In this document: in pieces, positions 1 through 64,000 of the stretch
How the letters are laid out: every line of letters starts with the position of its first letter
Position numbering within the stretch: position 1 is the stretch's first letter
NCBI GenBank assembly: GCA_913009835.1
Contig: CAJVXH010000001.1
Span: 1,992-65,991 of the forward strand
Length of the DNA: 64,000 nt
From: an uncultured bacterium
Lineage (GTDB): Bacteria; Electryoneota; Electryoneia; Electryoneales; Electryoneaceae
Direction: 5' to 3'
Position numbers and translations under genes: made by a program
Notes under the pieces: generated by a model
The model's database searches: none
Told to the model about the DNA's origin: nothing
The model's input: the letters and a program-made list of their open reading frames with translations, nothing else

Positions 1-15
1 CCCGGATCTGATTCT

Positions 16-849
16 ATGCAATTACCCGCAGATGTACTCGGCGATGGTAGCGTCGGCGGCGAAATGGAAGCCCTGGCAGCCGTGATGAGGCGATTGCGTG
101 CTGAAAATGGATGCCCCTGGGATCGCGCCCAAACGCACGAGACCCTCCGTCCCTATTTGCTGGAAGAGACCTACGAAGTCCTCGCCGCTATTGACTCTGG
201 CGACTTGAACGAACTCCGTGATGAACTTGGCGATCTGTTGCTACAGGTGGTGTTCCATTCCCAGATCGCGTCTGAATCAGGAACGTTCGACGTTGCCGAT
301 TCGATCCGGGCCATCCGGGAGAAGCTGATACGACGTCATCCGCATATCTTCGGCGACCGCAAGCTGGAAACACCTGAGCAGGTACGTGACATGTGGGAGA
401 GGATCAAGCTGGAGGATAAGGGCGAAGGTGACGAGCTGAACAGTGTCCTCTCAGGTGTTCCGAAGGTACTGCCTTCACTAACCCGCGCCTTCCGTGTCCA
501 GGAGAAGATGGCCGGAGTTGGCTTTGACTGGCCCGATGCATCCGGAGCTCTCGAGAAGCTGGCTGAAGAGATGAATGAGCTGTCCGAAGCTGTTATGTCG
601 GGTGACCGTGCCCACGCCGAAGAGGAGCTGGGTGACCTGCTTTTCAGCGCCGTAAATGCCGCCCGGCTGGCTGGATTTTCAGCCGAAGATGCATTGCGTA
701 TGAGCACCGAAAAAGTCATCAGCCGTTTTCAAACTATCGAAACTTTGACCGCCGCAGACGGTCACTCAGTACATGAACTGAATCTCGAAGAACTCGACGT
801 TTACTGGGATAAGGCAAAAGAGCTCGAGCGTCAGGTGAGGCGTCCCTGA
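16..849 (+). CDS. mazG: Nucleoside triphosphate pyrophosphohydrolase MazG
   Basis: 277-aa ORF with the tandem MazG-domain pattern (ETYEVLAAIDSGD...ELGDLLLQVVFHSQIA, then a second EEMNELSEAV...ELGDLLFSAV repeat). The true start may lie upstream of the window edge. Confidence 0.85.
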   Translation: MQLPADVLGDGSVGGEMEALAAVMRRLRAENGCPWDRAQTHETLRPYLLEETYEVLAAIDSGDLNELRDELGDLLLQVVFHSQIASESGTFDVADSIRAIREKLIRRHPHIFGDRKLETPEQVRDMWERIKLEDKGEGDELNSVLSGVPKVLPSLTRAFRVQEKMAGVGFDWPDASGALEKLAEEMNELSEAVMSGDRAHAEEELGDLLFSAVNAARLAGFSAEDALRMSTEKVISRFQTIETLTAADGHSVHELNLEELDVYWDKAKELERQVRRP

Positions 850-870
850 TGGCTTTGGTCTGGATATTTC

Positions 871-1200
871 TTGATGGCGTCGGCCTCGGATTATGACCTG
901 GTACTGTTCGAATACATCAAGACGGATCTCGCCGGACATGCCCGGGACCCGGTATGGGCTTCCAGGGTTATAGCCGAAGTCACGCGTTTCCTCCGCACCC
1001 TGCTGACTCAGCTCGATCCTGAACGTGATACCCTTCTAATCGCCAGCGATCATGGTAACAGCGAGGATTTGAGTGTCCGCACCCACACCCGCGCGCCGGT
1101 TCCAGCAGTCGCGGTTGGTCCACTGGCGGAGGACATCCTGTCCGGTTGCACCTCGATCACTGACCTGGTTCCTGCCATTCTCGCCGCATTTTCTGCCTGA
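871..1200 (+). pseudogene. Probable C-terminal remnant of a metalloenzyme-superfamily (cofactor-independent phosphoglycerate mutase-like) gene
   Basis: The 109-aa ORF carries a TDLAGHARD...IASDHGNSED pattern typical of the C-terminal half of apgM-type phosphoglycerate mutases. There is no room for the roughly 300 aa N-terminal part, because mazG ends 22 bp upstream. Confidence 0.3.
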
Positions 1201-1238
1201 CTACTGGCTGCGGGCTGCTTGTTGTGAGCTGTGAGAAT

Positions 1239-1520
1239 ACAGGCCCGTGTTTGGAGTGCATCCGGTTATCCAGTTAACTCAGCCAGGAGATATGCCCCTG
1301 TGACCCGCCGTTTTTTTGGCGGTTCGCAGGGATCATTTAACGACTGTCCTGAGTCCTGATAAATCAAACAGGCACCTTGTAACTTGTGGATCAACCCTGC
1401 TATCGCCTGTGGCGGTAACAGGGGCATATTCATCGTCGGATAATCCACGACATAAATATCGTGGGCATAATGCAACCCCAGCTGAAGCAACTGGATAACC
1501 GGATGCTCGCAAACACGGAC
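1239..1520. repeat. Roughly 280-bp repeat element copy A, with terminal inverted repeats (gcatccggttatccag ... ctggataaccggatgc) and long-range internal complementarity
   Basis: Near-identical to the reverse complement of 15461-15742, seen by direct sequence comparison. The termini are complementary, and the internal gaatatgcccctg/caggggcatattc segments are complementary. Confidence 0.7.
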
Positions 1521-1708
1521 AACCGTCACCATTAGACACTTGTCTCATCCTTCATCGTTCATCGTTCATCCAAATCCGAGGATAAGCCGCGCTTGACGAG
1601 CAAGCACGGGCCTGTCTTTTCCTCCAGACTCCCGACTCAAACCCTCAAACAAAACAACCCGAACCAGAATTGGCTCGGGCTGTTGATAATCAATTTGTAG
1701 ATGGGTCG

Positions 1709-4700
1709 TTACCGCATCAGAACGACCTTCTGCGTCGTAGTCATCGGACCGGCAGTTACCTGCAGGAAGTAGACGCCTGAAGCGACACCTTCCGCCGTCC
1801 AGTTTAACGTGTGCGAACCGGCGGACATGTCATGGTTGGCCACTTCGACTACCTTCCGTCCAAGGATGTCAAAGACACGAAGCTGCACATCCGCAGCTGA
1901 AGCCAGGGTAATCGGCACTGCCACTGACGGGTTGAATGGGTTCGGATATGCATCACCAATGGCGAATTCAGATGGCAGGGCTACATCATCATCCACGCCC
2001 AATGAGCTGGCGTCAATGGTCAATGTCTCCGAGAAAGCATTTCCCTGGAGATACACTGACTCGATGACGTATTCGAAAATATCATCAGACGGCAGCGTCT
2101 CAGCCAAGGTTGTTTCCGTAATCCCGGTGGCGAGATCGTTGCCATCGCGGGTGACATTGAATTCTGTCATGCCGTTTGTGCCTGCAGATTCCATATGTCC
2201 AAAGACACCGCGAAGCATCAGATTACCTGTGTAGGTACCTGGGGCGGGGAATTGATTGAGAGGTACCCAATTCCAGGTGACTCCATCAACGCTGATGTAT
2301 AGTGACGCTCGATCAGCGGGATAGGTGGTAACATTATCCACATTCATCGAGGTCATACCATTTTCGAGCCATTCCAGACCAATCCAGACTTTGTCCCCTG
2401 ACTGGAATTCAAATCTGAACGGCATGTCGAAATCAAACCAACCCGCTTCCGTCGCCAACAGGGTTTCAGATGACCAGAAGACATCTCCCGGGACGGTCGG
2501 ATTATCCTCATACTCCAGAAGGACGAATCGGAAATCTCCAAAGCCCGCAGTCGAATTCAGCTCGACCCGAATGCCGCGCAATGAGGAGAAATCATCAACA
2601 TCGAACAGCTGTGCCGCTATGATACCGAGTGGCAATGATTCAACGAAGGACAACCCTGGCTGCTCTGCTTCACCGTCATCGTAGATAGTTTCCTGGGCAC
2701 GAGTTTGTTCCCACATCAATTCAATCTGCCGGGAAGGTTCGTCAATCACCCGGTAGCTGAAGAAACTCGCCGGTACTGGTTCGGCGAACAATACATCTAC
2801 CGTTGGGTTCTGTAGCGATTCACCCTCATTATATACAGGCACGACTTCGTATACGAAGGTACCAAATCCAGCTACATCATCACTGTAGGTCGTTTCTGTT
2901 GTCGTACCGATTTCACTGCCATCACGGACTACGCGGTAATGCTGGAACGTGTCTCCGCCCGGATGATCCCAATCCAGTTGGATGGTCTGATCACCATAAT
3001 TCGATTCACCGGTGAGATTTGTGACGGGTTCACGTGGATCAGCGGAATCAATCAAACCAGAGATCAGAAGGGTGTAGCTGACAGTCTCGGAAAGAGTGCC
3101 TTTGTGCGACACTGTCAGCTGGTAGTTTTCACCTGCTGGAGCCTCAATCCAAATCTGTTCTACGTTATCAACGATGTTATCACCAGTGGTAGCTGGAGTA
3201 TCTGGATTGTCTATCCCTCCCAGGACCCACGGATAATAGATGGTTCCGTTATCAGCATCTTCGAGACGGATATCGAGGTCGTTAACCAGAACCGGTGTCT
3301 GATCTCCGGGAATCGCGTGATTCGGACCCATCGGTTCGTTCCAGATGATGGTCACCCGGATATCTTCATCCTGAAACCTGGCCAGATCCTGAACATAAGT
3401 GGAGCCGTCCTCAAGTTCACGTTCCTGAATCGCCGGCGAGTTCACGGATGCCCAAGTGATATGGTCAGCGGCAGCCAACGCGTTCATCAATCCCCAGCCA
3501 TATCGATAATCCGGTCCATCCCAGCTTCCGCACTCATCAGCAGTGTGCAACACAAGACCGCGGAGTGTCGTCGACAACGGTTCTTCTCCGAAAACATTGT
3601 CATAGTGAATAAACAGCAGGTTCAATGTTCCCGCAGCTGAGGGACTCGACATCGAGGTGCCACTCATGGTGGCATAATCCGTGTTGTTAGCTTCACCGGT
3701 TGAACGAAGGTTGACACCATTTGCAACGATGTCCGGCTTGATTCGACCGTCATCCGTCGGGCCATAGCTGCTAAAACTGGACATCAATACTGAACCCGGT
3801 CCTGTGTAATTCAAGACGTCATTCACTGCACCGACTGTCAGGATATTTTTTGCTACCCCACGATATCCGATAGTATCGTAGCCAAGATCACCGCCATCTG
3901 GTTCTCGGGTCATCGTGCTCGTGCTACCGTTAGGGAGGCGGTGCAACCCTCCAGGTCCCGGACCTGTATCAGATCGATCGTTACCAGCCGATGCGCAAAT
4001 CGACAGGTAAGGATTGGCATGTGCTAAATTGTCCCAGACACGGCTGGTCTGGCTATTGTATTCGCCGAAATTGCGGTCGTAGGTCATGGTTGACAAACCA
4101 TACCAAACCCACGGTATCGCCCCGCCATCATATTCCCATCCCATCGGGGTGCCATATGAATGGTTTGTAATGTAAGTCCCACTAGCTGCAGCTGAAGCCA
4201 TTTCGGCCGTATCCTGATTCCAATCATAAGAATCAAGATATGCTTCATAGCTCATTCCCCGTGCGGATGCGCTGACACCGCCAGCGATCATGGTGCCGCC
4301 GACGTGTTGCGAGTGGAAATGAACTGCAGAGTTATCTCGATTATTAGCTCTCGGATAGCCGAGATTAACAAACTCCTGGTGGGTGGTCAGAAGAACTCCT
4401 GCATCCCACATAGCCATGTGCGCGGTGAAAGCACCGGTAATCGCATAACCGTTACCCGCTCCGGGATACAGCTGATCAGCACGGGAAGTAGCCGCGGCGT
4501 TTACGTTATCGATCTTGTAAAAAATCGGTTCTCCTTCAAGAGTAACACCCATCAATTCCATGCCGTTGTGCACATTATCAACGTAGATCTCTAGATTATT
4601 GTTCTTGACAAATTCCCAGAACTGTGGGCCACGCTGGATTTCGTAGGTTCTCTCAGCTTCCGCCTGAATCTCCCTCAATCCCTCATAATCGATTTCCGGT

Positions 4701-4804
4701 CGTGCAAAAGCGGATCCGGCGATCCAAGTCATCGCCAGCACTATAACCAGAATTCCAAATCCGGATCGCTGGATAATATTCTTGTACTTTGTCCAAATGT
4801 TCAT
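1709..4804 (-). CDS. Secreted S8 subtilisin-like serine peptidase with T9SS C-terminal sorting domain
   Basis: 1031 aa with an N-terminal signal peptide, the subtilase His-region HSQHVGGTMIAGG and Ser-region GTSMSSPSAAG, and a C-terminal Por/T9SS CTD-like tail (GVYFLQVTAGPMTTTQKVVLMR). Confidence 0.85.
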   Translation of the reverse strand: MNIWTKYKNIIQRSGFGILVIVLAMTWIAGSAFARPEIDYEGLREIQAEAERTYEIQRGPQFWEFVKNNNLEIYVDNVHNGMELMGVTLEGEPIFYKIDNVNAAATSRADQLYPGAGNGYAITGAFTAHMAMWDAGVLLTTHQEFVNLGYPRANNRDNSAVHFHSQHVGGTMIAGGVSASARGMSYEAYLDSYDWNQDTAEMASAAASGTYITNHSYGTPMGWEYDGGAIPWVWYGLSTMTYDRNFGEYNSQTSRVWDNLAHANPYLSICASAGNDRSDTGPGPGGLHRLPNGSTSTMTREPDGGDLGYDTIGYRGVAKNILTVGAVNDVLNYTGPGSVLMSSFSSYGPTDDGRIKPDIVANGVNLRSTGEANNTDYATMSGTSMSSPSAAGTLNLLFIHYDNVFGEEPLSTTLRGLVLHTADECGSWDGPDYRYGWGLMNALAAADHITWASVNSPAIQERELEDGSTYVQDLARFQDEDIRVTIIWNEPMGPNHAIPGDQTPVLVNDLDIRLEDADNGTIYYPWVLGGIDNPDTPATTGDNIVDNVEQIWIEAPAGENYQLTVSHKGTLSETVSYTLLISGLIDSADPREPVTNLTGESNYGDQTIQLDWDHPGGDTFQHYRVVRDGSEIGTTTETTYSDDVAGFGTFVYEVVPVYNEGESLQNPTVDVLFAEPVPASFFSYRVIDEPSRQIELMWEQTRAQETIYDDGEAEQPGLSFVESLPLGIIAAQLFDVDDFSSLRGIRVELNSTAGFGDFRFVLLEYEDNPTVPGDVFWSSETLLATEAGWFDFDMPFRFEFQSGDKVWIGLEWLENGMTSMNVDNVTTYPADRASLYISVDGVTWNWVPLNQFPAPGTYTGNLMLRGVFGHMESAGTNGMTEFNVTRDGNDLATGITETTLAETLPSDDIFEYVIESVYLQGNAFSETLTIDASSLGVDDDVALPSEFAIGDAYPNPFNPSVAVPITLASAADVQLRVFDILGRKVVEVANHDMSAGSHTLNWTAEGVASGVYFLQVTAGPMTTTQKVVLMR

Positions 4805-5082
4805 GACTTCTCCACCATGGCTCGTTAGCTCGTTTTAGACCCGCGCGATTGGGGCTATTGTTGTTTGTAATGTGTGGAATAGTAACTCTTACAGCTACCA
4901 AGATACTCCCAAGAGGTTGCTTGAGACAATCCACTGTGGACGAGTATTAAAAATCCACTCGGATGTGAATGTCCCGGTATATACCTCTATAACATGCGAG
5001 TAAAAAGTCGCCGCTCCAAATGCATAAAGCGTCCGGACTCTGTCCGGACGCTCGTTATCAGGATGAAATGTCTCTTGCTGAA

Positions 5083-5922
5083 TCAGGGCCGAGGACGTCT
5101 ATGGCTGCGTCCGTTATCCAGATTGATCATGAACTGATCACCATTATCCATCACCACCAGCGCCCAATTGGTCCCATCAAAGGTCGTGGTAGAACCTACT
5201 TCCAAGGTGAATGTGCGTGTCGTATGACCATTGGTCATCGTTTTCTCAAGCAAGGTGTGATGGTACACTGATCCGGAGAGGGGATATGGATGGTTTTCGT
5301 GGTCAACGTGGATGTTGATGTCAGTCGATTCCCAGTCGTGTAACGCATCCCAAGTCTGGAAATGATCTCTCCATCGTCCCTGCATCTCGCCAATTTCACT
5401 TCTTGATCCTGTGTCGTTTATGACATGGACAGTGTCTGTGGCAAGGATGTTGTCCATGGTCAGGAACGAGTACAATTCCACCTCTACCTGGCGAAAATCG
5501 TTATAGTGTCCACCTTCCATCGTCAACTCTCTACTCATCCGGACACTGGTCTCGGGATCATAAACTTCGTATGTGTTGTCTTCCGCATCGAAGAATGTCA
5601 CGTCAATCGTTGTCGTAAACCCGCGGTGGGTGAAAGTAGTGTCACGCAGTTGCGAAAAATCGCGATGATCGATTTGCGGATCGCCAGGATCGCCTGGAAA
5701 ATCCTGTGGCGGATTAGGTGCCCACATTGCGATCAAACCATCCACCGGATCCGTTATGGCGTAGGCAATGTCCTCGGCGATCATGGCATAATCGTCATCA
5801 TCTGGAATGTTGTTACTAAAATCAGATCCGGCAGGCGAACTGGTATCGGAACAACCTGCAACCAGTGCAAGTGCCATCATGATGACCAGTATGCTGAGAA
5901 TTCCTCTGCTCTTCATCTTCAA
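5083..5922 (-). CDS. Hypothetical lipoprotein
   Basis: 279 aa with a signal peptide and lipobox (LALVAGCSD). No recognisable catalytic motifs. Confidence 0.5.
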   Translation of the reverse strand: MKMKSRGILSILVIMMALALVAGCSDTSSPAGSDFSNNIPDDDDYAMIAEDIAYAITDPVDGLIAMWAPNPPQDFPGDPGDPQIDHRDFSQLRDTTFTHRGFTTTIDVTFFDAEDNTYEVYDPETSVRMSRELTMEGGHYNDFRQVEVELYSFLTMDNILATDTVHVINDTGSRSEIGEMQGRWRDHFQTWDALHDWESTDINIHVDHENHPYPLSGSVYHHTLLEKTMTNGHTTRTFTLEVGSTTTFDGTNWALVVMDNGDQFMINLDNGRSHRRPRP

Positions 5923-6045
5923 TATCCTCCACTTTGTCTTTTAATCACGGCAATCTACTGATATTCTTTTAACCTCGCAAGCGCAGGTTATTGGTTCATG
6001 ACACACGGCAGGAAAAACCTCATCCTGCCGCACAACTATTCTGCA

Positions 6046-6657
6046 TCATCGACCCAGAGGGCAGAATCCGGAATTCATTCCTCTCCCCTGGCCTACGCCA
6101 TGGGGTCCGAATCCACCAGATTGGTAACGGTTGCCATAACCCATCCCGGGTCCCTGGCCTGTTCCTCGTCCCCGGCCAGTGCGATTAAGATTGCCCTCAC
6201 TTCTTTCTTTTGCCGCCTGGGCGTGACGAATGCCGAGTTCTTCCCACTGTTCGTCCGTAAGAATCTCTTGCATCTGTTCTTGTTGTGAGAGGTGGTTCCG
6301 TCCCATCTCCAGCCTCATTTCATCCATCCTCTTTTGAATTACTCCGAGACGTTCCCGGTTTGCATCAGTGTCTTCCGCCAGCTTTATGAACTCCTCACGC
6401 AACTCATTTTGCTCTCTCTGCATCTTGATCTGCTTCAGCTCAATGTCCTTCTGCATGTCAAGAATTCGTTCGAGTTGACTGTCAGTCAAATCTGGCAGGT
6501 TGGCGATGCCTTGCCCCATACCGAATCCTGGACCGTTGCCAAATCCTCCGCCGTTTCCGTGTCCTCCTCCGTTCATGGGCTGGGCGTCGGCAGTCGCTGC
6601 AAACATGAATCCCGCCATGATTACCGCTATAATCATGAGTTTTGAAACGTCTTTCAT
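6046..6657 (-). CDS. Periplasmic Spy/CpxP-family (LTXXQ motif) protein, Gly-rich
   Basis: 203 aa with a signal peptide (MIIAVIMAGFMFAATADA), two LTXXQ-like motifs (LTDSQLERIL, LTDEQWEEL), a coiled-coil segment and Gly-rich termini. Confidence 0.55.
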   Translation of the reverse strand: MKDVSKLMIIAVIMAGFMFAATADAQPMNGGGHGNGGGFGNGPGFGMGQGIANLPDLTDSQLERILDMQKDIELKQIKMQREQNELREEFIKLAEDTDANRERLGVIQKRMDEMRLEMGRNHLSQQEQMQEILTDEQWEELGIRHAQAAKERSEGNLNRTGRGRGTGQGPGMGYGNRYQSGGFGPHGVGQGRGMNSGFCPLGR

Positions 6658-6805
6658 CTTCCCATCTCCTTCAGTTCAGCTTCTATGTGCTGTGGTTGAA
6701 TGTATGTGCGCGTATCACGCTTCAGATAATGGACGCGCAAAGTGGAGATGGGTTTAATCGAGGGGAGAGTTCAGGGGGAGACTACTCTGAATCGAACAGT
6801 TTTTT

Positions 6806-7340
6806 CATCCTGAATGACATGCAAGTCATCGCTGAACGAAGTGAAGGATCTCGTCTTTGACCTGCATTTCATCCCAGACATAAATGTCTGGGGCACGAAA
6901 TCGCGTCATCCTGAACGAAGTGAAGGATCTCGTCTTTGACCTGCATTTCATCTCAGACATAAATGTCTGGGGCACGAAATCGCGTCATCCTGAACGAAGT
7001 GAAGGATCTCGTCTTTGACCTTCATTTCATCCCAGACATAAATGTCTGGGGCACGAAATCGCGTCATCCTGAACGAAGCGAAGGATCTCGTCTTTGACCT
7101 GCATTTCATCCCAGACATAAATGTCTGGGGCACGAAATCGCGTCATCCTGAACGAAGTGAAGGATCTCGTCTTTGACCTGCATTTCATCCCAGACATAAA
7201 TGTCTGGGGCACGAAATCGCGTCATCCTGAACGAAGTGAAGGATCTCGTCTTTGACCTTCATTTCATCCCAGACATAAATGTCTGGGGCACGAAATCGCG
7301 TCATCCTGAACGAAGTGAAGGATCTCGCCTTTAACATTTT
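6806..7340. repeat. Tandem array of about 6.5 copies of a 79-bp unit
   Basis: Unit gtcatcctgaacgaagtgaaggatctcgtctttgacctgcatttcatcccagacataaatgtctggggcacgaaatcgc. Unit starts at 6905, 6984, 7063, 7142, 7221 and 7300, exactly 79 bp apart, with degenerate first and last copies. Each unit contains the palindrome cccagacataaatgtctgggg. Confidence 0.9.
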
Positions 7341-7402
7341 GAGAAAAAATGGATTGTCTGAGGAAATACCACGATTACTTGATGTGTTGAGTGAAGCTCT
7401 AC

Positions 7403-10342
7403 CTAGTCCTCAGCATTAGGATCGCCATCGAGGAACCAGGACAAGGCTTTGAAGAGGCTATCATAGTTGGAAAAGACTTGCGGCTTGACCGGCAACGAAT
7501 CAACCATGATGCGTCCCCAGCGCGATTGAACCAGCCGCGGATCGCATAGGATAGCTACTCCATAATCATCAGTTCGTCGTATCAGGCGTCCCAATCCCTG
7601 CCGCAAACGGAGTATCGCCTCAGGAACAGTGTACTCGATGAACGGATTCCCACCCTCGGCCTTGATCTTCTCTGAACGTGCTTCGACCAGCGGATCATTG
7701 GGAACGTGGAATGGCAGCTTGGCAATTATCAGAAGCTCGAGCGATTCACCGGGAACGTCTATCCCTTCCCAGAAGGAGTCCACTCCAAAGAGAACGGACT
7801 TTCGTTCCTCCCGGAAGCGGTCCAGCATTTCAGCCTGAGAGGCGCCCACTCCCTGCGCAAACGTGCTCCATCCCTGCCGTTCGAGCATTGGGGAAGCCTG
7901 ATCGTATGCGTCTCCCAGCATTTTCTGGCTGGTAAACAGGATCAGCGAACCGGCATCCAAGTCAATGGGCAGATTCTGGGCGAGCCGGGCAACGCCTTCG
8001 ACGTATTCGTCGAGATTTCCCTTTGGCACACCCAGATAATCGACCACCGCGATAAACATCTGGTCGGCCATCTTAAACGGTGTCTGGTAGATAACTCCCT
8101 TGGCATCTGACAGTCCCAGCCTTTTCCGCATGAAATCAAATTTCTGCTTGACGGTGAGGGTGGCTGAGGTCAATACGATCGACTCAACTTTGGGGTATAG
8201 CAGCTTTTGCAGGACAACACTCACATCCAGTGGTGCGGAGTTAAGGGTAACACCGGCCCGTGCATCTCTGCCGATACTATACCATAACACCGTGTTTTCC
8301 GGTTCAGAGCCAGTCAACAGTATGAAGGCATCCGCAATAGCTTTCAGCTCCACGCGAATGGATTTGAGCCTGCCGATAACATCATCACCTTCGATGAGCG
8401 GATCTTCTGCTTCCGAAAGAATTTCAAGCAGTTTGTCCAGTTCACGGAGTACACTCGAGAACGCTCGTTGATGGGCGAGGATGGCATCCTTAATCGGCTC
8501 AAATACTGATTCGCCGCTGATATACCGAACAGAGCGTCCGTAGTAGCGGTTCTTACTTTTTGATTCGGCCTCTTGTTTTATCGAAAGCAGTCCGTACAAT
8601 TCGCCATGAAAATGATCGCCGGTGCGATGAATGGTGGTGATTGCGTCAACCAGACGATCAATCGGACCGGGCTCATCGACGTTTTTACGTTCGAGCGGCG
8701 TTTCGAGCAGAGGTTGCAACGCTCTCAGGGCCATCAACAAACCGGGCCGTTTGGCTGAAGCATCGTGCATCTGGGTGAGCAGATTGCGCAACGGTACATA
8801 GTGGTAGTTCAATCCCAAGTGTTTCGCAGCGATGTCCTCGATGTGATGGGCTTCGTCAATTATCAGACGGTCGTATTCGCCCAGCACCGCTCCATCACTG
8901 GCCAGATCGCTGAACAGCAGGGCATGGTTGATCAACACCACGTCCGCGCCGAGTGCTGACATCCTGATACGATGCAGGAAGCATCCTTCGCTAGCACGAC
9001 AAACTCGATTGGAGCAGAATCCGGAATCGGCGGACAATCGCGGCCACAAACCGCGCACCAGCGACTGACGCACTCCCGGTGCTTCGTTCACATCACCTGT
9101 TTTGGTACGATTCAGCCAGCGCACGATTGGTAACAACGCCAATCGGTCTGTAGGTTCGAGCGCCTCCGGTTCATTGACCAGAGAGTCATAGCGCCTTTTG
9201 CAGATGTAATTGCCACGTCCCTTAAGCAGGACTGCACGAACATCTCCACTGAAAGCCGCCTCGAGATACGGCAGATCCTTCTCGAAGAGTTGATTTTGCA
9301 GGTGACGAGTGTTGGTTGAGATGACAACTCGTCCGCCTCCGGCGCGAGCGTGCATCAGGGCGGGAAGCAGGTAGGCTAGGCTTTTCCCGGTACCGGTACC
9401 CGCTTCACAGATTAACTGTCCACCGTTTTCAATGGTTTCGTGGACATCCCAGGCCATGTCAGCCTGGCCATGTCGCATCTCGTAACCGGGCACCTGCTTG
9501 GCGATGAGACCATTCTCATCGAAGAACGCGGCATAAGTGTCAGCATCAATCTGTTCCGGCTTGTCAATAGCTTCACGTGTCTGACCGAGCGTGGAAAAAT
9601 CTCCGATGCGATTGTCAGGCAAATTATTGGGGGTCCACACGCCTTCGGGGCCGGGTCCGATGGTAAGCAGTCCATCAATGATGGAACCGAGGGCGAAATT
9701 GGTCTGTCCCAGAATCCTCAGCATCTCGCGCAATTCGCCGGGTGGCAGACGGCGAGCTCGTGCCAGCAACTCGAGCAGGACTTTTCCTGTGGCGTCAGCA
9801 TCATCGGTTGCACGGTGGGCGTTTGACAGAGCAACACCCAATTGACGCGCCATCGCCCCCAGCCCGAATCGACTGAATTCTATGGGAAAGAGGCTGCGTG
9901 CAACGTTCAAAGTGTCATAGACTTCGCCCGGTGGGGCCATCGGCGCGTCTTCCGGAATTCGCAATAATTCAGCATCGAGGAAATCCAGGTCAAACTTTAC
10001 ACTCTGCCCGAGGATGGGGGATTCACCGAAGAAGGCAATAATCTCCTCAGCGAGATCCTCGAAGCGTTTTTCATTCTCCAGGTCGCTGTCGGTGATACCG
10101 GTGAGGCGGGTAATAAATGCGGTCAGCTTTTCGTCCACATGGAGCAATTTGCTGCAACGTTCGGTCTCTTCCCCACCCACAAACCTGACCGCACCGAATT
10201 CAATCATGCGGCAGGATTTGGCGTCGAGCCCTGTTGTCTCAGTGTCGAAGGCAACGAAGTCTGCCAGCCCGAGTCGGGCGAGCTCCTCAGGTGTCAGTGG
10301 CGCAGGTTCGGGCAGGCTCAGTGTCAACTCCCAGGGATGCAA
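7403..10342 (-). CDS. dinG: Bifunctional DnaQ-like 3'-5' exonuclease / DinG-family ATP-dependent DNA helicase
   Basis: 979 aa. N-terminal Exo I motif FVAFDTETTGLD; helicase motif I ICEAGTGTGKSLAYLLP; DEAH box IIDEAHHIED; C-terminal helicase domain. Confidence 0.85.
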   Translation of the reverse strand: MHPWELTLSLPEPAPLTPEELARLGLADFVAFDTETTGLDAKSCRMIEFGAVRFVGGEETERCSKLLHVDEKLTAFITRLTGITDSDLENEKRFEDLAEEIIAFFGESPILGQSVKFDLDFLDAELLRIPEDAPMAPPGEVYDTLNVARSLFPIEFSRFGLGAMARQLGVALSNAHRATDDADATGKVLLELLARARRLPPGELREMLRILGQTNFALGSIIDGLLTIGPGPEGVWTPNNLPDNRIGDFSTLGQTREAIDKPEQIDADTYAAFFDENGLIAKQVPGYEMRHGQADMAWDVHETIENGGQLICEAGTGTGKSLAYLLPALMHARAGGGRVVISTNTRHLQNQLFEKDLPYLEAAFSGDVRAVLLKGRGNYICKRRYDSLVNEPEALEPTDRLALLPIVRWLNRTKTGDVNEAPGVRQSLVRGLWPRLSADSGFCSNRVCRASEGCFLHRIRMSALGADVVLINHALLFSDLASDGAVLGEYDRLIIDEAHHIEDIAAKHLGLNYHYVPLRNLLTQMHDASAKRPGLLMALRALQPLLETPLERKNVDEPGPIDRLVDAITTIHRTGDHFHGELYGLLSIKQEAESKSKNRYYGRSVRYISGESVFEPIKDAILAHQRAFSSVLRELDKLLEILSEAEDPLIEGDDVIGRLKSIRVELKAIADAFILLTGSEPENTVLWYSIGRDARAGVTLNSAPLDVSVVLQKLLYPKVESIVLTSATLTVKQKFDFMRKRLGLSDAKGVIYQTPFKMADQMFIAVVDYLGVPKGNLDEYVEGVARLAQNLPIDLDAGSLILFTSQKMLGDAYDQASPMLERQGWSTFAQGVGASQAEMLDRFREERKSVLFGVDSFWEGIDVPGESLELLIIAKLPFHVPNDPLVEARSEKIKAEGGNPFIEYTVPEAILRLRQGLGRLIRRTDDYGVAILCDPRLVQSRWGRIMVDSLPVKPQVFSNYDSLFKALSWFLDGDPNAED

Positions 10343-10481
10343 AACGTTGATATAAATAACCCGGTCTCAGTTTGAATCAGTAGCCAAGAGACCGGGTTTC
10401 AAAGTTCAAGTTAGCTATTACTCACTGTTCAGCAGTCCATCTCACGTTCGGTTTTCGTGAGGCCAGCGCTTCGTCGAGACG

Positions 10482-12011
10482 TCAGATCGGAGTAGTATAA
10501 GGTGCATCGTGAAGAAATTCAGGCTTCTCTTCCGCTTCCTTCGCGATCTGACGCATGATGTCTACGAACCGATCCAAAGTTTCCTTTGTCTCGGTCTCAG
10601 TTGGTTCTATCATCATGGCTTCGTGCACGATCTGCGGGAAATAAATGGTTGGTGCGTGTATCCCGAAGTCGAGCAGACGTTTGGCGATATCTAATGCGCG
10701 AGCACCCTGCTTCGCTTGTTTGTCAGCGCTCAATACCACCTCATGCAGGCAACGATCAGGAAATGGTATATCGTAATCACTCTGTAGCAGGATTCTGAGA
10801 TAATTGGCATTGATGATCGCGGCTTGGGACACTTCCTGCAGCCCATCCTTACCATTGGCCAATATGTATGCGTAAGCTCGTGCCAAGATCAGAAAGTTAC
10901 CGAAATATCCTTGCATTTTTCCGATGGATTTGGGACGCGCCCAGTCGTGGAAAAAGATATTCTCTTCTTTACGTACCACAGGCGTTGGCAGATACGGTTC
11001 CAGTTTTTCGACGCAGCAAACTGGACCAGCTCCCGGACCTCCACCTCCATGTGGTGTGGAAAAAGTTTTGTGGACGTTAATGTGCATCACATCGAAGCCC
11101 ATCTTTGCCGGGGTGGTTATACCGAGCAGTGCGTTGAGGTTGGCACCATCCATATACATGAAGCCGCCAGCACGATGCACGATCTTCGAAATCTCCCTGA
11201 TGTTGCTCTCAAAAATGCCGAGGGTATTGGGATTGGTGATCATCATTCCGACGAGCCTTTCGTCGGCCACCTTGCGAACTTCTTCCGTGTCGACGGTGCC
11301 GTCTGGACCAGATTTCAATTCGATAACTTCGCAACCGGCAGCGTGAATCGTGGCTGGATTGGTGCCATGGGCAGAATCAGGGATGATGACTCGTTTCCTG
11401 ATGTTATCATTCTGGCTCGTATGATACTTCCGCATCATCAGCAGACCTGTCAGTTCTCCTGATGCGCCAGCTGGTGGTTGCAGGGTTACCCCAGCGAATC
11501 CGGTGATCGCCTTCAACTGTTCGCCGAGTTCATAGAGCACCTCGAGCGCTCCCTGGCAGAAGCGAGTCGGGGTGAAAGGGTGCAATTCCGACAGGTGGGG
11601 ATCGTTGACGATCTTCTCGTTCACCTTCGGATTGTATTTCATCGTGCATGAACCGAGTGGGTAAAAGTCGCGGTCCACATGGTGGTTTAGATTCGAGAGC
11701 CTGTGAAAATGGCGAATGATTTCGTTCTCGCTGACTTCGGACAGCGGTGCATCCTCCGCGCGCCGCAAGCCTATCGGTAAGGGCTCAGCGAGCGGAACAT
11801 CGGACTTAGGCAAGCGCACACCGCGCTGATCTGGAACAGACAACTCGTAGAGTAGTTTCTCCGGCATTGCATTTTGCATCTGTGGAAAGTCCTTCACCCA
11901 ATGGTATTGAAGATGGACGCTCGTCCCGTCCTGTTCAGACTCGTGCTTCAATCGAACTCGGAATATACGTCTCTTTACCCTGCCTCGTAGAGGGAGAGGG
12001 TGCATCTTCAT
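10482..12011 (-). CDS. gcvPB: Glycine dehydrogenase (decarboxylating) subunit 2, glycine cleavage system P-protein C-terminal subunit
   Basis: 509 aa with FYPLGSCTMKYNPK and the PLP-lysine region HINVHKTFSTPHGGGGPGAG, both diagnostic of GcvPB. Confidence 0.9.
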   Translation of the reverse strand: MKMHPLPLRGRVKRRIFRVRLKHESEQDGTSVHLQYHWVKDFPQMQNAMPEKLLYELSVPDQRGVRLPKSDVPLAEPLPIGLRRAEDAPLSEVSENEIIRHFHRLSNLNHHVDRDFYPLGSCTMKYNPKVNEKIVNDPHLSELHPFTPTRFCQGALEVLYELGEQLKAITGFAGVTLQPPAGASGELTGLLMMRKYHTSQNDNIRKRVIIPDSAHGTNPATIHAAGCEVIELKSGPDGTVDTEEVRKVADERLVGMMITNPNTLGIFESNIREISKIVHRAGGFMYMDGANLNALLGITTPAKMGFDVMHINVHKTFSTPHGGGGPGAGPVCCVEKLEPYLPTPVVRKEENIFFHDWARPKSIGKMQGYFGNFLILARAYAYILANGKDGLQEVSQAAIINANYLRILLQSDYDIPFPDRCLHEVVLSADKQAKQGARALDIAKRLLDFGIHAPTIYFPQIVHEAMMIEPTETETKETLDRFVDIMRQIAKEAEEKPEFLHDAPYTTPI

Positions 12012-12358
12012 ACATCTTCTCTTATAATCCTTCTCAGCAAATAATTATTGCGAGGCCGCTTCAATTCTTCGTTGACTCACCGGATGCATCCCTGTATATT
12101 CAGGGGTTCATTTTTAACCGGTCCACGTAGGGCCGGTTTCGTTTGCGGGGAAGGTAACGGAGATTACAGGGAGAGGTGTCGTGGGGGCAAGCTGTTGTAG
12201 TAGTGGCCAGTATTTGCTTCTTCCGGTATCCTATCTAAACCTGTCTGGTCTGCATTCTTCCTCTTACACGTTGTAATCGCACAACAGTCAACGCCAGCCC
12301 TTGCGAAAAGATTTTCGGGTTTGGTCAAAGAGCGCCTGTACGGCGCCGAACAGACGCA

Positions 12359-14455
12359 ATGGTTCGAATGAAAGGTTCCCATCTCTTCCGCACCCTGCTG
12401 ATTCTCGTGCTTGTGGTACTCGCAGTGGTTAATTTGTATCCAACCTTCCGAGGCACTCAGCTCGAAGACATTTTGCAGGCCAAACTACAGCGGATCAGCG
12501 ACGCTACAGGCACTCCCGTCAACATCCTGCGTGAAGACATTTTCCGCTTCGATGTCGACCTCGCTTATCGTATTCGTCATCAGGATGGAATTTCCGATGC
12601 TGACAAGGATGAGCTAGTCGATCTCGTGGAAGAACTTCGCACAGGGTTTTTCGAGGAGTTTGACCGGGTCAGTAGTAAATCGATCAAGCTCGGCTTGGAT
12701 TTGCAAGGTGGTATGCACCTGATTCTCGAGGTGAGCCTTGTCGATCTGATGGATCGTCTTGCGAAAAACACTGATGCGACTTACGAGGAGATCTCGCAAG
12801 CCATCAGGGTTATTCTGGATGAAGATCCTGCCTCGGAATTTGACCAGGTTGTGATGCAACAGTTCTCTGATCACAACATACCGATGGCGCGCTATTTCGG
12901 CGATCCTCGGCAGAGTGACCGTGAGATCGTCCGGATGTTGCAACAGCAAGCTGAGGAAGCTGTCGATCTTACTCTGACTAAGCTGCGCAACCGTATTGAT
13001 GAGTTCGGCGTCAGTGAACCATCAATCACACGGCAGGGCGCCCGTCGAATTGTTGTGGAGTTGCCGGGTGTGCAAGACCCAACCCGTGCCCGCAATCTGA
13101 TTGGACGGACAGCGTTGCTGGAGTTCCAGCTAGTTGCAGACGCCGAAATTACCGCACGTGTCGTCCGCGACCTTGACAATTTCCTTCTTGAGAGCGACGG
13201 TAATGTCGACCTCCTGACCGATGATGCCAGTACCGAAGAGGAACTGGTGGCTGAAGATGCCGCCGGAGTTGTTGAGGATGACGGCGCCTTGGCCACTGAC
13301 AGCCTTGCCGATGGCGAGGACATCACAGGTACTGAACGTCTCTTCGGTGAAGACGTCGAGGGCATTGGAGATACGGCCAGCCGTTTCGATGCCAGCCGTC
13401 CCTTCAGCAGTCTGCTGAGCCTCTTTGGTCGACAGATGGTAGTGCTCAAGGTTGATCGCGATCGCGTCGAGCGCATTCTCGGACGCCAGGAAGTCCAGGC
13501 GGTGATACCCCCCGACTACGAATTTCTCTGGGGACACAGCGAACAGACGGATCAACAGGGACGCGCGTTCTATTACTTGTTCCTGCTCAAGGAACGTGCA
13601 GAGCTGACCGGTAACGAACTATCTGATGCTCAAGTAACTATTGGCAGCGGCTCCGCCGATCCGACAACTGCTGGTCAGGCAATTGTCACTTTAACCATGA
13701 AGCGTGAAGGTGCGCGCCTGTTCGCCCGAGTTACTGAGAACAACATCGGCGAACAATTGGCAATCGTTCTGGACGACAAAGTCCACATGGCACCCAACAT
13801 CCGTTCGCGTATTCCAGATGGTCGCGCTATCATCGAAGGTCTTGACAGCGTTGAAGAAGCAGACGACCTGGCGATTGTTCTTCGTGCTGGTGCGTTACCC
13901 GCCCCGGTAAATATCATTGAAGAACGGACCGTCGGCCCGAGCCTTGGTAAAGATTCAATCCAGGCTGGAATGTTGAGCGCCATCTCAGGATTGCTTCTGG
14001 TCATGATCTTCATGGTCATATATTATCGCGGCAGCGGTTTGATCGCCGACATCGTCCTTATGCTGAACATCATTTTCCTGATGGCGGTGCTTGCCGGGTT
14101 CGGATTCACCTTGACATTGCCGGGTATTGCGGGCATCATTCTTACGATCGGTATGGCGGTGGATGCCAACGTGCTGATCTATGAACGAATCCGTGAAGAA
14201 CTTCGAGCTGGCAAGACAGTGTGGAACGCTGTGAGGAATGGTTATGACCGAGCGCTGGTCACCATTCTGGACGCGAACATTACGACCATGATCGCAGGTA
14301 TCATCCTCTACCAGTTTGGTACAGGTCCGATCCGTGGTTTCGCATTAACCCTGATGATTGGTATCGCCGCGTCGGTGTTCACCGCACTTGTTGTCAGCCG
14401 TGCGATTTTCGACTACATCACCGCCCACTGGTCGGTGAAAAAGCTGAGTATCTAA
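12359..14455 (+). CDS. secD: Protein translocase subunit SecD
   Basis: 698 aa with an N-terminal TM segment, LGLDLQGGMHLILEV, a large periplasmic domain, and C-terminal 6-TM SecD/SecF signature segments. Confidence 0.85.
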   Translation: MVRMKGSHLFRTLLILVLVVLAVVNLYPTFRGTQLEDILQAKLQRISDATGTPVNILREDIFRFDVDLAYRIRHQDGISDADKDELVDLVEELRTGFFEEFDRVSSKSIKLGLDLQGGMHLILEVSLVDLMDRLAKNTDATYEEISQAIRVILDEDPASEFDQVVMQQFSDHNIPMARYFGDPRQSDREIVRMLQQQAEEAVDLTLTKLRNRIDEFGVSEPSITRQGARRIVVELPGVQDPTRARNLIGRTALLEFQLVADAEITARVVRDLDNFLLESDGNVDLLTDDASTEEELVAEDAAGVVEDDGALATDSLADGEDITGTERLFGEDVEGIGDTASRFDASRPFSSLLSLFGRQMVVLKVDRDRVERILGRQEVQAVIPPDYEFLWGHSEQTDQQGRAFYYLFLLKERAELTGNELSDAQVTIGSGSADPTTAGQAIVTLTMKREGARLFARVTENNIGEQLAIVLDDKVHMAPNIRSRIPDGRAIIEGLDSVEEADDLAIVLRAGALPAPVNIIEERTVGPSLGKDSIQAGMLSAISGLLLVMIFMVIYYRGSGLIADIVLMLNIIFLMAVLAGFGFTLTLPGIAGIILTIGMAVDANVLIYERIREELRAGKTVWNAVRNGYDRALVTILDANITTMIAGIILYQFGTGPIRGFALTLMIGIAASVFTALVVSRAIFDYITAHWSVKKLSI

Positions 14456-14458
14456 GCC

Positions 14459-15379
14459 ATGCTTGAGATCTTTCGTGACGCATCCTACGACTTCCAAGGC
14501 AAGCGCCGTGTCGCATTTATAATCAGCGCTATTCTGATCGTTATTGGAATTATTGCCACTGTTGTCCGTGGCGGCCCGAACTATTCGATTGACTTCACTG
14601 GCGGTTTGCAGTCAGTGCTCCGCTTCGAAACCCCGGTTGATCAAAGCGATGTTCGTGATGCCGTTCACGATCTGGGTTACACCGATGCCGAAGTCAAGAC
14701 GATCACCGGTCGTGGCCAGCAGGATGTGATGATTCGAATTCCGATTCTCACTGGTCATGAGAGTGTCAGTGATGAGCTCCAAGCCGGATTACAAGCGCAC
14801 TTCGCGGACAATCCAATCACGGTTCGGAGCGTTGAAACAGTCGGCCCAAAGATTGGGCGCGAGTTGCGTAACTCAGCTATTCTCGCGATTGTTGCGTCCA
14901 TGTTCTTTATCGTCATCTACATCAGCTGGCGGTTTAAGTATCGTTACGCTATAGCTGCCCTGGCGGCGCTGATACATGACGTTCTGATCGTATTCGGGCT
15001 GTTCTCGATTCTCAACCTCCAGATCAGTCTCGCTGTGATCGCCGCGTTCCTGACAATCGTCGGTTACTCGCTGAACGATACCATCGTGGTGTTTGACCGC
15101 GTCCGTGAGAACGTTAGAAAATTACGTACCAAGGGATTCCAGGATCAGATTAACATCTCGATCAACGAGACTTTGTCGCGTACCGTGTTGACTTCGGGTA
15201 CAACGTTTATCGTTGTGTTTATCCTGTATTTGTTCGGTGGCGCTGTTCTCCATGATTTTGCTTTCGCACTGATGGCTGGTGTGATCGTGGGTACCTATTC
15301 TTCGATTTTCGTTGCGAGCCCAATTCTCATTGAGTGGGCTAATGCTCGTCCGGAAAAACGTTCGAAGAAACAGTTCTAA
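14459..15379 (+). CDS. secF: Protein translocase subunit SecF
   Basis: 306 aa immediately downstream of secD, with IDFTGG and the SecF TM pattern. Confidence 0.85.
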   Translation: MLEIFRDASYDFQGKRRVAFIISAILIVIGIIATVVRGGPNYSIDFTGGLQSVLRFETPVDQSDVRDAVHDLGYTDAEVKTITGRGQQDVMIRIPILTGHESVSDELQAGLQAHFADNPITVRSVETVGPKIGRELRNSAILAIVASMFFIVIYISWRFKYRYAIAALAALIHDVLIVFGLFSILNLQISLAVIAAFLTIVGYSLNDTIVVFDRVRENVRKLRTKGFQDQINISINETLSRTVLTSGTTFIVVFILYLFGGAVLHDFAFALMAGVIVGTYSSIFVASPILIEWANARPEKRSKKQF

Positions 15380-15400
15380 GTGTGTTGATGGTTTCCGTCT

Positions 15401-15429
15401 GCCCGGGGAACCTCCCGGGCATTTTTTTG
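15401..15429 (+). terminator. Rho-independent terminator after secF
   Basis: GC hairpin gcccggggaacctcccgggc followed by a T7 run. Confidence 0.6.
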
Positions 15430-15460
15430 CTTTGCATGTACGTACATTCAGTGAGCGAGA

Positions 15461-15742
15461 AAACAGGCCCGTGTTTGCTCGCATCCGGTTATCCAGTTGC
15501 TTCAGCTGGGGTTGCTTCTTGCCCCAGACATTTATGTCTGGGATGATCCGACGATGAATATGCCCCTGTTACCGCCGCAGGCGATAGCAGGGTTGATCCG
15601 CAAGTTACAAGGTAGGTGTTTGTTTTCTCAGGACTAAGGACCACAGTTGAATAATCCCTGCGAACCGCCAAAAAGACGGCGGGTCACAGGGGCATGTCAA
15701 ATAGCTGAGTTATCTGGATAACCGGATGCTCGCAAACGCAGA
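15461..15742. repeat. Roughly 280-bp repeat element copy B, inverted relative to copy A
   Basis: Reverse complement aligns with 1239-1520 over nearly its full length. Contains the cccagacatttatgtctggg palindrome shared with the 79-bp tandem unit. Confidence 0.7.
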
Positions 15743-15861
15743 TGATCCGCAGATTTGATCGACCTGATGCTTGTTCAGGGTTTCCGTGTTTTACAGCAGC
15801 TAGCATTCCGTAGTCAACAGCCAGATGCAGATATGTACATCACGTCGAAGGGGGCAGTCCC

Positions 15862-17160
15862 ATGGCAGTTACCGCCATTGTAGGATGTCAGTGGGGTGAC
15901 GAAGGCAAGGGTAAGATCGTCGACCTGCTCAGCGAGCCAGCGGATATCGTTGCACGTTACCAGGGTGGTCCGAACGCCGGCCATACGGTTGTACACGAAG
16001 GTGAAGAGACTATTCTTCACCAGATTCCTTCCGGTATTCTGCATCCCAATGTGATCTGTCTTCTGGGTAGTGGATCTGTAATAGACCCACGCATCCTTTT
16101 CGAGGAGATTGAACAACTCGAAAGCCGGGGTGTGAAGGTCAAAGGGCGTTTGTTCATCAGCCATAAAGCCCACTTGATCATGCCCTACCATCGTGCCATC
16201 GATGAAGCCGCTGAACATGCTGCTGGCAAGTCCAGGATTGGAACAACCGGCAGAGGTATCGGTCCAGCTTATACGGACAAGTATCAACGTTGCGGTATTC
16301 GAATCGTAGATCTGCTCGACCGCGATCACCTCGAGAAGAAGTTGCGGGCAAATCTCGCCGACAAGAATAAACTGCTGCGTGACTATTACAAGAGCAGCGA
16401 ACTCGATGTTAACCGTATCGTTGATGAGTACATCGACTTCGACAGAAAAGCCGATCCCTACATCAAGGATGTATCCGTATTTCTGGACGACGCAATTGCT
16501 GAAGGCAAGAATGTACTTCTTGAGGGCGCTCAAGGCACTCTGCTGGATGTTGATCACGGTACCTACCCATTCGTCACCAGCTCAAATCCGAGCGCTGGTG
16601 CAGCCGCGACAGGACTTGGTATTGGTCCACGTCGAATCACGCACGTTGTGGGCGTATTGAAGGCCTATACAACTCGCGTTGGTAACGGTCCCTTCCCCAC
16701 CGAACTGGACGAACCATTGCAATCTCAGTTCCGCAAATGGGGCGGCGAATATGGTGCGACTACGGGCCGTGCACGTCGATGTGGCTGGCTGGATCTGGTG
16801 ATCGGACGCTATTCAGCACGTATCAATGGTCTGGATTCATGGGCGATTACCAAGCTGGATGTACTGAGCCAGCTGGACGAGATCCATGTGTGTACCTCTT
16901 ACAAGTATAAGGGACGTGAGGTCAGACATTTCCCGGCGGAGCCTTGGGTTTTGGACGAAGTACAGCCGGTGTATGAAACCTTGCCTGGTTGGAAGGAAGA
17001 CATCAGCGATGTGCGTCATTATGACGATCTGCCAGCATCATGCCGTTCCTATCTCGATTTCATTAAAGATCAGACTGGAGTACCAATAGGTCTGATCAGT
17101 GTCGGCGCGGAACGTGGCGCCTATATACCGCTTTCGGACGAGGTCTTGGGGTTGGCATAG
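15862..17160 (+). CDS. purA: Adenylosuccinate synthetase
   Basis: 432 aa with an N-terminal GCQWGDEGKGKIVD P-loop, GPNAGHTV, and the full-length PurA pattern. Confidence 0.95.
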   Translation: MAVTAIVGCQWGDEGKGKIVDLLSEPADIVARYQGGPNAGHTVVHEGEETILHQIPSGILHPNVICLLGSGSVIDPRILFEEIEQLESRGVKVKGRLFISHKAHLIMPYHRAIDEAAEHAAGKSRIGTTGRGIGPAYTDKYQRCGIRIVDLLDRDHLEKKLRANLADKNKLLRDYYKSSELDVNRIVDEYIDFDRKADPYIKDVSVFLDDAIAEGKNVLLEGAQGTLLDVDHGTYPFVTSSNPSAGAAATGLGIGPRRITHVVGVLKAYTTRVGNGPFPTELDEPLQSQFRKWGGEYGATTGRARRCGWLDLVIGRYSARINGLDSWAITKLDVLSQLDEIHVCTSYKYKGREVRHFPAEPWVLDEVQPVYETLPGWKEDISDVRHYDDLPASCRSYLDFIKDQTGVPIGLISVGAERGAYIPLSDEVLGLA

Positions 17161-17162
17161 AC

Positions 17163-17199
17163 ATTGTGTCATCCTGAACGAAGTGAAGGATCTCATAGT
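17163..17199. repeat. Solo copy of the 37-bp A-module of the 79-bp repeat unit
   Basis: gtcatcctgaacgaagtgaaggatctcatagttgacc matches the first half of the tandem unit. Confidence 0.5.
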
Positions 17200-17358
17200 T
17201 GACCTTACTATCAGCCCAAGAAAATATGTCTCGGAGCACTTTGAACGGACTCAATTGTTTGTGATATTCGCAGCCGTTTGGTAGAGACAAGATGTTGTCC
17301 AGGTACGTTGAGTTGTGTTGATTCTCCAGATTTGACATGTGTGAGACATTTGTAGTTT

Positions 17359-17431
17359 GAGGATGTAGCTCAGTTGGTAGAGCAGGGGCCTTTTAAGCCC
17401 AAGGCCGAGGGTTCGAGTCCCTCCATCCTCA
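17359..17431 (+). tRNA. tRNA-Lys (anticodon TTT)
   Basis: Hand-folded cloverleaf: acceptor gaggatg/catcctc, D-stem gctc/gagc, anticodon loop cttttaa (TTT), T-arm gaggg-ttcgagt-ccctc, discriminator A. No encoded CCA. Confidence 0.85.
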
Positions 17432-17432
17432 C
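17386..17432 (+). repeat. attL core (3' part of tRNA-Lys) of the integrated island
   Basis: 47 bp from the anticodon stem to the tRNA 3' end is repeated, with 3 mismatches, at 54763-54809. Confidence 0.6.
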
Positions 17433-17442
17433 TTGAATATTA

Positions 17443-17479
17443 AGGACTTACGGTTACTCCGTGAGTCCTTTTTCTTTTC
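17443..17479 (+). terminator. Rho-independent terminator following tRNA-Lys
   Basis: 12-bp stem aaggacttacgg/ccgtgagtcctt (one G.U pair) followed by tttctttt. Confidence 0.55.
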
Positions 17480-17480
17480 A

Positions 17481-17503
17481 TGGCACACTAGTGGCACACT
17501 CAG
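17481..17503 (+). promoter_or_regulatory. Putative integrase arm-type binding site (2 x tggcacact), left end
   Basis: tggcacact-ag-tggcacact sits just inside attL. A near-identical 23-mer occurs just inside attR at 54631-54653. Confidence 0.4.
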
Positions 17504-17531
17504 CTTTTTTATTGTATATTGTTGGGAGTGA

Positions 17532-18629
17532 TTGTTACATGAGGTGACCATGGCAACGATACGCAAACGTACTACCAGAGACGGGTCTGTTTCCTACCAC
17601 GTTCAGATTCGGAAAAAGGGATTCCCCACCGAAACCACGTCCTTCTCCAATTTGACTCATGCCAAACGCTGGGCAAACCAAACTGAAACTGATATGGATG
17701 AAGGGCGTTACTTCAGAAACACTGAGGCGAAACGTCACACGGTCGAAGAAGCAATTGACCGATATCTGAAAGAAGTCCTTCCAAGGTATAAGGACCAAGC
17801 AAAACCATTGGTCCATTTGCGATTCTGGAAAGAGCGGATCGGGCACATGCTGCTGTCCGAACTGAAGACCGCAAAGGTTGTTCAGGAACGTGATCGTCTT
17901 CTTCGTGATGACAACCATCCAGGTGCAAAGATGAATCGTTCCTTCGGTCCTGCTACAGCGAACAGATACACCACCTCCCTCTCCCGTGTGCTGTCAGTAT
18001 GTGCTCGTGACTGGGGCTGGCTCGAGCAATCCCCGATGCGAGGCTTCAGGAAGCTGAAGGAAACACGTGGTCGTGTTCGCTATCTGTCCGATGATGAACG
18101 AGCTCGCATTCTGGCAGTTTGCCAAAGCAGTTCAAATCCCGACCTTTACCTTGCAGTCATACTCGCACTTTCAACCGGAGCTCGAAGAAGCGAACTGTGG
18201 AATCTCCGCTGGTCACAGATCGACTTGGCTGGTCAAAAAATCATCTTGGACGAAACAAAGAACGATGAGCGTCGCGTGCTTCCTATTTTTGGCAAGGCTC
18301 ATGAACTCCTGACCGAACGATCCATTACGCAACGCCGTCTTGATACCGATCTCCTCTTCCCTGGTCGAACAAATCCCAAGATTCCACAAGACCTCACTCA
18401 TCCATGGCAACGCGCTATCCAGGAAGCGAAAATCGTGGACTTTCGCTGGCACGACCTCCGCCACAGTGCAGCAAGCTACCTCGCCATGTCTGGAGCAACA
18501 CCTACTGATATCGCGGCAATCCTTGGTCACAAAACCTTGCAGATGGTCAAACGGTATGCACACCTCAGTGAACCACATACTGCAAGTGTGGTAGAGCGGA
18601 TGAACAAAAAATTTATGGGTGAATCGTGA
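17532..18629 (+). CDS. int: Tyrosine-type site-specific integrase
   Basis: 365 aa with a C-terminal catalytic region WHDLRHSAASYLAMSGATPTDIAAILGHKTLQMVKRYAHL (R..HxxR..Y pattern). The likely true start is MATIRKR at 17550. Confidence 0.9.
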   Translation: MLHEVTMATIRKRTTRDGSVSYHVQIRKKGFPTETTSFSNLTHAKRWANQTETDMDEGRYFRNTEAKRHTVEEAIDRYLKEVLPRYKDQAKPLVHLRFWKERIGHMLLSELKTAKVVQERDRLLRDDNHPGAKMNRSFGPATANRYTTSLSRVLSVCARDWGWLEQSPMRGFRKLKETRGRVRYLSDDERARILAVCQSSSNPDLYLAVILALSTGARRSELWNLRWSQIDLAGQKIILDETKNDERRVLPIFGKAHELLTERSITQRRLDTDLLFPGRTNPKIPQDLTHPWQRAIQEAKIVDFRWHDLRHSAASYLAMSGATPTDIAAILGHKTLQMVKRYAHLSEPHTASVVERMNKKFMGES

Positions 18630-19414
18630 ACGAAAAAGACACGGCAAGGCTCAAGGAAATTGAGAACAGCATCAATGAGCTCAAAAAACAACATTTAGAA
18701 ACAACCGATCCCAAAGAGAAATCAGATCTCGACTACGACATTTATCACCTTGATGTCGACAAACGTGCAATTCTAAGGGAACAGCCGAGAGATCTTGATT
18801 ATTGGCTTAATATGGATTCCTGGAAGCTGTGGGAAGCGCTTGAGTTGTTAATCGGAAGAACGCCAACATCAGAACAGAGAAGTAGTTTCAGAGAGAATTA
18901 TGATGAAGCAGAAGATCACTGGGTTATAGATTATGTGTATTTCACAAAAACAGATGGAATGTTCACAGAAGATATCTTGGATTTACTACATCGCGTTAAA
19001 ATAAGTAAATCAATTAAACTGATCGAAGAAAAGAAAGAGGAATCTCTATTAAGTGTTGTCAAACCGGTTGATTTTGTATTATGGGCATCAAGAAAGAAGA
19101 TACCAATCCCAGAGAAAATGATAGAAATAATGAGCGTAGACAAAGACGGGAATGAGCCAGAACCGCTCTCCGCAAAGGAAAAACGAGATCTAGGAACACT
19201 GAGACAGTTCAAAGAAAACAGGAAGGATATGATAAAAGCTGCTGTTCTAGCTACTCTTCTATGTATGGAGAAACCACAGGAGATTCCAAAGAATGATCTC
19301 AAACATATGCTTCAAGAAGAAGGATTAGATTTTACAAATGATGACTTTAATGAGATATGCAAATGTATTCCTAACAAGTTTAGAAAGGGTCCTGGTGCTC
19401 CGAAAAAGAAGTAA
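18626..19414 (+). CDS. Hypothetical protein (island)
   Basis: 262-aa ORF with a GTG start overlapping the int stop. Charged and coiled-coil rich, with no recognisable motif. Confidence 0.4.
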   Translation: MNEKDTARLKEIENSINELKKQHLETTDPKEKSDLDYDIYHLDVDKRAILREQPRDLDYWLNMDSWKLWEALELLIGRTPTSEQRSSFRENYDEAEDHWVIDYVYFTKTDGMFTEDILDLLHRVKISKSIKLIEEKKEESLLSVVKPVDFVLWASRKKIPIPEKMIEIMSVDKDGNEPEPLSAKEKRDLGTLRQFKENRKDMIKAAVLATLLCMEKPQEIPKNDLKHMLQEEGLDFTNDDFNEICKCIPNKFRKGPGAPKKK

Positions 19415-19540
19415 GTAAAACCCACCTAAACATTACCAATCCCAAGCCCAATAAGGTTTGGGATCTTTTTTTGCCATTTCCCACATCGTACAATTTCCAG
19501 CAAGATTCGACGGCACTCATCAACGAAAGAGGAGTTCAAA

Positions 19541-19750
19541 ATGGAAAGATCAAGGTTTTTGACCGTCAAGCAGGTTGTTGCTGAGGGATTATATCCCAAC
19601 GAAGGGGGATTGCGGTGGTTGGTTTTCAACAGTCGCAAGAACGGAATTGGTAAGGCGATTCGCAGAGTTGGTTCGCGAGTCCTGATCGATGAACTCGAGT
19701 TCCATCGATGGATGGCTAAACAAGCTGAGGAGCAGAACCATGAGAGTTGA
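19541..19750 (+). CDS. AlpA/excisionase-like helix-turn-helix protein
   Basis: 69 aa with LTVKQVVAEGL...RWLVF...RVGSRVLIDELEFHRWM, the pattern of phage AlpA/Xis-type HTH proteins. Located between int and the primase. Confidence 0.5.
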   Translation: MERSRFLTVKQVVAEGLYPNEGGLRWLVFNSRKNGIGKAIRRVGSRVLIDELEFHRWMAKQAEEQNHES

Positions 19751-20312
19751 TCCATACAGCAGATTTGTTCAAGCACTTAAATCGAGAGGTTTGCTCGTCT
19801 CAGAGAGAGATGGGAAGGGAACTGCTCGTTGTCCAGCACATGATGATCGGCATGCATCGCTTTCATTCTGTCGTGGTGATGACGGAAAACTACTCGTCAA
19901 ATGTCATGCTGGATGTGAGTTTGGAGACATCATGCACGCGTTAGGACTAGAACAAACTGATGCATTTATTGAGAACCTCAATGGAAATGCCCATCATAAT
20001 AGTACCGTGAATATCAAGAACAAGACCAAGCGCAAGAAAGTTGCGGAATACATCTATCGGGACGAACATGGCATAGAACAGGCACGGAAGGTCAGATTTT
20101 CCGATAAGTCATTCTCTTGGATACGAAACGGCAAGTGGGGCTTGAACGACTGGAAGCCACCGCTCTACAACCTTCACCTGTTGTACCAAGACAAAGACAG
20201 TCCCGTGTTGATGGTGGAAGGGGAAAAGGATGCCGACACACTCACACGTCTTGGATTCCTTGCTGTTTCGCCGCCAAACGGTGCGAGTATTAACCAGGTG
20301 TTAATAAAATGA
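19689..20312 (+). CDS. Primase N-terminal part: zinc-binding domain plus the first half of Toprim
   Basis: CPAHDDRHASLSF...VKCHAGCEFGDIMHALGL is a CHC2-like Zn finger. LMVEGEKDADTL is the Toprim catalytic Glu. An alternative start lies at 19740 (MRVDPYSRF). Confidence 0.6.
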   Translation: MNSSSIDGWLNKLRSRTMRVDPYSRFVQALKSRGLLVSERDGKGTARCPAHDDRHASLSFCRGDDGKLLVKCHAGCEFGDIMHALGLEQTDAFIENLNGNAHHNSTVNIKNKTKRKKVAEYIYRDEHGIEQARKVRFSDKSFSWIRNGKWGLNDWKPPLYNLHLLYQDKDSPVLMVEGEKDADTLTRLGFLAVSPPNGASINQVLIK

Positions 20313-22126
20313 AAGATGAGCATACAGCAGCGCTGAAAGGTCGAGAAGTATACGTCCTATGCGATAATGACGAGGCTGGATTCGCTCACCAGCTCTTGGT
20401 TGCTCATGCGCTTCATGGCAAGGCTGCACGAGTCTACACTGTGGAGCCGTTCGACACCCTTAAGGGCGAGGGTGGTGACGTAACTGACTGGGTTAATGAT
20501 CACGAACGAGAGGGGCGTGCGCAGAACGAGATCGCTGAGCTAATTGCCGAAACGTGTTCCCCACTCCACCGAGCTATCTTATTCGATCTGGAGAGCCCTC
20601 CACCATGGAGTATTGGATTGGATCAAAACACTCCGAAAACGTGTGACTTGTATGACAGTTCTTCTTGGGAGGAGCCGTTACCCCTGGACACCTTTGATCT
20701 CCGGGAATTGCCCGAAGACTTGCTCCCTCCTCCCCTTGGCCCAATGGTGTCAGCAGTCGCTCGATTCATAGAGGTTCCACCTGAGATACCCGCATTGACG
20801 ATATTTGCTATTGTCGCAACAGCGGTCCAAGGAAAGTATCGCGTTCAAATTCGCGAGGGACATCATGAAGAGCTGTCGATCTGGACAATGTCTCTCGCTG
20901 AATCAGGTGAACGAAAAACCCCAACTCTGGACCGACTTCGTATTCCATTGGATAAGTGGAAACACGATAGAGCGGCTAGTATTGCATCGACAATCCGGGA
21001 AGCAAAAGCCAAACGGGAATTGCAGGAACGTGCGATAAAGATCCTGAAGGAGCAAATTGAGATTGATGATCCTGATGAGCTTCAAGACGCAGCGTATAGG
21101 GTTGCAGATATGGAGGGTGCTCTCTCCACTATTCCGGTTCCACCTGAAATCTATTCGAACGACATTACTCCTGAGGAGTTGGTAGTCCGTATGGCGGAAA
21201 ACCATGGATGCATGGCCATAATCTCCGACGAGGCGGGCATGTTTGACACTTTGTCCGGACGATATGCTCAAAAAGGCGGTGTGAACCTTGATGCTGTGAA
21301 CTCGGGATGGAATGGCGGTAGAGTATCCAGTCATCGAAGATCTCGCGAGGCAATCCACATTGAACGTGCATACTTGTCATTTGCCCTGACCGTACAGCCT
21401 GATGCGGTTTCCGCAATGGCGGAAAAGGAACGTATGCGGTATCGAGGTTTCCTTCCCCGGTTCCTCTTTGTCATTCCACGGTCGAGAGTAGGATATCGAA
21501 CGAATACTGGACCAGCTATTCCATATTCCGTGCAATTAGAATATGAATCGACCATTCAGGCTCTGTTGGATATTGAACATTGCGATAGTGAGTCCGATGA
21601 AGATTATTCTGAATCCACTCCAAGAGAGTTGACCTTGTCGAAGCAGGCTTTCGCACTATTCCATGAGTTTTGGACGGAAATTGAAAAACAACTGCGAGAT
21701 GGCAACACCTTGGAAGGGATTCGGGAATGGGGAAACAAGTTCCCTGGCAACATTGCCCGGATAGCGGGTCTTCTCCATCTCTCTATATACGCCAAGAGCA
21801 CAATTCCATCCGAGATTGCTGCGTCCGAAATGAAGACCGCCATCAAATTCGGCAGCCTCCTCATCCCACACGCTTTAGCTGCCTTCAATCTTCTGGACGA
21901 ACCGGCACTTTATAAGAATGCCCGTTATCTACTCGGATGGATCAAACGCGAACGGTTAACCACATTCAAGACTCGAGATGCACAAAGGCGAAACCAGAGA
22001 CGATTTCGTCAGGCAACGCTTCAACCAGTTCTGAAAGAACTTGAGGAGCGAGGATACATCCGTAGTGGTGAAGCCGATGATCCCCGCGTCAAAATATGGG
22101 AGGTCAATCCTTGTTTGTTTTCCTGA
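20309..22126 (+). CDS. Primase C-terminal part: second half of Toprim (DxD) plus a DUF3987-like domain
   Basis: Begins with VYVLCDNDEAGFAHQ (Toprim DxD), followed by a large P4-alpha/DUF3987-like region. Overlaps the upstream ORF by 4 bp in a different frame. Confidence 0.6.
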   Translation: MKDEHTAALKGREVYVLCDNDEAGFAHQLLVAHALHGKAARVYTVEPFDTLKGEGGDVTDWVNDHEREGRAQNEIAELIAETCSPLHRAILFDLESPPPWSIGLDQNTPKTCDLYDSSSWEEPLPLDTFDLRELPEDLLPPPLGPMVSAVARFIEVPPEIPALTIFAIVATAVQGKYRVQIREGHHEELSIWTMSLAESGERKTPTLDRLRIPLDKWKHDRAASIASTIREAKAKRELQERAIKILKEQIEIDDPDELQDAAYRVADMEGALSTIPVPPEIYSNDITPEELVVRMAENHGCMAIISDEAGMFDTLSGRYAQKGGVNLDAVNSGWNGGRVSSHRRSREAIHIERAYLSFALTVQPDAVSAMAEKERMRYRGFLPRFLFVIPRSRVGYRTNTGPAIPYSVQLEYESTIQALLDIEHCDSESDEDYSESTPRELTLSKQAFALFHEFWTEIEKQLRDGNTLEGIREWGNKFPGNIARIAGLLHLSIYAKSTIPSEIAASEMKTAIKFGSLLIPHALAAFNLLDEPALYKNARYLLGWIKRERLTTFKTRDAQRRNQRRFRQATLQPVLKELEERGYIRSGEADDPRVKIWEVNPCLFS

Positions 22127-22207
22127 TAGAAAACGATCCGTCACACAAGTCACACGTTTTACAGTGTTTTACAATTATTCAAGCTGAATAAGGAGATCGC
22201 ATTAGTA

Positions 22208-22882
22208 GTGACACATTCACAAAGATTATTGGAGGATGTCATGCCAACCAGCAAGCGTCAGATCAAAGCAAACCGCGAGAACGCAAAGCGTTCCACCGGG
22301 CCAAGAACACCCAAAGGTAAGGCGGTAGTTCGGTTCAATGCAGTCACTCACGCCTTGACGGCGCTTTCTCCGTTTTTACCTGGGGAAAACGAGGAAGAGT
22401 TTCAACGCATACAGGATACGCTGATGAAGGAACACCAACCTGTTGGAGAATATGAAACACTTTTGGTTGAACGGTTTGCCCATAATATGTGGCGGCTTAG
22501 ACGAGTGCCTGTCATGACGGCTGCTGTGTTAGAGTATCAGCGGCTGAAAATTGAAGCTCAGGACTGGTATGAGGAGTCGCGGAAGTATGTCTGCGATACC
22601 TTAGGAGATCTTACAAAGGGGTTCAGTGAACATGTGACAAATCAACATGCCTACGACCATGCCATGCGAAAACATGAATCATGTCTTAAGCAGGCGCGGG
22701 AGGGAATTGCTGACATAGGTCGTCGAATCAGCTTGATCGTGAATGAAGGCGCATGTGACAAGCTGCAACGATATGAGGGTTGGCTAGAAAGAAGGGTCAT
22801 TAAATTGCGACATGAGCTGGATGACGTACAGACTCGCAGGAAAGAAACGGGGAAATATCAGGGTATGACTGGAGAAAACTGA
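22208..22882 (+). CDS. Hypothetical protein (island)
   Basis: 224-aa ORF with no recognisable motifs. Convergent with the STAND gene. Confidence 0.35.
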   Translation: MTHSQRLLEDVMPTSKRQIKANRENAKRSTGPRTPKGKAVVRFNAVTHALTALSPFLPGENEEEFQRIQDTLMKEHQPVGEYETLLVERFAHNMWRLRRVPVMTAAVLEYQRLKIEAQDWYEESRKYVCDTLGDLTKGFSEHVTNQHAYDHAMRKHESCLKQAREGIADIGRRISLIVNEGACDKLQRYEGWLERRVIKLRHELDDVQTRRKETGKYQGMTGEN

Positions 22883-22981
22883 AAATGGGTTTGTTTCGCA
22901 AAAGATGATTGTTGTCGTCCCTGATTTATCCAGCCAGCCTCAGAATGGAATCCGATTGAAGTAAGATTCTTACTCTGACCA

Positions 22982-25900
22982 TCATGAGAAAAGATGATCG
23001 GGATTCGAGGTCGAAATGATTTGTGTCGCACCCACAATGAAATAAACGGATTCTATCTTGGGATTCTCATAGCTGTGTTCCCGGGTGAACCATTTCAGTT
23101 CGCATATCCAGCAGAGTTTTGCATGATGCTGCTCTACGAACTTGTCTATCACATCTCGATTCAGTGTTAGAACACTCCCATGACGAAATGGCATGTCGGC
23201 AATCTGCTTATCTTCCAACCCTTCTGTCCAGTCATACCATTGCGCTAATGCGGAATCCTCAACTTTGTAGATGATTTGATCCTGTTGAACATCAATTTGA
23301 ACTGTAGATTCTGCCAGCTGAGGATGCAGACCTCGGATTCTATCATCTAGTCGCCATGCTTGCCACCTGGGAGATGTATTTGGCCATAGCTCCGCTGAAA
23401 TTGGGAGAAGACTCCATCCGCCAAGTTGGAGTAATCCCTTTGGCGAGATTGAATCATCATAGCTGCCTGCGAACCTGCAATCACCAACGGTTGGTCTCTG
23501 TAGACCATAGCGTTCCATCGCCCCGAAGATGGCTTCATCAGAAATCCTATCTGAATCTGTACACCATTGAAGAGCACCCATGATTGTTACCTGAAATATC
23601 GTTCCAGATTTTTCACCGAGCCTCCCCTTCGCATAGCCCAAATAACCTTGCTTGGTTTCTAGTTTTAGTTCGTCCAACGTTCTCGATATATCCCCCGGCA
23701 GAGTATCAACAATCACCCCGGAGTCTTTATCAACACTGGGCCACCAAGCTGGAGAGCGACGAGGTTCGAGGGAGATTAAACTCAGATCGGTAGGTAGAGT
23801 TTCAATCGCGAAATTTCGTGCAGTTTCATCATCTATTTGCTTTGACGTTCTGAGCCACGTCAATAATCGGAGATACCCACTGATTGCACTCTCGTTAATT
23901 TTGATCTCAAAAGAAACGATATGTTCTGAATCTTTCCGCCCGTAGTGGCTACTAGCACTAAAATCAACATCTGTACGTTCTACTACCTTATTTGTTTCGT
24001 ATGCCCATCTCTGGAATAGATCAGTTGGGATGTTTTTCATCATATGTCTTAGGTGTCCCCGGATGAATCCCGGGACGATTGGGTAATGCCGCTCCCAGGA
24101 TTTCGGAGGACTGAACCTCATAACCGTAGAATCATCATGTTCTATGGAAGCAAGCCTAGTTTTCTGACCATACAATTCAAACAGCAGGTAGTCAGACAAC
24201 ACGCTGTGATATTGAATAGCTGCAACCAAAGCATCATAGTCGGGTAGCTGCGCGCCGTACTTCTCTTTTGCAACCAGCAACGTAAACAAACCGGTCGCAA
24301 CCCTGGTTTCCATATCTTGCTCTGAAAACCAGCTAATGAAAAAGTTTATCACTGTTCCGTTCTGTTGCTCATCGCCCAGTAGTTTGGCGATCTCAACGAC
24401 AGCTCTTTCTCGAACCATACCTGAGGGAGCTATCAGTCTGGAAAACAGCACACTCAGCGCTGTATTGTCGCCTTGGACCGGATCGATGATCCATACAGAT
24501 GGAGGAAGTTTAAAGGGTGATACCAAACCATGAAGAGTTATCATAACTCCAGAAATAAAGTCAGATGCGCTTCTACTTTGGTTCATTTTACATAAAAAAC
24601 CTACTATGTACCGTATCTCTCTATGTATCCCAAAATATCTATAATAGTATGGCATATGATAAACTAGTTCCCTTAAAATATCTCTCCAATTATTGTTGTA
24701 GTGATTCTTAATGATATCGAGTACATTTAATATCTCTTCTAATCTTGTATTCCAAGAACTCAATATTTGTTCTTCTTTACAGCATTCAATGAATATGGGT
24801 AACGCTTGTTTACGACCATATTTGCGGACCTCAAGATCATATCGAATGAAACCTGGTTTAAAATACGATTTCGTCTTGGAATAGTTGTCAATTGCTTCGA
24901 TGATTTGCTCTGGATCGATTTGCGTTTCCCAATGGGAAACCCACGGTTTAAGCCTGTCTGCATCATTGTAGATATCAGCATCAGAGCATGCTTGAAAGTA
25001 TTCATTCAGTTTGAGTGGAGGAAAGTTCGCTGGATCGGGTGGTGACTTAGATGCTGAGCTGGATCGTTTTTCCTGCAACTCTTCATCACTCTTCTTGCTT
25101 ACCCTTACGCCATAGTATTCTTCCAACTGTTCCATGATGTGAGCGGCAGCTGTGTCACCTGAACTTGCTCGTTCCCTAAGCCAGTTCCAAGAATCCTCAT
25201 CTACGCATGTACAGCCGATGGCAGCATAGATTGGATCGCTGAAGTCAGCCATTTCAAGGATGTTCAGAAAGTGTCGTTCAGCCCTGTAATACTCTTCACC
25301 TTCGATGAAATACAGATAGTACGGTGCGACGAGTTCGGGGTACAACCTGCGCAGGCTTGATCCGTAGTTTAGGGGAAAGTGCCTGGTCTCTTTACCATCC
25401 GTGTACTCGTCTATGCTGTCGAGTACTGGTGCAAGCTCAACCAAAGTTGATCTAATGAACTGTGCGTCGAGTGTATTGCGGTTTTCCTCCAAGGACTCAA
25501 GAATGTCATGGATCAATATGTCCTTTCTGTGACCATGAACGATGCAGAAGTCGATGAATGACCTTAATGCGCTGGATGCATATTCGGTCTTCCCGTTGAT
25601 GGCGAACACTGATGATATTGTTGCGTAGTTATATGCACCATCTGTCGAAGCAAATTCCACATCAGTCGCGCAGAATTGATCTCTGTTCTCATACAACCAA
25701 TCGAGAGCTCTTTCGGAAAGCCAAGTGAGTCTCCTGTCTTGCAAAAGCACAAGAATATCAGTGATGAAGGAGTGGGGGGAATTTGTCAATTCTATCAGGT
25801 CTTGATCTGAAATCGTCAGTCTAGTACCAACGGTAGTTGAAATGAGCATGGAATCAAGAACGATACGTAGGAAGACTTTGCGGAATGATTTCCCGTACTC

Positions 25901-28900
25901 AAAGCCTTCACGATCAATTGAGAAGTCGGGCGGCTCCAGTTCCGATAGTTGTTCATAATACCAAGCCACACCAGTATCCTCTCGCTGACCTAGCCTGTCT
26001 GCAAGAGTTTTTGCAAGGATGTCAATCCTGTACAGAGCATATTTTATCCACTTTTTAGATTTGGCCGAAGAGAAAAGTTCATCTCGTTTATCCACCATAC
26101 CTAACATATTTGTTAGGAGTAGATAAAAATAGCTATTGTAGAAAAAGTCATCAAGCTGAGGACCAAATTCATACAACTGGTACTCTTTGACTGAAAATAT
26201 CGAGGTATCAACAGCGATAATATCATTGATATCTGGGACAGTTCCATTTACCAGATAGCTTAAAATATGATACAAGTTTGAGTTACCATAATTAAAAATA
26301 GCCCAGGCAGTATCATTCTCAAGTGCACTAAGTATACCATCATCTATTAGAGTATTCTTCTCATCTTCAGTTAGATTTTCATTAACAAGATCACCAATGA
26401 CATTTGAATACCCGAGTTTGCGAAGAGCTTTCACATATGAAATAGGTAAATCTTTGAAAGTTCTATTATTAATAATATGTTCTGCTATATTCTTAGCATC
26501 ACAATCGTAAATACATATTACTTCTGTAAGAGGCATCAACAGAGATTTCTTATCTGTATGGTTATGGTTTGTACTAATCATATCATACATAATACCCTTA
26601 CATTTTAATACAATTTCTTCATTTCCATATTCATTCGCATAATATGCTATATAAGGCAATTCTTCTGCTCCATACGTATCTAAATTATAATCAATAAGCA
26701 TTATTAGATGATCATCTTCTCGAAGGATGAGTTGAGCTTCCAGAGCTCGTGAAAACGCTTCGTCATGGACTCCTAGATAATCAGGAGCTAAGTAGTCACA
26801 TAGAAGACCTCGTTCTGCAAACGATTTGAAATCATCCGACAGAAATGCATGTTTGGAGCTGAGTTCAACAATTCTTCTAACATTCCAGTCCGAATAACCC
26901 TTGGCAAAAGAGTCGATAGCCCATTCTCTGGTAGCTCCTTTGATGAGGTTTTCAGGATTTCCCTGCTTTGCCTGTACGATCCATAAATACGCCCAGCGCA
27001 GGTATTCAGGAGCATGGTTACTCAACCAGGATAACATTGCTTCGAGTAACCTAGACTTTCTTTCGGAATACTCGTTTGTCTCAGAGACAAAGACCTTTAG
27101 ACTACCGTGTACAGGCTTCCATCCCAACTCTGACGAAACAAGCAAATGCCTAACAGCAGACCATTCCGTTTGCGCTACTTCACGAGAAAACTCTGCCAGA
27201 ACAAGTACATCAGGAATAGACCCGGTCGGCCATGCAAAGTCAGCTAGCGTGAGCAGAATCAATGAAGACCGGCTAGCATCGCTAATTGCCAGCCATAGGT
27301 TGTTGTAGTAGCTCGTTATATTTTCATGGGGACAAACAGGTAGCGCTAAAACGTTTTTCTGGGTAATGGCTAGTTCCTGCTCGTAGAGGTTCTGAAGCGA
27401 GTATCGTAAATGCAACGGATGGCCATTGCTTATTTCTAGAAACGCATCAACGATATCTACTATTTCCTGTGGGTGACATTCCTCTCTTACTTGCCGCGAT
27501 GGTGGCGGGTGATTCAGATGGTAATCGACCCATCTTCCAACTGTATCTCGACCAAAGTGAGGTAACGTTAACCACGTATCAGTAGGAGCGTTCTTCAGGA
27601 AGCCGTATGGCAGTTGGGATTCCGATAAGGACTGAGTTCCAATTAGAAGAACGATATTAGAGGGAATAGGGAATAAATTCTTAAATAAATCAGAAAGTTC
27701 TGTTATGTTATGGTCTAATTCGCGCCACACATGATCAAGACCGTCAAGTACAATCACAAATGGATGTTCTCGTCTTTCAAAAGAAATGTTTAATTGTTCA
27801 ATCCATAATCTGAAGTCAGAAAAGGACGGGTTACGATTCTCATGGGAACCTAGACTCGAAGCATATTTCATTTGAATATCATGCATCAACGACTCAAGAA
27901 CTCGTTGAAATTCAAATCGGTCGTACGGTAGTGAATCATTGAGGCTCAAGAAATAGTGATGCCTCACAAACGAGATTTCGTCCTTTTTAAATTCGCTACA
28001 CAGGTTGCTTATGTATGTGCTCTTTCCAACCCCTGGGGGGCCAGATATCACATAGGTTGAACCGCCCCCAGATGCGAGTCGTGACTTTAGCTCCTCATGC
28101 CATCTCTCCGAAGGTAACATGAAGTCGTCAGGTATATTGAATCCCTGCTCAAACCCCCGAAGTCTATGCCATAGGGCTGCTTCACGAATCTCCAGGACAG
28201 TGATTTCGCGATTCTGATTTGGGATATCTTTCCGGAGTGCCCATTGCGTGATAGCTTGACGAAGCGAGTGCCATCCATCATTCGATCCACCCAACTGATC
28301 AAAACGATCACGGAGTCTTTCACACAGCACATTTAGATCTGTTTGGTCAAACTTGAATTGGAAGTTTTCTAGGAACGTCTTGATAGAATCAGCGTTGCCA
28401 AGCTGAGTAAGAAATTTGGCTTGAATAGATGCAGGGATTTTATCCCACTGCATGTATTGATCTTTCAGCGTTTCATCAATCTCGTCCACTGCCAATCGAT
28501 TCGTAACCAGGTTTCCGGATGGTGTCCCTTGCTGTTCGGATATGCGCTCAAAACTCTTGAACCACTTCTGCAATAGAGAGGTCTTCGGCTTGGATTTGTC
28601 TGTTCCCTGATCTAGTAGTTTTTTGAAGGTGAATGCGTCATCAAGTGGGTCGGGGTTTGTTGAAAACTTTGCCTGGTAGACCTCAATGGAACTATCCGCT
28701 CGCTTGAGTATCACATCATCCAGCGAGCCAAAGGAAGATTCTTCCACCTTCATCCACTGGTATCGATCCGGGTGTTCGAGCATGTAAATGGCAAACTGCA
28801 GGGCTATAGCATCTTGGTATTCATCACCAATGCGGCGTGGTCCTGATCGGGTGTAGGAAAGTTGTGGAGTTTGGTTTGCGGCTTCACTCATTACAAGGTT

Positions 28901-28924
28901 CCGAAAATTGTCGGTTCCGGCCAA
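22982..28924 (-). CDS. Giant STAND-type P-loop NTPase with N-terminal Cap4/DUF4297-like nuclease domain and long C-terminal helical-repeat region (Avs-like antiviral candidate)
   Basis: 1980 aa. N-terminus IGDEYQDAIALQFAIYML...VEESSFGSLDDVIL...EVYQAK fits the DUF4297 PD-(D/E)xK pattern. Walker A is VISGPPGVGKST and Walker B is FVIVLDGLDHV. About 1500 aa of repeat-like sequence follow. Confidence 0.7.
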   Translation of the reverse strand: MAGTDNFRNLVMSEAANQTPQLSYTRSGPRRIGDEYQDAIALQFAIYMLEHPDRYQWMKVEESSFGSLDDVILKRADSSIEVYQAKFSTNPDPLDDAFTFKKLLDQGTDKSKPKTSLLQKWFKSFERISEQQGTPSGNLVTNRLAVDEIDETLKDQYMQWDKIPASIQAKFLTQLGNADSIKTFLENFQFKFDQTDLNVLCERLRDRFDQLGGSNDGWHSLRQAITQWALRKDIPNQNREITVLEIREAALWHRLRGFEQGFNIPDDFMLPSERWHEELKSRLASGGGSTYVISGPPGVGKSTYISNLCSEFKKDEISFVRHHYFLSLNDSLPYDRFEFQRVLESLMHDIQMKYASSLGSHENRNPSFSDFRLWIEQLNISFERREHPFVIVLDGLDHVWRELDHNITELSDLFKNLFPIPSNIVLLIGTQSLSESQLPYGFLKNAPTDTWLTLPHFGRDTVGRWVDYHLNHPPPSRQVREECHPQEIVDIVDAFLEISNGHPLHLRYSLQNLYEQELAITQKNVLALPVCPHENITSYYNNLWLAISDASRSSLILLTLADFAWPTGSIPDVLVLAEFSREVAQTEWSAVRHLLVSSELGWKPVHGSLKVFVSETNEYSERKSRLLEAMLSWLSNHAPEYLRWAYLWIVQAKQGNPENLIKGATREWAIDSFAKGYSDWNVRRIVELSSKHAFLSDDFKSFAERGLLCDYLAPDYLGVHDEAFSRALEAQLILREDDHLIMLIDYNLDTYGAEELPYIAYYANEYGNEEIVLKCKGIMYDMISTNHNHTDKKSLLMPLTEVICIYDCDAKNIAEHIINNRTFKDLPISYVKALRKLGYSNVIGDLVNENLTEDEKNTLIDDGILSALENDTAWAIFNYGNSNLYHILSYLVNGTVPDINDIIAVDTSIFSVKEYQLYEFGPQLDDFFYNSYFYLLLTNMLGMVDKRDELFSSAKSKKWIKYALYRIDILAKTLADRLGQREDTGVAWYYEQLSELEPPDFSIDREGFEYGKSFRKVFLRIVLDSMLISTTVGTRLTISDQDLIELTNSPHSFITDILVLLQDRRLTWLSERALDWLYENRDQFCATDVEFASTDGAYNYATISSVFAINGKTEYASSALRSFIDFCIVHGHRKDILIHDILESLEENRNTLDAQFIRSTLVELAPVLDSIDEYTDGKETRHFPLNYGSSLRRLYPELVAPYYLYFIEGEEYYRAERHFLNILEMADFSDPIYAAIGCTCVDEDSWNWLRERASSGDTAAAHIMEQLEEYYGVRVSKKSDEELQEKRSSSASKSPPDPANFPPLKLNEYFQACSDADIYNDADRLKPWVSHWETQIDPEQIIEAIDNYSKTKSYFKPGFIRYDLEVRKYGRKQALPIFIECCKEEQILSSWNTRLEEILNVLDIIKNHYNNNWRDILRELVYHMPYYYRYFGIHREIRYIVGFLCKMNQSRSASDFISGVMITLHGLVSPFKLPPSVWIIDPVQGDNTALSVLFSRLIAPSGMVRERAVVEIAKLLGDEQQNGTVINFFISWFSEQDMETRVATGLFTLLVAKEKYGAQLPDYDALVAAIQYHSVLSDYLLFELYGQKTRLASIEHDDSTVMRFSPPKSWERHYPIVPGFIRGHLRHMMKNIPTDLFQRWAYETNKVVERTDVDFSASSHYGRKDSEHIVSFEIKINESAISGYLRLLTWLRTSKQIDDETARNFAIETLPTDLSLISLEPRRSPAWWPSVDKDSGVIVDTLPGDISRTLDELKLETKQGYLGYAKGRLGEKSGTIFQVTIMGALQWCTDSDRISDEAIFGAMERYGLQRPTVGDCRFAGSYDDSISPKGLLQLGGWSLLPISAELWPNTSPRWQAWRLDDRIRGLHPQLAESTVQIDVQQDQIIYKVEDSALAQWYDWTEGLEDKQIADMPFRHGSVLTLNRDVIDKFVEQHHAKLCWICELKWFTREHSYENPKIESVYFIVGATQIISTSNPDHLFS

Positions 28925-29057
28925 TGATCAATGAAGTTAACGGATTCTCGTTTGTACTCCAATTCTTAGCAGGACGGGAATCTCGCAGAACTGTAGGTAC
29001 GAATTACTTAATAGAGGGCTTTCTTCAAAGAAGACCAGGAATGAGGTGGATTGTCAA

Positions 29058-29312
29058 CTAGCGATTTAGGTGGGCATCAACTCGACGAAAGAATGCTTCA
29101 AGGCTTACATCCAGCTTCGACACAAATCGGCAGATCACTTGATACGTAGGATTTCGTACACCCCGTTCAACACCAGAAATGTACGTCCGATCCAAGCCGC
29201 AGCGGAACGCATACTCTTCCTGCGACAGCCCGAGTTCTTTCCTGAACTCACGCAGTGTATCTCCGAGCGCCTTAGCCTTAGCGGTGTCTACTGGGATCTT
29301 GAGTCTTGACAT
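29058..29312 (-). CDS. XRE-family helix-turn-helix transcriptional regulator
   Basis: 84 aa with LREFRKELGLSQEEYAFRCGLDRTYISGVERGVRNPT, a canonical XRE HTH. Confidence 0.75.
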   Translation of the reverse strand: MSRLKIPVDTAKAKALGDTLREFRKELGLSQEEYAFRCGLDRTYISGVERGVRNPTYQVICRFVSKLDVSLEAFFRRVDAHLNR

Positions 29313-29565
29313 AGACCCATATCTATGCTATCTATGACTATAAGTCTACGGACTATAAGTCACACACTCCGTTGGATTGAATGCTATTGAAAGGGAACAA
29401 CGACCATGCTGGGAGGGCTACTGGAAGAAGCATCGATCATCCAATCTGAGTATGGGCATGAACTTATGGCGGATTAGAGACAACCCAGAATCGGTCACTC
29501 AGTTCGAGGTGGCTAGATCCTGTGTGAAACACATGCATCCAAAAGGGATGAGTAAAGGGGGTTCC

Positions 29566-29994
29566 ATGTTCAGGAATATTGTAATGGCAGTTCTGTTGTT
29601 GCTGGTGGTATATAGCTTAAGCCATGCTGCCAGTCCACCAGTTTTGCTGGCTTCTCTTGACGCCGGTTATATGCTGAAAGGGGACGATAGCAGGGTTACC
29701 AGATACCGCTATCTTGTGTCACTGCTGGATGACAAGTACACAGAAACGCCTACCCAAATCGGCGATATGACGGTGACCGCACAAAAACAACTCAAAGACA
29801 AGTACGGAATCCGTACCAACCTCCTTACGATTCTTGAAGATACGAATCGAATTATTCTGTCTACAATTAATAATCCAAAGCCGAAGTATGCGGAATGGGC
29901 GGCCGCCTACGTTGTACTCGTCGGGGGTGGACAGGATCACAAAGAGGCCGCATTGGACTTGCAGGCATTAGCTCAGGTGTATGGATTGCTCTAG
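29566..29994 (+). CDS. Hypothetical secreted protein
   Basis: The ORF track opens at 29377, but a Shine-Dalgarno sequence (aaaggggg) precedes the ATG at 29566, which gives a clean signal peptide MFRNIVMAVLLLLVVYSLSHAASP. Confidence 0.4.
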   Translation: MFRNIVMAVLLLLVVYSLSHAASPPVLLASLDAGYMLKGDDSRVTRYRYLVSLLDDKYTETPTQIGDMTVTAQKQLKDKYGIRTNLLTILEDTNRIILSTINNPKPKYAEWAAAYVVLVGGGQDHKEAALDLQALAQVYGLL

Positions 29995-30338
29995 CTTTTT
30001 TTGTAGGGAGAATACATGGCGCAGACAGGTGATTTAGAAGACAGCGACTTCCTGATTGAAGGGAAGAATCCGTATTCCGGCAAGCACGATTGGGATCAGC
30101 TGGTTTGGGTCGTCTGATCAGTCTGATCGAAAAGCAGGGCATATTCAGCAAGATGATGGGTTATGAAACTACGCTAGAAAGGTCACTGATCCGCTTACTT
30201 CGATACTTGGAGACAATCTAATGCCCAGAAATGAAAAGGAGAATCCATCCTGACATTGGGTTTGTTCCGTAAACACTAACTGTTTCCAGACTCTCACCTC
30301 TTCCTCTGAAGCTAGACTTAAGTTAAATCAAACGTAAA

Positions 30339-33300
30339 CTATTGATCGGATGACTTGTAGACTAATCGATATTTTGCTGGATATATGAGTAGCTTACCTT
30401 TCTCACGCATATCCATCAACCTGAGACCTGTTACCTCCAGTGGTTCGTCATCATCATCTTGCAATAAGAGGGAATATTTGTTTGGATATTTATAACATAA
30501 TCTCCATACGTCAGCATCTAGTTGAAGAGGCCCTCTTTCAAGGCAATGTTCCTTGATACAATAACACTTAAGTAGTTCTCCAAGCGAGGATCTTCTTTCC
30601 CACGGGAAACTTTGAACAACGCTCTCTCTTGCAATCCAGCTGCCATCTTCGTGAATGAATCGGTCTTTCCCATCATTGAAATACCCTTGAGCTTTTGCGA
30701 ATCGTTCAATGAAGGAAATCATGCCTTTCGCCGATTTCTGCAGTCGTTGTGGTAAGCGAACATTTCCTGAATCTATCCCATCCTGTTCATCTCCAGCGTC
30801 TTTGCCCACAATAACTTCTTCAACTTCTCCTTTGTTTTCTGATGATACGGGGGTTCCATCTTCTCCGGTTTTTCTATTACTGGATTCCACTTCTGTTGCT
30901 TTCCCGTTTTCAATCGTATTATGACCAACAGCGATTTTTTCTTCGGATTTGATATTATTAACTCTTTGATCAACATCCACTCCCGGTACTAGTTCAAAAT
31001 TCTCTTCCATGTACTCAGAAATAAATTCTGGAGAACGGTCATAGCAAAGCTTGATCGCGTCATTAATTTCAGATTGTGCGAATACACGGCCCAATTCTCT
31101 AGCGACTGCCATTGCCATCCTAGGTGCTGACAGATCTTCAACAAATAGTCGCCTATCTTTCCAGAAAGCTGTTATTCGTCGTTGTGTTCCTACAGGTGTT
31201 CCGTCTATGTAAGGGATTGTCTCCAGGCCGGATATAACTAACAACTCCGATTCTCTAAGCTGGTCAGCGAGATTATGTATTCGCAGTGTATCTTCCTCGC
31301 TATTGAGATTGACACGACAAAGCTCTGCCCCAATTGCAGTTAACCAAGGTAGTTTTTCAGGAGCCTGAGAAACTGAGGGTTCTTCCAGAATGCGTTCTTC
31401 AATTGAATCTCCCAAACTGTCAAGTTCTGAAAACGGGTACTGAGTATAAATTTCTGAAGGCAGCACTTGGAGATCAGCCGTTATCTGCTTAATAGAATCA
31501 AAAAGATGCTTTCGTGGAATTAACGTTTGCATTGTTAATGAATAGACCAACTGTTCAGTAGGCACCCATTCATTATTAATATTAAACCAATATTTGCATT
31601 CTTTCCAAATTCGAATTGGATATAGTGATAACAAAGATTTAATACGGCGTATTTCATCACCAGAAGGAATTTGTCCTGATGGAAGCTGCTTCAACCATTC
31701 GAGTGTTAGATCAACAGTTGGATGATCTTTGATCCCCAATCTTCGCCATAAGCTTAGGTTTTGAAACGACGAATTAACAATTGCTGCACCAAGTATACTC
31801 TCTTCATCAGCAGCTAAGAATACTTCTTCGATACTAGCCCATTTACCATCATCAGTTAATATTAGTTTTTCCGTCTTGAACAAATTCTTTATTTCCTCAA
31901 ACTCATCTGTGTCGCACCTGCAAACCAGTTGATCTACGTATTGATACCATTTTACTAGTTCGAATAATGGCGGATTGTTCATCTCTGATAGATTTCGAAT
32001 CCTCTCAATTAATCGATTTGATCCTGTAGGTGTATCTCGCACACCGAGTCTAGCCAGCAGAGGTCGTAAGGCTTCGGTATCATACTCAGCCTTTATAAAC
32101 GGTTCCACTTCAAGAAGTGGCTCTGTTTCTGGTGTACGACGGAGAAGCTCAGCTGGTTGCCGCATTTTCCCTCTGGTGTCTTCTATACAGGGAAGACCTC
32201 TGAGTTTCACTATCCAGCTTGGAAGAAGAGTATTTGAAGTTACCGGCCTTTCTGTCCAATCGCGGCTTTCCTGGGTAGCTTTTGCATTCAAGGCTTTTGC
32301 CCAGTGTCTTGGATCCTGTTCTAGGATTTGATTGCCAAGTTTGCCCCAAAAACTCGGATCTGATTCATAATTATTCTCCCAGTATTTCCAGTGCTTGCTA
32401 TCGAAATCCCATCCATCAATCAGGTAGCGGTCAGTCTTATATGGGAAGGATGGTACGGACTCCAATCCCAGTGATTTCATTAATTCTATAAACTTATTTC
32501 GATTATAATAGACATCTCTTCTTTTGTCCAATGACACAAAGTCATTCAGTTTGCTCCTGGCTGATTTGATCCATTCTTCCCACTCTTCTTTTGAGCAAGA
32601 AGTGTAGTTACCAAAATATTCATCATGAATAACATGTTCTTCACACCATTCTTTTGAGACAAATTTATTTAGATTACCATATGAATCAATGTGTATAGCG
32701 CTATCAACAGCTTTCAGCATTCCATCTCTTGTAACGTACTTAAATTTCTCAGATGCTGTGGCCTTCAGCGCTGCAGCTATATGAGCGATCCGTATATAGT
32801 CTTTAATATTACTGTCATCTTGTGAGAAGATATAGTCTGCCACTAATTCAATGATCTTACTAGTATCTGATGATTCTGCCATCTTTACTGAGGATAAAAC
32901 TGAATATGCAACCTCTACTTGTTTCGCAAATCTCAGATCTTCGCATTCTGTAGCTAGTCTTCTTTGTTTTGCCAGATAACGAGTCCAACTTTGATTTAAT
33001 ACGAGTATACGTCTTGACAAGAATTTCCAATCGTCATTAGATCTCAATAATTTTCTTTCACCAAACCTAATAACTTCGTATGCTGCGTAGAGATTGCTCT
33101 TTCCACGAACAGGAAGGATCCTAACTCCTTTATGATCAGGATAATAACTAGTTACTTCTTCAGAAAGATATTCCCATAGGATCAAGAGCTGTTTCCAACT
33201 TCCAGGTTTTGGTAGGCGTCTTCGTTTAAGAGTATCAATGATTTCCGACTTTTGAAGTTCATTGACACAGCTCCAACGAACAAGCTTCTTTCTATTTGTA

Positions 33301-34559
33301 TCACTCACGCTCCTTGAGAGGATTGCTTTATCATCGGAACAAAGGAATTTGGAAATATGATTTGTATCCCAGATTTCTAGTAACTCAGGTGGTACAGAGA
33401 CACACCCTTTCCATCGCTGAAGATTTCCATCCTCGTCGAGAAGAAATGGAATCTCTTTTATCCATTCCTCGAAAGCCAATTCAACAATTGTTCCACACGA
33501 CCCCTCAATCGAGTTATCCTCTCTGTCGACATCAGGAAAGATCGAGTAAGCATGGCAACGACTTTCGATTGATTCGGTTGTGGTGTTTAACCAAGCACGC
33601 ATTGCAGCTGAAGCGATCTTCCCTGACCGCTCGAGCAACCAACGATTAGTAGGAGAAATCTCGGGGCTCTTTATTTTAACGCGGGCTGGATCTTGTATGA
33701 AAGGAGCGTTACAAGCGAATGGTAGTGTCGTCTTGACACCAGTCGGTAGAATTACAAACAATCTACCTTGAAGTCCAAGGACAATTTCAACCCGGGCAGG
33801 AGGGAACTCGGTTTCCTCAGAATTTGTTACCCTTCTCTCTTCCTTAATTTCTTCTAATGCATCTGCAGGAAATTCCTCAGGGTCAGATTTGATCAGCAAA
33901 TATTTCTTGTCAGGTGCAGTGGAAAGATACATCCACTCGGAATTTTCAATGGGGCCTATTGCTGACGCTACCCAGCTTACATCTTGATCTTCTATCCTGA
34001 GACTTCGGAGATGCCTGAAAAACAAAAGCGAAGTAGGGCTACTAACCCATTCAGCAAAATTTTTCTTCAGTTCAGCAATACAATGCTCGTTTTCAATCTT
34101 CACTCGTATTTCAGTTGCATCCAGTACATTTTCTCTTTCTATCCAAATAGGCTCCGTAAATCTGGTCTTATTGAAGCGGATGGACAGGGTAGGAGTAAGC
34201 AACACAACATCTTTTCCAAGACTGAACGTGCTCTTGAAACCGATACCTCGAAATCCAATCGTATGAAGGGTACGCTTGTTTGAATAACCAAAACGGCAAA
34301 GCGAAGTAAGATGCTCTTCAGAAAAATCATCTCCATCATGACGAAAAATAAATTCATTATCAACAATATCGACACTTGCACAAGTTGCATGAGCATCATC
34401 TGCGTTCTGGAGTAATTCTGATATTACGTGTCTTGGACTTTGAACTTGGTTAAAGAGTTGGTGCCAAGGCCCAGCCAAATCCGGGTCGTTCTCAAGCTGA
34501 TCCCACCGTTTGGAAGCCTGAGAACGAATTGACTCGAAATATGTGGGCTTATGGCACAT
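30339..34559 (-). CDS. Sacsin/MORC-like GHKL ATPase, 1406 aa, last gene of the defence operon
   Basis: N-box ISELLQNADDAHAT and G2 box GFRGIGFKSTF near the N-terminus; large C-terminal region; 80 bp downstream of the DUF499 gene on the same strand. Confidence 0.7.
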   Translation of the reverse strand: MCHKPTYFESIRSQASKRWDQLENDPDLAGPWHQLFNQVQSPRHVISELLQNADDAHATCASVDIVDNEFIFRHDGDDFSEEHLTSLCRFGYSNKRTLHTIGFRGIGFKSTFSLGKDVVLLTPTLSIRFNKTRFTEPIWIERENVLDATEIRVKIENEHCIAELKKNFAEWVSSPTSLLFFRHLRSLRIEDQDVSWVASAIGPIENSEWMYLSTAPDKKYLLIKSDPEEFPADALEEIKEERRVTNSEETEFPPARVEIVLGLQGRLFVILPTGVKTTLPFACNAPFIQDPARVKIKSPEISPTNRWLLERSGKIASAAMRAWLNTTTESIESRCHAYSIFPDVDREDNSIEGSCGTIVELAFEEWIKEIPFLLDEDGNLQRWKGCVSVPPELLEIWDTNHISKFLCSDDKAILSRSVSDTNRKKLVRWSCVNELQKSEIIDTLKRRRLPKPGSWKQLLILWEYLSEEVTSYYPDHKGVRILPVRGKSNLYAAYEVIRFGERKLLRSNDDWKFLSRRILVLNQSWTRYLAKQRRLATECEDLRFAKQVEVAYSVLSSVKMAESSDTSKIIELVADYIFSQDDSNIKDYIRIAHIAAALKATASEKFKYVTRDGMLKAVDSAIHIDSYGNLNKFVSKEWCEEHVIHDEYFGNYTSCSKEEWEEWIKSARSKLNDFVSLDKRRDVYYNRNKFIELMKSLGLESVPSFPYKTDRYLIDGWDFDSKHWKYWENNYESDPSFWGKLGNQILEQDPRHWAKALNAKATQESRDWTERPVTSNTLLPSWIVKLRGLPCIEDTRGKMRQPAELLRRTPETEPLLEVEPFIKAEYDTEALRPLLARLGVRDTPTGSNRLIERIRNLSEMNNPPLFELVKWYQYVDQLVCRCDTDEFEEIKNLFKTEKLILTDDGKWASIEEVFLAADEESILGAAIVNSSFQNLSLWRRLGIKDHPTVDLTLEWLKQLPSGQIPSGDEIRRIKSLLSLYPIRIWKECKYWFNINNEWVPTEQLVYSLTMQTLIPRKHLFDSIKQITADLQVLPSEIYTQYPFSELDSLGDSIEERILEEPSVSQAPEKLPWLTAIGAELCRVNLNSEEDTLRIHNLADQLRESELLVISGLETIPYIDGTPVGTQRRITAFWKDRRLFVEDLSAPRMAMAVARELGRVFAQSEINDAIKLCYDRSPEFISEYMEENFELVPGVDVDQRVNNIKSEEKIAVGHNTIENGKATEVESSNRKTGEDGTPVSSENKGEVEEVIVGKDAGDEQDGIDSGNVRLPQRLQKSAKGMISFIERFAKAQGYFNDGKDRFIHEDGSWIARESVVQSFPWERRSSLGELLKCYCIKEHCLERGPLQLDADVWRLCYKYPNKYSLLLQDDDDEPLEVTGLRLMDMREKGKLLIYPAKYRLVYKSSDQ

Positions 34560-34639
34560 GCAGATCAGATCCTCTTGGGACCAATGTTTTCTCTACGCTG
34601 TCGCATTTTCATCCTGGAATAACCTCTGGAAGATACCTA

Positions 34640-37600
34640 TCAATCACGCTCGAAATTGTTGATGTCAAAACCTAGCGTGTTGCTGTTTTCTGCAACGATT
34701 CTAACTAGATCATCGCCAATTCCGTTTGAGACGGTAATCCGAATTTCCAAGCTTACTTCTATATCTGCACCAGGAAGAGTTGATAGATGTTGGATCACTT
34801 CTTCAGCTACTTGGCCAGCATCGCGACCTATCCTGTCACTGTTGAGCTTCACAGATCCAATGAATGTTGTTGGCTTCCGCTGTCGATCCTCTTGATCGTT
34901 TTTACCATCATCCTTTCTATCTCCCCCACCAATTTCCTTATCACCATTGCCATTGTCACCACCGTTCTTTTGCTCTTTTTCTTTCCTCTCACGGTCCAGC
35001 TGAACTGTTGCCACGTCCGGCTTGACAATCAGAGTTCCATTTTCAAGGACAACTTCTTGACCGTAACGCAGTCCAACATATTTGTCTTTTACTTCATCAT
35101 ATCCATCGGCAACAGCAAAGGTCTCCTCGATAACCGTTCGGTTAATTCCATCCTGGATAGCTCTATCCAACGTTGCACGATCACGGATGCGTGACAAATA
35201 GATATAGCGTGAGAAGTAGTCCAGCAGATCTTTGAAAGCGATGTGGTTTCGGTCATTCCAGAGATATCGATCGATTTCCATTCGCAGCCGTGCGCCACCC
35301 ATCACAGGCATGAGTAATTCTTCGTGAACAAGTTTTGCAGCTGTACGTTTTGCAAGTGGATTGTTCCCATTGGCTCGAATTACCTGCCATTCTATTTCTT
35401 TGGCAGGGTCAGGTTGGATGGGGACAATCGCATGAACCCAGGTTTCTAGAATACGAAGATCAACCGTTTCGTTTGAGCTTGACAAATTGGCACTAGCTTG
35501 ACGACGGCCATAAGCGTCAAGGTTCAATTCTTCCTTTTCTTCGTTTATCGACTTCCATGCCAAGTATTGCGCTGTCGCTTGCAGAAGATCATCGAGGGTC
35601 TTCTTGTCTGCGGTTAGGAATACAACCATGTTCCGCAACAAACGTGGTGAATTTCCTCGAGTTTCAAGGATCAGCTTTGCCTGCTTAATTGCGTCAGTAT
35701 CGACCTTTCCCTTCCGGTGGGCGTGTTCAGGTCCGAGAATAACGAGTCGTGCCTCAGGTTCATCCGATACTTCATTCGTAGCGATTGGGCAGCGATGCAC
35801 CGCTGCAAATTCGCCCCGAGTCTGGTCATTCCGTATTCGCTGGACGATTTCTGCATAAAGACCTTCGACCTGCCGCGAATGTTCATTCGTGCGATCATCG
35901 GCCAGTCTGTTCAGATTCGCCTTGGTTGAAATCCAGTATCTGTTGCCATCATGATGAATATGAGCGGCTCTATCAGTGATTCGTCGCAACGCATCCCCAA
36001 AGGTCGCTGTCGCTTCTCCAGGTTGAACGCATCCGAGCCGAATCGCACGATCATTAATGCCCGGGTTGCTACCTTTCGATCCCGGAGCCGTTCCTACATA
36101 CAGTGTTCTTGCAACACGTCGACAAGCAGAATAACGCCCAAGGGTGCTTGCGTTCTCACCATCCAATTTATATGGCAAGGAACTTGGACCATCAACATCT
36201 GCGCTGATGATGGGTTCCCAAACATCTTCAAGGAACTGCGTCAGCTCAGACTTCACTGCATTGTCATCCATTGGAATGGTCGCGGGCATAATCAGCAGGC
36301 TACCATCTTGTGAACTCCACATTCGATGAATCACCTTTGCTAGAAGACGCAACACGCCACGAGTCCGTTGGAACTTATCAAGCGTTGACCATTCACCATA
36401 AAGCTTATCGAATAATTCTGGGTGAAAAGGATAGGCGAGCTCTAGTCTTCTACGATATGCACCTTCTTTGCATTCATTTGGGAAATCGTTTTGAGACGAT
36501 TGGTACATTTGCGAAAAAGCACCAACAACAGCATCTCGAGCAACAAAGTCATCGCGGTCAGTGATTGGTTCAAATAAACGTCGACGAACGATTTCAAAGC
36601 CTTCTTCAGCTGTTGCAGGACGCCAGGGCTTGCCTAATCGCTTGAACACTCCTTTTAATGATTCGAGTGCAAACTCGCCATTCTCCCCACCGATCTCGAT
36701 CCTCGATGCTGGCAGGGTCGCCACGACTAATGTATTTTCTGCTGCTCGAGCTGCTTCAGTAAGGGCTTGGGCGAAGGATGCCTGAGACTCAAAATCTCCA
36801 CTTGCAAGATCATGTTTCCCGACCGTCTGGCGAGCATATGCGACCCATTCGTCGATCAGGATGATACACGGAGCTGCCGCATTGAATAATTCTGACAGAA
36901 TCTCAGATCCGGGACTTATCCCGTTTCTGTCGGAATCTGCAACCATGTCATAGCCATCTTTACCTGCAAGCTGCCATGCCATTTCTCCCCAAAGCGTTCG
37001 GATCTCGGTGCCATCATGTTTAGTGACGACCTCACCGGGTGAAAGCGCTGTGCCAACCAATACTGCTCGACTAGCCGCAGGAGCATGGTCAAGCTCCAAC
37101 TCCTTCAGGATGTCTTCCATTCCAGGGAGGGCTGTAGATCTTTCCTCACTGAACAGGTGAAAGAGTGCCAGCATGGAGTGTGTCTTCCCGCCACCAAAAT
37201 TGGTCTGCAGTTCAACTACTGGCTCGCCACCTTTGCCGGACAATCTGAGAAGGGCATCTTTCAAGAGATCTTTTATACCAGCAGTGATGAAAGTGCGCCT
37301 ATAAAACTCAACCGCGTCCTGGTATTCTGAAGTGGCTTCGCCTCTAGCAACTTGAGATAGATCTGCAGCAAACTCAGCTTGTTGGTATTGACCGGACGCA
37401 ACATCAGGATGAGGAACGATGACTTCACGCCATGGCTTAAGGCTGGCGGTTGGAGAACCTTCTACTGCGACAGTGTACCTTGTCTTGTTTCTTGACTGCT
37501 CAGCGTATACGGTACGCTGGAGCGCTATTTTCATTTTACCGATTTCTTCAGCTTGTTTGCTGGCTGATATGGCTTGAAGAAGTCGTTGGATTGAATCAAG

Positions 37601-37945
37601 GGCTCTGTAAGTATCGTCAGAGTTAAACGGCTCTTCATGGGCATGGCGGTTTCGAACATCCATCAGCTCGCTGACAAGGGAGCGCTCAAAGTGTCCAAGT
37701 ACCTCCCGAAATACTTCATTCCATACGTCCCACATCACTTTGAGGAGGGCTTGGCTGTCCCATCGAATATTCCCATCACTGTTCCGGTCAAGAGGGAACC
37801 GCCGCCGACCATCGATGGTGATGTCCCAGTCGTTTCCGAAATGGTTCTTCAGGTGGCGTTCGATGAAGGGAATCAAGCCATCACGCAGAAGATTCAAACC
37901 ACTGTCAACACGCTCTCTATTCGAGATAGCCACACTCAACCTCAC
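34640..37945 (-). CDS. DUF499-family ATPase with N-terminal Swt1-like HEPN domain
   Basis: 1101 aa with an N-terminal MDVRNRHAHEE (R-x4-H HEPN motif) and the P-loop QTNFGGGKTHSMLALFHL. The overall architecture matches DUF499. Confidence 0.75.
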   Translation of the reverse strand: MRLSVAISNRERVDSGLNLLRDGLIPFIERHLKNHFGNDWDITIDGRRRFPLDRNSDGNIRWDSQALLKVMWDVWNEVFREVLGHFERSLVSELMDVRNRHAHEEPFNSDDTYRALDSIQRLLQAISASKQAEEIGKMKIALQRTVYAEQSRNKTRYTVAVEGSPTASLKPWREVIVPHPDVASGQYQQAEFAADLSQVARGEATSEYQDAVEFYRRTFITAGIKDLLKDALLRLSGKGGEPVVELQTNFGGGKTHSMLALFHLFSEERSTALPGMEDILKELELDHAPAASRAVLVGTALSPGEVVTKHDGTEIRTLWGEMAWQLAGKDGYDMVADSDRNGISPGSEILSELFNAAAPCIILIDEWVAYARQTVGKHDLASGDFESQASFAQALTEAARAAENTLVVATLPASRIEIGGENGEFALESLKGVFKRLGKPWRPATAEEGFEIVRRRLFEPITDRDDFVARDAVVGAFSQMYQSSQNDFPNECKEGAYRRRLELAYPFHPELFDKLYGEWSTLDKFQRTRGVLRLLAKVIHRMWSSQDGSLLIMPATIPMDDNAVKSELTQFLEDVWEPIISADVDGPSSLPYKLDGENASTLGRYSACRRVARTLYVGTAPGSKGSNPGINDRAIRLGCVQPGEATATFGDALRRITDRAAHIHHDGNRYWISTKANLNRLADDRTNEHSRQVEGLYAEIVQRIRNDQTRGEFAAVHRCPIATNEVSDEPEARLVILGPEHAHRKGKVDTDAIKQAKLILETRGNSPRLLRNMVVFLTADKKTLDDLLQATAQYLAWKSINEEKEELNLDAYGRRQASANLSSSNETVDLRILETWVHAIVPIQPDPAKEIEWQVIRANGNNPLAKRTAAKLVHEELLMPVMGGARLRMEIDRYLWNDRNHIAFKDLLDYFSRYIYLSRIRDRATLDRAIQDGINRTVIEETFAVADGYDEVKDKYVGLRYGQEVVLENGTLIVKPDVATVQLDRERKEKEQKNGGDNGNGDKEIGGGDRKDDGKNDQEDRQRKPTTFIGSVKLNSDRIGRDAGQVAEEVIQHLSTLPGADIEVSLEIRITVSNGIGDDLVRIVAENSNTLGFDINNFERD

Positions 37946-37972
37946 ATCGTTAAATGTTGTAACCCGTCTGAA

Positions 37973-38605
37973 TCAATCTTCATCGTTACTATTTAAATCG
38001 CCCTCAAGGGTCTCAAGCTTTGATACATCTATGAAACATTTTATAGGATTCATAATATTTTCAAATGCTTCTTGCTGACTTTCAATTCGAAGACGCTGTA
38101 TTGAACCCGATGCCTCCGCTGGAAGCTCAGATAACGGGTAATAGTCCTGGATGCCACTACTCGATATATAGGATTCAAACCCAGATGGATATGGTGTTGT
38201 ACGACCATCCCAGTCGCCATGGTGCATTAAACAACCGCTGGGAGCTGGTGACTCTCCAATAAACGCCAGTCCAAATGGCTGTTGGTCAATCGCGTAAGCT
38301 CTTTCATCAATTCTATTTGCGTTAGCCATGCAGTAAGCCACGCCTTCATCTGAGCCTGAGGTCATCACGAAAACCGAATCACATTTATCCAGCAAAGGCT
38401 GCGGAAAACTTCCTGTCGGCAGTTGATCTGGTGATACAATTTTCCATGTATTCAATGGGCATAGATCGAGCCATTTCTCTTTAGATTGGTTCTCTACGTT
38501 GAACCAAGATAGTTTTTTCTTTGACTTCTTTTTAGCCATATCAATCTCCACGATCCGCAAAAATGGATGCTTTGCGCACTCCCTCGCTGCGAACTTTTTC
38601 AACAA
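37973..38605 (-). CDS. Hypothetical protein in defence operon
   Basis: 210-aa ORF (a possible later start is MAKKKSKKK), tightly spaced between the methyltransferase and DUF499 genes. Confidence 0.4.
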   Translation of the reverse strand: MLKKFAARECAKHPFLRIVEIDMAKKKSKKKLSWFNVENQSKEKWLDLCPLNTWKIVSPDQLPTGSFPQPLLDKCDSVFVMTSGSDEGVAYCMANANRIDERAYAIDQQPFGLAFIGESPAPSGCLMHHGDWDGRTTPYPSGFESYISSSGIQDYYPLSELPAEASGSIQRLRIESQQEAFENIMNPIKCFIDVSKLETLEGDLNSNDED

Positions 38606-38609
38606 TCAG

Positions 38610-38918
38610 TTAATCAAGACGGACGACTAAATATGGTCTTTTCCAACCTTCACGTTTGCTCGAGTCGACAATCCCATCTATCTCTTGGTCAGAAAGATGG
38701 AGCCTATTTCGTAGAGTTATACGGAGTTCACGTTCATTAAGCCTTGAATAATCAGAACCATCATTATAAACCACACGACCACCTGTGCATTGAATGCCTC
38801 CAGTAGCATCATCCCATATTTGAAATTTCAGATCCTCTGCTTGTTCTTTCAACTGTTGAATCTGGATCGAGACATCGACTAGTTGTTGGGCAAGTTGCTC
38901 AGGTGTATTTGAGCTCAT
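38610..38918 (-). CDS. Hypothetical small protein in defence operon
   Basis: 102-aa ORF, 12 bp after the methyltransferase stop and 4 bp before the next ORF. Confidence 0.4.
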   Translation of the reverse strand: MSSNTPEQLAQQLVDVSIQIQQLKEQAEDLKFQIWDDATGGIQCTGGRVVYNDGSDYSRLNERELRITLRNRLHLSDQEIDGIVDSSKREGWKRPYLVVRLD

Positions 38919-38930
38919 TTTTGATCCTTT

Positions 38931-41813
38931 CTATGAATCCAATTCAAGTGTTAACTCGTCTTCACCTGAGGATTTTCTTTTCGATGTGAGCTTCTCCAGT
39001 TCGGGCCAAGCTATAACAAGACCGTTGTATGCACGTGCTTCCTCTGCCCAACCTTTACGCTCACATATCTGGTACAAACGGTAGGCGAGATCGCGTGCTT
39101 GATTCGCGGTTGATCCAAGTCGAGTTAGTAAATCAGCTGCAGCGGTTTCGCCATGCTCGGTTTGACGCTTTATCAAGTGCTGGGTGGCTTCCCAAACAGT
39201 TAGCCTTGTATCTTTTGCAGGGTCCCAGCCATCGGGTAGTTCACTTCTTTTCAGCAGCCGCACTTTGCCTGCCATTGCTTGAATTACACCGGCTTCAACA
39301 ATGCCTTGCACAGATACGTTGCGTGCGTTTGCAAGAACTTCCGCTTCACCATAAGCATCCGACTCGTATTTGTGGTTTTCAAACCAAGTGGTTGCAAAGC
39401 GAGTATCTGAGTCAAAAGCACCTTCTCGTTCAGACAGATAATCATCAAGAACTTCGTTTATTAGCTGCAATGCAGTTCGCACTGTCATAGTGGAATCGTC
39501 TGCTTCAAGGATTTTGCTATATCTGGTGAAGATCGACATTCCCGGACCAATAGAGGATTGAGCCAAATCTACAGGTGCGATGTTGCCAACCTGCAATTGG
39601 GTAATAGCTTTCGGAAGTTCAATCTTTAACGTGGAGACAAAATCACGTCGAGTAACCGTTTGGGAATCAAGTTTTTGTTTACGACATACTAGTACAATGC
39701 TGGAAGCAAGCGCATTGGTGCCAGCACTAATCATTCTGTTTTTTAATTCTGTTCTCATAGGCCATGTGCCACAGATCGAAAATCCCGCTTGTATTACTGC
39801 TTCAAGAAATGTTTCCCACCCTGTGCTAGCAGTTCCTGAATTACCCTTTCTTTCAGATTGTTTAAACGCATAGTAAATTGTAACCGGGTAAGCCATCTGA
39901 GCTTGATCAGCTAGACGATGCATTGCTTGAGTCATACCATCAAGGAAAAATTCTTCTGCCGGACCCTTACCACCATGTCTGTAAGCTGCGGCTACTAATT
40001 CCTCATTCTTTGGCACAGCAAGCGTTGCGAGAAGCTCAGGATAAATTGGTTTCAGCGACACCCTTAACCATACATAGAAAAAGTCCGAAAGGTCTGCATA
40101 TCCAATATTATCATAGTATGGTGGGTCCGTGGATACTACTTTGTTCCTACTCTTACTCTGAGTTTGTGCATCAGCTTGAAATGCTCTATTATCACCTTGT
40201 GATGGCGAGGTAACCAAAAACCGGCATATTTGAGCACACGCGTTGATTATACTCCCTGTTGATCCTGAAAAAGGATTGGATTCTGCATAATCCCATGTCA
40301 TTGGAATTGCCTGTCTACCAAACGTATTTCTAATACTATCTCTCGTATTATCCCACGTACATATCGTAGAATTTCTATCTGCAGTCTTATTAATGGCTAT
40401 TGCAAGGTAAGTGTTTACTGCATTAGAATATTCTGTCACACTATTAGTTTCATTATCTATTATATTATGAGAATCATTTGAATTATTTGCAACAGCATCC
40501 TTATGGATTCTCTCTTCTACTTGTCTTAATATATCCGAAAAGGTTGTCAATGCCACTAGTTGACGAGATGAAAAGAGGTTTTCCCACTTTGTAAGGCCAT
40601 ATGGCACGCACGTACCACCTGTAAGGCGTTTGGGAACATCTCCTTCTGGTAGCCAGTCTGGTTTTGCCTTATGGATTACCATTTCATGATTATGTAGCGG
40701 TGATAAATAGACTCGTCCTTTATCTCCCTTTGCGATTACAGCCATAAGTCGTGCATTTAAACCACCAGTTTTGCCCTCTTCCTTTAAATAGTCAGCGGAA
40801 ATTGGTGAACCTGAAATCAAACATTTAAAATTCGCACCTAACAATTTAGTTCCACTTCCCACTTCTTCTAGATTGTGTGGAACACCTTTCTTCACTACAA
40901 AACTATACCTATCGCCTTCAATTACTGGTTTGACGTATACTTCTTTACCCTTCTTGTTCGAGAGAATGAAGGTCGAAGCAAGAGGAACATACTGGTTGCA
41001 GTAAACTGGATTTGGGCTTTTAACGGTTCGAACCCAAATCCATGCGATTATTTCTAGTTCGCGATTTAGATATGGAAGCAGATCCGAACGATTTCTGGTA
41101 ATCTCCTCAGTTATACGTATCTTGGGGTAGAGATGACCAATCCGTTTCTCTGCTTCGTCGCGCATCCAATTCCCGTAATAACGAACATCTTCAGCAAGAC
41201 CCTCAGCACCTTTCCATTTTCTACCATATAAATCAGGGTTACTACTTGCCTCGGGATTAACAGGTGGCTGTCCGGCAAACTTGGGGGGTATCTCGATCAT
41301 CGCCTTGTTGATCAAGACGGCCACGGGATTTAGATCGCTCGCATACGATTCAAGACCGAGACGTTGCGCCTCAAGAGGTAGAGCACCACCACCAGCAAAG
41401 GGGTCATGGAAGGCTGGGAGCTTCTCTGGATTGAAGAGTTCTTCAGCTTGGGGATGGTCTCTGTTATCGTCACATGCAACTCGCCAGCTTTTCCAAATCT
41501 CTTTTCGTGCTTTCTCCAAAACAACTTCGTTTGTCGTATTTTCCCATTTGACCAAGTCCTCGATCAGATCGAACAACCGCTGACGTTCCTTGTCCTGCTC
41601 TTCCTTTGTTGGAAACTGCTCTGGAAGACTGGAAGGATCATCCACCATCTGGGAGAAGATCACCGCTCTCGCCGTAGCCAAGGGCCTTCTTGCCCACCAT
41701 AGATGTAGCGTACTCGGATGACCATGCCTGATAGATTTTTCTTTTGCAGATGCTTCATTTATCGCAACGAGTGGAAGCGCTACTTCGATCAACTTCTTTC
41801 TTGTTTTAATCAC
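38931..41813 (-). CDS. DUF1156-family N6-adenine DNA methyltransferase
   Basis: 960 aa with N-terminal DUF1156 signature LIEVALPLVAINEASAKEKSIRHGHPSTLHLWWARRPLATARAV, MTase motif I DPFAGGGALPLEAQRLG, and motif IV STDPPYYDNIGYADLSDFF. Confidence 0.85.
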   Translation of the reverse strand: MIKTRKKLIEVALPLVAINEASAKEKSIRHGHPSTLHLWWARRPLATARAVIFSQMVDDPSSLPEQFPTKEEQDKERQRLFDLIEDLVKWENTTNEVVLEKARKEIWKSWRVACDDNRDHPQAEELFNPEKLPAFHDPFAGGGALPLEAQRLGLESYASDLNPVAVLINKAMIEIPPKFAGQPPVNPEASSNPDLYGRKWKGAEGLAEDVRYYGNWMRDEAEKRIGHLYPKIRITEEITRNRSDLLPYLNRELEIIAWIWVRTVKSPNPVYCNQYVPLASTFILSNKKGKEVYVKPVIEGDRYSFVVKKGVPHNLEEVGSGTKLLGANFKCLISGSPISADYLKEEGKTGGLNARLMAVIAKGDKGRVYLSPLHNHEMVIHKAKPDWLPEGDVPKRLTGGTCVPYGLTKWENLFSSRQLVALTTFSDILRQVEERIHKDAVANNSNDSHNIIDNETNSVTEYSNAVNTYLAIAINKTADRNSTICTWDNTRDSIRNTFGRQAIPMTWDYAESNPFSGSTGSIINACAQICRFLVTSPSQGDNRAFQADAQTQSKSRNKVVSTDPPYYDNIGYADLSDFFYVWLRVSLKPIYPELLATLAVPKNEELVAAAYRHGGKGPAEEFFLDGMTQAMHRLADQAQMAYPVTIYYAFKQSERKGNSGTASTGWETFLEAVIQAGFSICGTWPMRTELKNRMISAGTNALASSIVLVCRKQKLDSQTVTRRDFVSTLKIELPKAITQLQVGNIAPVDLAQSSIGPGMSIFTRYSKILEADDSTMTVRTALQLINEVLDDYLSEREGAFDSDTRFATTWFENHKYESDAYGEAEVLANARNVSVQGIVEAGVIQAMAGKVRLLKRSELPDGWDPAKDTRLTVWEATQHLIKRQTEHGETAAADLLTRLGSTANQARDLAYRLYQICERKGWAEEARAYNGLVIAWPELEKLTSKRKSSGEDELTLELDS

Positions 41814-44800
41814 GACGGTTGACCTCCGTGGCGCATTAGGCTGCTAATGGGAAATGTGGAACTGGTCTGTTCAAAACCTGGCTGACCATAATCATAATTC
41901 TTCACATACACAGGATCATCAGCTTTACCATCGTTAATCCTTACAAATGCCAAATGGAATTTCTCTGGTTCATTCAAGGCACAGAGAATCTCAGTACGAG
42001 TTAATGACACCTGGTCAGCGTGAGCAGCTCGTCCTTTAACCTCAATAAATCGTAATTCACCAGTCTGAGGATGCTTTGACTCAATGTCGTAGCCTATACC
42101 ACGCTGAGTATGTACGTCCATGGTTTCACGACCAAGCGCATGTTCTGCAGCGAAAACAGCTTCCATAGCTAAGCGCTCGACAACATCCCTTCCCTCATTA
42201 CCATAGTCGTTCAATATGGCTGGTTGATCTCCCTTGAGTTTGTGAAACAGACCTGCTGGAATGATCAATGCTCCACCAGTAATGATTGGCGGTTTTGCTG
42301 TGATTTTTCTTTCACGATCAAGTTCAGCCAGTCGGGATTTTAACCGCTCTTCCAATCGGTTAGCCCGGTCGCGGGCTTTTTGAGCCGGTCCACTTGTTTG
42401 GTGGCCAGCTGCTTCTCTCGCTTTCAAATCTTCAGCGCGTCGATCCCAATAGTTGATTTCTCGTTTCAATCGAGCTTGGACTTCTTGTTCCACTTTATCA
42501 ATCAATGGAAGTCGCTGGTCCTTAACCGCTTCAACATGTTTGGGTACTACCTCGGAAATAGCATATGACTTGACCTTTTCCTCCCAATTCTGCTTAAGCC
42601 AATCTCCATCTAATACAGGTTTCAGCAGTTCCAATTCATCTTCTTGCAACGCTTGATAATCAAGGTACGGAGCAACACCGCCATCCTGTATCGGACCATC
42701 TTCAGTAACCTCGACGAACTGCATCTGTGTAGAAATTTCAAGTTGCTTCTTGTTACGGGTCTGTCGTCCATCATGAACCGTATGCTGCAAGTAGAAGAGT
42801 AAACGTGGTTCCAAGCCTGGGTCACTCTCATCGATGAGAACAGCTCCACGCTTCATGACTTCACGGTATTTTTCGAGTATCAAATCGATGGTAGCATCCA
42901 GCAGGGGTGTCCCCGGGCAGATCAGGTATGCCCGTGGTTGAGCATCCACCTTTGATTTTTCAAAGCATACCCGTTCATATCTAGAAAGGACAGGTGCACC
43001 TACACCGATCTGGCGATCTCGATCACGAATCTCTTTTGGAACATGAGTAATTTCGAAGCGTTCCTTCTCGCGAGGTTTGATTCGCCCACCTAGTTTCCTG
43101 AATGACTGCATGAAGAATGCCTGGATATAGTTTGGCTGTAATCGTCGAGCATGGGCGCGTTCCATCTCTTCACGGATTGTTTCTATTTGTGATGTGTCCA
43201 TAGAATCTCGAACCAGCGACCGTTTCTCCAGCAACTGACGTAAATGATCACGGTCTACTGCGTTATCAAGAACTTGATCGAGACGTGCTTTGATTTCTGG
43301 ATCGTTACCATATCGAATTGCTTCCATGAGCAACTCGCGCAAAGGTCGTTGATCGAACAATTGTCCAAGCACATCAAAAACCTTACCACCCAGTGCCTCA
43401 CGTTCAATCTCAAGTTTTTTCAAAAGCTTGTAATAGACATCACCCTCACGTGTGTCTTTGGCAAGCAAATTCCATAGGTGACAAACCTCGTTCTGGCCGA
43501 TACGATGGATACGACCAAAGCGTTGTTCCAATCGATTCGGATTCCAAGGCAGATCATAATTCACCATCAGGTGTGCACGCTGAAGGTTCACACCTTCACC
43601 AGCGGCATCGTTCGCAACAAGGATAAGAACATCCGGGTCATTCATGAAAGCATTGACGATTTTTCGCCGATCTTCCCGCTTTACACCTCCATGGATTTCA
43701 ACCACACTCTCATTCTTGCCAAGGAACACTCGAATAAGGGTGGCCAGAGAAAAGAGAGTATCTTTAAATTCCGTAAAGATGACAAGCTTCCGACGGTTAC
43801 CATCGTCATCTTTCATCAATGGATGATCGAGGATAGATTTTAATTCACTCCATTTCGCGTCAGTTTTTGCATTGCGCACAGTTTCTGCAAGCTTCACAAG
43901 TTCTTTCAGCCGCTCGATCTCTTTTTCGAGTTCCTCGATTGTCTGAGCGGCTGTCGAGCGATCCATGAAAGTCTGTTCCATCTCTTCCCGCTCATCCTGC
44001 GGAGCCTCTTCGTACATCTCCTCCCACTCTTCTTCACTCATATCAGGTTCAACTTGCTCAGCTAGCTTCGCACCGCGATACTCGAGACGTTCAGAGCGAA
44101 GACGGGATTCGAGACGATCACGACGCCTTACGAGTGATTGGTAAATGGCCTCTGGCGAGGAGGCAAGCCGACGTTGAAGTGTCAGCAAGGCAAACGTGAC
44201 ATTAATTCGCTTCTTCTTTTCAATTCCTTCAACAAATCTATCTGCCCGGTTCATCTCATCTCGGACATAGTCCGTGACAGCCTTGTATAGCCAGGCTTCT
44301 GGATCACTTAGCTCATATTGAACAGTGTAAGATTTCCTTTCAGGAAACAACGGTCGACCATCAAACCTTAGTAGATCCTCCTTCACAAGACGTCGCATTA
44401 AATCAGATGGATCTGTTACATGGACTCCATCCCGAAATCGACCTTCATACCGATCTCCATCCAGCAAGGCCAAGAATAGTTGGAAGTCTTCTTCAACCCC
44501 GTTGTGAGGTGTGGCTGTCATAAGCAGGAAGTTTCGGCACAAGTGAGATAATTTGTCACCAAGCTTGCGGCGCTTCGTATGACGTACTTCCCCACCGGTA
44601 AAATGAGCACTCATTTTGTGGGCTTCATCCACTACAACTAAGTCCCATTCAGGTGATACTTGCAGCTTCTCCTGCAGCTCATCATTTCGACTTAACTGAT
44701 CCATTCGTGCGATCAATAGGTTCCGCTTGTCGAATGGGTTACCATCCCTGGCCGATTCAATCATGTCATGCGTCAGAGGTTCAAACTCCAGACCAAATTT

Positions 44801-45319
44801 TTCTGCCAGCTCGTCTTGCCATTGATCTGTCAAACTTCCAGGGGCTATGATCAAACACCTTTCCAGATCACCTCGAACAATCAATTCTCGAATTAAAAGC
44901 CCAGCCATGATCGTCTTACCAGCACCAGGATCATCAGCCAGCAAGAATCGCATTGGTTGGCGAGGGAGCATTTCTTCATAGACTGCACTGATCTGGTGCG
45001 GTAGCGGTTCGATGAGCGATGTTGTGATTGCTAAGTAGGGATCAAACAACCATGCGAGGCTGATGCGATATGCTTCAGAAACAAGTCGGAGCAATTGTCC
45101 GTCTGCATCAAAAGACCAGGGTCGGCCCATTTCTACCAGATCGAGGGAATCTTCGTCGCTACGATAAACAAGTCTGTTTGCAATCTCCCCTGAACTATCC
45201 TCATATATCACATCTACTACCGAAGTTCCATGCCACGAGACGCTCTTTATGACGACAATTCCATCAGCTGAAAGACCGCGAACATATGCGCCTGTCTGAA
45301 GCTTCTCTAACACCAGCAT
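41810..45319 (-). CDS. SNF2-like superfamily-2 helicase with C-terminal DUF3883 domain
   Basis: 1169 aa with motif I LLADDPGAGKTIMAG, motif II VVVDEAHKM, helicase C-domain motifs, and C-terminal GIGYDIESKHPQTGELRFIEVKGRAAH...LTRTEI (DUF3883-like). Confidence 0.8.
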   Translation of the reverse strand: MLVLEKLQTGAYVRGLSADGIVVIKSVSWHGTSVVDVIYEDSSGEIANRLVYRSDEDSLDLVEMGRPWSFDADGQLLRLVSEAYRISLAWLFDPYLAITTSLIEPLPHQISAVYEEMLPRQPMRFLLADDPGAGKTIMAGLLIRELIVRGDLERCLIIAPGSLTDQWQDELAEKFGLEFEPLTHDMIESARDGNPFDKRNLLIARMDQLSRNDELQEKLQVSPEWDLVVVDEAHKMSAHFTGGEVRHTKRRKLGDKLSHLCRNFLLMTATPHNGVEEDFQLFLALLDGDRYEGRFRDGVHVTDPSDLMRRLVKEDLLRFDGRPLFPERKSYTVQYELSDPEAWLYKAVTDYVRDEMNRADRFVEGIEKKKRINVTFALLTLQRRLASSPEAIYQSLVRRRDRLESRLRSERLEYRGAKLAEQVEPDMSEEEWEEMYEEAPQDEREEMEQTFMDRSTAAQTIEELEKEIERLKELVKLAETVRNAKTDAKWSELKSILDHPLMKDDDGNRRKLVIFTEFKDTLFSLATLIRVFLGKNESVVEIHGGVKREDRRKIVNAFMNDPDVLILVANDAAGEGVNLQRAHLMVNYDLPWNPNRLEQRFGRIHRIGQNEVCHLWNLLAKDTREGDVYYKLLKKLEIEREALGGKVFDVLGQLFDQRPLRELLMEAIRYGNDPEIKARLDQVLDNAVDRDHLRQLLEKRSLVRDSMDTSQIETIREEMERAHARRLQPNYIQAFFMQSFRKLGGRIKPREKERFEITHVPKEIRDRDRQIGVGAPVLSRYERVCFEKSKVDAQPRAYLICPGTPLLDATIDLILEKYREVMKRGAVLIDESDPGLEPRLLFYLQHTVHDGRQTRNKKQLEISTQMQFVEVTEDGPIQDGGVAPYLDYQALQEDELELLKPVLDGDWLKQNWEEKVKSYAISEVVPKHVEAVKDQRLPLIDKVEQEVQARLKREINYWDRRAEDLKAREAAGHQTSGPAQKARDRANRLEERLKSRLAELDRERKITAKPPIITGGALIIPAGLFHKLKGDQPAILNDYGNEGRDVVERLAMEAVFAAEHALGRETMDVHTQRGIGYDIESKHPQTGELRFIEVKGRAAHADQVSLTRTEILCALNEPEKFHLAFVRINDGKADDPVYVKNYDYGQPGFEQTSSTFPISSLMRHGGQPS

Positions 45320-45536
45320 CGTTTTGATCCCCTTCTAGGATTTCTCGAAGCATGTTCTTTGTTTTCGATTGTCATTCACCAAATTCTTATCCACTCGTCT
45401 CTTCGATCCTTTCAGATTTCCAAAAGTAACTGAGTCCAAGAATAAAGGCTGACCTAGCAGTCCAAGACGATGTTCGAAATCATATAGAACATAGATGTAC
45501 TTCGATTAGCAAAGAGATCTACGTCAGGAACAAACT

Positions 45537-46478
45537 CTAGTATGCCGTTATCCCATATTTGAGTAGCAGCTTTGGCAAAACATCATCAAGATTTTGGACG
45601 TGTTTATCTTCAAGCTGGATCAAATTAAAGCCATATTTCTCATATAGTGCGATTTTTGCCTTTTTCCTGGCTAAGTACTTTTGATCATTATCGTATCCCC
45701 AATACTCGATATACACCTTTTTTGTGGGAAGGTAGAAATCACAGTATGCATCTTCCTCAATCGGTAATTTTCGTTCATATGCGTGCACAATCTCTGCCAT
45801 GTACAAGTAGTTATCAATCAGCATTTCCGCCTTGGATCGAACAAAGTGGCCATCGGTTGCTCTGTGCTTCGCTTCATATTTGTGCCTGAAATCCGTCTCC
45901 TTGGATTCTGAACTCGACTTGATATCCTCTTCATTTGTGTCGCCATAGCCTGAAACACTGTTCATCGTTTGAATTAGAACCTTGGAGCTCGTGATTGACT
46001 CAGGCCATCTCACGTATGGAATGCCTGAGTTTCGATCCTCAGCCTGTACTGCACCCAACCTTAAGCCCTGTGCGGTGGCAATCCAACCCTTAACATCTTT
46101 CTTTAACCACCCTAGCTCAGACAAAATGAAATTAGTCTTGTTCGCGGAAATACTGAAACGTTTGCCAATTGCTGTGGCCGTTATTGTCTGGTTGCTGCTC
46201 TGATCACTGAATTTCAAGTTGGATGGCCAGACAATAAATCTTCCGTATTCCTTACTGTCGCGGTACTCACCCCCTGCAGAACTACCGATATCGGTTAGTT
46301 TCCAGGTTTTACCAGCTTTATGTATGTAATTCAACTTCATGAGTTTTGCAAATAGATCCTTCGTTGGAATGTCAAGCTGCTTCGCTAGAGCTGTCGTCGA
46401 TAGCTTCTTCATGTAGATGCACCTTGGTTTCTGGCTCAATACACAGTTCAAGGGAAGGGTTTCTAAAAACTTAACCAC
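45537..46478 (-). CDS. DUF559/Vsr-like endonuclease-fold protein with two N-terminal repeat modules
   Basis: 313 aa. C-terminus SKAEMLIDNYL...YCDFYLPTKKVYIEYWGYDNDQKYLARKKAKIALYEKYGFNLIQL fits the Vsr/DUF559 pattern E..L...D-lp..k--IEyDG. Two roughly 45-aa related segments lie upstream. Confidence 0.5.
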   Translation of the reverse strand: MVKFLETLPLNCVLSQKPRCIYMKKLSTTALAKQLDIPTKDLFAKLMKLNYIHKAGKTWKLTDIGSSAGGEYRDSKEYGRFIVWPSNLKFSDQSSNQTITATAIGKRFSISANKTNFILSELGWLKKDVKGWIATAQGLRLGAVQAEDRNSGIPYVRWPESITSSKVLIQTMNSVSGYGDTNEEDIKSSSESKETDFRHKYEAKHRATDGHFVRSKAEMLIDNYLYMAEIVHAYERKLPIEEDAYCDFYLPTKKVYIEYWGYDNDQKYLARKKAKIALYEKYGFNLIQLEDKHVQNLDDVLPKLLLKYGITAY

Positions 46479-46781
46479 TCATCACAGATCTGAAGATAAG
46501 ACGTTCGCTTGGCGGAACATAGAGCTCAGTTGATCCGATTTCTTCAAGTCTGGCTAATATCGAACAATCCTCTGATTCCGTTCAATACTCTTAACTTAGA
46601 TATCCCGTGGTTACTTTATGGCCAACACAATCCTTATTCTCGGGTGTTTTCTATAGTTCACTGGTGCACATTGAGGGTAACAACTGCTAACAAATCCCAA
46701 ACAACTGAATGCGTAGTTTCTTGAGGAAACGCCTTTTATTGCTGGTGTTAGTGATCCTCTAGTGTCGAAGATTATTTTTGA

Positions 46782-46794
46782 GGGGGGGGGAGGG
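46782..46794. repeat. Homopolymeric poly-G tract (G9-A-G3)
   Basis: ggggggggg a ggg in the intergenic region, about 300 bp upstream of the nuclease gene start and just downstream of the sugar cluster. Confidence 0.9.
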
Positions 46795-46847
46795 TTTGTC
46801 AGCTATTGGAAACTATATCGTACTAGAACTGATTATTAAATGACTAG

Positions 46848-47909
46848 TTAGATGTGTCCATAAAACAGTTCTCCAGCAGCTTGTGTTACCAATCTAGGGG
46901 TCCGCGGTACAAGCCAAAAGACAGCTTTTCTCAGTATCCTCCTAGTCCAAGCGCGTAAGCAAGGATCCGTCCCAGCGTAAATTTGCTGAAGCTGGATCTC
47001 CTCAGATCCCCAGCCCATCTTAAATTTACGCAATCCTTCGTTGATTGATCCCATACCAGTTCGCCCGAAGTCGAACGTTTCAAGTCCCATCGAACATCCG
47101 GTCTGCATCGCGTTCCAGAGCATCAGGTGATTTGGATGATACTTCCACAAATCTTTGTCTGACCCTGAATGCTTATAGCTCATTGTGCGATACGCTGTGA
47201 GTAAAACGCTCCCCGCCGCAAGCCGTCCACGATAATAAACTAGTTCAATAAAACCAGTTCGAGCTCCTTCTATCAAGCGAGTGTGAAGCTGCTCAAAATA
47301 GCGGCGTGGTGCGGGAACCGTGCCAAGTCGTTGGCGAGTCTCTATGTGCAGTCTATAATATTCCCTCATTGCTGCTGCATCAGTCCGATACTCAACTCGC
47401 AATTTCCGATTAGCTTGGGCTTTTTGAATGCGTCTCTGAACACTTTGCTTGTCGAATCTGGCGAAGACCTTGGCTTCGTCAGCCGAAAGGGAAGTGCGGT
47501 GCAAATAACCAGATGGTACGCAAGCTATGCCGGGCAGTGCCTGATAGCCTCCCCGAAGTTCTAACAAAGCAGGAGTCGCCAATTCCCGCGAGTTCAAGAT
47601 TCCTTTGAGCAGTACTGTGGAGTCTTGACGGCTCAAACATAGAGGTAGGCAATGGTCGCTGAACGGAAGCGAGACGACACGATTGCCGAAAACAGGATTT
47701 CTCAGTTCCAATATTGGAGCGACCGCGGAAAGAGCCCTTTGTCGCCAAACCGTGGCTAAAAATAGACGTCCACCATACACAGCACGGAGCAGTTCGCTCC
47801 AAACAGGATGGTGATAAATTGATGCTTCAGGGAAACCTGCTGCGAAACGGTTTAATTTCTCGGCCACGGCGGAGGTCCAGGGTAACAGATCGAACTCTGC
47901 GTCCATCAT
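46848..47909 (-). CDS. FemAB-like / GNAT-fold acyltransferase
   Basis: 353 aa. Overall resemblance to FemAB/BioF2-like acyl(amino)transferases; a weak call from its general pattern. Confidence 0.4.
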   Translation of the reverse strand: MMDAEFDLLPWTSAVAEKLNRFAAGFPEASIYHHPVWSELLRAVYGGRLFLATVWRQRALSAVAPILELRNPVFGNRVVSLPFSDHCLPLCLSRQDSTVLLKGILNSRELATPALLELRGGYQALPGIACVPSGYLHRTSLSADEAKVFARFDKQSVQRRIQKAQANRKLRVEYRTDAAAMREYYRLHIETRQRLGTVPAPRRYFEQLHTRLIEGARTGFIELVYYRGRLAAGSVLLTAYRTMSYKHSGSDKDLWKYHPNHLMLWNAMQTGCSMGLETFDFGRTGMGSINEGLRKFKMGWGSEEIQLQQIYAGTDPCLRAWTRRILRKAVFWLVPRTPRLVTQAAGELFYGHI

Positions 47910-47917
47910 TAAGTTCC

Positions 47918-48688
47918 TCAGTAGGCAATATGCGCAGGAAAAACTTGGAGCAGCTTGTCTGAGTCGATTTTATTGAACTTACGTGCATTCTTGGCATACC
48001 ATTTCCGCGCTTCGTCAAGCTCAGTCACTGTGAAACAACGGCCCTCTACACCGATACTTGAGAACCAGTCAAACCACTTGATCATCCCGCGCGTGTGCTT
48101 GTTCAGTATCCAAGCCCACGGCACTCCGTAAGCAAATGCAAGAATTGCGACATGCAAGGCTTCGGTGAACACAAAGTCTGTAGCCGAAATGTAGTCAATG
48201 ACTTGAAAGGGATCTTGGCGCGTAGTCACAATCTCAAGCCCATCTGAAAGAAGGGTAGGAGCGTTTTCATTCTCCCAATGGAGGAAATATCGGGACTTTT
48301 CCTGCGGAGCCTTTCTAGGGATATAGATCTTCGGCATGAGTACAGCCGGATCTCCTAAGGGAATGCCTTGAGGAAGCCCAAGTGCCACCCGTGTCACGTG
48401 TCCACGAACTGCGTAGACCGTCCAATCCATCCGGGTCCCAGGATTTGCCTTAGTGGCCGAATCCACATAACCTGGCTCGTAGCCCGTCCCCCAGATGTTC
48501 ATACGCCAATCGCCATAGTAACCAAGAAAACTGCCAAGTCCGCCAAGTACAGGTTTACCTATATGTTCAGGAGGTAATTCTTTGAAAACCGGGACGACCT
48601 CTAAGTCAAAGAGCTTCTCAGTGATTATCGGAGCCAATAAATCGCCCACATTAGGGATTCCGTTAACTATTTGAAGTATTTTAGTCAA
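47918..48688 (-). CDS. Hypothetical protein, possibly polysaccharide pyruvyl-transferase-like
   Basis: 256 aa with an N-terminal ILQIVNGIPNVGDLLAPII reminiscent of the PS pyruvyl transferase N-terminus. Weak. Confidence 0.3.
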   Translation of the reverse strand: MTKILQIVNGIPNVGDLLAPIITEKLFDLEVVPVFKELPPEHIGKPVLGGLGSFLGYYGDWRMNIWGTGYEPGYVDSATKANPGTRMDWTVYAVRGHVTRVALGLPQGIPLGDPAVLMPKIYIPRKAPQEKSRYFLHWENENAPTLLSDGLEIVTTRQDPFQVIDYISATDFVFTEALHVAILAFAYGVPWAWILNKHTRGMIKWFDWFSSIGVEGRCFTVTELDEARKWYAKNARKFNKIDSDKLLQVFPAHIAY

Positions 48689-49683
48689 GATTCTATCCTA
48701 CTGCTCGTATTCACACTGTATGCCGTTGATAGTCTTAAACCTCTCTGTCCTCGCACCAAACCTGCTAGATAGCAGCACCTCCTGAGAAGGTCCACGCATG
48801 GGAAAGCAAGTTTCTCAAACCATGATAGTCTACTATCATGCCAATAATCCCTACAACGAGCCATGAGACTTCGAGGTGACGACGGGGTCGGCAAGAATAA
48901 AAACTGAACAATATGAAATACAATTGGGAGTAGTCGTGGCTCCGGTAGGTCGAAGTCAGACAACTTTCGATCCCGTAAACGGGCATGAACCAACAGTCCT
49001 TCGCCGTTACGAGTCTGTTGAATGACAAATTCTTTGAAATTAATTCTATGGTTGTGGCTGGCGATAGCCTGTGGGCAGCTGCCGAGCATGAATCCCCTTT
49101 GCAACAACCGGTAGGATAGATCCGCATCCTCACCCCCACAACTATGAAAATAGTCGTCAAACAAAGTATCGAACAAGCCTACTAACTGGAGTGCGCTCTT
49201 ACGGAAACATGCGTTAGCTGTGATTACGGACTGAATACTATTGCCTATGCGGATGGGCCCCGACAGAAGACCTCGCCGACCCGCGTAAGCGGATAGGAGC
49301 TTTTTGTCTCCAATGCTCACCACTGTTCCCCCGGCGCCAGCAATCGCAGTGTTATCAGCAAAGAACTTGACGTACCTCTGCAACAGAGTCTGAGAAGCCA
49401 CACAATCATAATCGAACAGAACAATCAGCTCGCTTCTTGCTTGATTAATTCCCATGTTCCGCGTTCTGCAAACTCCTGTATGGGACTTTCTCATTATCCG
49501 CACTGGCCGCTGTCCCAGTTCGAGTATCGCCGCAGCTGATAAATACCCTCCGTCATCGACCACTATGACTTCATAGTCATCGGGATCAAGAGTCTGAATA
49601 CAGAGTGACGCCAAACATAGCCTTAGGAAATCTTCACGGCCATGAAATGGCACAACGACAGATATCTTAAATTTAGGCTCCAT
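48685..49683 (-). CDS. Family 2 glycosyltransferase
   Basis: 332 aa with N-terminal ISVVVPFHGREDFLRLCLASLCIQT...YEVIVVDDGG, the GT2 DxD region. Confidence 0.75.
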   Translation of the reverse strand: MEPKFKISVVVPFHGREDFLRLCLASLCIQTLDPDDYEVIVVDDGGYLSAAAILELGQRPVRIMRKSHTGVCRTRNMGINQARSELIVLFDYDCVASQTLLQRYVKFFADNTAIAGAGGTVVSIGDKKLLSAYAGRRGLLSGPIRIGNSIQSVITANACFRKSALQLVGLFDTLFDDYFHSCGGEDADLSYRLLQRGFMLGSCPQAIASHNHRINFKEFVIQQTRNGEGLLVHARLRDRKLSDFDLPEPRLLPIVFHIVQFLFLPTPSSPRSLMARCRDYWHDSRLSWFEKLAFPCVDLLRRCCYLAGLVRGQRGLRLSTAYSVNTSSRIES

Positions 49684-50570
49684 TACAGCTCACTAAGCAG
49701 TCTTTGGAGCTTGGCAAAGGCATTGTGCCGTAACAAACAGGATAAAGTATCAGTACGATATTCAGGATCTTCAGCTAACGCCGCGAACTCGTGCAGCGTC
49801 ATAGATACAACCCCCATAACTTCGCTGCTCTGGTATACCACGGAGGATGCTTGGGCTTCCGAAACAGGGACAACATAGTAAAATGTCCGCTCTTGATTGA
49901 AGAAGATTCTCTTTAGTTCCAGTCGGGGATGAATTGTTGCTGGTGGTAACCAGGGTAGTGCCAAATTCAACCGCTTGAGTGCTGTCTCTCTGGTTTTATT
50001 CGATAATACCTTCTCACGATCCAAGACTACAAACTCACCCCTCGGCCGATTCTGGTTGATCACTACAGTTCCTTCCGAACCCTCGTATGTCAGTGAATAG
50101 TAATAAAGAGGCCAGCCACGTAAGTTATCATGAAGGGCAACAAGCCTATCAGCGAGAATATTTACAGCTAGTTCTTCTACGCTCTCTCTCACCGCCGTCT
50201 GAAGTGGAAGCTCATCGATTCCAACATGCCCTCCAGCAGAGGGTCCATAGCGATTAGGGAAAGAGTGATCGCCCCCCGACCGGTGCTGGATGAGTAGGCG
50301 ACCATCCGGCAACATCAGGAAAACATCAGCTGTTTTGTGTATTATACCATAATGGTGAGCCCTCCCGATCTCGGTTGCCGGTCCGCATGTTATTCCGTAT
50401 GCATCACATGGGACTACCCATTCCTCTTCATCTTGTCTAGATAGGTTTTCAGCTCTGCTCGCAACTTGCACCCGCTCCCCATATTGGCGAATATCAAATT
50501 CATCTGTTTCAGATGTTTTGTCTAATCCAATTGAGATCAACTTAGTCCTCGCTATATGTACAATTGACAC
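49683..50570 (-). CDS. NUDIX-family hydrolase
   Basis: 295 aa with NUDIX box GGHVGIDELPLQTAVRESVEELAV (Gx5Ex7REUxEExGU). Confidence 0.65.
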   Translation of the reverse strand: MSIVHIARTKLISIGLDKTSETDEFDIRQYGERVQVASRAENLSRQDEEEWVVPCDAYGITCGPATEIGRAHHYGIIHKTADVFLMLPDGRLLIQHRSGGDHSFPNRYGPSAGGHVGIDELPLQTAVRESVEELAVNILADRLVALHDNLRGWPLYYYSLTYEGSEGTVVINQNRPRGEFVVLDREKVLSNKTRETALKRLNLALPWLPPATIHPRLELKRIFFNQERTFYYVVPVSEAQASSVVYQSSEVMGVVSMTLHEFAALAEDPEYRTDTLSCLLRHNAFAKLQRLLSEL

Positions 50571-51768
50571 CCCGTCGGATCAGTTCCGCCCTCGCTCGCA
50601 TACGGGTTACCTGCAGTCTATTAGTGGCTAGCATGCGTAGGGTTTCTTCACCAATAGCAGGATTCTTGATTACTTGGTCGCGAATGTTACGCCACTTATA
50701 TCCGGGTAGTCGCGCCAATTCATCTAACAGGTTCGCTGACGCAAAGGGATTGGCGCTCAGTGCAAAGAGTCTAACTCCAACTGGCAAATCTATACTACCT
50801 GCTAGAGTATCAAGTGCCGCTGATTGTGTCATAGCCAAAGCCAGTGCCCGTAACCATTTTGTGCCCGGTAATCTCAGTATCTTGAGTAGTTCTTTTTCGC
50901 TTAGATAGCACTGTTTCTCAAGACGCACCCGAAGCTCCTCGAAAATAGCAACAGTATCCGAGACGCTTGAAGCCGTGATCATCGCTATCAGTTCGTACCT
51001 TGCCTCAAGCACTCTAGTGAGAGTTTCCTTATCTAGACCGTGAACTTGGTACTGCACCTCTGCCCCTTTGGAGACAGCCAGAATAGCAGCCAGGCGTACG
51101 TCGTGTGAATCGGATACACCACATCTGCGTAGCATTCGAACGCCATCGAATAGGCGTACTGCGTCTCTCTGCCCTCCTGCAATATACTTATACTCCAACG
51201 ATGAGCCTGATGGCGTTCCCAAGTTACGGAAAACTTCATTCATCGCAGTCTCTTCAAGCACAAAGTCCCTAGTCCAACTTTGCCTGGCGGCGAAAATCTC
51301 GGCAAGTACCATTGAACCCGCAAGATATCGCCCGGTCGATGCAATGCGTTGGTCAATGACATCATCAGGTAGAAGAACTTTCCCATTGACATTGCATATC
51401 ACGACATCGGAGTTACCGAATCCAAGCCAGTCTAATGAGTCAATAATGAATTGTTTTAGTTTCGTGACTTTGATCGAGCTTGATCCGTCTTCCAAGATAA
51501 CTAAATCCAAATCACTACCAGGTTTAGCCGTGCCACGAGCCATAGAGCCGCTCATAAGCATTGCCACTGAGCCTTTCATCGCTGAAGTCGATGTGTACCA
51601 TTCAAAGAGCGATATACTCACCCAACGCAAGAAATCTGTGTATACCTGAAGGTATCCGTAGCCATCAAACCGACCAGACTTGAGGCTCGCCATTAGTTCA
51701 TCCTCAAGGCTTGATTTGACCTCCCATATCTCCGTAAGCAAGATATCATGGGTTTTTCTCATAAGCAC
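50542..51768 (-). CDS. Nucleotidyltransferase-domain protein (Pol-beta superfamily)
   Basis: 408 aa with GS...DLDLVIL, the nucleotidyltransferase motif GSMARGTAKPGSDLDLVILEDG. Confidence 0.5.
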   Translation of the reverse strand: MLMRKTHDILLTEIWEVKSSLEDELMASLKSGRFDGYGYLQVYTDFLRWVSISLFEWYTSTSAMKGSVAMLMSGSMARGTAKPGSDLDLVILEDGSSSIKVTKLKQFIIDSLDWLGFGNSDVVICNVNGKVLLPDDVIDQRIASTGRYLAGSMVLAEIFAARQSWTRDFVLEETAMNEVFRNLGTPSGSSLEYKYIAGGQRDAVRLFDGVRMLRRCGVSDSHDVRLAAILAVSKGAEVQYQVHGLDKETLTRVLEARYELIAMITASSVSDTVAIFEELRVRLEKQCYLSEKELLKILRLPGTKWLRALALAMTQSAALDTLAGSIDLPVGVRLFALSANPFASANLLDELARLPGYKWRNIRDQVIKNPAIGEETLRMLATNRLQVTRMRARAELIRRGVNCTYSED

Positions 51769-51839
51769 TCACATAGTTTCAGTCGATACGTAGAGTTTTT
51801 TGGCTTATGGCTTTCGATCAACAATCGCAAAATTCATGA

Positions 51840-52850
51840 CTATTTTGGACACGATGATGAGATGTAAGCATTACCTAAAACACTGCGACAAGCCTCCACA
51901 GACTCAAGAACCCTTACGGCTAGCCAACCATCTGATAACGGCTGTCGCCGCTCGCGAATGCATGACGCGAAATGCTCCAACTCCGTTGTCAGAGCGTCCG
52001 AATCCATCGGTATCGCTAACGACGATTGTCTATCCAAGACTTGCTTATTGTCATCATCTAATCCAATCAAGTATAATCCCTCATCCGAGCCTTCTGCCCG
52101 ATAAACCAAAGTTCCTGCCGTACCACGTACCACCAATTCGCGAATTTTCTCCGCGCCGTAGCAATCCACATGATGGGTCGACAGCAAGTTCCCATTGAAA
52201 CACAAAGACATTTTTGCCCTGGTACACCTATTCCATTCCGACGCAATTTCTCCAACTGCATTAATCCTTTCCGGCACCTTGCTACCTAACAGAAAATCAG
52301 AAATTGAAAAATCATGACTAACCAGATCTTGTAACACATCTACATTATGTCGAACTCCGCATGTGTTGATTCTAATATATTCCAAACTCCGAATCGAACC
52401 AATCTTCCCTGAATTTAGTATCGTACTAATTTCTAAGATGTAAGGGTTATAGAGATAGGTATAGTCAACACCCAATATTCGCCCATGAATCATTGCGTAC
52501 TTCACTAACTCTAATGCGTCAGTGCGCCTCGTTGTAAAAGGCTTTTCAACCAGCACGTCCTTTCCTGCTTCCATTGCATCCATGGCTATTCTCCGGTGAC
52601 TTGTTGGCGGAGTTGCAACAATAATGGCCTGAACCTCCTGCATTTCCAACAGTCTTCTGTAATCCATTTCTCCTACAGCACACGGATAGATTTCGCTAAT
52701 CTCTTTCAGGTTATTGGAGTCTGCATCACTGAAGCCAACCAGAATAACTCCTTTTGCCTTTGTTAAGCTTCTAAGTATGATCCTCCCCCAGTAGCCAACC
52801 CCCACGATTGCAATTCCGATGGGTTTTATCTTTCCGAGTAACATCACCAC
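51840..52850 (-). CDS. Gfo/Idh/MocA-family NAD(P)-dependent oxidoreductase
   Basis: 336 aa with N-terminal Rossmann IGIAIVGVGYWGRIIL and the EKP motif VLVEKPF. Confidence 0.8.
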   Translation of the reverse strand: MVMLLGKIKPIGIAIVGVGYWGRIILRSLTKAKGVILVGFSDADSNNLKEISEIYPCAVGEMDYRRLLEMQEVQAIIVATPPTSHRRIAMDAMEAGKDVLVEKPFTTRRTDALELVKYAMIHGRILGVDYTYLYNPYILEISTILNSGKIGSIRSLEYIRINTCGVRHNVDVLQDLVSHDFSISDFLLGSKVPERINAVGEIASEWNRCTRAKMSLCFNGNLLSTHHVDCYGAEKIRELVVRGTAGTLVYRAEGSDEGLYLIGLDDDNKQVLDRQSSLAIPMDSDALTTELEHFASCIRERRQPLSDGWLAVRVLESVEACRSVLGNAYISSSCPK

Positions 52851-53169
52851 CTCTTCGCTGTCCTTTAGCTGTCCTACAAAGGTAGAGGATCATCTTTTCC
52901 GTCCCGAGCTTGGTCAGACTCACAAAGACGTGACCTCTACACCGATCCAGGGACAATGTACCGCGACATCAATATTTGATTGTCTCGCGTCCAATCCCTT
53001 TTCGCCACGACAGCACTGTCATTATTTGATTTTGCTGTTTCTTTTTGCCAAGCTAATATCAGTCCTTAGCATCCTAGTAGGAACGCTTCTTCAGTCCGAA
53101 GTTGAAAATCTATGGTATAGGGAAATTATGCGGCGAACAGTTCCCCATGTGAGAAATGCTTCAAATGAA

Positions 53170-54294
53170 TTATCCACAAGTGGAGGAGATCACTTCGCGA
53201 ACTGTTGATATGATATTATCAATCTGTTTAGCGGTCAGTTCCGGAAAACAGGGCAATGAGAGAGTTTCTGCGGCATAGAGCTCCGCTTCGGGGAAATCGC
53301 CTTCTTTACCTTCTAAACAAGCGAAACCTGGATGTAAATGCATCGGTACCGGATAGTGTAGGTTGACATTGATGCCGAGTTGTTGCAACTCCGAAAATAC
53401 ACGGTCTCGTTGCTCGACCCGTATGGCGTAGACATGAAATATCGACTCTGACCCTGGGCCAGCTCCCAGTGAAGGCCGCTTAAGTTTGGGTACATTCGCA
53501 AAGCCTCCATCAAAAACCTTCGCGACTGAAATCCGTGCGTCATTCCATGTATCGAGATAAGGAAGTTTGACACGCAACAGAGCAGCTTGAACTTCGTCCA
53601 TTCGGGCGTTGATGCCAATGCGTACGTGCCGGAATTTCTCGATACTCCCATTGTTACGGTATTCGTGGCATAGTTGGGCTAAGGTATGGTCATTAGTGGC
53701 AATCGCCCCCGCTTCGCCCAAAGCACCAATATTCTTTCCAGGATAGAAGCTGAACGCTGCGATGGTACCTAAACTCCCTATTCGGCAACCTTTGTAACAC
53801 CCTCCCGGAGCATGAGCTCCATCTTCACAGATCCAAAGTCCGTGACGATCAGCAATTGAGTAGATGTTATCCATTTCCGCAGCATGACCTAGCATGTGCA
53901 CCGGCAAAATCCCCCTAGTTGCCGGTGTGATTGCCCGTTCCACCTGTTCGGGAGCTAGACAATACGAAATTGGATCGATATCAGCAAACACCGGTTTTGC
54001 GCCGGTTATCGCTACTGCTTCAGCTGTCGCATAAAACGTCATTGCAGGAACGATCACCTCATCACCGGGCTCAATACCCAACGCCAGCATCGATACGTGA
54101 AGAGCAGCAGTTCCACTGCCGACGCCTATCACGTGATTCACCCCGAGGTAATTGGCAAATTCTTTCTCAAAAGCGGCCACCTCGGGCCCGAGGACAAAAG
54201 ACGATCTTTCCAAGACGCGTTGGAACGCGGCAGTAAGTTCCTCTTTCAGCAAATCATGCTGGGCTCGGAGATTCAGAAATGGGATCTTCAACAT
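53170..54294 (-). CDS. DegT/DnrJ/EryC1/StrS-family PLP-dependent sugar aminotransferase
   Basis: 374 aa, with the family-typical N-terminus FLNLRAQHDLLKEELTAAFQRVLERSSFVLGPEVAAFEKEFANYLG and the PLP-lysine region. Confidence 0.85.
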   Translation of the reverse strand: MLKIPFLNLRAQHDLLKEELTAAFQRVLERSSFVLGPEVAAFEKEFANYLGVNHVIGVGSGTAALHVSMLALGIEPGDEVIVPAMTFYATAEAVAITGAKPVFADIDPISYCLAPEQVERAITPATRGILPVHMLGHAAEMDNIYSIADRHGLWICEDGAHAPGGCYKGCRIGSLGTIAAFSFYPGKNIGALGEAGAIATNDHTLAQLCHEYRNNGSIEKFRHVRIGINARMDEVQAALLRVKLPYLDTWNDARISVAKVFDGGFANVPKLKRPSLGAGPGSESIFHVYAIRVEQRDRVFSELQQLGINVNLHYPVPMHLHPGFACLEGKEGDFPEAELYAAETLSLPCFPELTAKQIDNIISTVREVISSTCG

Positions 54295-54630
54295 TGCTCC
54301 TTGTCTATTTTAAATGTGATCTAACAGAGTCTCCAGCGATTCATCGAAAATCGAGACTTGAAATGATTCAGGCTCATTCGATCCAATTCTCAACAGAAAT
54401 TACAACAACCGAAAATTACTGCAATTGTGACTAGATCCATACCCTGGCGACTTGTTTTTACTTCAATAAGATAATCCATTAGGGTCATTCTATTTCGAGT
54501 CACACTTTACTATAACCTCGGACACGAGTGAAAAGAGCTGTCTTCACACGCAGCGTTTGCTTCTATTGTTTCTCATTGAATGCTGAATAGCCTCGAGGCT
54601 AACGTCGCTTACGATCTAAAGCAGTTCCCA

Positions 54631-54653
54631 TGGCACACTGGTGGCACACTCAG
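54631..54653 (+). promoter_or_regulatory. Putative integrase arm-type binding site (2 x tggcacact), right end
   Basis: tggcacact-gg-tggcacact, identical apart from one spacer base to 17481-17503. Lies 110 bp inside attR. Confidence 0.4.
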
Positions 54654-54762
54654 TGCAATATATGGCAACAATTCCCAAACAACCAAAGGGCTTGGAAGAC
54701 AGGAATATCATTGTTATTATTATAGTTAGCTACTGTGACCTGTTGTCCACTATTGCCTATTC

Positions 54763-54809
54763 GGGTCTTTTAAGCCCAAGGCCGAGGGTTCAAGTCCCTC
54801 CATCCTCAC
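54763..54809 (+). repeat. attR: partial duplicate of the tRNA-Lys 3' end
   Basis: gggtcttttaagcccaaggccgagggttcaagtccctccatcctcac matches tRNA positions 28-73 with 3 mismatches. Confidence 0.6.
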
Positions 54810-54822
54810 CATAAATAGACAA

Positions 54823-54853
54823 GGGTTACGGAATCTCCGTAGCCCATTTTTTG
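54823..54853 (+). terminator. Terminator-like hairpin after the attR tRNA fragment
   Basis: gggttacgg-aatct-ccgtagccc followed by attttttg. Resembles the terminator at 17443-17479. Confidence 0.45.
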
Positions 54854-54978
54854 TGCTATAGTCATTCTCAAAAGTACAGCACGCTGTCAGTCATTCTGAA
54901 AACGTGGACGGAGTTTTTTTACCGCCAACGTTTGAAGCACAGCCTGGGATGAAATCCTGGGTGTCAATGGGCTTACGT

Positions 54979-55112
54979 GTGTCATCCTGAGCGCAGCGAA
55001 GGATCTCTCGTTTGACGTTTTCATTCTTCATTGCCGAATGGCAATGGATAAGGCCGCTGCTGGAAAACAAAAGTCAAACGAGAGATACTTCATTACATTC
55101 AGGATGATGGCA
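54979..55112. repeat. Inverted pair of the repeat A-module forming a roughly 130-bp hairpin (MITE-like)
   Basis: gtcatcctgagcgcagcgaaggatctctcgtttgac ... gtcaaacgagagatacttcattacattcaggatgatgg are imperfect reverse complements, with a central palindrome ttgccgaatggcaa. Confidence 0.5.
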
Positions 55113-55289
55113 ACTGAGACAGAGAAACATCAAGCAAGAGATTCTTCCATCCTGCGCCAAGGCTTCGGCTTGTAGTACGCCGTCGACCGACTGACATCAA
55201 GAAGCCGACATTGACGCGTCACCGTCAAGATGTTGTCACGGTCGATCAGCGCCTTGCGCGCATCTGATCCAGCTGACCGACCGCTTGTG

Positions 55290-55592
55290 TTAAAAATCAT
55301 TTTCCAGCGTCAACTGACTGATTTTCGCGTGAAGATCCTTCAACAACGCGTCACCTACATCTGGAGTGCGCGAAGTGTTTTTGCCCGCGAAAACGCCGAC
55401 AGCCTGGTCGGCAAGCTGCTTCTTCCACTGGGTGATCTGGTTGGGATGCACGTCGAACTGTGCGGACAGCTCGGACAACGTTCGGTCGCCTTTCAGCGCC
55501 GCCAACGCCACGGTCGCCTTGAACTGAGGGGTCAACTTCCTGCGAGGTCGCTTCATCTTCCGTTCCTGTTTCTGAGGGCAATTTACCCCCAT
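55290..55592 (-). mobile_element. IS3-family transposase OrfA remnant (orfB missing)
   Basis: 100 aa with KRPRRKLTPQFKATVALAALKGDRTLSELSAQFDVHPNQITQWKKQ and a leucine-zipper-like tail. No orfB ORF follows. Confidence 0.7.
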
Positions 55593-55821
55593 CCGAAGGG
55601 CGAATCCATCACTTAAACCACTGTCCTAATTTCGGGGTCCTCTTCTGTTATTGACGGGTCAGAGTTGACCAGTGGAGTGTATTTCGTTCGAGCATTCGTG
55701 CCCGGCAAGATGAATTCGACGCAAAAGGTTTTATTGGTCGAGTGAAAATCTCTGATTATATCCAACAAAAAACGCAGCTTGGAATCGGCTGCGTTTTGTT
55801 CGGTAGTCTTTATCTTTTATG

Positions 55822-56964
55822 TCACGTCGCTACATACACAATTAGTGGCATACGTATACCCTGAGATGAATGAAACGCTATAATTCGTTTTATCATGTTT
55901 TGTGTTATCTCAAGTCCCTGGGCCACCACCAATACACCTTTCTCTGTCCGTACATTTTCAGCAAGAGTCATTCCCGGAACAAGATCCTCCAAATTGACTC
56001 TCTGCCGCTTACCACCTATTTGACCTACAAAAGTCGTATCAAGTGATTTAACAAACGGTGTGTAAAACTGAAGTGGGTCGTTAAGCATGGCATCAATAAT
56101 GGATTTGTGATTCTCATTATTTAGTCGTTCTACATCATAATAATAGGATAGGTGTAATAAATGAGTGCCTATCTTCTTAATCGACGATTGATCGTCAACA
56201 AAGTCATTTTCATCAATATAAGGTGCGTCAAATTGACACCTGATGATTTCTGAGATTGATTCAAGTTTTGGGACATTTTTAAGTAAATTCGCAGCATATT
56301 CTGCGTGTGATTTATATTGTTTTATTTCCTCATCATTCAAGCGTTTAAAACCATAAATCGATTTTTGTACCAATGTATCTGGAAGGGATACACAACCGAT
56401 CTGCGATAACAGTGCGGAAGTATTATAATCCCATTGATTGTGCAAATCCATATCCTTACTAATTCCTCGAACGAATCGGTACATTCGATTAGAACGACTA
56501 TATGACACAGGATCAGAAACACCAAATATTTCTAATATTATTTTCATACTAGCATGAAATGTTTCATCTAGTATTGATCTTTCTGCCAAGGAAACATTAT
56601 ATTGTTCAACACTATCAGTGATTGTCTTTATAATATCATCTCGTTTCATCGGTTTTGCAATAAACTTATAAATACGACTTTCATTCACGGCACTAACTGC
56701 AATATCCTTGTCTTTGATACTTAGGAGGAGAACTCTGATGGTATGAGGGTACAACTCTGAGATTTGTTTAAGTAGTGTGACCCCATCCATTCCCGACAAC
56801 CGGTAATTGCTTACTACAACTGCCATATCTGTGTCATTAGCTAAACGGTCCAGCGCTTCCTCCCCACTTTTTGCAGTTGCTATATAACAAGTAGAATAAA
56901 TCAGCTTGCGAATGACGTCCAGAACTCTCGCATCTTCATCAACAATAAGCACTCGTCTGTTCAT
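55822..56964 (-). CDS. Response regulator: REC domain fused to a degenerate HD-GYP-like output domain
   Basis: 380 aa. N-terminal receiver (LIVDEDARVLD...VVSNYRLSGMDG...K). C-terminal region aligns by eye with HD-GYP, but the HD, HHE and GYP positions are replaced (SQ, CQF, PYI). Confidence 0.55.
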   Translation of the reverse strand: MNRRVLIVDEDARVLDVIRKLIYSTCYIATAKSGEEALDRLANDTDMAVVVSNYRLSGMDGVTLLKQISELYPHTIRVLLLSIKDKDIAVSAVNESRIYKFIAKPMKRDDIIKTITDSVEQYNVSLAERSILDETFHASMKIILEIFGVSDPVSYSRSNRMYRFVRGISKDMDLHNQWDYNTSALLSQIGCVSLPDTLVQKSIYGFKRLNDEEIKQYKSHAEYAANLLKNVPKLESISEIIRCQFDAPYIDENDFVDDQSSIKKIGTHLLHLSYYYDVERLNNENHKSIIDAMLNDPLQFYTPFVKSLDTTFVGQIGGKRQRVNLEDLVPGMTLAENVRTEKGVLVVAQGLEITQNMIKRIIAFHSSQGIRMPLIVYVAT

Positions 56965-57112
56965 GATTAGCTCCGTAACCTGATTTTAAACATGTAAGCA
57001 TAAATATAAACAATGCAATAAGCACATTCTACCAATTCGACATCCTATATTCCCAAAAGAGAGATCAGGATTCTTCGGCGAGGAGACGTTGTTGGTTGAC
57101 TAAGGAGAGAAT

Positions 57113-58909
57113 TTACTTGGTAAGAGTAACCTTACGAGAAATCACATTCTTCCCGTTGTATTCTGCCAGTATGAAATAGGATCCGGAAGCCAGATCGGAT
57201 GCGTCGAACGGAAACTCGTGCATCTCGTTCTTCATATACCAGCTATTGGTCAACGTATCAACCTGCTGACCGAGCGCATTGAAAACGCTGATCTTCAGGT
57301 GCCCGGGATCAGTGATAAACACTCGTACGACTGTCCAGGGATTGAACGGATTTGGGTACACTACATCGAGCGTCAATCCGTCAACAATTGAGGCATGATT
57401 GGAAAACTCAATCGGTTCTGGATCAGGTTCTGGTTCTGGCGAGGGGATGGCGTCAAGCGCTGCCTTTGCCTGTACTAATCCCGCCCCGAAATCATTGTCC
57501 TTGCCTTGTTCACCTAAATCCAGTGCCGTTGTCTGCAAAATGGAATCGACCTCAACCGGCAGCAGGTTAAAATCTTTGGACAGCATCAAGGCGACCACTC
57601 CCGCGACGTGCGGCTGTGCCATGGAGGTGCCGTTGAATGAAGCGTACGTTGAATTCGCATTATATGGGAGGCTGGTGCCATTAGTACTAGGAGCGCAAAT
57701 GTCCGGTTTGATCAGCCCTGATCTTCCATCGCTTAGCGGATAATCATCCCACGGCAGGACACCCTCCCAGGTAACCGGGCCGGGACTGGAGACATCCGAG
57801 TTATTGTTCTCCTCGTCGATACCTCCGACCGTTATCTGCCCCCCGCGCGTGCCTGATTCAATTTCATCCGGGTTACGCCAGGGTGAAGGCACTCCACCTG
57901 GCACCGAAATCGCGTTCGGTGGGTTACGTTCCATGCGTCTGTTGCCCGCACTTTTCACACAGACAATCCCAGCTACCTCCAGCACTTCGTATGCTTCACG
58001 CCAGATGGGGCGATCTTCCGGTCCCGGGTGTCCCCAGCCCAGCGACATGCTGATGATGTCCACGCCGTGTTCGAGGGCAAAATCCTGGGCCAGCCAGGTA
58101 TCGGTAACCACTCCAGTAAACAGATCCTGACGAACTCTTAGTCCCATGATAGTGGCATCTGGCGCTACGCCAGTATTGATACCGGAAGTACCGTCTCCAG
58201 CCACCAGTCCGGCAACACCTGCGCCATGGCCTGATTCATCGATGGGATCATCATCCAACCCGGCAAAGTCATATCCGTGATTGGGATATTGATCGCCGCC
58301 ATCCCAGAGGTGATCGGAAATATCAGTGTGATAATAGTTAATGCCGGTGTCGATGATTGCCACCAGCACACCCGCCCCCGTATATCCTTCTTCCCAACAT
58401 TGTGGCGCCTGAATGTGTTCGATATGCCAGGGGATGGACTCGCCATCAGCAACTGTGACGGGAATTGGCCCTGCATTCGTCTCAATTGTGCGGGGAATTA
58501 TGTGAATCAGCTCGCTGATGTCGGGATGATTAAAAATGTCTTCATAGACTCGGGGGCTGCCATGCAGCACTATCCCGTTGACCAGACGTAAGTATTGAAT
58601 TCGTTCCAGTTCGCCGGTGTTTACCCACCGTTCAAGGTTTTGCCGAATGCCTTGCTGACTACGTCTGGCGAGTTCATCCAGCTCACGCCACACAACTCCT
58701 GATCGTTCATCGCGTGACAGGTTTGCCACTAGCTGGCGCAGATAATCTATATCAGGTCGCTCCCGCATCAGGACAAGGGCAGTGAGGCTGGTGTCGTCAG
58801 GAAGTACGCTAAGCTGGGCGATAGAGAGCTGTTCCGCTTGAGCAGGATCGAGCGAAACCACCATTGTGGCGAGAATAATCAGGATCAGAAGTTTACGGTG
58901 CAGTGTCAT
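57113..58909 (-). CDS. Secreted S8 subtilisin-like peptidase with T9SS C-terminal sorting domain
   Basis: 598 aa with a signal peptide, Asp-region VAIIDTGI, His-region GHGAGVAGLVAG, Ser-region GTSMAQPHVAGVVALM, and a C-terminal T9SS CTD (VVYPNPFNPWTVVRV...). Confidence 0.85.
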   Translation of the reverse strand: MTLHRKLLILIILATMVVSLDPAQAEQLSIAQLSVLPDDTSLTALVLMRERPDIDYLRQLVANLSRDERSGVVWRELDELARRSQQGIRQNLERWVNTGELERIQYLRLVNGIVLHGSPRVYEDIFNHPDISELIHIIPRTIETNAGPIPVTVADGESIPWHIEHIQAPQCWEEGYTGAGVLVAIIDTGINYYHTDISDHLWDGGDQYPNHGYDFAGLDDDPIDESGHGAGVAGLVAGDGTSGINTGVAPDATIMGLRVRQDLFTGVVTDTWLAQDFALEHGVDIISMSLGWGHPGPEDRPIWREAYEVLEVAGIVCVKSAGNRRMERNPPNAISVPGGVPSPWRNPDEIESGTRGGQITVGGIDEENNNSDVSSPGPVTWEGVLPWDDYPLSDGRSGLIKPDICAPSTNGTSLPYNANSTYASFNGTSMAQPHVAGVVALMLSKDFNLLPVEVDSILQTTALDLGEQGKDNDFGAGLVQAKAALDAIPSPEPEPDPEPIEFSNHASIVDGLTLDVVYPNPFNPWTVVRVFITDPGHLKISVFNALGQQVDTLTNSWYMKNEMHEFPFDASDLASGSYFILAEYNGKNVISRKVTLTK

Positions 58910-59841
58910 GGTTTGGCGCTGGCTTTCAAGAAATCTGGTCTGAATGGATAGTATGAGATGGCGGCCACACTTCCTTGCACCTCTTCGCTGACCGTATAGT
59001 AACCAGTCATTAAGGGATCAAGCGCCAAAGCTTCTCCTTGCGGTTCACGAACATAAGGTAAGGTATCCGGTAGTGACTCGAAAAGGCTGGCAATGGAAGT
59101 GCCCTCCGGACGATACCAGTGCAGAATCGACCAGCCACTCTTGATTACCAGGTGTCGCCCATCGGGACTAATGTCACCCGCCGAGATTCCGACCACGTTT
59201 ATCTTGGCTACTTCTTCCAGCGTCCGAATCGCATCTCCTGTATGAGGTGCTTTCGCTCGATAGACTTCGGTAGGCCATTTACGTTTGCTTAGGATGAAGA
59301 TGTCGCCTGTCTGTGGATCAACCATAAGAGTCTCACAGTCGCGTGGACCCTTCGGGTATACGAACCTCAAGCGATCAAAATCAGTTATTATGAGCGGCCT
59401 ATTGGTCGGAAAATCGCTGGAGTCTGGCTCAAGGAAACGATAGACCGCCACTTGTCCTGCTACTCCGGCATTGTCTCCAATATCACCGATGTAGATGTAC
59501 GACCGTCCTTCAATTGGACCCGGCCCGATTGCGATGTCTTCCCAATCACGTGCCCGTATGCCTCTAAGCCTCACGACGCCCAGCGAGTCACCGTTCGTAC
59601 TGACCGCGAACAAACGTGGCGGGTCACCACTATCATTATGAATCCAGAGCCATCCGGGATTTCGTCTACTGGCAACCATTCCTGACGCTTCATCGATCCG
59701 ATCGTCTTGGACGATTCCTCGTTGAGCAGGTAACCCGTCGGCTGCCTGCGCTCCCTTGATGACTTCACTCTGCAGCGTACAGGCCACAGCTATCATCAGT
59801 ATTATGGCCAATATGAGTAGTTTTATTTCCGCAGTAAACAT
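58906..59841 (-). CDS. Hypothetical lipoprotein, probable beta-propeller
   Basis: 311 aa with lipobox IAVAC and repeated D-x-SG / GD-GDN type motifs. Weak similarity to phytase/SdiA-regulated-like propellers. Confidence 0.35.
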   Translation of the reverse strand: MFTAEIKLLILAIILMIAVACTLQSEVIKGAQAADGLPAQRGIVQDDRIDEASGMVASRRNPGWLWIHNDSGDPPRLFAVSTNGDSLGVVRLRGIRARDWEDIAIGPGPIEGRSYIYIGDIGDNAGVAGQVAVYRFLEPDSSDFPTNRPLIITDFDRLRFVYPKGPRDCETLMVDPQTGDIFILSKRKWPTEVYRAKAPHTGDAIRTLEEVAKINVVGISAGDISPDGRHLVIKSGWSILHWYRPEGTSIASLFESLPDTLPYVREPQGEALALDPLMTGYYTVSEEVQGSVAAISYYPFRPDFLKASAKP

Positions 59842-59858
59842 GTCATTCCTTCCCTCTG

Positions 59859-60749
59859 TTATTGGTCCGTTTCCGGCGGACGGTTACGCATACGTTCCTT
59901 GCGCAGCTCAATAGCGATCTCTAATATGCGCGGATCATCCGGCAGATGAGATGAGATCGAACGGATCTCGGTTTTCACCCGTGTCCCCCGGAATCGAACG
60001 ATTCCCAGGTAACGGCTTTTGGCTCCCACCTGCACATATGCGGTCTGTCCCAGCATCTCATGTTCTGCGAACAAATCTGAATTCAGCCCTCCGATTACCA
60101 GGTCAATGCCCTCCCACCAACCCTTTTCTTCGCGAATCTGGTCGGTGGATGCCTGAACGAGGACGATTTTCCTGGCGCCGTCCGGAACGTTCTCGAAAGC
60201 CATATGCAGCGCATCTTCGACTTCGATCAGGGTGAAATTCTCATAGATCTCAGGCCCCAGAATTCGCAGACTCTCGCGTGTGGTGATTCCAGTGATCGCA
60301 AATATCTCATTCCCTCTCTCGATTACGCGCACAGTCTCACCGATTGACGATCCATCCCGATAACGCAAGTTCGCGCTGACAACAGGCAACCTGTCTTCGA
60401 TAGTTTTGACCCAACGTGGTCCGAATTTCAGCTCTTGGTATCCAAGAGTGACAGCGTCATACTGATGCAGATCATATGCCTGTAGCATGAATGGAATTGC
60501 CAGGGTGTCGAATATTTGTGGGCAGAAACCGCCAGCGTCAACCAGGACGATTGGTCCGAGTTCACGGAAACGCTGTATTTCGGGGAGACGCTTTTCGATT
60601 GAACCGTTTGGATCGGATGGACAGCGGCAGTTCTCAAGGCGTCCATCAGCGCGCGCGGTAAATATCAGCAGAGTGTCGTCAGCCGCCTGGGCTGTTACAC
60701 TCAGTGCGAGAATGAAGCAGCCCAGCAGCCAGAATATCGTGGAGCGCAT
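59859..60749 (-). CDS. Secreted metallophosphoesterase / 5'-nucleotidase-like protein with degenerate motifs
   Basis: 296 aa with a signal peptide. LLIFTARADGRLE and YDAVTLGYQELKFG resemble the calcineurin-like phosphoesterase motifs, but with substitutions. Confidence 0.4.
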   Translation of the reverse strand: MRSTIFWLLGCFILALSVTAQAADDTLLIFTARADGRLENCRCPSDPNGSIEKRLPEIQRFRELGPIVLVDAGGFCPQIFDTLAIPFMLQAYDLHQYDAVTLGYQELKFGPRWVKTIEDRLPVVSANLRYRDGSSIGETVRVIERGNEIFAITGITTRESLRILGPEIYENFTLIEVEDALHMAFENVPDGARKIVLVQASTDQIREEKGWWEGIDLVIGGLNSDLFAEHEMLGQTAYVQVGAKSRYLGIVRFRGTRVKTEIRSISSHLPDDPRILEIAIELRKERMRNRPPETDQ

Positions 60750-60806
60750 GCGTGCATCCTGTTAACGCAGATACTTCTTTCACCGGGAACCGCTCAACAC
60801 GTTCCC

Positions 60807-61385
60807 TCACTCCAACTCACGGGAATGATCTCTTTCCGCCGGGGGAGTGGAAGCTTTCTCCTCCCCGCCAATCGCTTGCATTCGGCGTGTTTGGCCCCAG
60901 AGACCACGTCTTTCTGCCCGAGCTTCTTTAACCACCATCTCGAAGTGTTCTGTCTGTTGGTGGTTCTGTGATCTATCCACGCCAGCCATCCCTTCACTCA
61001 GCAACCACTCGTTGAGCGAGATTTCGTCGCCGTTGAGATAGACGTAAGCGTGCAGATCCGCAGATGCAGTGTCTGGTTCAAACTTTACGAACTCGAGGGT
61101 AACCGATTGACCGTTGATTTTATCCTCGAGTTTTTGGACGAGTGCGGTGTCAACCTCGACTATTGACCATATCATCTCTCCATCAGCCGAATGCTCGCCT
61201 TGAACCGAATCCCAGCTGGCGGTGCCTTCTACACCGAGCAGGTGGATTATGCGTCCCCGCCCGAGTTCTATGGTGTTGACATCTATCACCTCATCCACGG
61301 AGTCATGGGTGCTTAGATAATTAACTCCCCAGACCAGGGTAACAGTCAGGAGCAGGAGGAGCGTGACAATGATTCCAGGTCTCAT
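60807..61385 (-). CDS. Thermonuclease (SNase-like) family protein
   Basis: 192 aa with a signal peptide, VIDVNTIELGRGRIIHLLGVEGTAS, and a C-terminal AERRGLWGQ typical of SNase homologues. Confidence 0.55.
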   Translation of the reverse strand: MRPGIIVTLLLLLTVTLVWGVNYLSTHDSVDEVIDVNTIELGRGRIIHLLGVEGTASWDSVQGEHSADGEMIWSIVEVDTALVQKLEDKINGQSVTLEFVKFEPDTASADLHAYVYLNGDEISLNEWLLSEGMAGVDRSQNHQQTEHFEMVVKEARAERRGLWGQTRRMQAIGGEEKASTPPAERDHSRELE

Positions 61386-61402
61386 TTCAAATGTCTCCCA
61401 GT

Positions 61403-62863
61403 TTATACGGATTCTGCTTCCGCTTCCGCTTCCGCCTCATGGATAATCGGGTTCAACCACTTGAGCAGGCTGACCAGTACCAAAGCTATTATCGTGCTGG
61501 ATGCAACGAGGATGAGGAAGAATGTACTGTGATCAATCTTGGTCCAGAGGATGCCCACGGTTCCAGACAGGTATCCCCCGATTCCGGCCGCCACAAACCA
61601 TCCACCCATCATCAATCCGAGTCTCCCTGGAGGAGCCAGCTTAGACACTAGCGACAGCCCCATCGGCGAGAGCATCAACTCCCCAGTTGTGATCGCCGCA
61701 TAGGCGACAACCAGCCACATGACATTTACATGGCCGGTGTTGCCTCCGGAAAATGCCGCGACCGCCAGAATGGCATAAGCGAATGCTGTGAACAGCATTC
61801 CCAGCACCATCTTCGCTGCGGTTGAGGGTTCCTTCCCCTTGCGCCGCATGGTTCCCCAGAAGGTGACAATCGGGAAGGTGAGGAGAAGGATGAACATCGG
61901 ATTAATCGCCTGGAAAGTTTCAGGCAATAATGTGCTGTTGGTAGCGTTCTGGGCCCAGAAGGTCAAGGTTAGACCCTGTTGTTCGAATGCCATCCAGAAG
62001 AAGATGACGATCACAAAGACCAGCAGTAAAGCCATTGTCCTCTGCTTGTTTTTGACCGGATCGCCAGCGTCAACCTTTGTCTTCTTTGCCAGCTCAGGAT
62101 CTTTCTTTCGTTTGCTGGCAGGGAGAATATCTCCGGCGGCGACATATTTCTGAAATGAGAGAAAAGTCGCCATCGAGATGATCATTCCGAATCCGGCTGC
62201 GGAAAACGCGAAGTGCCAGCCATAAATCGGATGCAGTCCACGCAAGTAAGCCGCAACCAGCGGGCTCAGGAACGCTCCGAGATTGATACCCATGTAGAAG
62301 ATGTTATAACCATCATCCTTCTTCTCCGGCACCTCACGGTAGAGGTTCCCGAGCATAGTCGAGATGTTTGGTTTGAACAGACCGTTCCCCAGAACCAGAC
62401 AAATCAATCCCGCGAAGAAGAACGGCAACGGGCTGAGCCCCTCGTAAAAATGCGCCAGCATGATCATTCCGAGCAGGAAGTGCCCGGCGGTCATAAACAA
62501 GCCGCCAATTATAATCGAGCGCTTGATCCCGAATATCCGGTCGGCGAGGTAACCACCCATGAGCGTTGTCAGGTAAACAATGCCAACATACAACCCATAG
62601 ATTTGTGCGGTCACCACCGCTGAAAACCCCAGTCCCCCGTATTCAGGCGGAGTGATCATGTACAGGGCAAAAATCGCCCGCATGCTGTAGAAGCTGAATC
62701 GTTCCCACATCTCCGTCATGAATAGTACAGGCATACCTTTCGGATGCTTACGCAGACCAACTGCCGGAACGGCCGTTTCGGTCATCTCTCCTCCTGCCAA
62801 CCTGGATGTAGCCCCTTGGGCTATCTCAATGTTTGGATTGGGCCAATATAGTGATCTACCCAT
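61403..62863 (-). CDS. POT/PTR2-family proton-dependent oligopeptide transporter
   Basis: 486 aa. PTR2 signature FMTEMWERFSFYSMRAIFALYM and 12-14 TM helices. Confidence 0.85.
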   Translation of the reverse strand: MGRSLYWPNPNIEIAQGATSRLAGGEMTETAVPAVGLRKHPKGMPVLFMTEMWERFSFYSMRAIFALYMITPPEYGGLGFSAVVTAQIYGLYVGIVYLTTLMGGYLADRIFGIKRSIIIGGLFMTAGHFLLGMIMLAHFYEGLSPLPFFFAGLICLVLGNGLFKPNISTMLGNLYREVPEKKDDGYNIFYMGINLGAFLSPLVAAYLRGLHPIYGWHFAFSAAGFGMIISMATFLSFQKYVAAGDILPASKRKKDPELAKKTKVDAGDPVKNKQRTMALLLVFVIVIFFWMAFEQQGLTLTFWAQNATNSTLLPETFQAINPMFILLLTFPIVTFWGTMRRKGKEPSTAAKMVLGMLFTAFAYAILAVAAFSGGNTGHVNVMWLVVAYAAITTGELMLSPMGLSLVSKLAPPGRLGLMMGGWFVAAGIGGYLSGTVGILWTKIDHSTFFLILVASSTIIALVLVSLLKWLNPIIHEAEAEAEAESV

Positions 62864-63195
62864 TCATATCAATAGGTGTTACGGGAAATGAAGGTCGTCG
62901 TCGAAGCCTGACCGGAGACTTAAACAATGAGTTCCAGCCAATCAATTGAATCAGTGAATACCGATTTACCCAGCGTTGGGGTGTAATTCCATTACACGTA
63001 ATTCATGCTTATTAATTACATCAGCTTACGGTCTCTCTTCGCCTCCCTGAATGAAGCTATACGTGTGTTTTGATTTGGAAGAACGCCAAACTCTGCTATC
63101 TTTCGATCTATTATTCAGGGCGGATTTTGAGCGTTTGCCTGTTGTCGTGATTCAACGGAACAGGTACTCGTATCTTCTAACGAGGGAGAGGACGT

Positions 63196-64000
63196 ATGAG
63201 ACGATGTTCACGGGGAGTGGTCGTTGCAGGCCTTGTCCTCCTACTGGCGCCAGCGTTGGTGTTTGCAGGGGGATTCAATCTAGCCGGTGTAGGGGCTAAA
63301 GGTCTCGCCATGTCAGGTGCTTATCGCGCTATTGCCGATGATTGGAGCGCGATGTACTGGAATCCTGCCGGATTAGCTGGCCAGGGCTCAGGCGTGTGGA
63401 TCGAAGCAAAGGTGTTGTATCCAATTACCACGGTGACACCGAACGCACCGAGTACAATACCAGGTTACGATGGCTACAACCTGTATCGCAATGGCGTGAA
63501 ACAAACCAGCCTTGCCAACGGTCATCCAACCGGTTCAGTCGCGTTCCAATACCAAGTCAATGAGAAGATGACAGTCGGAATAGCGGCTTTCACTCCCTCC
63601 GCTCTTGGTTCGGAATGGAAAGATTTGTTCATCGGTCCATATCCGGGCTATGGGGAGTCACCAGCCTATCCTGACAAGGACTGGAGCAGTGACATGTTTG
63701 TCCTCGACATCCACCCGACAATCGGCTATCAATTGGCTGATTGGATCAGTGTGGGTGCGGGTATTGGCATTAAGTACACCAGTATCAAGTTGCAATCGCC
63801 GGTGCTGGTCCCAGGAGTGGATCCCAGTACTGGAGATCGGTTACCACTTCCCGGATCACATTACTTTGTGGATGGAATTCTCACCGGTACGGGAATCGGA
63901 TTCGGTTTCAATCTTGGGGTGTTGGTCCATCCAACCGACTATTTCCACGTCGGCATCAGCTATATCGGACCGACCACTGTTCCGATCGAAGGCAAGGTTG
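63196..64000 (+). CDS. FadL/OmpP1/TodX-family outer-membrane transport protein (3' partial, runs off the window)
   Basis: RBS gagggagagg, then an ATG at 63196. Signal peptide followed by GGFNLAGVGAKGLAMSGAYRAIADDWSAMYWNPAGLA, the FadL N-terminal signature. No stop before the window end. Confidence 0.7.
   Translation, partial: MRRCSRGVVVAGLVLLLAPALVFAGGFNLAGVGAKGLAMSGAYRAIADDWSAMYWNPAGLAGQGSGVWIEAKVLYPITTVTPNAPSTIPGYDGYNLYRNGVKQTSLANGHPTGSVAFQYQVNEKMTVGIAAFTPSALGSEWKDLFIGPYPGYGESPAYPDKDWSSDMFVLDIHPTIGYQLADWISVGAGIGIKYTSIKLQSPVLVPGVDPSTGDRLPLPGSHYFVDGILTGTGIGFGFNLGVLVHPTDYFHVGISYIGPTTVPIEGKV

Follow-up and report, generated by a model that had tools for sequence, protein, structure and literature searches.

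The 64-kb window analysed here, that is, the whole stretch of DNA under study (GC content 51%), contains two similar sequences of about 280 bp in inverted orientation, separated by 14 kb. Their arrangement raises the question of whether they are small mobile elements, genes for a structured RNA or a device for inverting DNA. We consider that both are probably MITEs of a previously undescribed family, inserted in the loops of REP-like hairpins.

An inverted pair of 247-bp elements

The inverted pair was confirmed, with arms at 1251-1518 and 15469-15736 that are reverse-complementary over 268 nt. The first-pass annotation had described the two copies as near-exact reverse complements; the pair is real, but identity is 87% over the arms and 88% over the 247-bp element within them (30 differences, no gaps, longest identical run of 34 nt). 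The element ends in terminal inverted repeats (TIRs) of the sequence CATCCGGTTATCCAGTTNNCTCAGCY, which are about 26 bp long and mismatched at 3-4 positions. Within the TIRs, a 13-nt core is identical at all nine ends examined, and the window contains exactly four occurrences of the 16-mer GCATCCGGTTATCCAG, one at each end of each copy, versus an expectation of 0.58 for matches of this type with up to three mismatches. The internal long-range complementarity noted earlier (ATATGCCCCTG...CAGGGGCATAT) was found in both copies. The coordinates of these and other features are given in Table 1.

Table 1. Element copies, hairpin units, junctions and neighboring features in the window.
Feature	Position	Strand	Remarks
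Putative MITE, copy A (247 bp)	1259..1505	+	Termini CATCCGGTTATCC...GGATAACCGGATG; 88% identical to reverse complement of copy B
Left TIR, copy A (CATCCGGTTATCCAGTTAACTCAGCC)	1259..1284	+	Matches reverse complement of 1480-1505 with 3-4 mismatches
Right TIR, copy A	1480..1505	-	Pairs with 1259-1284
Left junction, copy A (AGTG)	1255..1258	+	Differs from right junction
Right junction, copy A (CTCG)	1506..1509	+	Tetranucleotide identical to copy B loop/TSD
Hairpin unit at copy A, left arm and 5' extension (GTGAGCTGTGAGAATACAGGCCCGTGTTTG)	1227..1254	+	Direct (+/+) repeat of 15451-15477
Hairpin unit at copy A, right arm (CAAACACGGA)	1510..1519	+
Third hairpin unit, empty (GGAGGAAAAGACAGG CCCGTGCTTG CTCGT CAAGCGCGG)	1580..1636	-	Inverted relative to unit of copy A
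Terminator-like hairpin 3' of subtilase gene	1653..1684	-	Kept in relatives; marks ancestral part of spacer
Terminator-like hairpin of secF	15400..15421	+	Kept in relatives
Hairpin unit at copy B, left arm and 5' extension (GTGAGCGAGAAAACAGGCCCGTGTTTG)	15451..15477	+
TSD of copy B, left (CTCG)	15478..15481	+
Putative MITE, copy B (247 bp)	15482..15728	-	Inverted relative to copy A
31-nt module in copy B	15516..15546	-	97% identical to hairpin of 79-bp tandem unit
TSD of copy B, right (CTCG)	15729..15732	+
Hairpin unit at copy B, right arm (CAAACGCAGA)	15733..15742	+	Partly decayed

The elements lie within the arms of a host hairpin

The outer third of what had been taken for a 33-bp TIR is not part of the element and corresponds to the two arms of a REP-like hairpin, ACAGGCCCGTGTTTG-CTCG-CAAACRCGG. 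The apparent TIR is a composite, in which about 26 bp are owned by the element and the remainder comes from the target-hairpin stem. Similarly, the limits originally drawn at 1239-1520 and 15461-15742 capture the inverted pair itself but mix the 247-bp element with the arms of the host hairpin.

The hairpin unit has the consensus (GTGAGC..GAGAAA)ACAGG-CCCGTGYTTG-CTCG-CAARCRCGG. When the element is removed in silico, both window sites form 9-bp stems with loops of 4-5 nt (4 nt at copy A). Four units were seen, three in the window and one in a relative, and all are short imperfect palindromes with a 9-bp stem that are repeated in intergenic DNA, as is typical of REP/REPIN sequences. No RAYT gene was found within the window. 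The third window unit is empty; the hairpin itself spans 1587-1636, and the similarity at 1580-1636 was reached by none of 500 shuffles. A candidate third, degenerate TIR at 1580-1624 was rejected, as it is this empty unit and not a MITE end. Likewise, a core-free unit is present at 4074-4101 in a related genome (L027/28/30). Site A thus has two units, inverted and about 65 nt apart. Read in the + orientation, the outer flanks of copies A and B are directly repeated, while their interiors are inverted.

Target-site duplications

Placing the element ends at CATCC...GGATG reveals a perfect 4-bp target-site duplication (TSD), CTCG/CTCG, around copy B. Such duplications had been named as a check in the first-pass annotation, and an intact one is present at copy B and absent at copy A, which has AGTG versus CTCG and one additional base at the left. 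Because its left junction differs from the right, the TSD of copy A appears to have decayed or been rearranged. The two complete copies of the element from the Suakin Deep (Red Sea; see below) are flanked by TATG/TATG (L003) and TGTG/TTTG (L001), so that a duplication of fixed 4-bp length is seen at copy B, L003 and L001, and not at copy A. Overall, 12 of the 16 TSD positions match (binomial P = 4e-5, uncorrected for the chosen boundary). In addition, the sequence ..TT(G/C) directly and symmetrically precedes the 4-nt junction on both sides of each of the four complete copies (eight flanks), as well as at the single available flank of a truncated copy.

Elements with the same termini in the Suakin Deep

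Along with the two copies in the 64-kb window, at least three were detected in a Calditrichaeota MAG from the Suakin Deep, one of them truncated at a contig end, and our description of the family rests on these five copies, two in the window and three in one MAG. The Suakin Deep elements are 97% identical to each other within the element, with the similarity among them fading about 10 nt beyond the termini. They share their termini with the window copies, in a genome with a GC content of 66%. Their interior is unrelated to that of the window copies, and one contains a nested GTCATTCTGAAC element. Their target sites have no convincing hairpin fold. The same termini with an unrelated interior are usual for MITE families with a common transposase.

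Searches with a pattern consisting of the terminus and the adjacent TCAGC recovered only the three MAG copies among GTDB representative genomes. All 16 matches in JGI metagenomes, and the single viral match in IMG/VR, were chance occurrences that fell in coding sequence and lacked a partner TIR. No cognate autonomous IS was found in these three collections with this pattern, which also demanded the inner TCAGC, and the window itself yielded neither an autonomous element nor a transposase that had these termini. A plasmid collection gave nothing for the full element and only chance-level matches for a 35-nt TIR query. Literature searches on the terminal sequences, the GTCATYCTGAAC motif and Calditrichaeota with MITE returned nothing relevant.

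Genomic setting and the 14-kb segment

Both insertion sites are element-free in related genomes. Between secF and purA, four of these genomes have a spacer of 111-116 nt versus 483 nt here, and the metalloenzyme-subtilase spacer is 508 nt here versus 82 nt in one relative (L032) and 230 nt in L033/34, in which it holds another small element. The interior of the element has no similarity to the corresponding loci of the relatives, whose intergenic DNA is too diverged for a base-exact alignment of the empty sites (SecF identity 83-86%). Not only the MITE but also the hairpin unit is missing from the orthologous spacers; therefore, either two successive insertions occurred at each site or hairpin and MITE moved as a composite.

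The two copies had been proposed to mediate inversion of the intervening 14 kb, and this is not supported. Gene order and orientation across the segment are identical in a related genome that has neither copy, and we conclude from this element-free relative that the segment is in its ancestral orientation. An ENA contig and an NCBI MAG contig, both covering copy B, have it in the same orientation as here, and a Logan contig ends inside the TIR of copy B; none of these three contigs spans both copies.

Coding capacity and a shared module

Each copy contains a 60-aa ORF, at 1316-1498 (+) and 15489-15671 (-). Comparison of the two revealed 13 non-synonymous versus 5 synonymous codon changes, with differences distributed 7/6/10 over the three codon positions, and a six-frame pseudo-protein of both copies had no match among 5.8 billion proteins. 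These ORFs are thus artefacts with no coding signature, as the first reading of the sequence had supposed, and the element is small (247 bp, well below the limit of about 600 bp for a MITE) and without coding capacity.

The suggested connection between copy B and the 79-bp tandem unit also held. The 31-nt module of copy B contains the palindrome CCCAGACATAAATGTCTGGG and is shared, at 97% identity, with the individual units of that array. The counterpart in copy A is different, although still paired (CCACGACATAAATATCGTGG).

Proposed origin of the two copies

The MITE reading of the first-pass annotation is supported, based on the small size, the lack of coding capacity, the TIRs, the 4-bp TSD, the two copies in the window and at least three in the Suakin Deep MAG, and the absence of the element from the orthologous sites of relatives. 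In the mechanism that we propose, the 247-bp non-coding element would be mobilised in trans, presumably by a DDE-type transposase encoded outside the window, and its insertion, by cut-and-paste or copy-in, would produce a 4-bp TSD. The element would prefer the palindromic target yTTG-NNNG-CAAr (TTG-N4-CAA), supplied in this genome by the loop of the small REP-like hairpin unit. Two such units, both in the + orientation, would each have taken one MITE, in opposite orientations, which would account for direct outer flanks around an inverted interior. Since the MITE would sit inside the hairpin arms, the TIR seems to be 33 bp long, and the same nesting would cause the whole copy to fold as a single long hairpin. 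The element itself probably has no cellular function.

From the two cases in the window, loop targeting may be a real preference. However, it may be just a preference for palindromic sequence, because the Suakin Deep targets lack convincing hairpins.

Alternative explanations

We think it unlikely that the whole composite of hairpin arms, core and interior is the mobile unit, as a BIME/REPIN-like mosaic moved by a RAYT/IS200-type enzyme or by recombination. The absence of both hairpin and MITE from the orthologous spacers of relatives is consistent with such a composite, as are the REP-doublet-like pair of inverted units at site A and the modules common to different repeat families (the 31-nt hairpin shared with the 79-bp unit, and GTCATTCTGAAC in a Suakin Deep copy). 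However, the interiors of A and B have opposite orientations relative to the asymmetric hairpin flanks, empty hairpin units exist, direct 4-bp repeats lie exactly at the core termini, and the Suakin Deep copies have the core without this hairpin. The first of these observations, along with the shared left and right outer flanks and a switch from direct to inverted similarity that falls within the four identical 16-mers, would also fit an inverton, in which the GCATCCGGTTATCCAG cores are recombinase sites, the 217-bp interior flips, and A and B are one element in two states. Copy B has a tyrosine recombinase gene 1.8 kb away, but this integrase belongs to a tRNA-Lys island that has att repeats of its own. 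We regard the inverton reading as highly improbable. The flanks are accounted for by independent hairpin units that are also found empty, and a direct 4-bp terminal duplication is a signature of transposition that is unexpected for an inverton; the inverton reading was dropped on these two grounds. Further, copy A is located between two convergent 3' ends, past a terminator, and hence has nothing to switch; the two other assemblies covering copy B have it in the identical state, rather than in both orientations at one locus; and no promoter or coding segment controlling an adjacent gene was identified, with promoter-like sites predicted nowhere in B and only once, weakly, in A, and no convincing outward promoter.

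It is very unlikely, in our estimation, that each copy is a gene for a structured non-coding RNA of about 250-280 nt, perhaps borne by a mobile element, with the "TIR" as the closing helix of the RNA, although several observations point that way. Compared with shuffled sequence, both strands give much more stable folds (z about -10). All 79 pairs in the consensus fold of the two copies are intact and one hairpin has compensatory changes, and G-U pairs favor the A(-)/B(+) strand, which is codirectional with the upstream gene in both cases. However, any nested inverted repeat yields such z-scores on both strands, and a two-sequence consensus fold is biased to pairs that can be formed by both copies. 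When single copies are folded, which is less biased, the substitutions of the other copy break 8-10 of the 12-14 pairs that they touch on the + strand, and 9-10 of 16-17 on the - strand; the perfect stem conservation of the consensus fold was rejected after this test. Depletion of substitutions in stems is weak (P 0.02-0.4), and stems are not clearly spared. As the "compensatory" hairpin of copy B is the 31-nt block that recurs in the tandem array, it looks like a module exchange. The second lineage conserves the termini only, with an unrelated interior, and copy B has no promoter-like site. Rfam 15 had no match to the whole window at the gathering threshold, and permissive thresholds with copy A and one Suakin Deep copy also gave nothing (best E-value 0.05, to an animal miRNA model). 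The conserved RNA of about 280 nt envisaged at first is therefore not borne out.

Comparison with known systems

Bacterial MITEs include Correia/CREE of Neisseria, Nezha of cyanobacteria and MIC231 of Bacillus cereus. The window elements resemble such MITEs, which are 100-400 bp, non-coding and intergenic, often beside terminators, with TIRs, a short TSD, several diverged copies, folding into long hairpins and varied interiors behind the same termini. They differ in that searches of Rfam, the literature and the plasmid collection gave no match to their termini (CATCCGGTTATCC...), and very few copies are detectable. We know of no parent IS for the CATCCGGTTATCC termini.

The IS3 family members IS1397 and ISKpn1 insert in the loops of REP/palindromic units and generate duplications of 3-4 bp there. 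Both IS elements are autonomous, have TG...CA ends and encode a transposase. The window copies are similar in their position in a 4-nt REP-like loop, their 4-bp junction repeat and their palindromic target flanks; they differ in being non-coding and 247 bp long, and the sites occupied in the Suakin Deep MAG are not clearly hairpins. The host hairpin is comparable to REP/BIME/REPIN sequences, being an imperfect palindrome with a 9-bp stem, a 4-5-nt loop and an asymmetric extension, intergenic and dispersed, with one inverted doublet (site A) and mosaics with small repeats, although just four units have been seen. Invertons such as the fim switch and the invertible promoters of Bacteroides and Clostridioides share with the element an interior of about 220 bp, inverted repeats and both orientations against similar flanks. 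Unlike them, the window element has a TSD, independent flanking units and no gene to control at A, and both states at one locus were not seen in the assemblies covering copy B.

Significance

These copies are an ordinary kind of bacterial repeat. As far as our literature search found, they belong to the first MITE-type family described from an uncultured Calditrichota-related lineage of deep-sea sulfide deposits, and the termini shared with a distant, much GC-richer Red Sea relative imply a common transposase. For annotation, the value of the assignment is that these stretches are to be read as mobile-element insertions, and not as genes, RNAs or an inversion switch; the insertions also explain assembly breaks of this organism at these positions. 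They provide a clean case of nesting, with one small repeat inside the loop of a second, an arrangement that can mislead boundary calls based on TIRs. A more speculative proposal, which we consider less likely than not, is that the element and its transposase specifically recognise the REP-like hairpin loop in a structure-guided manner, comparable to IS1397, or, in a less likely variant, that the 247-nt interior is an expressed structured RNA. In the variant, the structured RNA interior would gain a long closing helix from the host hairpin. If structure-guided loop targeting were true, Calditrichota would have two-tier nested repeats, with one mobile family colonising another.

An inverted pair of insertions

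The inverted repeat pair placed by the first-pass annotation at 1239-1520 and 15461-15742 is genuine, with arms of 268 nt each that are 87% complementary. The description of the pair as near-exact was overstated, since 30 of the 247 positions of the element are different in copies A and B, whose longest identical run is 34 nt. A 16-mer, GCATCCGGTTATCCAG, is found with no mismatches at both ends of the two copies and at no other site in the 64 kb, and the proposed internal complementarity is present in both.

We compared the region with four related genomes (SecF 83-86% identical) and found the same gene order in all: MazG, metalloenzyme, subtilase(-), two small genes(-), helicase(-), gcvP(-), secD, secF and purA. 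The secF-purA spacer is 111-116 nt in these relatives vs. 483 nt in the window, while that between the metalloenzyme and subtilase genes is 82 nt (locus L032) or 230 nt (loci L033/34) vs. 508 nt. As the relatives' spacers are much shorter and conserved only in their terminators, both sites are element-free there. The shared gene order also places the intervening 14-kb segment in its ancestral orientation, so that the suggested inversion of this segment is not supported. Recombination between the copies is conceivable given identical runs of up to 34 nt; no sign of past recombination was seen between them, and two other assemblies covering copy B match the window there.

The window's metalloenzyme-superfamily ORF, beside MazG, encodes only 109 aa, and its match to the Pfam model is confined to the C-terminal part of the latter; the relatives' orthologs, directly after MazG, have 349-364 aa, so that the first two-thirds of the window gene appear to be missing.

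Features of the window and of the compared loci
Feature	Location	Strand	Details
MITE copy A	1259-1505	+	247 bp
MITE copy B	15482-15728	-	247 bp
Arms of inverted pair	1251-1518 / 15469-15736
Empty REP-like hairpin unit (ACAGG CCCGTGYTTG CTYG CAARCRCGG)	1580-1636	-	flank scan
Empty REP-like hairpin unit	4074-4101, related genome (L027/28/30)		flank scan
79-bp tandem array	6753-7463		~7 units, middle ones 97-100% identical; between helicase 3' end and next gene
Solitary diverged 79-bp unit	17160-17234		directly after purA
Second small repeat family	L033 7995-8110; L003 391-561; window 6903-6930		termini GCGTCATTCTGAAC...GTYCAGAATGACG; window site: similar start of 79-bp unit
Metalloenzyme ORF	871-1200
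tRNA-Lys	17359-17431
Repeat of tRNA-Lys 3' 22 nt	54787-54808		one mismatch
Tyrosine integrase	17532-18629		first gene of island

Occurrence in other genomes

Exact-protein look-ups assigned the window to an uncultured marine bacterium, listed by NCBI as bacterium BMS3Bbin04 / GCA_011043795.1, whose closest named relatives are Calditrichaeota. When each GTDB species, represented by a single genome, was scanned with the terminal pattern, only three matches were obtained, all in one Suakin Deep Calditrichaeota MAG (66% GC vs. 51% for the window). These elements are ~290 bp long and mutually 97% identical; they share the termini of the window copies (CATCCGGTTATCC..CTCAGCC) but have an unrelated interior. 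A looser terminal pattern, run against metagenome and viral sequences, returned only chance matches in coding DNA. An ENA contig from run DRR093004 contains sequence identical to that of the window, copy B included, and a Logan contig (SRR7787007) ends at window position 15492, 11 nt into copy B's MITE terminus, consistent with a repeat-induced assembly break.

A probable MITE within a hairpin

All nine ends from the window and the Suakin Deep MAG were aligned. In + orientation, copies A and B have in common a left flank, GTGAGC..GAGAAWACAGGCCCGTGTTTG, and a right flank, CTCGCAAAC, yet between the 16-bp cores they are inverted throughout. A scan for the flank alone found ACAGGCCCGTGYTTG-CTYG(T)-CAARCRCGG without core or interior in two places. 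These empty units are predicted to fold into 9-bp stems closed by loops of 4-5 nt, and in-silico excision of the insert gives sites A and B the same fold; site A has two units as an inverted doublet ~65 nt apart. Because empty units occur and the excised sites fold likewise, the outer third of the "TIR" in the first-pass annotation belongs to a small REP-like hairpin unit, whose stem it forms. A 5' extension makes this unit asymmetric, and the true element lies in its loop. Two such units in the same orientation, each taking one insert, the inserts being opposite, would give exactly the observed pattern of flanks and interior. The empty units offer a simpler explanation of this pattern than an inverton with a flipped interior.

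With its ends at CATCC...GGATG, the element is of equal length in both copies. Copy B has CTCG on either side, a duplicate of the one tetranucleotide that forms the loop in the reconstructed hairpin. The Suakin Deep junctions are TATG/TATG (L003) and TGTG/TTTG (L001), while copy A has no TSD match (AGTG vs. CTCG, one extra base). Overall 12 of 16 TSD positions match (P = 4e-5, uncorrected for boundary choice), and these 4-bp repeats, being direct rather than inverted, are no continuation of the TIR. Immediately beyond the 4-nt junction, all flanks on either side have ..TT(G/C), which yields a putative palindromic target, yTTG-N4-CAAr. Loop targeting is suggested by two cases, the Suakin Deep targets being unconvincing hairpins. 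The relatives' spacers are without the hairpin unit as well as the MITE, so each site had either two insertions or a joint move; we consider it improbable that hairpin and MITE travelled together as one unit. No transposase gene is encoded within the window, nor was a longer element bounded by the same termini found; several DDE families would fit a TSD of 4 bp.

RNA and protein readings

The element folds with z ~ -10 on both strands, a necessary outcome for any nested inverted repeat. A two-sequence consensus fold of copies A and B has 79 pairs, none broken and two compensatory, but this method retains only pairs possible in both sequences. Owing to this bias, we also folded a single copy and checked the effect of the other's substitutions. 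On the + strand, 14-16 of the 30 differences fall within stems and break 8-10 of the 12-14 pairs touched; on the - strand, 16-17 pairs are touched, of which 9-10 are broken. Stems are only marginally depleted of changes (P 0.02-0.4). The sole clearly compensated hairpin, in copy B, is identical over 31 nt to that of the 79-bp tandem array, confirming the proposed link between the two repeats, and points to a probable module exchange rather than paired point mutations. With most touched pairs broken, no Rfam match for the element and no interior conservation in the second lineage, that of the Suakin Deep MAG, the alternative of a structured ~280-nt RNA is not supported.

Both copies do contain the 60-aa ORFs, and their dismissal as an artefact is borne out by 13 non-synonymous vs. 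five synonymous codons (differences 7/6/10 by codon position) and by the lack of a homolog among 5.8 billion proteins.

A patchwork of small repeats

Several kinds of small palindromic repeat are interspersed in this region. Each 79-bp unit comprises two hairpins, ATCCT..AGGAT and CCCAGACATAAATGTCTGGG, the latter common to MITE copy B; the relatives' spacer orthologous to the array is only 144-200 nt. The units start with GCGTCATCCTGAACGAAGTGAAGGATC, which is related to the termini of the second small repeat family. One Suakin Deep element carries a nested ~170-bp insert with ends GCGTCATTCTGAAC...GTTCAGAATGACGC, and a ~120-bp element with the same ends occupies the ortholog of site A in one relative.

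Beyond purA, the tRNA-Lys and the repeat of its 3' end flank a ~37-kb low-GC island (17359-54808) that encodes a DUF3987 protein, a 1980-aa STAND-type NTPase, HEPN_Swt1+DUF499, DUF1156 and a SNF2/ResIII helicase, and looks like a defense island. Relatives have other cargo or none at this purA-tRNA site.

The initial observation holds for the most part, and the interpretation as a MITE is supported by the defined 247-bp element, the CTCG repeat at copy B and the element-free sites in relatives. The element represents a new family of MITEs, an ordinary kind of repeat, and lies inside a REP-like hairpin.

Follow-up and report, generated by a model that had tools for sequence, protein, structure and literature searches.

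A 79-bp tandem array of co-oriented hairpins in an uncultivated Bacteroidota genome, probably an amplified Ssn-type repeat

The window analyzed here, a 64,000-nucleotide stretch of DNA from an uncultured bacterium (GCA_913009835.1 CAJVXH010000001.1:1992-65991), contains an intergenic tandem array between two minus-strand genes, one encoding a DinG-like exonuclease-helicase and the other an LTXXQ/Spy-CpxP-like (hereafter Spy-like) protein (Table 1). A previous reading of this DNA, made from the sequence alone (the sequence-only reading), had placed the array in relation to these two genes correctly: it lies 71 bp past the stop codon of the DinG-like gene and 168-675 bp before the ATG of the Spy-like gene. 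In public records, the Spy-like protein carries the label 'Bacteroidetes/Bacteroidota bacterium', from MAGs. Tandem Repeats Finder (TRF) reports this as its sole array, at 6825-7332, with a period of 79 bp, 6.4 copies, 97% matches, no indels, and a score of 972, and the repeat heads fall at the exact 79-bp unit starts that were described earlier.

Each unit consists, in order, of a 27-nt module A (GTCATCCTGAACGAAGTGAAGGATCTC), a 16-nt linker, module B (TTCAT plus a hairpin), and an 8-nt tail. The module A 27-mer, for which the chance expectation is zero (100 shuffles), is found at the starts 6905, 6984, 7063 (one mismatch), 7142, 7221, and 7300. The 21-nt palindrome that forms the core of module B occurs within the array five times exactly and once with one mismatch. 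Between successive heads lie 52 nt of filler that are 97% identical across units, and four distinguishing substitutions mark individual units. We consider the array to be noncoding because 79 is not divisible by 3 and the longest ORF within it spans 61 aa; look-ups of the ORFs inside the array returned no exact matches on record. Regular spacing and a palindromic element in every unit are also what a degenerate or orphan CRISPR-like array would present. Here, however, the 52 nt between heads are uniform, with no unique spacers, and the neighboring genes are the DinG-like and LTXXQ genes, with no adjacent cas-like gene. A filler that is itself repeated excludes a CRISPR, which bears out the earlier statement to that effect, and we regard a CRISPR-like origin as having a negligible chance of being correct.

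Table 1. Positions of the array, its modules, the flanking genes, and dispersed module copies in the window
Feature	Position	Strand	Remarks
LTXXQ/Spy-CpxP-like protein, 203 aa	6046..6657	-	Hydrophobic N-terminal stretch; Pfam LTXXQ 26.4 bits (cut-off 24.3); ATG at 6657
Partial 5' module A copy ('stutter' copy), TCATCCTGA	6805..6824	+	20 nt ahead of the first head
Tandem array	6825..7332	+	7 module A heads and 6 module B hairpins, all co-oriented; TRF and repeat families D1-D3
First module A, degenerate, GTCATCGCTGAACGAAGTGAAGGATCTC	6825..6852	+	One inserted G disrupts the stem; 3 mismatches
Module B, 31 nt	6869..6899	+	TCAT tag and 8-9 bp hairpin, CCCAGACA-TAAA-TGTCTGGG
Module A	6905..6931	+	GTC tag, stem ATCCT/AGGAT, tandem G.A, mini-stem AC/GT, GAA loop, C after palindrome
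Module A	6984..7010	+	
Module A	7063..7089	+	T>C in mini-stem (1 mismatch)
Module A	7142..7168	+	
Module A	7221..7247	+	
Module A, final copy	7300..7326	+	Array ends without a right (inverted) arm
Further module B copies	6948-6978, 7027-7057, 7106-7136, 7185-7215, 7264-7294	+	
DinG-like exonuclease-helicase, 979 aa	7403..10342	-	RNase_T, DEAD, and Helicase_C_2; stop at 7403
Module B copy in one copy of a 268-nt repeat	15516..15546	-	97% match; families I3-I9; palindrome at 15522, opposite strand
Solo unit	17165..17240	+	Exact module A (17168) and decayed module B; family D2, 79% identity; just upstream of tRNA-Lys
Module A inverted doublet, 126 bp	54982..55107		REPIN/MITE-like; 39-nt arms, 82% complementary; encloses a TTCAT-tagged hairpin; family I2

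Copy-number variation, which the sequence-only reading had raised as a possibility, is supported by contigs from other assemblies, with the proviso that an effect of short-read assembly could explain the differences. The identical Spy-like protein is encoded on three other contigs, and the array or part of it, with identical flanks, is present in five contigs (the window, L001, L002, L003, and L272) that derive from at least four separate assemblies. In L002 (GCA_011043795.1, contig DRDN01000608.1), a contig of 4.6 kb, the array comprises 7.4 copies. Over 4607 aligned columns, L002 differs from the window by 0 mismatches and one 79-bp insertion, and the extra unit duplicates the unit that bears a C>T variant. 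In the ENA assembly ERZ909563, two contigs share the array, one ending and the other starting at this same variant unit, implying that the sample has two or more such units. A Logan contig terminates in the first array unit, and three contigs terminate inside the array. Contig ends of this kind within short-read assemblies, together with the one-unit difference between two assemblies, could alternatively indicate an assembly artefact in which one or a few units were expanded by the assembler. This explanation is very unlikely: array sequence with identical flanks recurs in four contigs besides the window, the order of the four unit-specific substitutions agrees between the window and L002, and similar arrays are found on unrelated metagenome contigs (see below). 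Either the copy number of the array varies in whole units, or short reads and their assembly misresolve it. In practice, the array breaks short-read assemblies, and it is a candidate VNTR marker.

Module A can be folded as ATCCT / GA / AC-GAA-GT / GA / AGGAT, in which a 5-bp stem leads through tandem G.A mismatches to a 2-bp mini-stem capped by a GNA triloop. The local hairpin is not significant in nearest-neighbor DNA folding (z ~0), although such models score sheared G.A pairs poorly. For module B, folding the T-variant copy (the 31-mer at 6948-6978) as DNA gives a significant hairpin (z = -4.3). The recurrence of the two modules elsewhere in the window, which had been noted before, was confirmed, with module A at 17168 and 54981 (the latter with three mismatches to the 27-mer) and the core of module B at 15522. 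Because module A and module B are both dispersed, the array unit is a composite of two dispersed hairpin modules. The doublet that begins at 54982 has a markedly stable predicted RNA fold (z = -6.9, either strand). With its inverted arms the doublet resembles a MITE, whereas the array units, on inspection of the array sequence, have no right arm; no target duplication was evident at the doublet or at the other loci inspected. Upstream of the doublet, at 54862-54900, two partial heads, AGTCATTCTC and AGTCATTCTGA, lie 29 nt apart in a 'stutter' pattern like that found in other phyla.

The 268-nt repeat that holds the dispersed module B copy is present as two inverted copies (1251-1518 and 15469-15736) that are 87% complementary, each with its own terminal inverted repeats of 33-35 nt. 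Each copy holds a module-B-related hairpin, and the change between CCACGA/TCGTGG in one and CCCAGA/TCTGGG in the other is compensatory, so that pairing is kept. The repeat is MITE-like. In a separate observation, the segment 17359-54809 (~37 kb) resembles an integrated island. It opens with tRNA-Lys (17359-17432), a tyrosine integrase (17532-18629), and a DUF3987 protein (20309-22126), and a 47-nt copy of the 3' half of the tRNA, 96% identical, marks its far end (54763-54809). A second direct repeat, of 25 nt, is found at 17479-17503 and 54629-54653, and the G+C content of the island is 0.43-0.47 versus 0.51. Copies of module A lie just beyond each end of the island (17168 and 54981). The GC skew of the plus strand is negative across most of the window, including the surroundings of the array, a signal that is confounded by gene orientation; should it reflect replication, leading-strand synthesis would use the motif-bearing strand as its template.

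The distribution of module A extends far beyond this genome. We scanned one genome per species with a 25-nt pattern, GTCATYCTGARCGNAGYGAAGRATC, that has five degenerate positions and leaves the paired positions free, and it matched at least 120 stretches. The matches listed come from Nitrospirae, Saccharibacteria, Gracilibacteria, Chloroflexota, Acidobacteriota, Bacteroidota, Firmicutes, Planctomycetes, Omnitrophota, Verrucomicrobia, Proteobacteria, and further groups. Among the 151 matches listed, 147 have a Watson-Crick outer pair (81 C-G and 66 T-A, against four mismatches) and 144 a Watson-Crick inner pair (115 G-C and 29 A-T, against seven mismatches), and all four combinations of outer and inner pairs are present. 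The covariation of these two free stem positions indicates that the module A hairpin forms. The consensus of the class is GTCATYCTGA-RCGNAGY-GAAGRATC. In about 45% of the matches listed, an inverted right arm follows within 250 nt, giving a median element of ~88 nt, and in the right arms the mini-hairpin is often replaced by a longer, variable hairpin. A partial direct copy of the 5' half is located upstream (at 18-24 or 33-47 nt) in 21 of the 151 matches listed and downstream in none of them, a feature that the left edge of the window array shares.

Queries of the literature with the motif as a DNA, RNA, or peptide string yielded nothing relevant. Two readings of its CTGA...GAAG pattern were rejected, as a hammerhead core (CUGANGA...GAAA) because the NGA is absent and as a K-turn because the 3-nt bulge is absent. 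The motif does account for spurious ORFs and protein tails encountered here, such as ...VILNEVKDL..., ...HPERSEGS..., and ...DSSLRSE. At one locus (L064, 2720-2880), a head and right-arm doublet lies apparently in frame within a sigma-54-activator-like reading frame (...IEKAVILSEAKNL...); a natural 'AVILSE' coding sequence there resembles a head, which hints at insertion beside a look-alike sequence.

A link between module A and a known enzyme family emerged from the genes that such elements enclose. In three of the loci (L005, L030, and L099), ORFs of 93-98 aa with a GIY-YIG domain (Pfam PF01541) sit exactly between the left and the right arm, and in four more families (P0053, P0092, P0022, and P0029; L245-L269) the left arm lies upstream of the gene and the right arm downstream. 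A Planktothrix plasmid carries a 68%-identical gene with module-A arms and three 23-nt stutter copies. Overall, module-A-type arms occur on both flanks in all eight of the small GIY-YIG genes sampled. A profile search found at least 7986 relatives of these small proteins, some of which end in C-terminal tails (...DSSLRSE*) that are the translated right arm. In the surroundings of P0053, P0092, P0022, and P0029, the number of adjacent mini-elements differs among strains.

SsnA is a 94-aa single-domain GIY-YIG (cd10448) nuclease (Chenal et al., Nat Commun 2025, PMC11893778). According to that work, SsnA requires the oriented hairpin repeat NTS (CGTCATTCCCGCGMAVGCGGGAATCYRG) to be single-stranded for binding and cleaves a few nucleotides upstream of it (PMC11893778). 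For cutting, the three nucleotides before the palindrome (the GTC tag) matter; for binding, the C right after it does; and the loop is dispensable (PMC11893778). A typical ssnA gene is flanked by 'Ssn-related motifs' (SRM; PMC11893778). The protein encoded at L005 is 46% identical to an ORF of N. gonorrhoeae (E = 4e-16), which itself has 94 aa and retains Y6, Y17, and E64, the positions at which SsnA was mutated; seven canonical NTS/SRM matches surround this ORF. Given the arms around the GIY-YIG genes and the homology of their products to SsnA, module A is, in its architecture, an Ssn-related motif.

The published SRM string, HGTCWYN(0-2)YYVSBRHN(0-5)WNVSBRGN(0-2)RNCYNB, matches NTS but neither module A nor its cross-phylum consensus, and its sole match in the window is an unrelated site at 23413. 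In module A, six exact or near-exact copies read GTC-ATCCT...AGGAT-C, so that the tag, the palindrome, and the following C are all present. With these three features in a sequence that the published string fails to match, module A forms a variant class among such motifs, and the SRM definition, as published, misses what appears to be the most widespread motif class, GTCATYCTGAGCGNAGCGAAGRATC. The modules and palindromes of the sequence-only reading are real; what it overlooked is that module A is a cross-phylum hairpin of a kind that flanks Ssn-type genes. Within the 64-kb window itself, a tblastn search with 120 Ssn-like proteins found no Ssn homolog (best E = 0.12). A search for relatives of the GIY-YIG proteins among viral contigs gave one weak, uninformative match, NCBIfam has no specific family for Ssn-like proteins, and the PDB yielded distant UPF0213 structures only and no SsnA structure.

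Several of the Ssn-like genes have surroundings of interest in their own right. On the P0053 contigs (L245-L254), the gene is positioned between dnaA and dnaN, and samples differ in their numbers of flanking hairpin doublets and small extra ORFs, with right arms by themselves duplicated in tandem in some cases. The Planktothrix agardhii gene (L271; plasmid NZ_LR882964.1, 18247-19713), with its module-A arms, stands in a defence island between an MmeI-type restriction-modification gene and the DISARM gene drmA, and its three 23-nt partial heads precede the downstream motif. The gonococcal record (L270; NZ_CP119142.1), which is 2.17 Mb long and filed as a plasmid, has no ATG at the position of the ssnA-like ORF that would give 94 aa, suggesting that this ORF may use an alternative start.

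To place the array among other arrangements of the motif, we scanned metagenomes for two co-oriented cores 55-85 nt apart and obtained at least 120 loci. Among the 120 listed, the longest co-oriented run is two copies at 88 loci, three at 20, four at five, five at five, six at one, and seven at one, and the periods of the arrays listed are 33, 38, 58, 68, 69, 72, 76, 79, 81, 84, and 153 nt. The arrangement in these arrays is (head + lineage-specific spacer)n, and a proper right arm closes some of them. In a genome sample drawn without regard to tandem copies, a co-oriented neighbor is lacking at 117 of 120 loci, a pair is present at three, and a run of three or more at none, which indicates that arrays of at least three heads are an unusual arrangement for this class. 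The (head + spacer)n architecture therefore recurs, and seven heads are at the upper end among the matches listed. One array, with five copies of a 153-nt unit (L237, 3380-4120), shares only the core CTGAGCGCAGCGAAG; its flanking stems differ (GGTG...CCCAAC), and it may represent another motif subclass.

The position of the array ahead of the Spy-like gene invites the question of whether it affects expression. One possible reading is that the array is cis-regulatory for the Spy-like gene, in which a stress regulator would bind the palindromes as operators or enhancers and the copy number would tune expression, in line with the earlier suggestion that copy number modulates this gene. The location of the array 168-675 bp upstream of the ATG, the perfect 8-9 bp palindrome in each unit, and the difference in unit number between assemblies all fit this reading. 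Set against it are the occurrences of the modules at unrelated intergenic sites, namely, upstream of tRNA-Lys, beside the end of the integrated island, and inside another repeat, and the identity of module A as a cross-phylum motif tied to Ssn nuclease genes. Moreover, sites spaced 79 bp apart would present successive copies on opposite helix faces, and no sigma-70-type promoter or intrinsic terminator was predicted in 6400-7600, in a scan that does not cover Bacteroidota-type promoters. The earlier suggestion thus finds no backing here, and we judge a cis-regulatory function to be quite unlikely.

A second reading assigns the array a role at the RNA level, with hairpins in the 3' UTR of dinG or the 5' UTR of spy serving as a terminator, an insulator, an mRNA stabilizer, or a source of small RNA. 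The array may be transcribed, given the minus-strand orientation of both neighboring genes; module B forms a stable hairpin; and REP elements, to which the repeat bears comparison, stabilize upstream mRNA. Yet the 6400-7600 scan predicted no terminator-like site, and the complete unit, folded as RNA, is not unusually stable on the two strands (z = -1.6 and -0.9). In a whole-window search of Rfam at gathering thresholds, only tRNA passes, and even at E <= 10 the region 6650-7450 gives chance matches and nothing meaningful. The exceptions to module A pairing show no strand bias among the matches listed, with six of the G.T type and five of the A.C type, and SsnA showed no interaction with RNA in the assays reported by Chenal et al. 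(PMC11893778). An RNA-level role therefore also seems unlikely. We found no positive evidence for either reading and no link in the sequence between the array and regulation of the Spy-like gene, and we infer that any effect of the array on the Spy-like or DinG-like gene is incidental.

The closest known system is that of Ssn and its NTS/SRM repeats, as described in PMC11893778. In both, the repeat carries a 5' GTCAT tag, its palindrome starts with AT and contains a GNA-type loop region, and the nucleotide that follows the palindrome is a C. They flank small single-domain GIY-YIG genes on both sides, with proteins homologous to gonococcal SsnA, and they are dispersed in intergenic DNA with clusters near genes. 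Unlike the published motif, module A fails the SRM string, and its stem is broken by tandem G.A/A.G mismatches followed by the 2-bp mini-stem and GNA triloop. The array also differs in its homogeneous, co-oriented layout and in the second hairpin that every unit carries; the host is a distant one, the tblastn search showed no ssn gene in the window, and cutting by an Ssn enzyme is putative.

The closest known architecture is that of the neisserial NIME arrays, in which dRS3 hairpins alternate with RS elements, the filler measures 19-214 bp, and length and number vary among strains (Bentley et al. 2007, PMC1797815). About half of the dRS3 copies are NTS, the target of Ssn (PMC11893778). The array resembles NIME arrays in its intergenic hairpin-and-filler construction (heads 79 bp apart, 52-nt filler) and in the one-unit difference between contigs with identical flanks. 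NIME arrays, however, are a mosaic of many RS families with NTS in mixed orientation (+ - + - around gonococcal ssnA), whereas the window array has co-oriented heads and a single 52-nt filler, 97% identical throughout. REP/BIME/REPIN repeats with their RAYT (TnpA-REP) enzymes provide a functional analog. There, too, extragenic hairpins with a 5' tag form singlets, inverted doublets, and arrays, and single-stranded hairpin DNA is the substrate of one small enzyme whose own gene has the repeats on its flanks. In the present case, by contrast, the enzyme is a GIY-YIG protein rather than an HUH/Y1 transposase, the tag is GTCAT rather than GTAG/CGTC, and the heads are co-oriented, whereas BIME arrays alternate in orientation. 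Mycobacterial MIRUs and the boxB units of pneumococcal BOX elements are intergenic VNTRs, and the array is like them in having intergenic tandem units of 40-100 bp from a dispersed repeat family and whole-unit copy change between close strains. For neither family do we know of a link to a dedicated nuclease or of a motif conserved across phyla.

Taken together, the motif class, the covarying hairpin, the flanking of Ssn-family genes, the dispersed solo and doublet copies, and the one-unit difference between contigs argue for an Ssn-type reading. The array is probably a small, noncoding, nonautonomous, selfish hairpin repeat of the Ssn type that was amplified in tandem, in the manner of a NIME or VNTR, to at least six or seven copies, with cutting by Ssn as a putative component. 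Motifs of the module A type flank Ssn genes of ~94 aa and spread as solo copies or inverted doublets, and units in an array could be gained or lost through in-register slippage or unequal recombination, possibly assisted by nicking. If the genome encodes a cognate Ssn, the seven co-oriented heads would fold whenever the top strand becomes single-stranded, as in replication, in repair, or in incoming DNA, and the enzyme would bind each head and place a nick a few nucleotides to the 5' side of GTCAT. In that case, the locus would amount to a cluster of strand-specific cut sites for single-stranded DNA that may limit or redirect recombination, as the NTS repeats of Neisseria do. A more speculative proposal, which we consider doubtful, is that homogeneous co-oriented arrays and the 20-nt stutter copies are themselves footprints of Ssn activity: repeated, strand-specific nicks immediately 5' of each hairpin would lead, through re-priming or template switching, to duplication of DNA in unit register, so that the elements build their own arrays and thereby create strand-specific barriers or hotspots of recombination for incoming single-stranded DNA in phyla far from Neisseria.

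These findings place an uncultivated marine Bacteroidota genome, along with a motif class found in many phyla, within the system of Ssn nucleases and hairpin repeats. Tandem arrays in unit register and upstream stutter copies, neither of which appears in the main text of the Ssn paper (PMC11893778), bear on how such repeats multiply, and the seven co-oriented natural sites at this locus would be a ready substrate for tests of Ssn enzymes.

Follow-up and report, generated by a model that had tools for sequence, protein, structure and literature searches.

The window analysed here, a stretch of 64,000 nucleotides, very probably contains a 37.4 kb island which site-specific recombination inserted at the 3′ end of the tRNA-Lys(UUU) gene of an uncultured FCB-group host, listed in GenBank as 'Bacteroidetes bacterium', and which carries a cargo of defence genes. 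A tRNA-Lys island with attL and attR, an integrase/small HTH/primase module and defence cargo had been proposed in a preliminary description of this DNA, and the repeats, the arm motifs, the composition and the related genomes support it. Current ideas are left unchanged by this clean but ordinary mobile defence island; defence islands that sit in a tRNA gene and have an int/alpA/primase module are a common kind. It offers a well-delimited case of anti-phage systems travelling in a poorly sampled uncultured lineage: one integrase/primase backbone and one tRNA-Lys target are combined with defence cassettes that differ from genome to genome among relatives (the island has Hma, Tiamat-like, STAND and PDC-S69, the relative L082 Type I R-M). 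This should be of use in cataloguing defence hotspots and in tracing PICMI-like modules outside the Vibrionaceae.

The island is flanked by copies of the tRNA-Lys 3′ end

Both ARAGORN and Rfam recognise the tRNA-Lys gene as intact, as claimed before (Table 1). The 47-bp repeat of its 3′ part at the far end of the island is real as well, but the two cores differ at two positions and not at the three reported previously. The changes are C31>T, which gives a G-U pair, and G57>A, which retains a purine; since both obey the tRNA pairing rules, the attR copy fits the displaced 3′ half of a real tRNA. When up to three mismatches were allowed, a core of 42 nt or of 23 nt was present at attL and attR only (0 expected, 100 shuffles), and such a core search found no internal att remnant in the island. 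A degenerate repeat extends to 89 nt at 81% identity, including the similar hairpins, each with a T-run, that had been noticed behind both copies. The tRNA together with the attL-side terminator is 93% identical to the sequence of the relative L168, and the attR-side hairpin is probably the original tRNA terminator.

Paired short motifs accompany the cores. Four of the five occurrences of TGGCACAC in the window make two 11-bp-spaced pairs just inside the island ends, and the right-hand pair lies 113 bp ahead of the attR core. A counterpart pair, G[TG]CACACTCAC twice, is found at the equivalent position in L082. The paired TGGCACACT motifs look like integrase arm sites, and because one pair stands at each extremity, the far right end is tied to the same integrase system.

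Table 1. Features of the island and its ends (positions in the window).
Feature	Position	Strand	Match or remark
Intact tRNA-Lys(UUU)	17359..17432	+	ARAGORN (ttt); Rfam RF00005, 75.8 bits
attL core, 3′ 47 nt of tRNA-Lys	17386-17432	+	repeat family D4
Terminator hairpin + T-run behind tRNA, attL side	17442..17470	+	
TGGCACACT pair, 11 bp spacing; putative integrase arm-type sites (P′ arm)	17481..17500	+	repeat family D9
Tyrosine integrase, 359 aa	17550..18629	+	PF00589 E 1.4e-30; phrog_1 E 1e-65
Int-overlapping ORF, 262 aa	18626..19414	+	no family match
Winged-helix protein, 69 aa, MerR/excisionase (Xis) fold	19541..19750	+	HTH_17 E 0.05, sub-threshold
Primase N-terminal fragment: CHC2-like Zn-finger + Toprim Glu motif EGEKD	19740..20312 (ORF 19689-20312)	+	
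Primase-helicase C-terminal fragment: Toprim DxD (DNDEAG) + DUF3987	20309..22126	+	PF13148 E 1.6e-90
ORF, 224 aa	22208..22882	+	no family match
PD-(D/E)xK (Cap4/LmuA-like) + STAND/NACHT-type NTPase, 1980 aa	22982..28924	-	Pfam AAA_16, NPHP3_N, NACHT
XRE-type HTH_3 regulator, 84 aa	29058..29312	-	
ORF, 205 aa	29377..29994	+	no family match
Sacsin/HATPase_c_3 ATPase, Tiamat TmtA-like, 1406 aa	30339..34559	-	PADLOC TmtA; NF047352 P_loop_sacsin
HmaC: HEPN(Swt1)-DUF499 AAA+ ATPase	34640..37945	-	PADLOC E 1.5e-298, 991 bits; PF18731, PF04465
Pair of small ORFs separating hmaB from hmaC, 210 aa and 102 aa	37973..38918	-	no family match
HmaB: DUF1156 N6-adenine DNA methyltransferase	38931..41813	-	PADLOC 1483 bits; PF06634, PF02086
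HmaA: Swi2/Snf2 helicase + C-terminal NOV_C PD-(D/E)xK nuclease	41810..45319	-	PADLOC 1566 bits; Pfam
PDC-S69 candidate defence protein: KilAC-like N-terminus, PD-(D/E)xK C-terminus	45537..46478	-	PADLOC E 7.7e-112; PF03374
Amino-sugar modification cluster, seven genes	46848..54294	-	
Second TGGCACACT pair, 11 bp spacing; putative arm-type sites (P arm)	54631..54650	+	repeat family D9
attR core, displaced 3′ part of tRNA-Lys gene	54763..54809	+	45/47 positions match attL
Terminator hairpin + T-run behind attR	54823..54845	+	

An integrase, a small HTH protein and a frameshifted primase form the backbone

The gene that starts 118 bp past the tRNA, previously called an integrase, bears out that name by its PF00589 match; its sequence shows the R, HxxR and Y motifs, and the protein is 72% identical to the integrase of L082. 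Its stop codon (18627-18629) is overlapped by the GTG start at 18626 (GTGA) of a 262-aa ORF, which is not homologous to the 239-aa ORF at the same position in L082. The 69-aa protein that follows had been labelled an AlpA-like Xis. Modelling upholds an excisionase-like fold (AF2 pLDDT 91.9; best Foldseek matches BldC, Tn916 Xis, Pukovnik Xis and RdfS, all non-significant at E > 0.3), but the AlpA label was not supported: PF05930 was found neither in the ORF itself nor in any of the 62 family members scanned, and HTH_17 matched the ORF only at E 0.05 and was present in 6 of those 62 (555 homologues in all). The protein, kept in L082 at 54% identity, is a putative recombination directionality factor or regulator, with a possible role in excision.

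All three regions ascribed earlier to the primase (Zn-finger, Toprim and DUF3987) were found, but the gene is broken into two overlapping ORFs. The N-terminal fragment (phrog_6088 and phrog_239) aligns to residues 1-174 and the C-terminal one to residues 184-788 of the intact 791-aa relative P0002. What separates them is a frameshift of a single base within the A4 run at 20306-20309, where one additional A restores a 795-aa ORF. GCA_011043795.1 shows this split too; all assemblies carrying the island may stem from the same or related read sets. Because of the frameshift, the island copy is probably replication-defective unless slippage bypasses the A4 run.

In the mechanism that we propose, the predicted integrase beside attL would recombine the 47-nt cores, probably assisted by the 69-aa Xis-fold protein and perhaps also by the product of the int-overlapping ORF, and the reaction would be guided by the putative arm sites paired at either end. 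The excised circle would then be replicated by the Zn-finger/Toprim/DUF3987 primase-helicase, whose gene is frameshifted in the island copy, and the backbone would bear exchangeable cargo protecting the host against phages. Present-day mobility is unproven, as the primase is split and an excised form was not detected.

The cargo holds at least four defence modules

The earlier account of the cargo, two large defence loci and one standalone nuclease beside a sugar-modification cluster, was broadly right, but it fell short in number, as no fewer than four defence modules can be counted. All of the cargo modules fall into families that are described or are candidates, and from PADLOC, Pfam and the literature we infer an anti-phage activity for each defence module. 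The Hma core set is complete in one locus, and its three core genes, with very high PADLOC scores, make it a member of the Hma or type-1 DUF499-centred BREX-related systems, which are defined by a Snf2 helicase-nuclease, a DUF1156 N6-MTase and a DUF499 ATPase (PMC12839542). For HmaA, a homologue is reported to have anti-T4 activity (PMC11232893). The island locus differs in the two small ORFs between hmaB and hmaC and in the Tiamat-like gene, which has the strand of hmaC and follows it after 80 nt. The product of this gene matched nine TmtA models; of the two best matches, one has E 4.5e-52 and the other, at 2e-49, spans residues 43-916.

In the 1980-aa protein, a nuclease effector at the N-terminus is followed by a STAND NTPase in the centre and by a long C-terminal region, an architecture that appears Avs-like. 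PADLOC matched it to Avs1b (6e-15), Effector endonuclease (3e-14) and LmuA (2.5e-8), the Avs1b match being weak and confined to the NTPase (residues 273-622). Family searches gave no assignment for the C-terminal 1350 aa, and no close solved structure was found for the protein. The 84-aa regulator is divergent from the 205-aa ORF, and the stretch that separates the two has two copies of the palindrome GACTATAAGTC (29336-29361).

The sugar cluster encodes FemAB/GNAT, pyruvyl-transferase-like, GT2, NUDIX, nucleotidyltransferase, GFO/IDH/MocA 3-dehydrogenase-like and DegT aminotransferase proteins, all with NCBIfam scores under the curated cut-offs, and its products probably alter a surface glycan. 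The absence of phage structural genes, stated previously, agrees with our searches: no ORF matched a phage structural family, the large ORFs were all assigned to non-structural families, and PHROGs was run on ten ORFs, among them all five that lack an assignment. Conjugation and relaxase genes were likewise not detected with Pfam and PHROGs.

The island deviates from its flanks and from related loci

The comparison with the flanks proposed earlier showed a deviation in both measures, with a GC content of 0.453 vs 0.52 in the flanks and a tetranucleotide correlation with the flanks of 0.23-0.68 vs 0.72-0.87 among flank windows. The GC content is a mosaic ranging from 0.41 to 0.48 per block, and the compositional anomaly continues 2.3 kb to the right of attR. 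A host intergenic repeat (family D3) has one copy 170 bp to the right of attR and a second close by the tRNA on its left.

Relatives were compared at the same locus; their purA genes are 86% (L082), 88% (L168), 75% (L191/L192) and 78% (L193) identical to that of the window. Relatives by purA carry the names Calditrichota or KSB1. In L082 the order gcvP-secDF-purA-tRNA-Lys is followed by an integrase, the Xis-like ORF, an intact 791-aa primase (about 40% identical to that of the island) and a Type I R-M system. L168, L191/L192 and L193 have likewise kept the left flank with the tRNA, but there the downstream genes differ and no tyrosine integrase lies beside the tRNA; in L168 defence genes (Type ISP R-M and a PLD-Snf2 helicase) stand there without one. 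None of the island cargo was found at this locus in L082, L168, L191/L192 or L193. In the comparison for an empty site proposed in the preliminary description, the relatives hold different content at the same tRNA, and a clean empty site, with the right flank of the window directly behind the tRNA, was not found. An exact-match scan of metagenome contigs gave 0 matches to attB.

In the closest relatives, tRNA-Lys does not have the genes of the right flank (from S8 peptidase to POT transporter) as its neighbours; one JGI contig has them some 55 kb away, on the opposite side of purA. This places the island at a rearrangement breakpoint. The synteny breakpoint, the anomaly past attR, the primase frameshift and the appending of a Tiamat-like gene to Hma had all been overlooked in the previous description.

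Comparison with phage satellites and alternative explanations

Among the layouts described, that of the island appears closest to PICMI, the phage-inducible chromosomal minimalist islands. The likeness lies in the core order of int, an ORF with a 4-nt overlap at the int stop, a small HTH regulator/excisionase, a DUF3987 primase and accessory defence genes; the PICMI core likewise includes an integrase-overlapping gene, iolg (PMC10803314). In PICMI the family of this ORF varies among related elements, as it does between the island and L082, and the likeness to iolg is one of position only, without a shared sequence family. PICMI of Vibrionaceae are minimal elements (six genes in the prototype) beside fis with proven helper phages (PMC10803314), whereas the island is 37.4 kb long, sits in tRNA-Lys after purA and has a host of a different phylum-level lineage. 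When PICMI are sought by colocalised int, alpA (PF05930 or PF12728) and DUF3987/DUF5906 primase, the island presents int and PF13148, with alpA below threshold and the primase frameshifted.

The layout had also been said to mirror that of P4-like satellites, with which the island shares a tRNA site, an integrase at one end, a small HTH gene, a primase-helicase and defence cargo (PMC10085698, PMC8628076). As a claim of membership this was rejected. The psu-delta-sid operon and epsilon were not found (Pfam, PHROG and NCBIfam on the scanned ORFs; PHROGs on ten ORFs). The replicase couples Zn-finger and Toprim to a DUF3987 helicase, which appears to be of a different type, and none of the 15 matches listed of 86 phage records at E <= 1e-5 is a P4 record. 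The N-terminal region of the integrase matched no Pfam family. The att-to-att distance is 3-4 times larger than the usual P4-like size of about 10 kb, and fewer than 2% of such elements reach 15-22 kb (PMC10085698). Moreover, the authors of SatelliteFinder regard the int, alpA and primase trio alone as non-diagnostic (PMC10085698).

This last point also weighs on the broader idea of a PICMI- or P4-kind satellite, in which a helper phage would induce the HTH protein, excision, replication and packaging in helper capsids would follow, and the cargo would act on competing phages. We regard this as unlikely. It would account for the PICMI core order (PMC10803314), for the same backbone with different defence cargo in L082 and for the lack of detected structural, conjugation or relaxase genes, and satellites are known defence hotspots (PMC10085698); however, psu, delta, sid, capsid-remodelling genes, terS and pac/cos were not detected, the 69-aa protein falls below the AlpA and HTH_17 thresholds, no helper phage is known, and the primase is frameshifted, while PICMI transfer is lost upon prim deletion (PMC10803314). 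A bolder and quite doubtful version would make the island and its L082 relative an undescribed family of large PICMI-like satellites in a Calditrichota/KSB1-like FCB lineage, whose conserved backbone would shuttle 10-30 kb defence cassettes in helper-phage capsids, always into the purA-linked tRNA-Lys, and whose A4-run frameshift could be a slippage-controlled replication switch.

It is very improbable, in our view, that the region behind tRNA-Lys is a recombination hotspot with turnover by homologous recombination or accretion, the integrase being a passenger and the 37.4 kb never having moved as a unit. A cognate arm-motif pair adjoins both cores, there is a single integrase and no internal att remnant, and the 45/47 identity of the cores points to a fairly recent single integration, even though the genes behind the tRNA differ in every relative examined, L168 has defence genes without an integrase, the composition is mosaic, and the anomaly reaches past attR at a synteny breakpoint. 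Hardly credible is an assembly chimera at a repeated sequence, by which the apparent right flank would not be the true neighbour. The window does come from a metagenome-assembled contig, its right-flank genes are beside tRNA-Lys in no relative, and D3 copies lie close to both junctions; yet an attR with its own diverged terminator is what integration predicts, it is located on the left side of the D3 copy, and both flanks have the host-specific repeat, which argues for one genome, and are alike in GC and tetranucleotide signature. Even then, the attL/attR evidence for the island would survive. Site-specific integration into tRNA-Lys is the reading that we retain.

Islands of the CP4-57 type in E. 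coli have the gene order intA-alpA-yfjI. Like them, our island brings together an integrase, a gene for a small HTH protein and one for a YfjI/DUF3987 protein next to a tRNA-like gene, and the island primase has a distant match in a YfjI family protein of E. coli (E 9e-11). Sequence similarity is very low, and cargo and host differ.

The island is bounded by a tRNA-Lys repeat and differs in composition from its flanks

The element at 17359-54809 proved to be a real island of 37.4 kb, with well-defined bounds and a foreign composition. Its GC content is 0.453, whereas the flanks have 0.518 (left) and 0.524 (right). In 4-kb windows, the strand-symmetrised tetranucleotide profiles correlated with the pooled flanks at r of 0.72-0.87 for flank windows versus 0.23-0.68 inside the island; the preliminary description had proposed these comparisons, and both show a deviation. 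GC content also differs from block to block (0.41 in the TmtA-like gene, 0.43 in the STAND gene and 0.48 in the sugar cluster), thus the cargo is mosaic.

ARAGORN and Rfam agreed on a single tRNA in the window, tRNA-Lys(UUU), and a whole-window Rfam scan revealed nothing beyond it. The last 47 nt of this gene are repeated at the distal end (repeat family D4); the repeat had been reported before with three mismatches, whereas we found two. A search with a 42-nt or a 23-nt att core, allowing up to 3 mismatches, hit two places only in the window, with none expected in shuffled sequence. One mismatch, C31>T, changes an anticodon-stem C-G pair into U-G, and the other, G57>A, retains the purine of the T-loop. 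Since both are compatible with tRNA function, the distal copy looks like the 3' part of a genuine tRNA-Lys gene, displaced as tRNA integration predicts. In degenerate form the repeat extends to 89 nt (81% identity) and includes the hairpins which, as previously noted, follow both copies.

Just within both island ends a 25-nt element is repeated (repeat family D9), and TGGCACACT units are found there in pairs. As many as four of the five occurrences of TGGCACAC in 64 kb belong to these two pairs. The related element at L082, a locus in a related genome, carries two copies of G[TG]CACACTCAC, placed and spaced as they are here. This arrangement suggests that the TGGCACACT pairs are arm-type integrase binding sites, which in an excised attP would lie at approximately +49 and -132 relative to the core. 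On this reading, a single recombination system connects the left end with the far right one, which lies past the sugar cluster.

The composition remains deviant for 2.3 kb to the right of attR (54810-57150; GC 0.427, r 0.30). The response regulator-HD protein (RR-HD) encoded there shares only 42% identity with the corresponding protein of the related locus L084, while the neighbouring genes are 68-80% identical at the DNA level. An older insertion may have left this block behind, or the gene may be a variable one that evolves quickly. Neither RR-HD nor DegT was on record in exact protein look-ups aimed at contigs that span attR. The right border might also be a misassembly, which is possible but unlikely: attR is followed by its own diverged terminator, as integration predicts, the composition is common to both flanks, and an intergenic repeat, probably host-specific or else a small mobile repeat, is present on either side of the island. 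Its 79-bp unit, containing GTCATCCTGAACGAAGTGAAGGATCTC and the hairpin CCCAGACATAAATGTCTGGG and without a match in Rfam, forms an intergenic array of about 6.4 copies (97% identity) upstream of the DinG-like helicase gene (6753-7463; TRF 6825-7332). The 5' part of the unit also occurs singly, in diverged form, at 17160-17234, just left of tRNA-Lys, and at 54978-55019, 170 bp right of attR.

Features of the island and of its right border
Feature	Coordinates	Remarks
tRNA-Lys(UUU)	17359-17432
attL core	17386-17432
Terminator-like hairpin, attL side	17442-17470	simple hairpin scan
Paired TGGCACACT units, left	17481-17500	11 bp apart
Tyrosine integrase	17550-18629	PF00589, E 1.4e-30; phrog_1
69-aa ORF	19541-19750	HTH_17 sub-threshold, E 0.05
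STAND protein	22982-28924	1980 aa
XRE-type HTH_3 regulator, 84 aa	within 29058-29994	minus strand; diverges from 205-aa ORF on plus strand
HmaC		HEPN-DUF499, E 1.5e-298
HmaB		DUF1156 N6-MTase, 1483 bits
HmaA		Snf2 helicase + NOV_C nuclease, 1566 bits
PDC-S69		E 7.7e-112
Paired TGGCACACT units, right	54631-54650	11 bp apart
attR core	54763-54809
Terminator-like hairpin, attR side	54823-54845	simple hairpin scan
128-aa ORF	55230-55616	right of attR
Response regulator-HD (RR-HD)	55822-56964	right of attR

The recombination module contains an Xis-like protein and a split primase

The integrase sequence shows the R, HxxR and Y motifs. Its stop codon is overlapped by the GTG start of a 262-aa ORF (GTGA at 18626-18629), which had no match in family searches. 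The 69-aa protein belongs to a real family, with 555 representatives at E <= 1e-3 in an exhaustive HMMER search; HTH_17 is matched at E <= 0.01 by 6 of the 62 aligned members, and AlpA (PF05930) by none of them. A confident AlphaFold2 model built from this alignment (pLDDT 91.9) was closest in the PDB to BldC, the Xis proteins of Tn916 and mycobacteriophage Pukovnik, and the RdfS excisionase (TM 0.5-0.62, Foldseek E all above 0.3); a PDB sequence search was uninformative. Given the sub-threshold HTH_17 signal, the lack of AlpA matches and these folds, it is reasonable to regard the protein as an Xis-like winged helix. The earlier label of an AlpA-like Xis is thus retained as to fold, but not as to AlpA family.

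The primase-helicase bears the domains originally ascribed to it, i.e., a CHC2-like zinc finger, Toprim (motifs EGEKD and DNDEAG) and DUF3987 (E 1.6e-90); it is, however, not a single intact gene, being broken within Toprim into two ORFs. Its closest relative, the 791-aa P0002, is one ORF, of which residues 1-174 correspond to the first window ORF and 184-788 to the second. A single extra A in the A4 run at 20306-20309 is enough to restore an ORF of 795 aa, which aligns with P0002 from end to end and has one gap, a single residue long, at the junction. The run adjoins a small palindrome, ATTAACcaggtGTTAAT (20289-20305), and the two ORFs overlap as ATGA. The split is also present in DRDN01000665.1 (GCA_011043795.1), a contig matching window 16042-24590 at 100% identity, and the Logan assembly of SRR7787007 is 100% identical over 15701-19801, stopping short of the frameshift junction; both assemblies may share their origin with the source of the window and are then not independent of it. 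Three causes of the frameshift are conceivable: the gene may have been inactivated recently, the run may be a slippage site, or the assemblies may share an error. Primase relatives in IMG/VR show just 23-40% identity.

We propose that the tyrosine integrase would insert the element into the 3' end of tRNA-Lys, a step to which the sequence features allow us to assign high confidence. Guidance of recombination by the putative arm sites, with the 69-aa protein serving as Xis, is proposed with moderate confidence. The excised circle would then be replicated by the primase-helicase, which is currently doubtful because the gene is frameshifted.

The tRNA-Lys locus behaves as a hotspot for differing defence cassettes

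Representation of this lineage is sparse. The best purA homologues among GTDB species representatives were 59-60% identical, with no tRNA synteny among the matches listed; likewise, in genome and metagenome contigs the purA relatives listed were at most 60% identical and lacked this synteny. Closer relatives came from a large protein collection. In L082 (ENA ERZ21873832, contig ctg9781l, 4.54 Mb, locus near 3.33 Mb; purA 86%) the locus encodes an integrase 72% identical to ours, overlapped by a non-homologous 239-aa ORF, and further along an Xis-like ORF (54%), an extra 91-aa ORF and an intact primase, after which lies a Type I R-M system with a T5orf172/CSD gene and a DUF4238 gene. The Xis-like ORF of L082 (9313-9615, between the integrase-overlapping and 91-aa ORFs) was missed by public gene calls. 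In L168 (JGI, 803 kb contig; purA 88%) the tRNA is followed by a Type ISP R-M gene and a PLD-Snf2 helicase gene; its tRNA and terminator are 93% identical to the window until 17478, where the first arm motif begins, with no integrase and, across the 10 kb examined, no further att copy. The purA-tRNA spacer of L168 (11300-11470) holds a tandem array of ~20-nt units, CACCTTTGAAAGTGTGTTGGT, that has no relation to the window's 79-bp repeat. Unrelated genes follow purA-tRNA-Lys in L191/L192 (purA 75%) and in L193 (purA 78%), where a serine recombinase gene lies 7 kb off.

The left flank, DinG-gcvP-secDF-purA-tRNA-Lys, is kept in all these loci, and none of them contains homologues of the island cargo; the same gene content without the repeats was thus not encountered. 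The locus behaves as a hotspot at which one conserved backbone is combined with differing defence cassettes. An empty tRNA-Lys site, which the preliminary description suggested seeking in relatives, did not emerge: the tRNA 3' end joined to the right flank had 0 exact matches in metagenome contigs, no relative offered a clean site, and the right flank lies elsewhere in them. Relatives whose POT transporter is 89-91% identical retain the right-flank block (POT, SNase, two uncharacterised genes, S8 peptidase, with or without RR-HD) in synteny, followed by a 990-aa T9SS protein instead of tRNA-Lys. In the JGI contig Ga0675941_000027, carrying L168 and another locus, L083, this block lies ~55 kb away on the opposite side of purA, and therefore the island is located at a synteny/rearrangement breakpoint. 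There, tRNA-Lys is followed by the Type ISP R-M, PLD-Snf2 helicase and molybdopterin oxidoreductase genes.

The island backbone is PICMI-like

The preliminary description was largely right; its likening of the element to P4-like satellites, however, does not extend to membership. The defining genes of those satellites are psu-delta-sid, alpA, epsilon, alpha and int, their median size is 10 kb (15-22 kb in <2%), and the trio of int, alpA and primase alone ('Type C PICI') is non-diagnostic (PMC10085698). Here, psu, delta and sid were not found, the helicase is of the DUF3987 type, the element measures 37.4 kb, and no P4 record appears among the phage matches listed for the primase. The closest described layout is that of PICMIs: int, an int-overlapping gene needed for excision, alpA, in some cases a further gene, a DUF3987 primase and accessory defence genes (PMC10803314). 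As in PICMIs, the int-overlapping gene varies in family between related elements. Yet PICMIs are minimal, inserted beside fis, have proven helper phages and an alpA reaching Pfam markers. In view of these substantial differences we regard the element as a tRNA-integrated defence island whose backbone is PICMI-like, not as a satellite, and its transfer with the aid of a helper phage seems unlikely.

Other element types fared no better. A conjugative or mobilisable element is rejected, as no ORF has relaxase, T4SS or coupling-protein domains. A prophage is rejected as well: in agreement with the reported lack of phage structural genes, domain searches, and PHROGs applied to ten ORFs, found no structural, terminase or lysis matches. 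Tandem accretion of two islands is disfavoured by the single integrase and by the lack of internal att remnants at up to 3 mismatches.

The cargo resembles anti-phage systems

The cargo was assigned using PADLOC and Pfam. We consider its anti-phage function with moderate confidence, because of homology to validated (HmaA, PMC11232893) or candidate families. The 1980-aa protein has a predicted N-terminal PD-(D/E)xK nuclease (Cap4/LmuA-like) followed by a STAND NTPase; a weak Avs1b match is confined to the NTPase, the remaining 1350 aa are without domain assignment, and the N-terminus has no close solved structure among PDB sequences. Between the STAND and TmtA-like genes, the HTH_3 regulator and the 205-aa ORF may form a small regulated or toxin-antitoxin-like module, and the palindrome GACTATAAGTC, which occurs twice between them at a distance of 15 bp (29336-29361), looks like an operator.

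A complete Hma system (hmaA, hmaB and hmaC) is present in the island. Hma is classed as a type-1 DUF499-centred, BREX-related, R-M-like system (PMC12839542), and an HmaA homologue restricts T4 via its nickase domain (PMC11232893). Two small ORFs (210 and 102 aa) without family match lie between hmaB and hmaC (37973-38918). On the same strand, 80 nt after hmaC, is the gene of a 1406-aa sacsin/HATPase_c_3 protein matched by 9 Tiamat TmtA models (best E 4.5e-52). These three genes may encode accessory components of an Hma variant. PDB sequence searches with the TmtA-like protein and PDC-S69 were uninformative.

The sugar cluster comprises seven amino-sugar genes (GFO/IDH/MocA 3-dehydrogenase-like, DegT aminotransferase, FemAB/GNAT, GT2, pyruvyl-transferase-like, NUDIX and nucleotidyltransferase) and lacks a flippase or polymerase. 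It probably serves accessory modification of a surface glycan, which could alter a phage receptor.

Follow-up and report, generated by a model that had tools for sequence, protein, structure and literature searches.

A candidate Avs-type Cap4-STAND protein as the fused form of a widespread two-gene system

Here, we identify, in a 64,000-nucleotide stretch of DNA (the window), a minus-strand gene that represents a widespread but unnamed system of two genes, A + B, in fused form. The encoded protein combines a Cap4-type nuclease, a STAND NTPase, a TPR-like helical solenoid and a C-terminal module, module B, and it is probably an abortive-infection protein of the Avs (antiviral STAND, NLR-like) type. 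In bacteria, Avs proteins are the equivalents of NLR immune receptors and, to our knowledge, every Avs family known so far recognizes a single conserved phage protein. The recurrent split and fused forms of the A + B system provide a natural experiment in how two chains may be assembled into a STAND sensor.

The gene lies in a single ORF (22982..28924, minus strand) that encodes 1980 aa when read from the TTG given in the ORF listing and that has no internal stop in translation. At ~45% GC, ~5.6% of random codons are stops and, by arithmetic, 1980 open codons would arise by chance with P ~e^-115; thus, the ORF is real. Because a public protein cluster holds a protein of exactly 1969 aa (P0125) and alignments of homologues open at approximately residue 13, the start codon is probably the ATG at 28891, yielding a CDS at 22982..28891 with the stop codon at 22982-22984 and a protein of 1969 aa (MSEAANQ...). 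The original prediction of a 1980-aa protein was therefore correct with respect to the frame and strand, but its length is probably overstated. A scan for promoters and terminators around the gene was uninformative, with fewer matches than in shuffled sequence.

Several lines of evidence from sequence comparison identify the N-terminal effector domain (aa 1-262; 28106..28891, minus strand) as a Cap4/DUF4297-type PD-(D/E)xK nuclease, with a core at aa 13-150 and a helical extension. First, it matches the PADLOC profiles for CBASS endonuclease effectors (3e-14), SAVED_PDDEXK (8e-14) and LmuA (2e-8). Second, the Pfam profile Cap4_nuclease (PF14130) is matched by 12 of 20 family members at E<=0.01 (best 3.8e-7), while the window protein alone scores below the cut-off (E 0.022, 15.4 bits; cut-off 26.2). 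Third, the N-terminal profile of the family matches the Cap4 domain of SeAvs7 (PDB 9N00; E 0.0017), in which residues 10-63 align, including the GDxYQ, DDVV and QxK motifs. Fourth, the catalytic motif (E50 ... D58-D59 ... Q73-x-K75; aa 50-75; 28667..28744, minus strand) is conserved in the family alignment, i.e., E50 in 57 of 58 sequences and D58, D59, Q73 and K75 in all 58. The stretches on which a DUF4297-like N-terminus had been proposed, EYQDAIALQFAIYML, VEESSFGSLDDVIL and EVYQAK, are all found within aa 24-75, and that proposal is borne out.

The nuclease is followed by a STAND (NACHT-like) NTPase (aa 263-620; 27032..28105, minus strand) comprising nucleotide-binding, helical and winged-helix domains, as judged from Pfam and PADLOC matches. 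In Pfam searches, AAA_16 (5e-11, 43.7 bits; cut-off 32.6), NPHP3_N (3e-9, 37.8 bits; cut-off 24.8) and NACHT (29.1 bits; cut-off 26.7) all matched aa 261-620 above their cut-offs. Both nucleotide-binding motifs named in the original prediction are present and of the NACHT/STAND type, with the patterns GxxxxGK[ST] and hhhhD[GA]xD[EH], respectively: Walker A (GPPGVGKST, aa 284-292; 28016..28042, minus strand), in which G289, K290 and S291 are invariant and T292 is conserved in 57 of 58 sequences, and Walker B (VIVLDGLDHV, aa 379-388; 27728..27757, minus strand), in which D383, G384, L385 and D386 are found in 58/58. Based on their position, GHPL (aa 490-493) likely represents the GxP motif and H595 the MHD-like winged-helix His (27107..27424, minus strand); G490, P492, L493 and H595 are likewise present in 58/58 sequences. 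The best match of the NTPase in PADLOC and NCBIfam is Avs1b. In PADLOC, the window protein matches it at 6e-15, and relatives reach E-values as low as 3e-18; the NCBIfam equivalog model for Avs1b, NF041810, matches the NTPase region only, at 2e-9 and 35.2 bits against a cut-off of 1500 bits.

The NTPase is followed by a solenoid (aa 621-1469; 24485..27031, minus strand) that is predicted with high confidence to be all-alpha and TPR-like in a structure model and that we propose as the first part of the sensor. Across the C-terminal 1350 aa, conservation is strongest in the solenoid at aa 1100-1250 and not in module B. A local peak marks a polar patch at aa 1118-1173 (HGxHKD ... TDGDETGH; 25373..25540, minus strand), in which K1123, T1164 and D1165 are conserved in 58/58 and D1124 and T1169 in 57/58 sequences of the family alignment. 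At two nearly invariant positions of the proposed sensor, the window protein differs from the family consensus, with H1122 replaced by R and D1167 by K. A PLD-type site was considered for the 'HKD'-like motif (aa 1122-1124) but was dismissed, because the solenoid is all-helical and there is no PLD profile match. Similarly, the possibility of an enzymatic C-terminus, raised with the original prediction, was rejected: No enzyme domain in aa 620-1969 was matched above noise in Pfam, PADLOC or NCBIfam (FecR_C, DpnD_N and DUF3593 all had E>0.01), and both structure models have non-enzyme folds. These three collections also have no model matching the sensor or module B. The effector-NTPase-sensor layout of an Avs/NLR-like protein thus stands, and the gene lies in a defense-island setting (see below); of the proposed ~1500-aa repeat-like sensor, however, ~850 aa form the TPR-like solenoid, while the final 500 aa are a separate module.

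This module, module B (aa 1470-1969; 22985..24484, minus strand), is distinct and homologous to a separate neighboring gene of relatives. In BLASTP comparisons, it matches the products of genes directly downstream of short-form homologues (9e-51 at locus L001 and 5e-44 at locus L002). Among 83 related loci, which were collected with an alignment of the A part, module B is encoded by its own gene immediately downstream in 47 and fused in 26; it is, therefore, adjacent or fused in 73/83 loci, and the remaining 10 are mostly contig ends or disrupted genes. On a rough neighbor-joining tree, the two forms interchanged at least eight times. An exhaustive search of representative sequences gave 743 clusters with module B, in which it occurs only as a stand-alone protein of ~500 aa or at the C-terminus of ~1950-aa proteins. 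Word-index searches using module B as a single sequence or as a 13-sequence profile recovered only P0121 which, given these 743 clusters, reflects the limits of the word index rather than rarity of the module. The AF2 model of module B (pLDDT 83.6) has a HEAT-like helical half and a beta-rich half, and W, P, G and L account for most of its invariant residues, none of which is enzyme-like. The only significant PDB match of this model is SeAvs3, with a modest TM-score of 0.43 normalized to the query and with the aligned SeAvs3 residues not assigned. The module B alignment has no conserved stretch of 7-10 columns. A weak similarity between the 'FCWVC' stretch and the TRIM21 B-box (E 0.012) was judged spurious, as the stretch forms a beta-strand in the model and lacks conserved zinc ligands.

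Based on analogy to SeAvs3, EcAvs4, SeAvs7 and Avs8, we suggest a model whereby the NTPase in the resting state would be ADP-bound and closed and the Cap4 nuclease sequestered. Upon infection, a composite C-terminal sensor, made up of the TPR-like solenoid together with module B, would envelop a phage protein. Trigger binding would open the NTPase, and ATP binding would then lead to oligomerization, probably to a tetramer, in that way juxtaposing the Cap4 PD-(D/E)xK domains; the resulting active dsDNA endonuclease would degrade the DNA of both phage and host. Module B would act as a non-catalytic binding subunit in physical contact with the A solenoid at its end; this would explain why it is found adjacent or fused to A. 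The large terminase may be the single most likely trigger, because the predicted fold of module B resembles SeAvs3 and the NTPase is closest to Avs1b, both of which belong to the terminase-sensing Avs1-3 group. A more specific version of this model, which we put forward tentatively and consider possible rather than probable, is that of a two-component Avs in which the recognition surface is divided between the TPR solenoid of A and the HEAT-plus-beta B. Here, B would be an ancient sensor module shared with Avs3 that was repeatedly fused and split, and the K/D/T/D/T patch would read a conserved active site of the trigger or its bound nucleotide; the leading candidate for this trigger would be the large terminase. 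In that case, the family would represent a deep sister, across phyla, to the terminase-sensing Avs1-3 group, and NLR-like sensors could be assembled in trans.

Because Avs8B, the second protein of a two-gene Avs operon, is dispensable for defense (10.1101/2025.07.02.662641), a function of module B in sensing is not guaranteed. In an alternative scenario, the protein is an Avs-type nuclease in which the TPR solenoid alone recognizes the trigger, while module B is a regulator (an autoinhibitory cap or antitoxin-like brake), a host-factor adaptor or a dispensable accessory. The structural recruitment of host EF-Tu by SeAvs7 (PMC13581612), the HEAT-like, protein-binding half of module B and the conservation peak in the solenoid rather than in B are in line with this scenario. 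However, module B is kept beside or fused to A in essentially every intact locus in many phyla, and this retention together with the repeated fusion argues for an obligatory physical role; moreover, its only structural relative is part of the single-chain SeAvs3. We, therefore, regard a position of module B outside of the sensor as rather unlikely.

As originally predicted, the gene is cargo of a tRNA-integrated island. The left end of this island (17359..18629, plus strand) comprises tRNA-Lys(UUU) (17359-17432), attL (17386-17432) and a tyrosine integrase gene (17532-18629), and the right end is marked by attR (54763..54809, plus strand), a 47-nt repeat of the 3' part of the tRNA; the two repeats are identical at 45/47 positions, with no matches expected by chance, and bracket ~37.4 kb. 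Tiamat, Hma and PDC-S69 are present in the same island. The predicted XRE neighbor is also in place, i.e., an XRE-family HTH gene (29058..29312, minus strand; 84 aa) lies 166 bp directly upstream of the STAND gene on the same strand and matches HTH_3 (1e-14) and the PADLOC profiles for control protein (5e-14) and CapH (4e-7). It is possibly a local transcriptional controller; as a conserved component of the system it was rejected, since a homologue is immediately upstream in only one other of the 83 loci (L058).

At least 225 species-level genomes encode relatives, with a range that extends from Chloroflexota and Acidobacteriota to Klebsiella and E. coli, and two archaeal MAGs do so as well; no relatives were detected among phage genome records. 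In E. coli, the family is present in 4 of 5426 genomes, in regions rich in IS elements and integrases, and homologues are encoded on Klebsiella and Serratia plasmids, including conjugative plasmids. At one locus (L086), a type I R-M system and GmrSD adjoin the A/B pair. By contrast, several relatives are in ordinary chromosomal neighborhoods, some amid metabolic genes, NCBI labels homologues only as 'ATP-binding protein' or 'AAA family ATPase', and many STAND clades are non-defense (PMC13581612, section 5). These observations would fit a STAND NTPase with a housekeeping or signaling role, e.g., as a regulator or DNA-repair factor, that is merely carried on a mobile island. This explanation is improbable, however: The Cap4-type head is characteristic of effectors in CBASS, Lamassu and Avs, the protein shows no regulator-type DNA-binding or output domain, the distribution is patchy and mobile, and the neighbors in the island and at L086 include defense systems. 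Finally, the two departures from the consensus in the polar patch and the pseudogenized copies at three other loci (L023, L047 and L080) could suggest that the window copy is an inactive relic of a decayed fusion, but this is very improbable because its 5.9-kb frame is uninterrupted, all catalytic and nucleotide-binding residues are intact, the full-length architecture is shared with its nearest homologue (P0002, 44% identity), and near-identical copies are present in several metagenome assemblies.

Lee et al. (2026) list 589 STAND clades and 684 sensor clusters (Avs7-24 and others). PADLOC 2.0, NCBIfam 20 and Pfam contain no name for the family described here, and the literature searched does not mention WP_128452452.1, its native homologue in E. 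coli. This homologue makes the family directly testable. With respect to annotation, genes like that in the window and the ~500-aa 'hypothetical' gene that follows the short forms should be treated together as a single defense system.

SeAvs3 (AVAST type 3, Salmonella enterica; PDB 8DGC) is a large-terminase sensor, and its likeness to module B is at the level of the predicted fold. At the sequence level, the PADLOC models for Avs3 were matched neither by the window protein (E<=1) nor by six relatives (E<=0.01) and four further relatives (E<=0.001), and phmmer and hmmsearch against PDB sequences, family profiles included, did not match 8DGC. In 2022, Gao et al. reportedly described the whole post-NTPase region of SeAvs3 as sensor. 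While SeAvs3 is a single chain, the region equivalent to its C-terminus is a separate polypeptide in most relatives of the window protein. Avs1b (AVAST type 1), a terminase-sensing STAND protein of ~1930 aa, is the best profile match of the NTPase module; however, this match is limited to the NTPase (profile positions ~207-536 of 1924), and the effector of Avs1b is a protease rather than a Cap4 nuclease.

Among two-gene systems, Avs8 (PD-lambda-4) likewise consists of a nuclease-STAND-sensor gene followed by a gene for a small protein without recognizable domains, and it is the one characterized two-gene Avs system (10.1101/2025.07.02.662641). However, Avs8A has an Mrr head in place of the Cap4-type head, the PADLOC results for the window protein contained no match to the PD-Lambda-4 model, and the dispensability of Avs8B contrasts with the near-universal retention and repeated fusion of module B. 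CBASS Cap4 and Lamassu LmuA (DUF4297) have in common with the window protein the homologous N-terminal PD-(D/E)xK domain, but Cap4 is switched on by cyclic oligonucleotides via SAVED and LmuA by its SMC partner, and neither has a fused STAND NTPase. By contrast, SeAvs7 (PDB 9N00/9N01/9YIX), which senses the major capsid protein, also combines a Cap4 nuclease, a STAND NTPase and a TPR sensor; it has an autoinhibited apo form, forms a trigger-induced tetramer with Cap4 DNase activity and takes host EF-Tu as a structural component (PMC13581612). This mechanism served as the template for the model suggested above. More generally, Avs proteins with Cap4 or Mrr heads are DNases activated by phage proteins (PMC13581612; PMC11564622; bioRxiv 10.1101/2025.07.02.662641).

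The protein encoded at 22982-28924 on the minus strand of the window is, on the analysis presented here, very probably an Avs-type defence nuclease, and the fuller statement, in which its C-terminal module B (aa 1470-1969) is part of the sensor, is probable. The original prediction of a 1980-aa reading frame was sound: ORF listing and translation give 1980 codons from a TTG start with zero internal stops, and a frame of this length cannot have arisen by chance in DNA of such composition (~e^-115 by our own arithmetic). The ATG at 28891 is the likely biological start, yielding a product of 1969 aa, because a protein of exactly 1969 aa (P0125) is present in the public collection and all BLASTP alignments of homologues start near residue 13 of the window protein. 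The sequence strings quoted in that prediction are all found in the product, i.e., nuclease-like motifs at aa 24-75, GPPGVGKST at aa 284-292 and VIVLDGLDHV at aa 379-388.

Several observations support the proposed DUF4297-like PD-(D/E)xK nuclease at the N terminus (aa 1-262). First, this region matches the PADLOC profiles for the Cap4-type CBASS endonuclease effector (3e-14), SAVED_PDDEXK (8e-14) and Lamassu LmuA (2e-8), and relatives match the same models with values of up to 6e-22. Second, although the window protein alone falls below the cut-off of Pfam Cap4_nuclease, the former DUF4297 (E 0.022), 12 of 20 family members match it (best 3.8e-7), and many homologues carry it in their precomputed domain annotation. 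Third, the family N-terminal profile aligns with residues 10-63 of PDB 9N00 (E 0.0017), which is apo SeAvs7 with its Cap4 nuclease at residues 2-225. Finally, of 58 aligned sequences, 57 keep E50 and every one keeps D58, D59, Q73 and K75; thus, the PD-(D/E)xK site is intact.

The adjoining region (aa 263-620) is a STAND NTPase, with AAA_16, NPHP3_N and NACHT all scoring above their curated cut-offs. As anticipated from its Walker motifs, the family alignment (n=58) contains invariant Walker A residues G289, K290 and S291 (T292 in 57/58) and invariant Walker B residues D383 and D386, and the GxP motif (GHPL, aa 490-493) and the winged-helix histidine H595 are likewise invariant. About 20 residues past Walker A, the stretch RHHYFLS (aa 310-316; 27944-27964, minus strand) is essentially invariant in the family, with R310, H311 and H312 each present in 58/58 sequences; we could not assign it to any of the standard STAND motifs. 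The TPR-like solenoid that follows (aa 621-1469) is variable except for a polar patch at aa 1118-1173 (25373-25540, minus strand), evident from the family alignment, in which K1123, D1124, T1164, D1165 and T1169 are invariant. The window protein itself departs from the consensus at two adjoining near-invariant positions (H1122 to R and D1167 to K). This patch could be an interface with module B or a contact to a conserved trigger site.

The ~1500 aa beyond the NTPase had been described as a single repeat-like sensor region. This description does not hold for aa 1470-1969, which form the distinct module B, encoded by its own downstream gene in loci with the short form of the protein. The 120 homologues detected by BLASTP fall into two length classes. 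Most have ~1470-1500 aa and end at window residue ~1468, whereas the fewer long ones (~1940-2014 aa) span the whole window protein. In short-form loci, the gene directly downstream encodes 466-505 aa without a Pfam domain and often overlaps the stop codon of the upstream gene by 1-4 nt; downstream products are homologous to window aa 1470-1969 (BLASTP 9e-51 and 5e-44). We built HMMs for module B and for the preceding part A (nuclease, NTPase and solenoid) and ran them on 83 loci, 80 of which were drawn from GTDB species genomes, where a scan had identified 225 stretches encoding a relative. A is directly followed by B in 47 of the 83 loci and fused to it in 26, and most of the remaining 10 either run into a contig end or are frameshifted. 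The two exceptions among these 10 are L039, in which B is separated from A by 1.7 kb, and L035, in which the module B HMM did not find it. When the A parts were placed on a rough neighbour-joining tree, fused and split states interchanged at least eight times, an approximate count since the tree carries no support values; close pairs of opposite state, for example L043 with L041 and L003 with L002, agree with this. An exhaustive profile search with module B returned 743 representative clusters, 369 of them at E<=1e-30. Of the 150 top-ranking clusters, most are stand-alone proteins of ~500 aa or the C termini of ~1950-aa proteins, none has an obviously different partner, and we read the remaining shorter or intermediate-length proteins as truncated calls. 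B is universally linked to A and has been fused to it repeatedly, which argues for a module that binds where the A solenoid ends and works jointly with it. A locus of Polaromonas sp. CT11-55 (L024, 8213-19986) carries two complete A-B pairs arranged tail to tail, with the two A proteins in different tree branches; the locus thus either acquired two variants in tandem or preserves an old duplication.

The structural model of module B is of good quality (pLDDT 83.6, pTM 0.82) and combines a helical HEAT/ARM-like half with a beta-rich half. W, P, G and L make up most of the invariant residues of the module, and these include no cluster of acidic, His or Cys residues, so it is probably non-catalytic. 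Its only match among PDB sequences (module B at 22985-24484, minus strand) is the TRIM21 B-box, through the conserved 'FCWVC(R/E)L' at residues ~443-479; we judge this weak match (E 0.012) to be spurious.

Relatives occur in other mobile and defence-related settings. Plasmids of Klebsiella and Serratia carry fused homologues, as do 4 of 5426 complete E. coli genomes, where the gene lies between IS elements and integrases; the only annotation given to these enterobacterial homologues is 'AAA family ATPase' or 'ATP-binding protein'. We found no relatives in phage genome records. In one locus (L086), the A-B pair adjoins a type I R-M system and GmrSD. In E. coli 1517k (L084; NZ_CP054388.1, 1666037-1671805), the neighbours of the fused homologue WP_128452452.1 (1922 aa, 'AAA family ATPase') are remnants of IS630 and IS3, integrases, another AAA ATPase and a hypothetical gene. 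This native E. coli homologue offers a convenient experimental entry point.

The tRNA-integrated island suggested as the setting of the gene is bounded by a 47-nt att direct repeat (17386-17432 and 54763-54809; 45/47 identical), spans ~37.4 kb at tRNA-Lys(UUU) with a tyrosine integrase adjoining the tRNA, and has a lower GC content than its flanks. The XRE regulator reported next to the gene is indeed encoded on the same strand, 166 bp upstream of it, and resembles R-M control proteins and CapH. Of the other loci in the set of 83, only L058 has an XRE homologue directly upstream; the XRE gene is a local addition outside the system. Just past it and a 205-aa ORF without matches (29377-29994) lies a second single-gene defence system, the 1406-aa GHKL-ATPase protein Tiamat TmtA (30339-34559, minus strand; PADLOC 4.5e-52). 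A complete Hma system follows (34640-45319, minus strand), comprising HmaC (1.5e-298), in which an N-terminal Swt1-like HEPN domain (aa 16-127, 1.9e-32) precedes a DUF499 ATPase, together with the HmaB methylase and the HmaA SNF2 helicase (both E reported as 0); an unassigned 210-aa ORF (37973-38605) separates HmaC and HmaB. The 313-aa protein of the candidate system PDC-S69 (45537-46478, minus strand; PADLOC 7.7e-112) additionally contains a stretch resembling KilAC/ANT antirepressors and, at its C terminus, a HEAT_CxxC_PD-DExK-like region. With Tiamat TmtA, Hma and PDC-S69 aboard, the island is, by gene content, a defence island. Its distal third (46848-54294, minus strand) is a sugar/cell-surface modification cluster with GNAT/FemAB-like, pyruvyl transferase, GT2 glycosyltransferase, NUDIX, nucleotidyltransferase, GFO/IDH/MocA oxidoreductase and DegT aminotransferase genes. 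This cluster could alter phage receptors, and the island may thus combine intracellular and surface-level defence. The integrase is accompanied by a DUF3987 protein (20309-22126; 1.6e-90) and by a 207-aa ORF whose primase-like matches are weak, which suggests a satellite-like or integrative mobilisable backbone. The island is flanked by a subtilase gene (57113-58909, minus strand) whose product bears the Por_Secre_tail sorting domain of type IX secretion, which points to a host from the Bacteroidota/FCB group. In keeping with this, near-identical proteins come from MAGs labelled bacterium BMS3Bbin04, Zixibacteria and Bacteroidota.

The characterised nuclease-headed Avs proteins are SeAvs3, EcAvs4, KpAvs2, SeAvs7 and Avs8A. 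Those with a resolved mechanism stay autoinhibited as monomers until the C-terminal sensor binds a specific phage protein; they then form oligomers with ATP, and their indiscriminate degradation of DNA aborts the infection (PMC13581612; PMC11564622; 10.1101/2025.07.02.662641). Because all elements of this cycle are present and conserved in the window protein, the cycle is the best-supported mechanism. The window protein would be an autoinhibited monomer until its C-terminal sensor bound a phage protein; ATP-linked oligomerisation would then lead to indiscriminate DNA degradation and abortive infection. Avs1-3 are terminase sensors (PMC11564622; PMC13581612), which makes the large terminase the single likeliest trigger, a weak and tentative assignment. 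The specific resemblance of module B to SeAvs3 suggests that it is an old sensor module. Sequence comparison shows no such link: PADLOC yielded no Avs3 model match for the window protein or the ten relatives scanned, enterobacterial ones included, and the family profiles did not reach the SeAvs3 entry 8DGC among PDB sequences. The nearest named NTPase is that of Avs1b, but the match is limited to the NTPase part and far below the equivalog cut-off. The window protein would work as an Avs does and has the defining features of STAND and Avs proteins generally. By sequence it belongs to none of Avs3, Avs1b and Avs8, and we classify it in an uncharacterised Avs family. The 589 STAND clades catalogued by Lee et al. 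2026, of which 198 are defence-associated, and their 684 sensor clusters may well include the family already. A somewhat unusual feature of the family is its dedicated second subunit, fused in the window copy.
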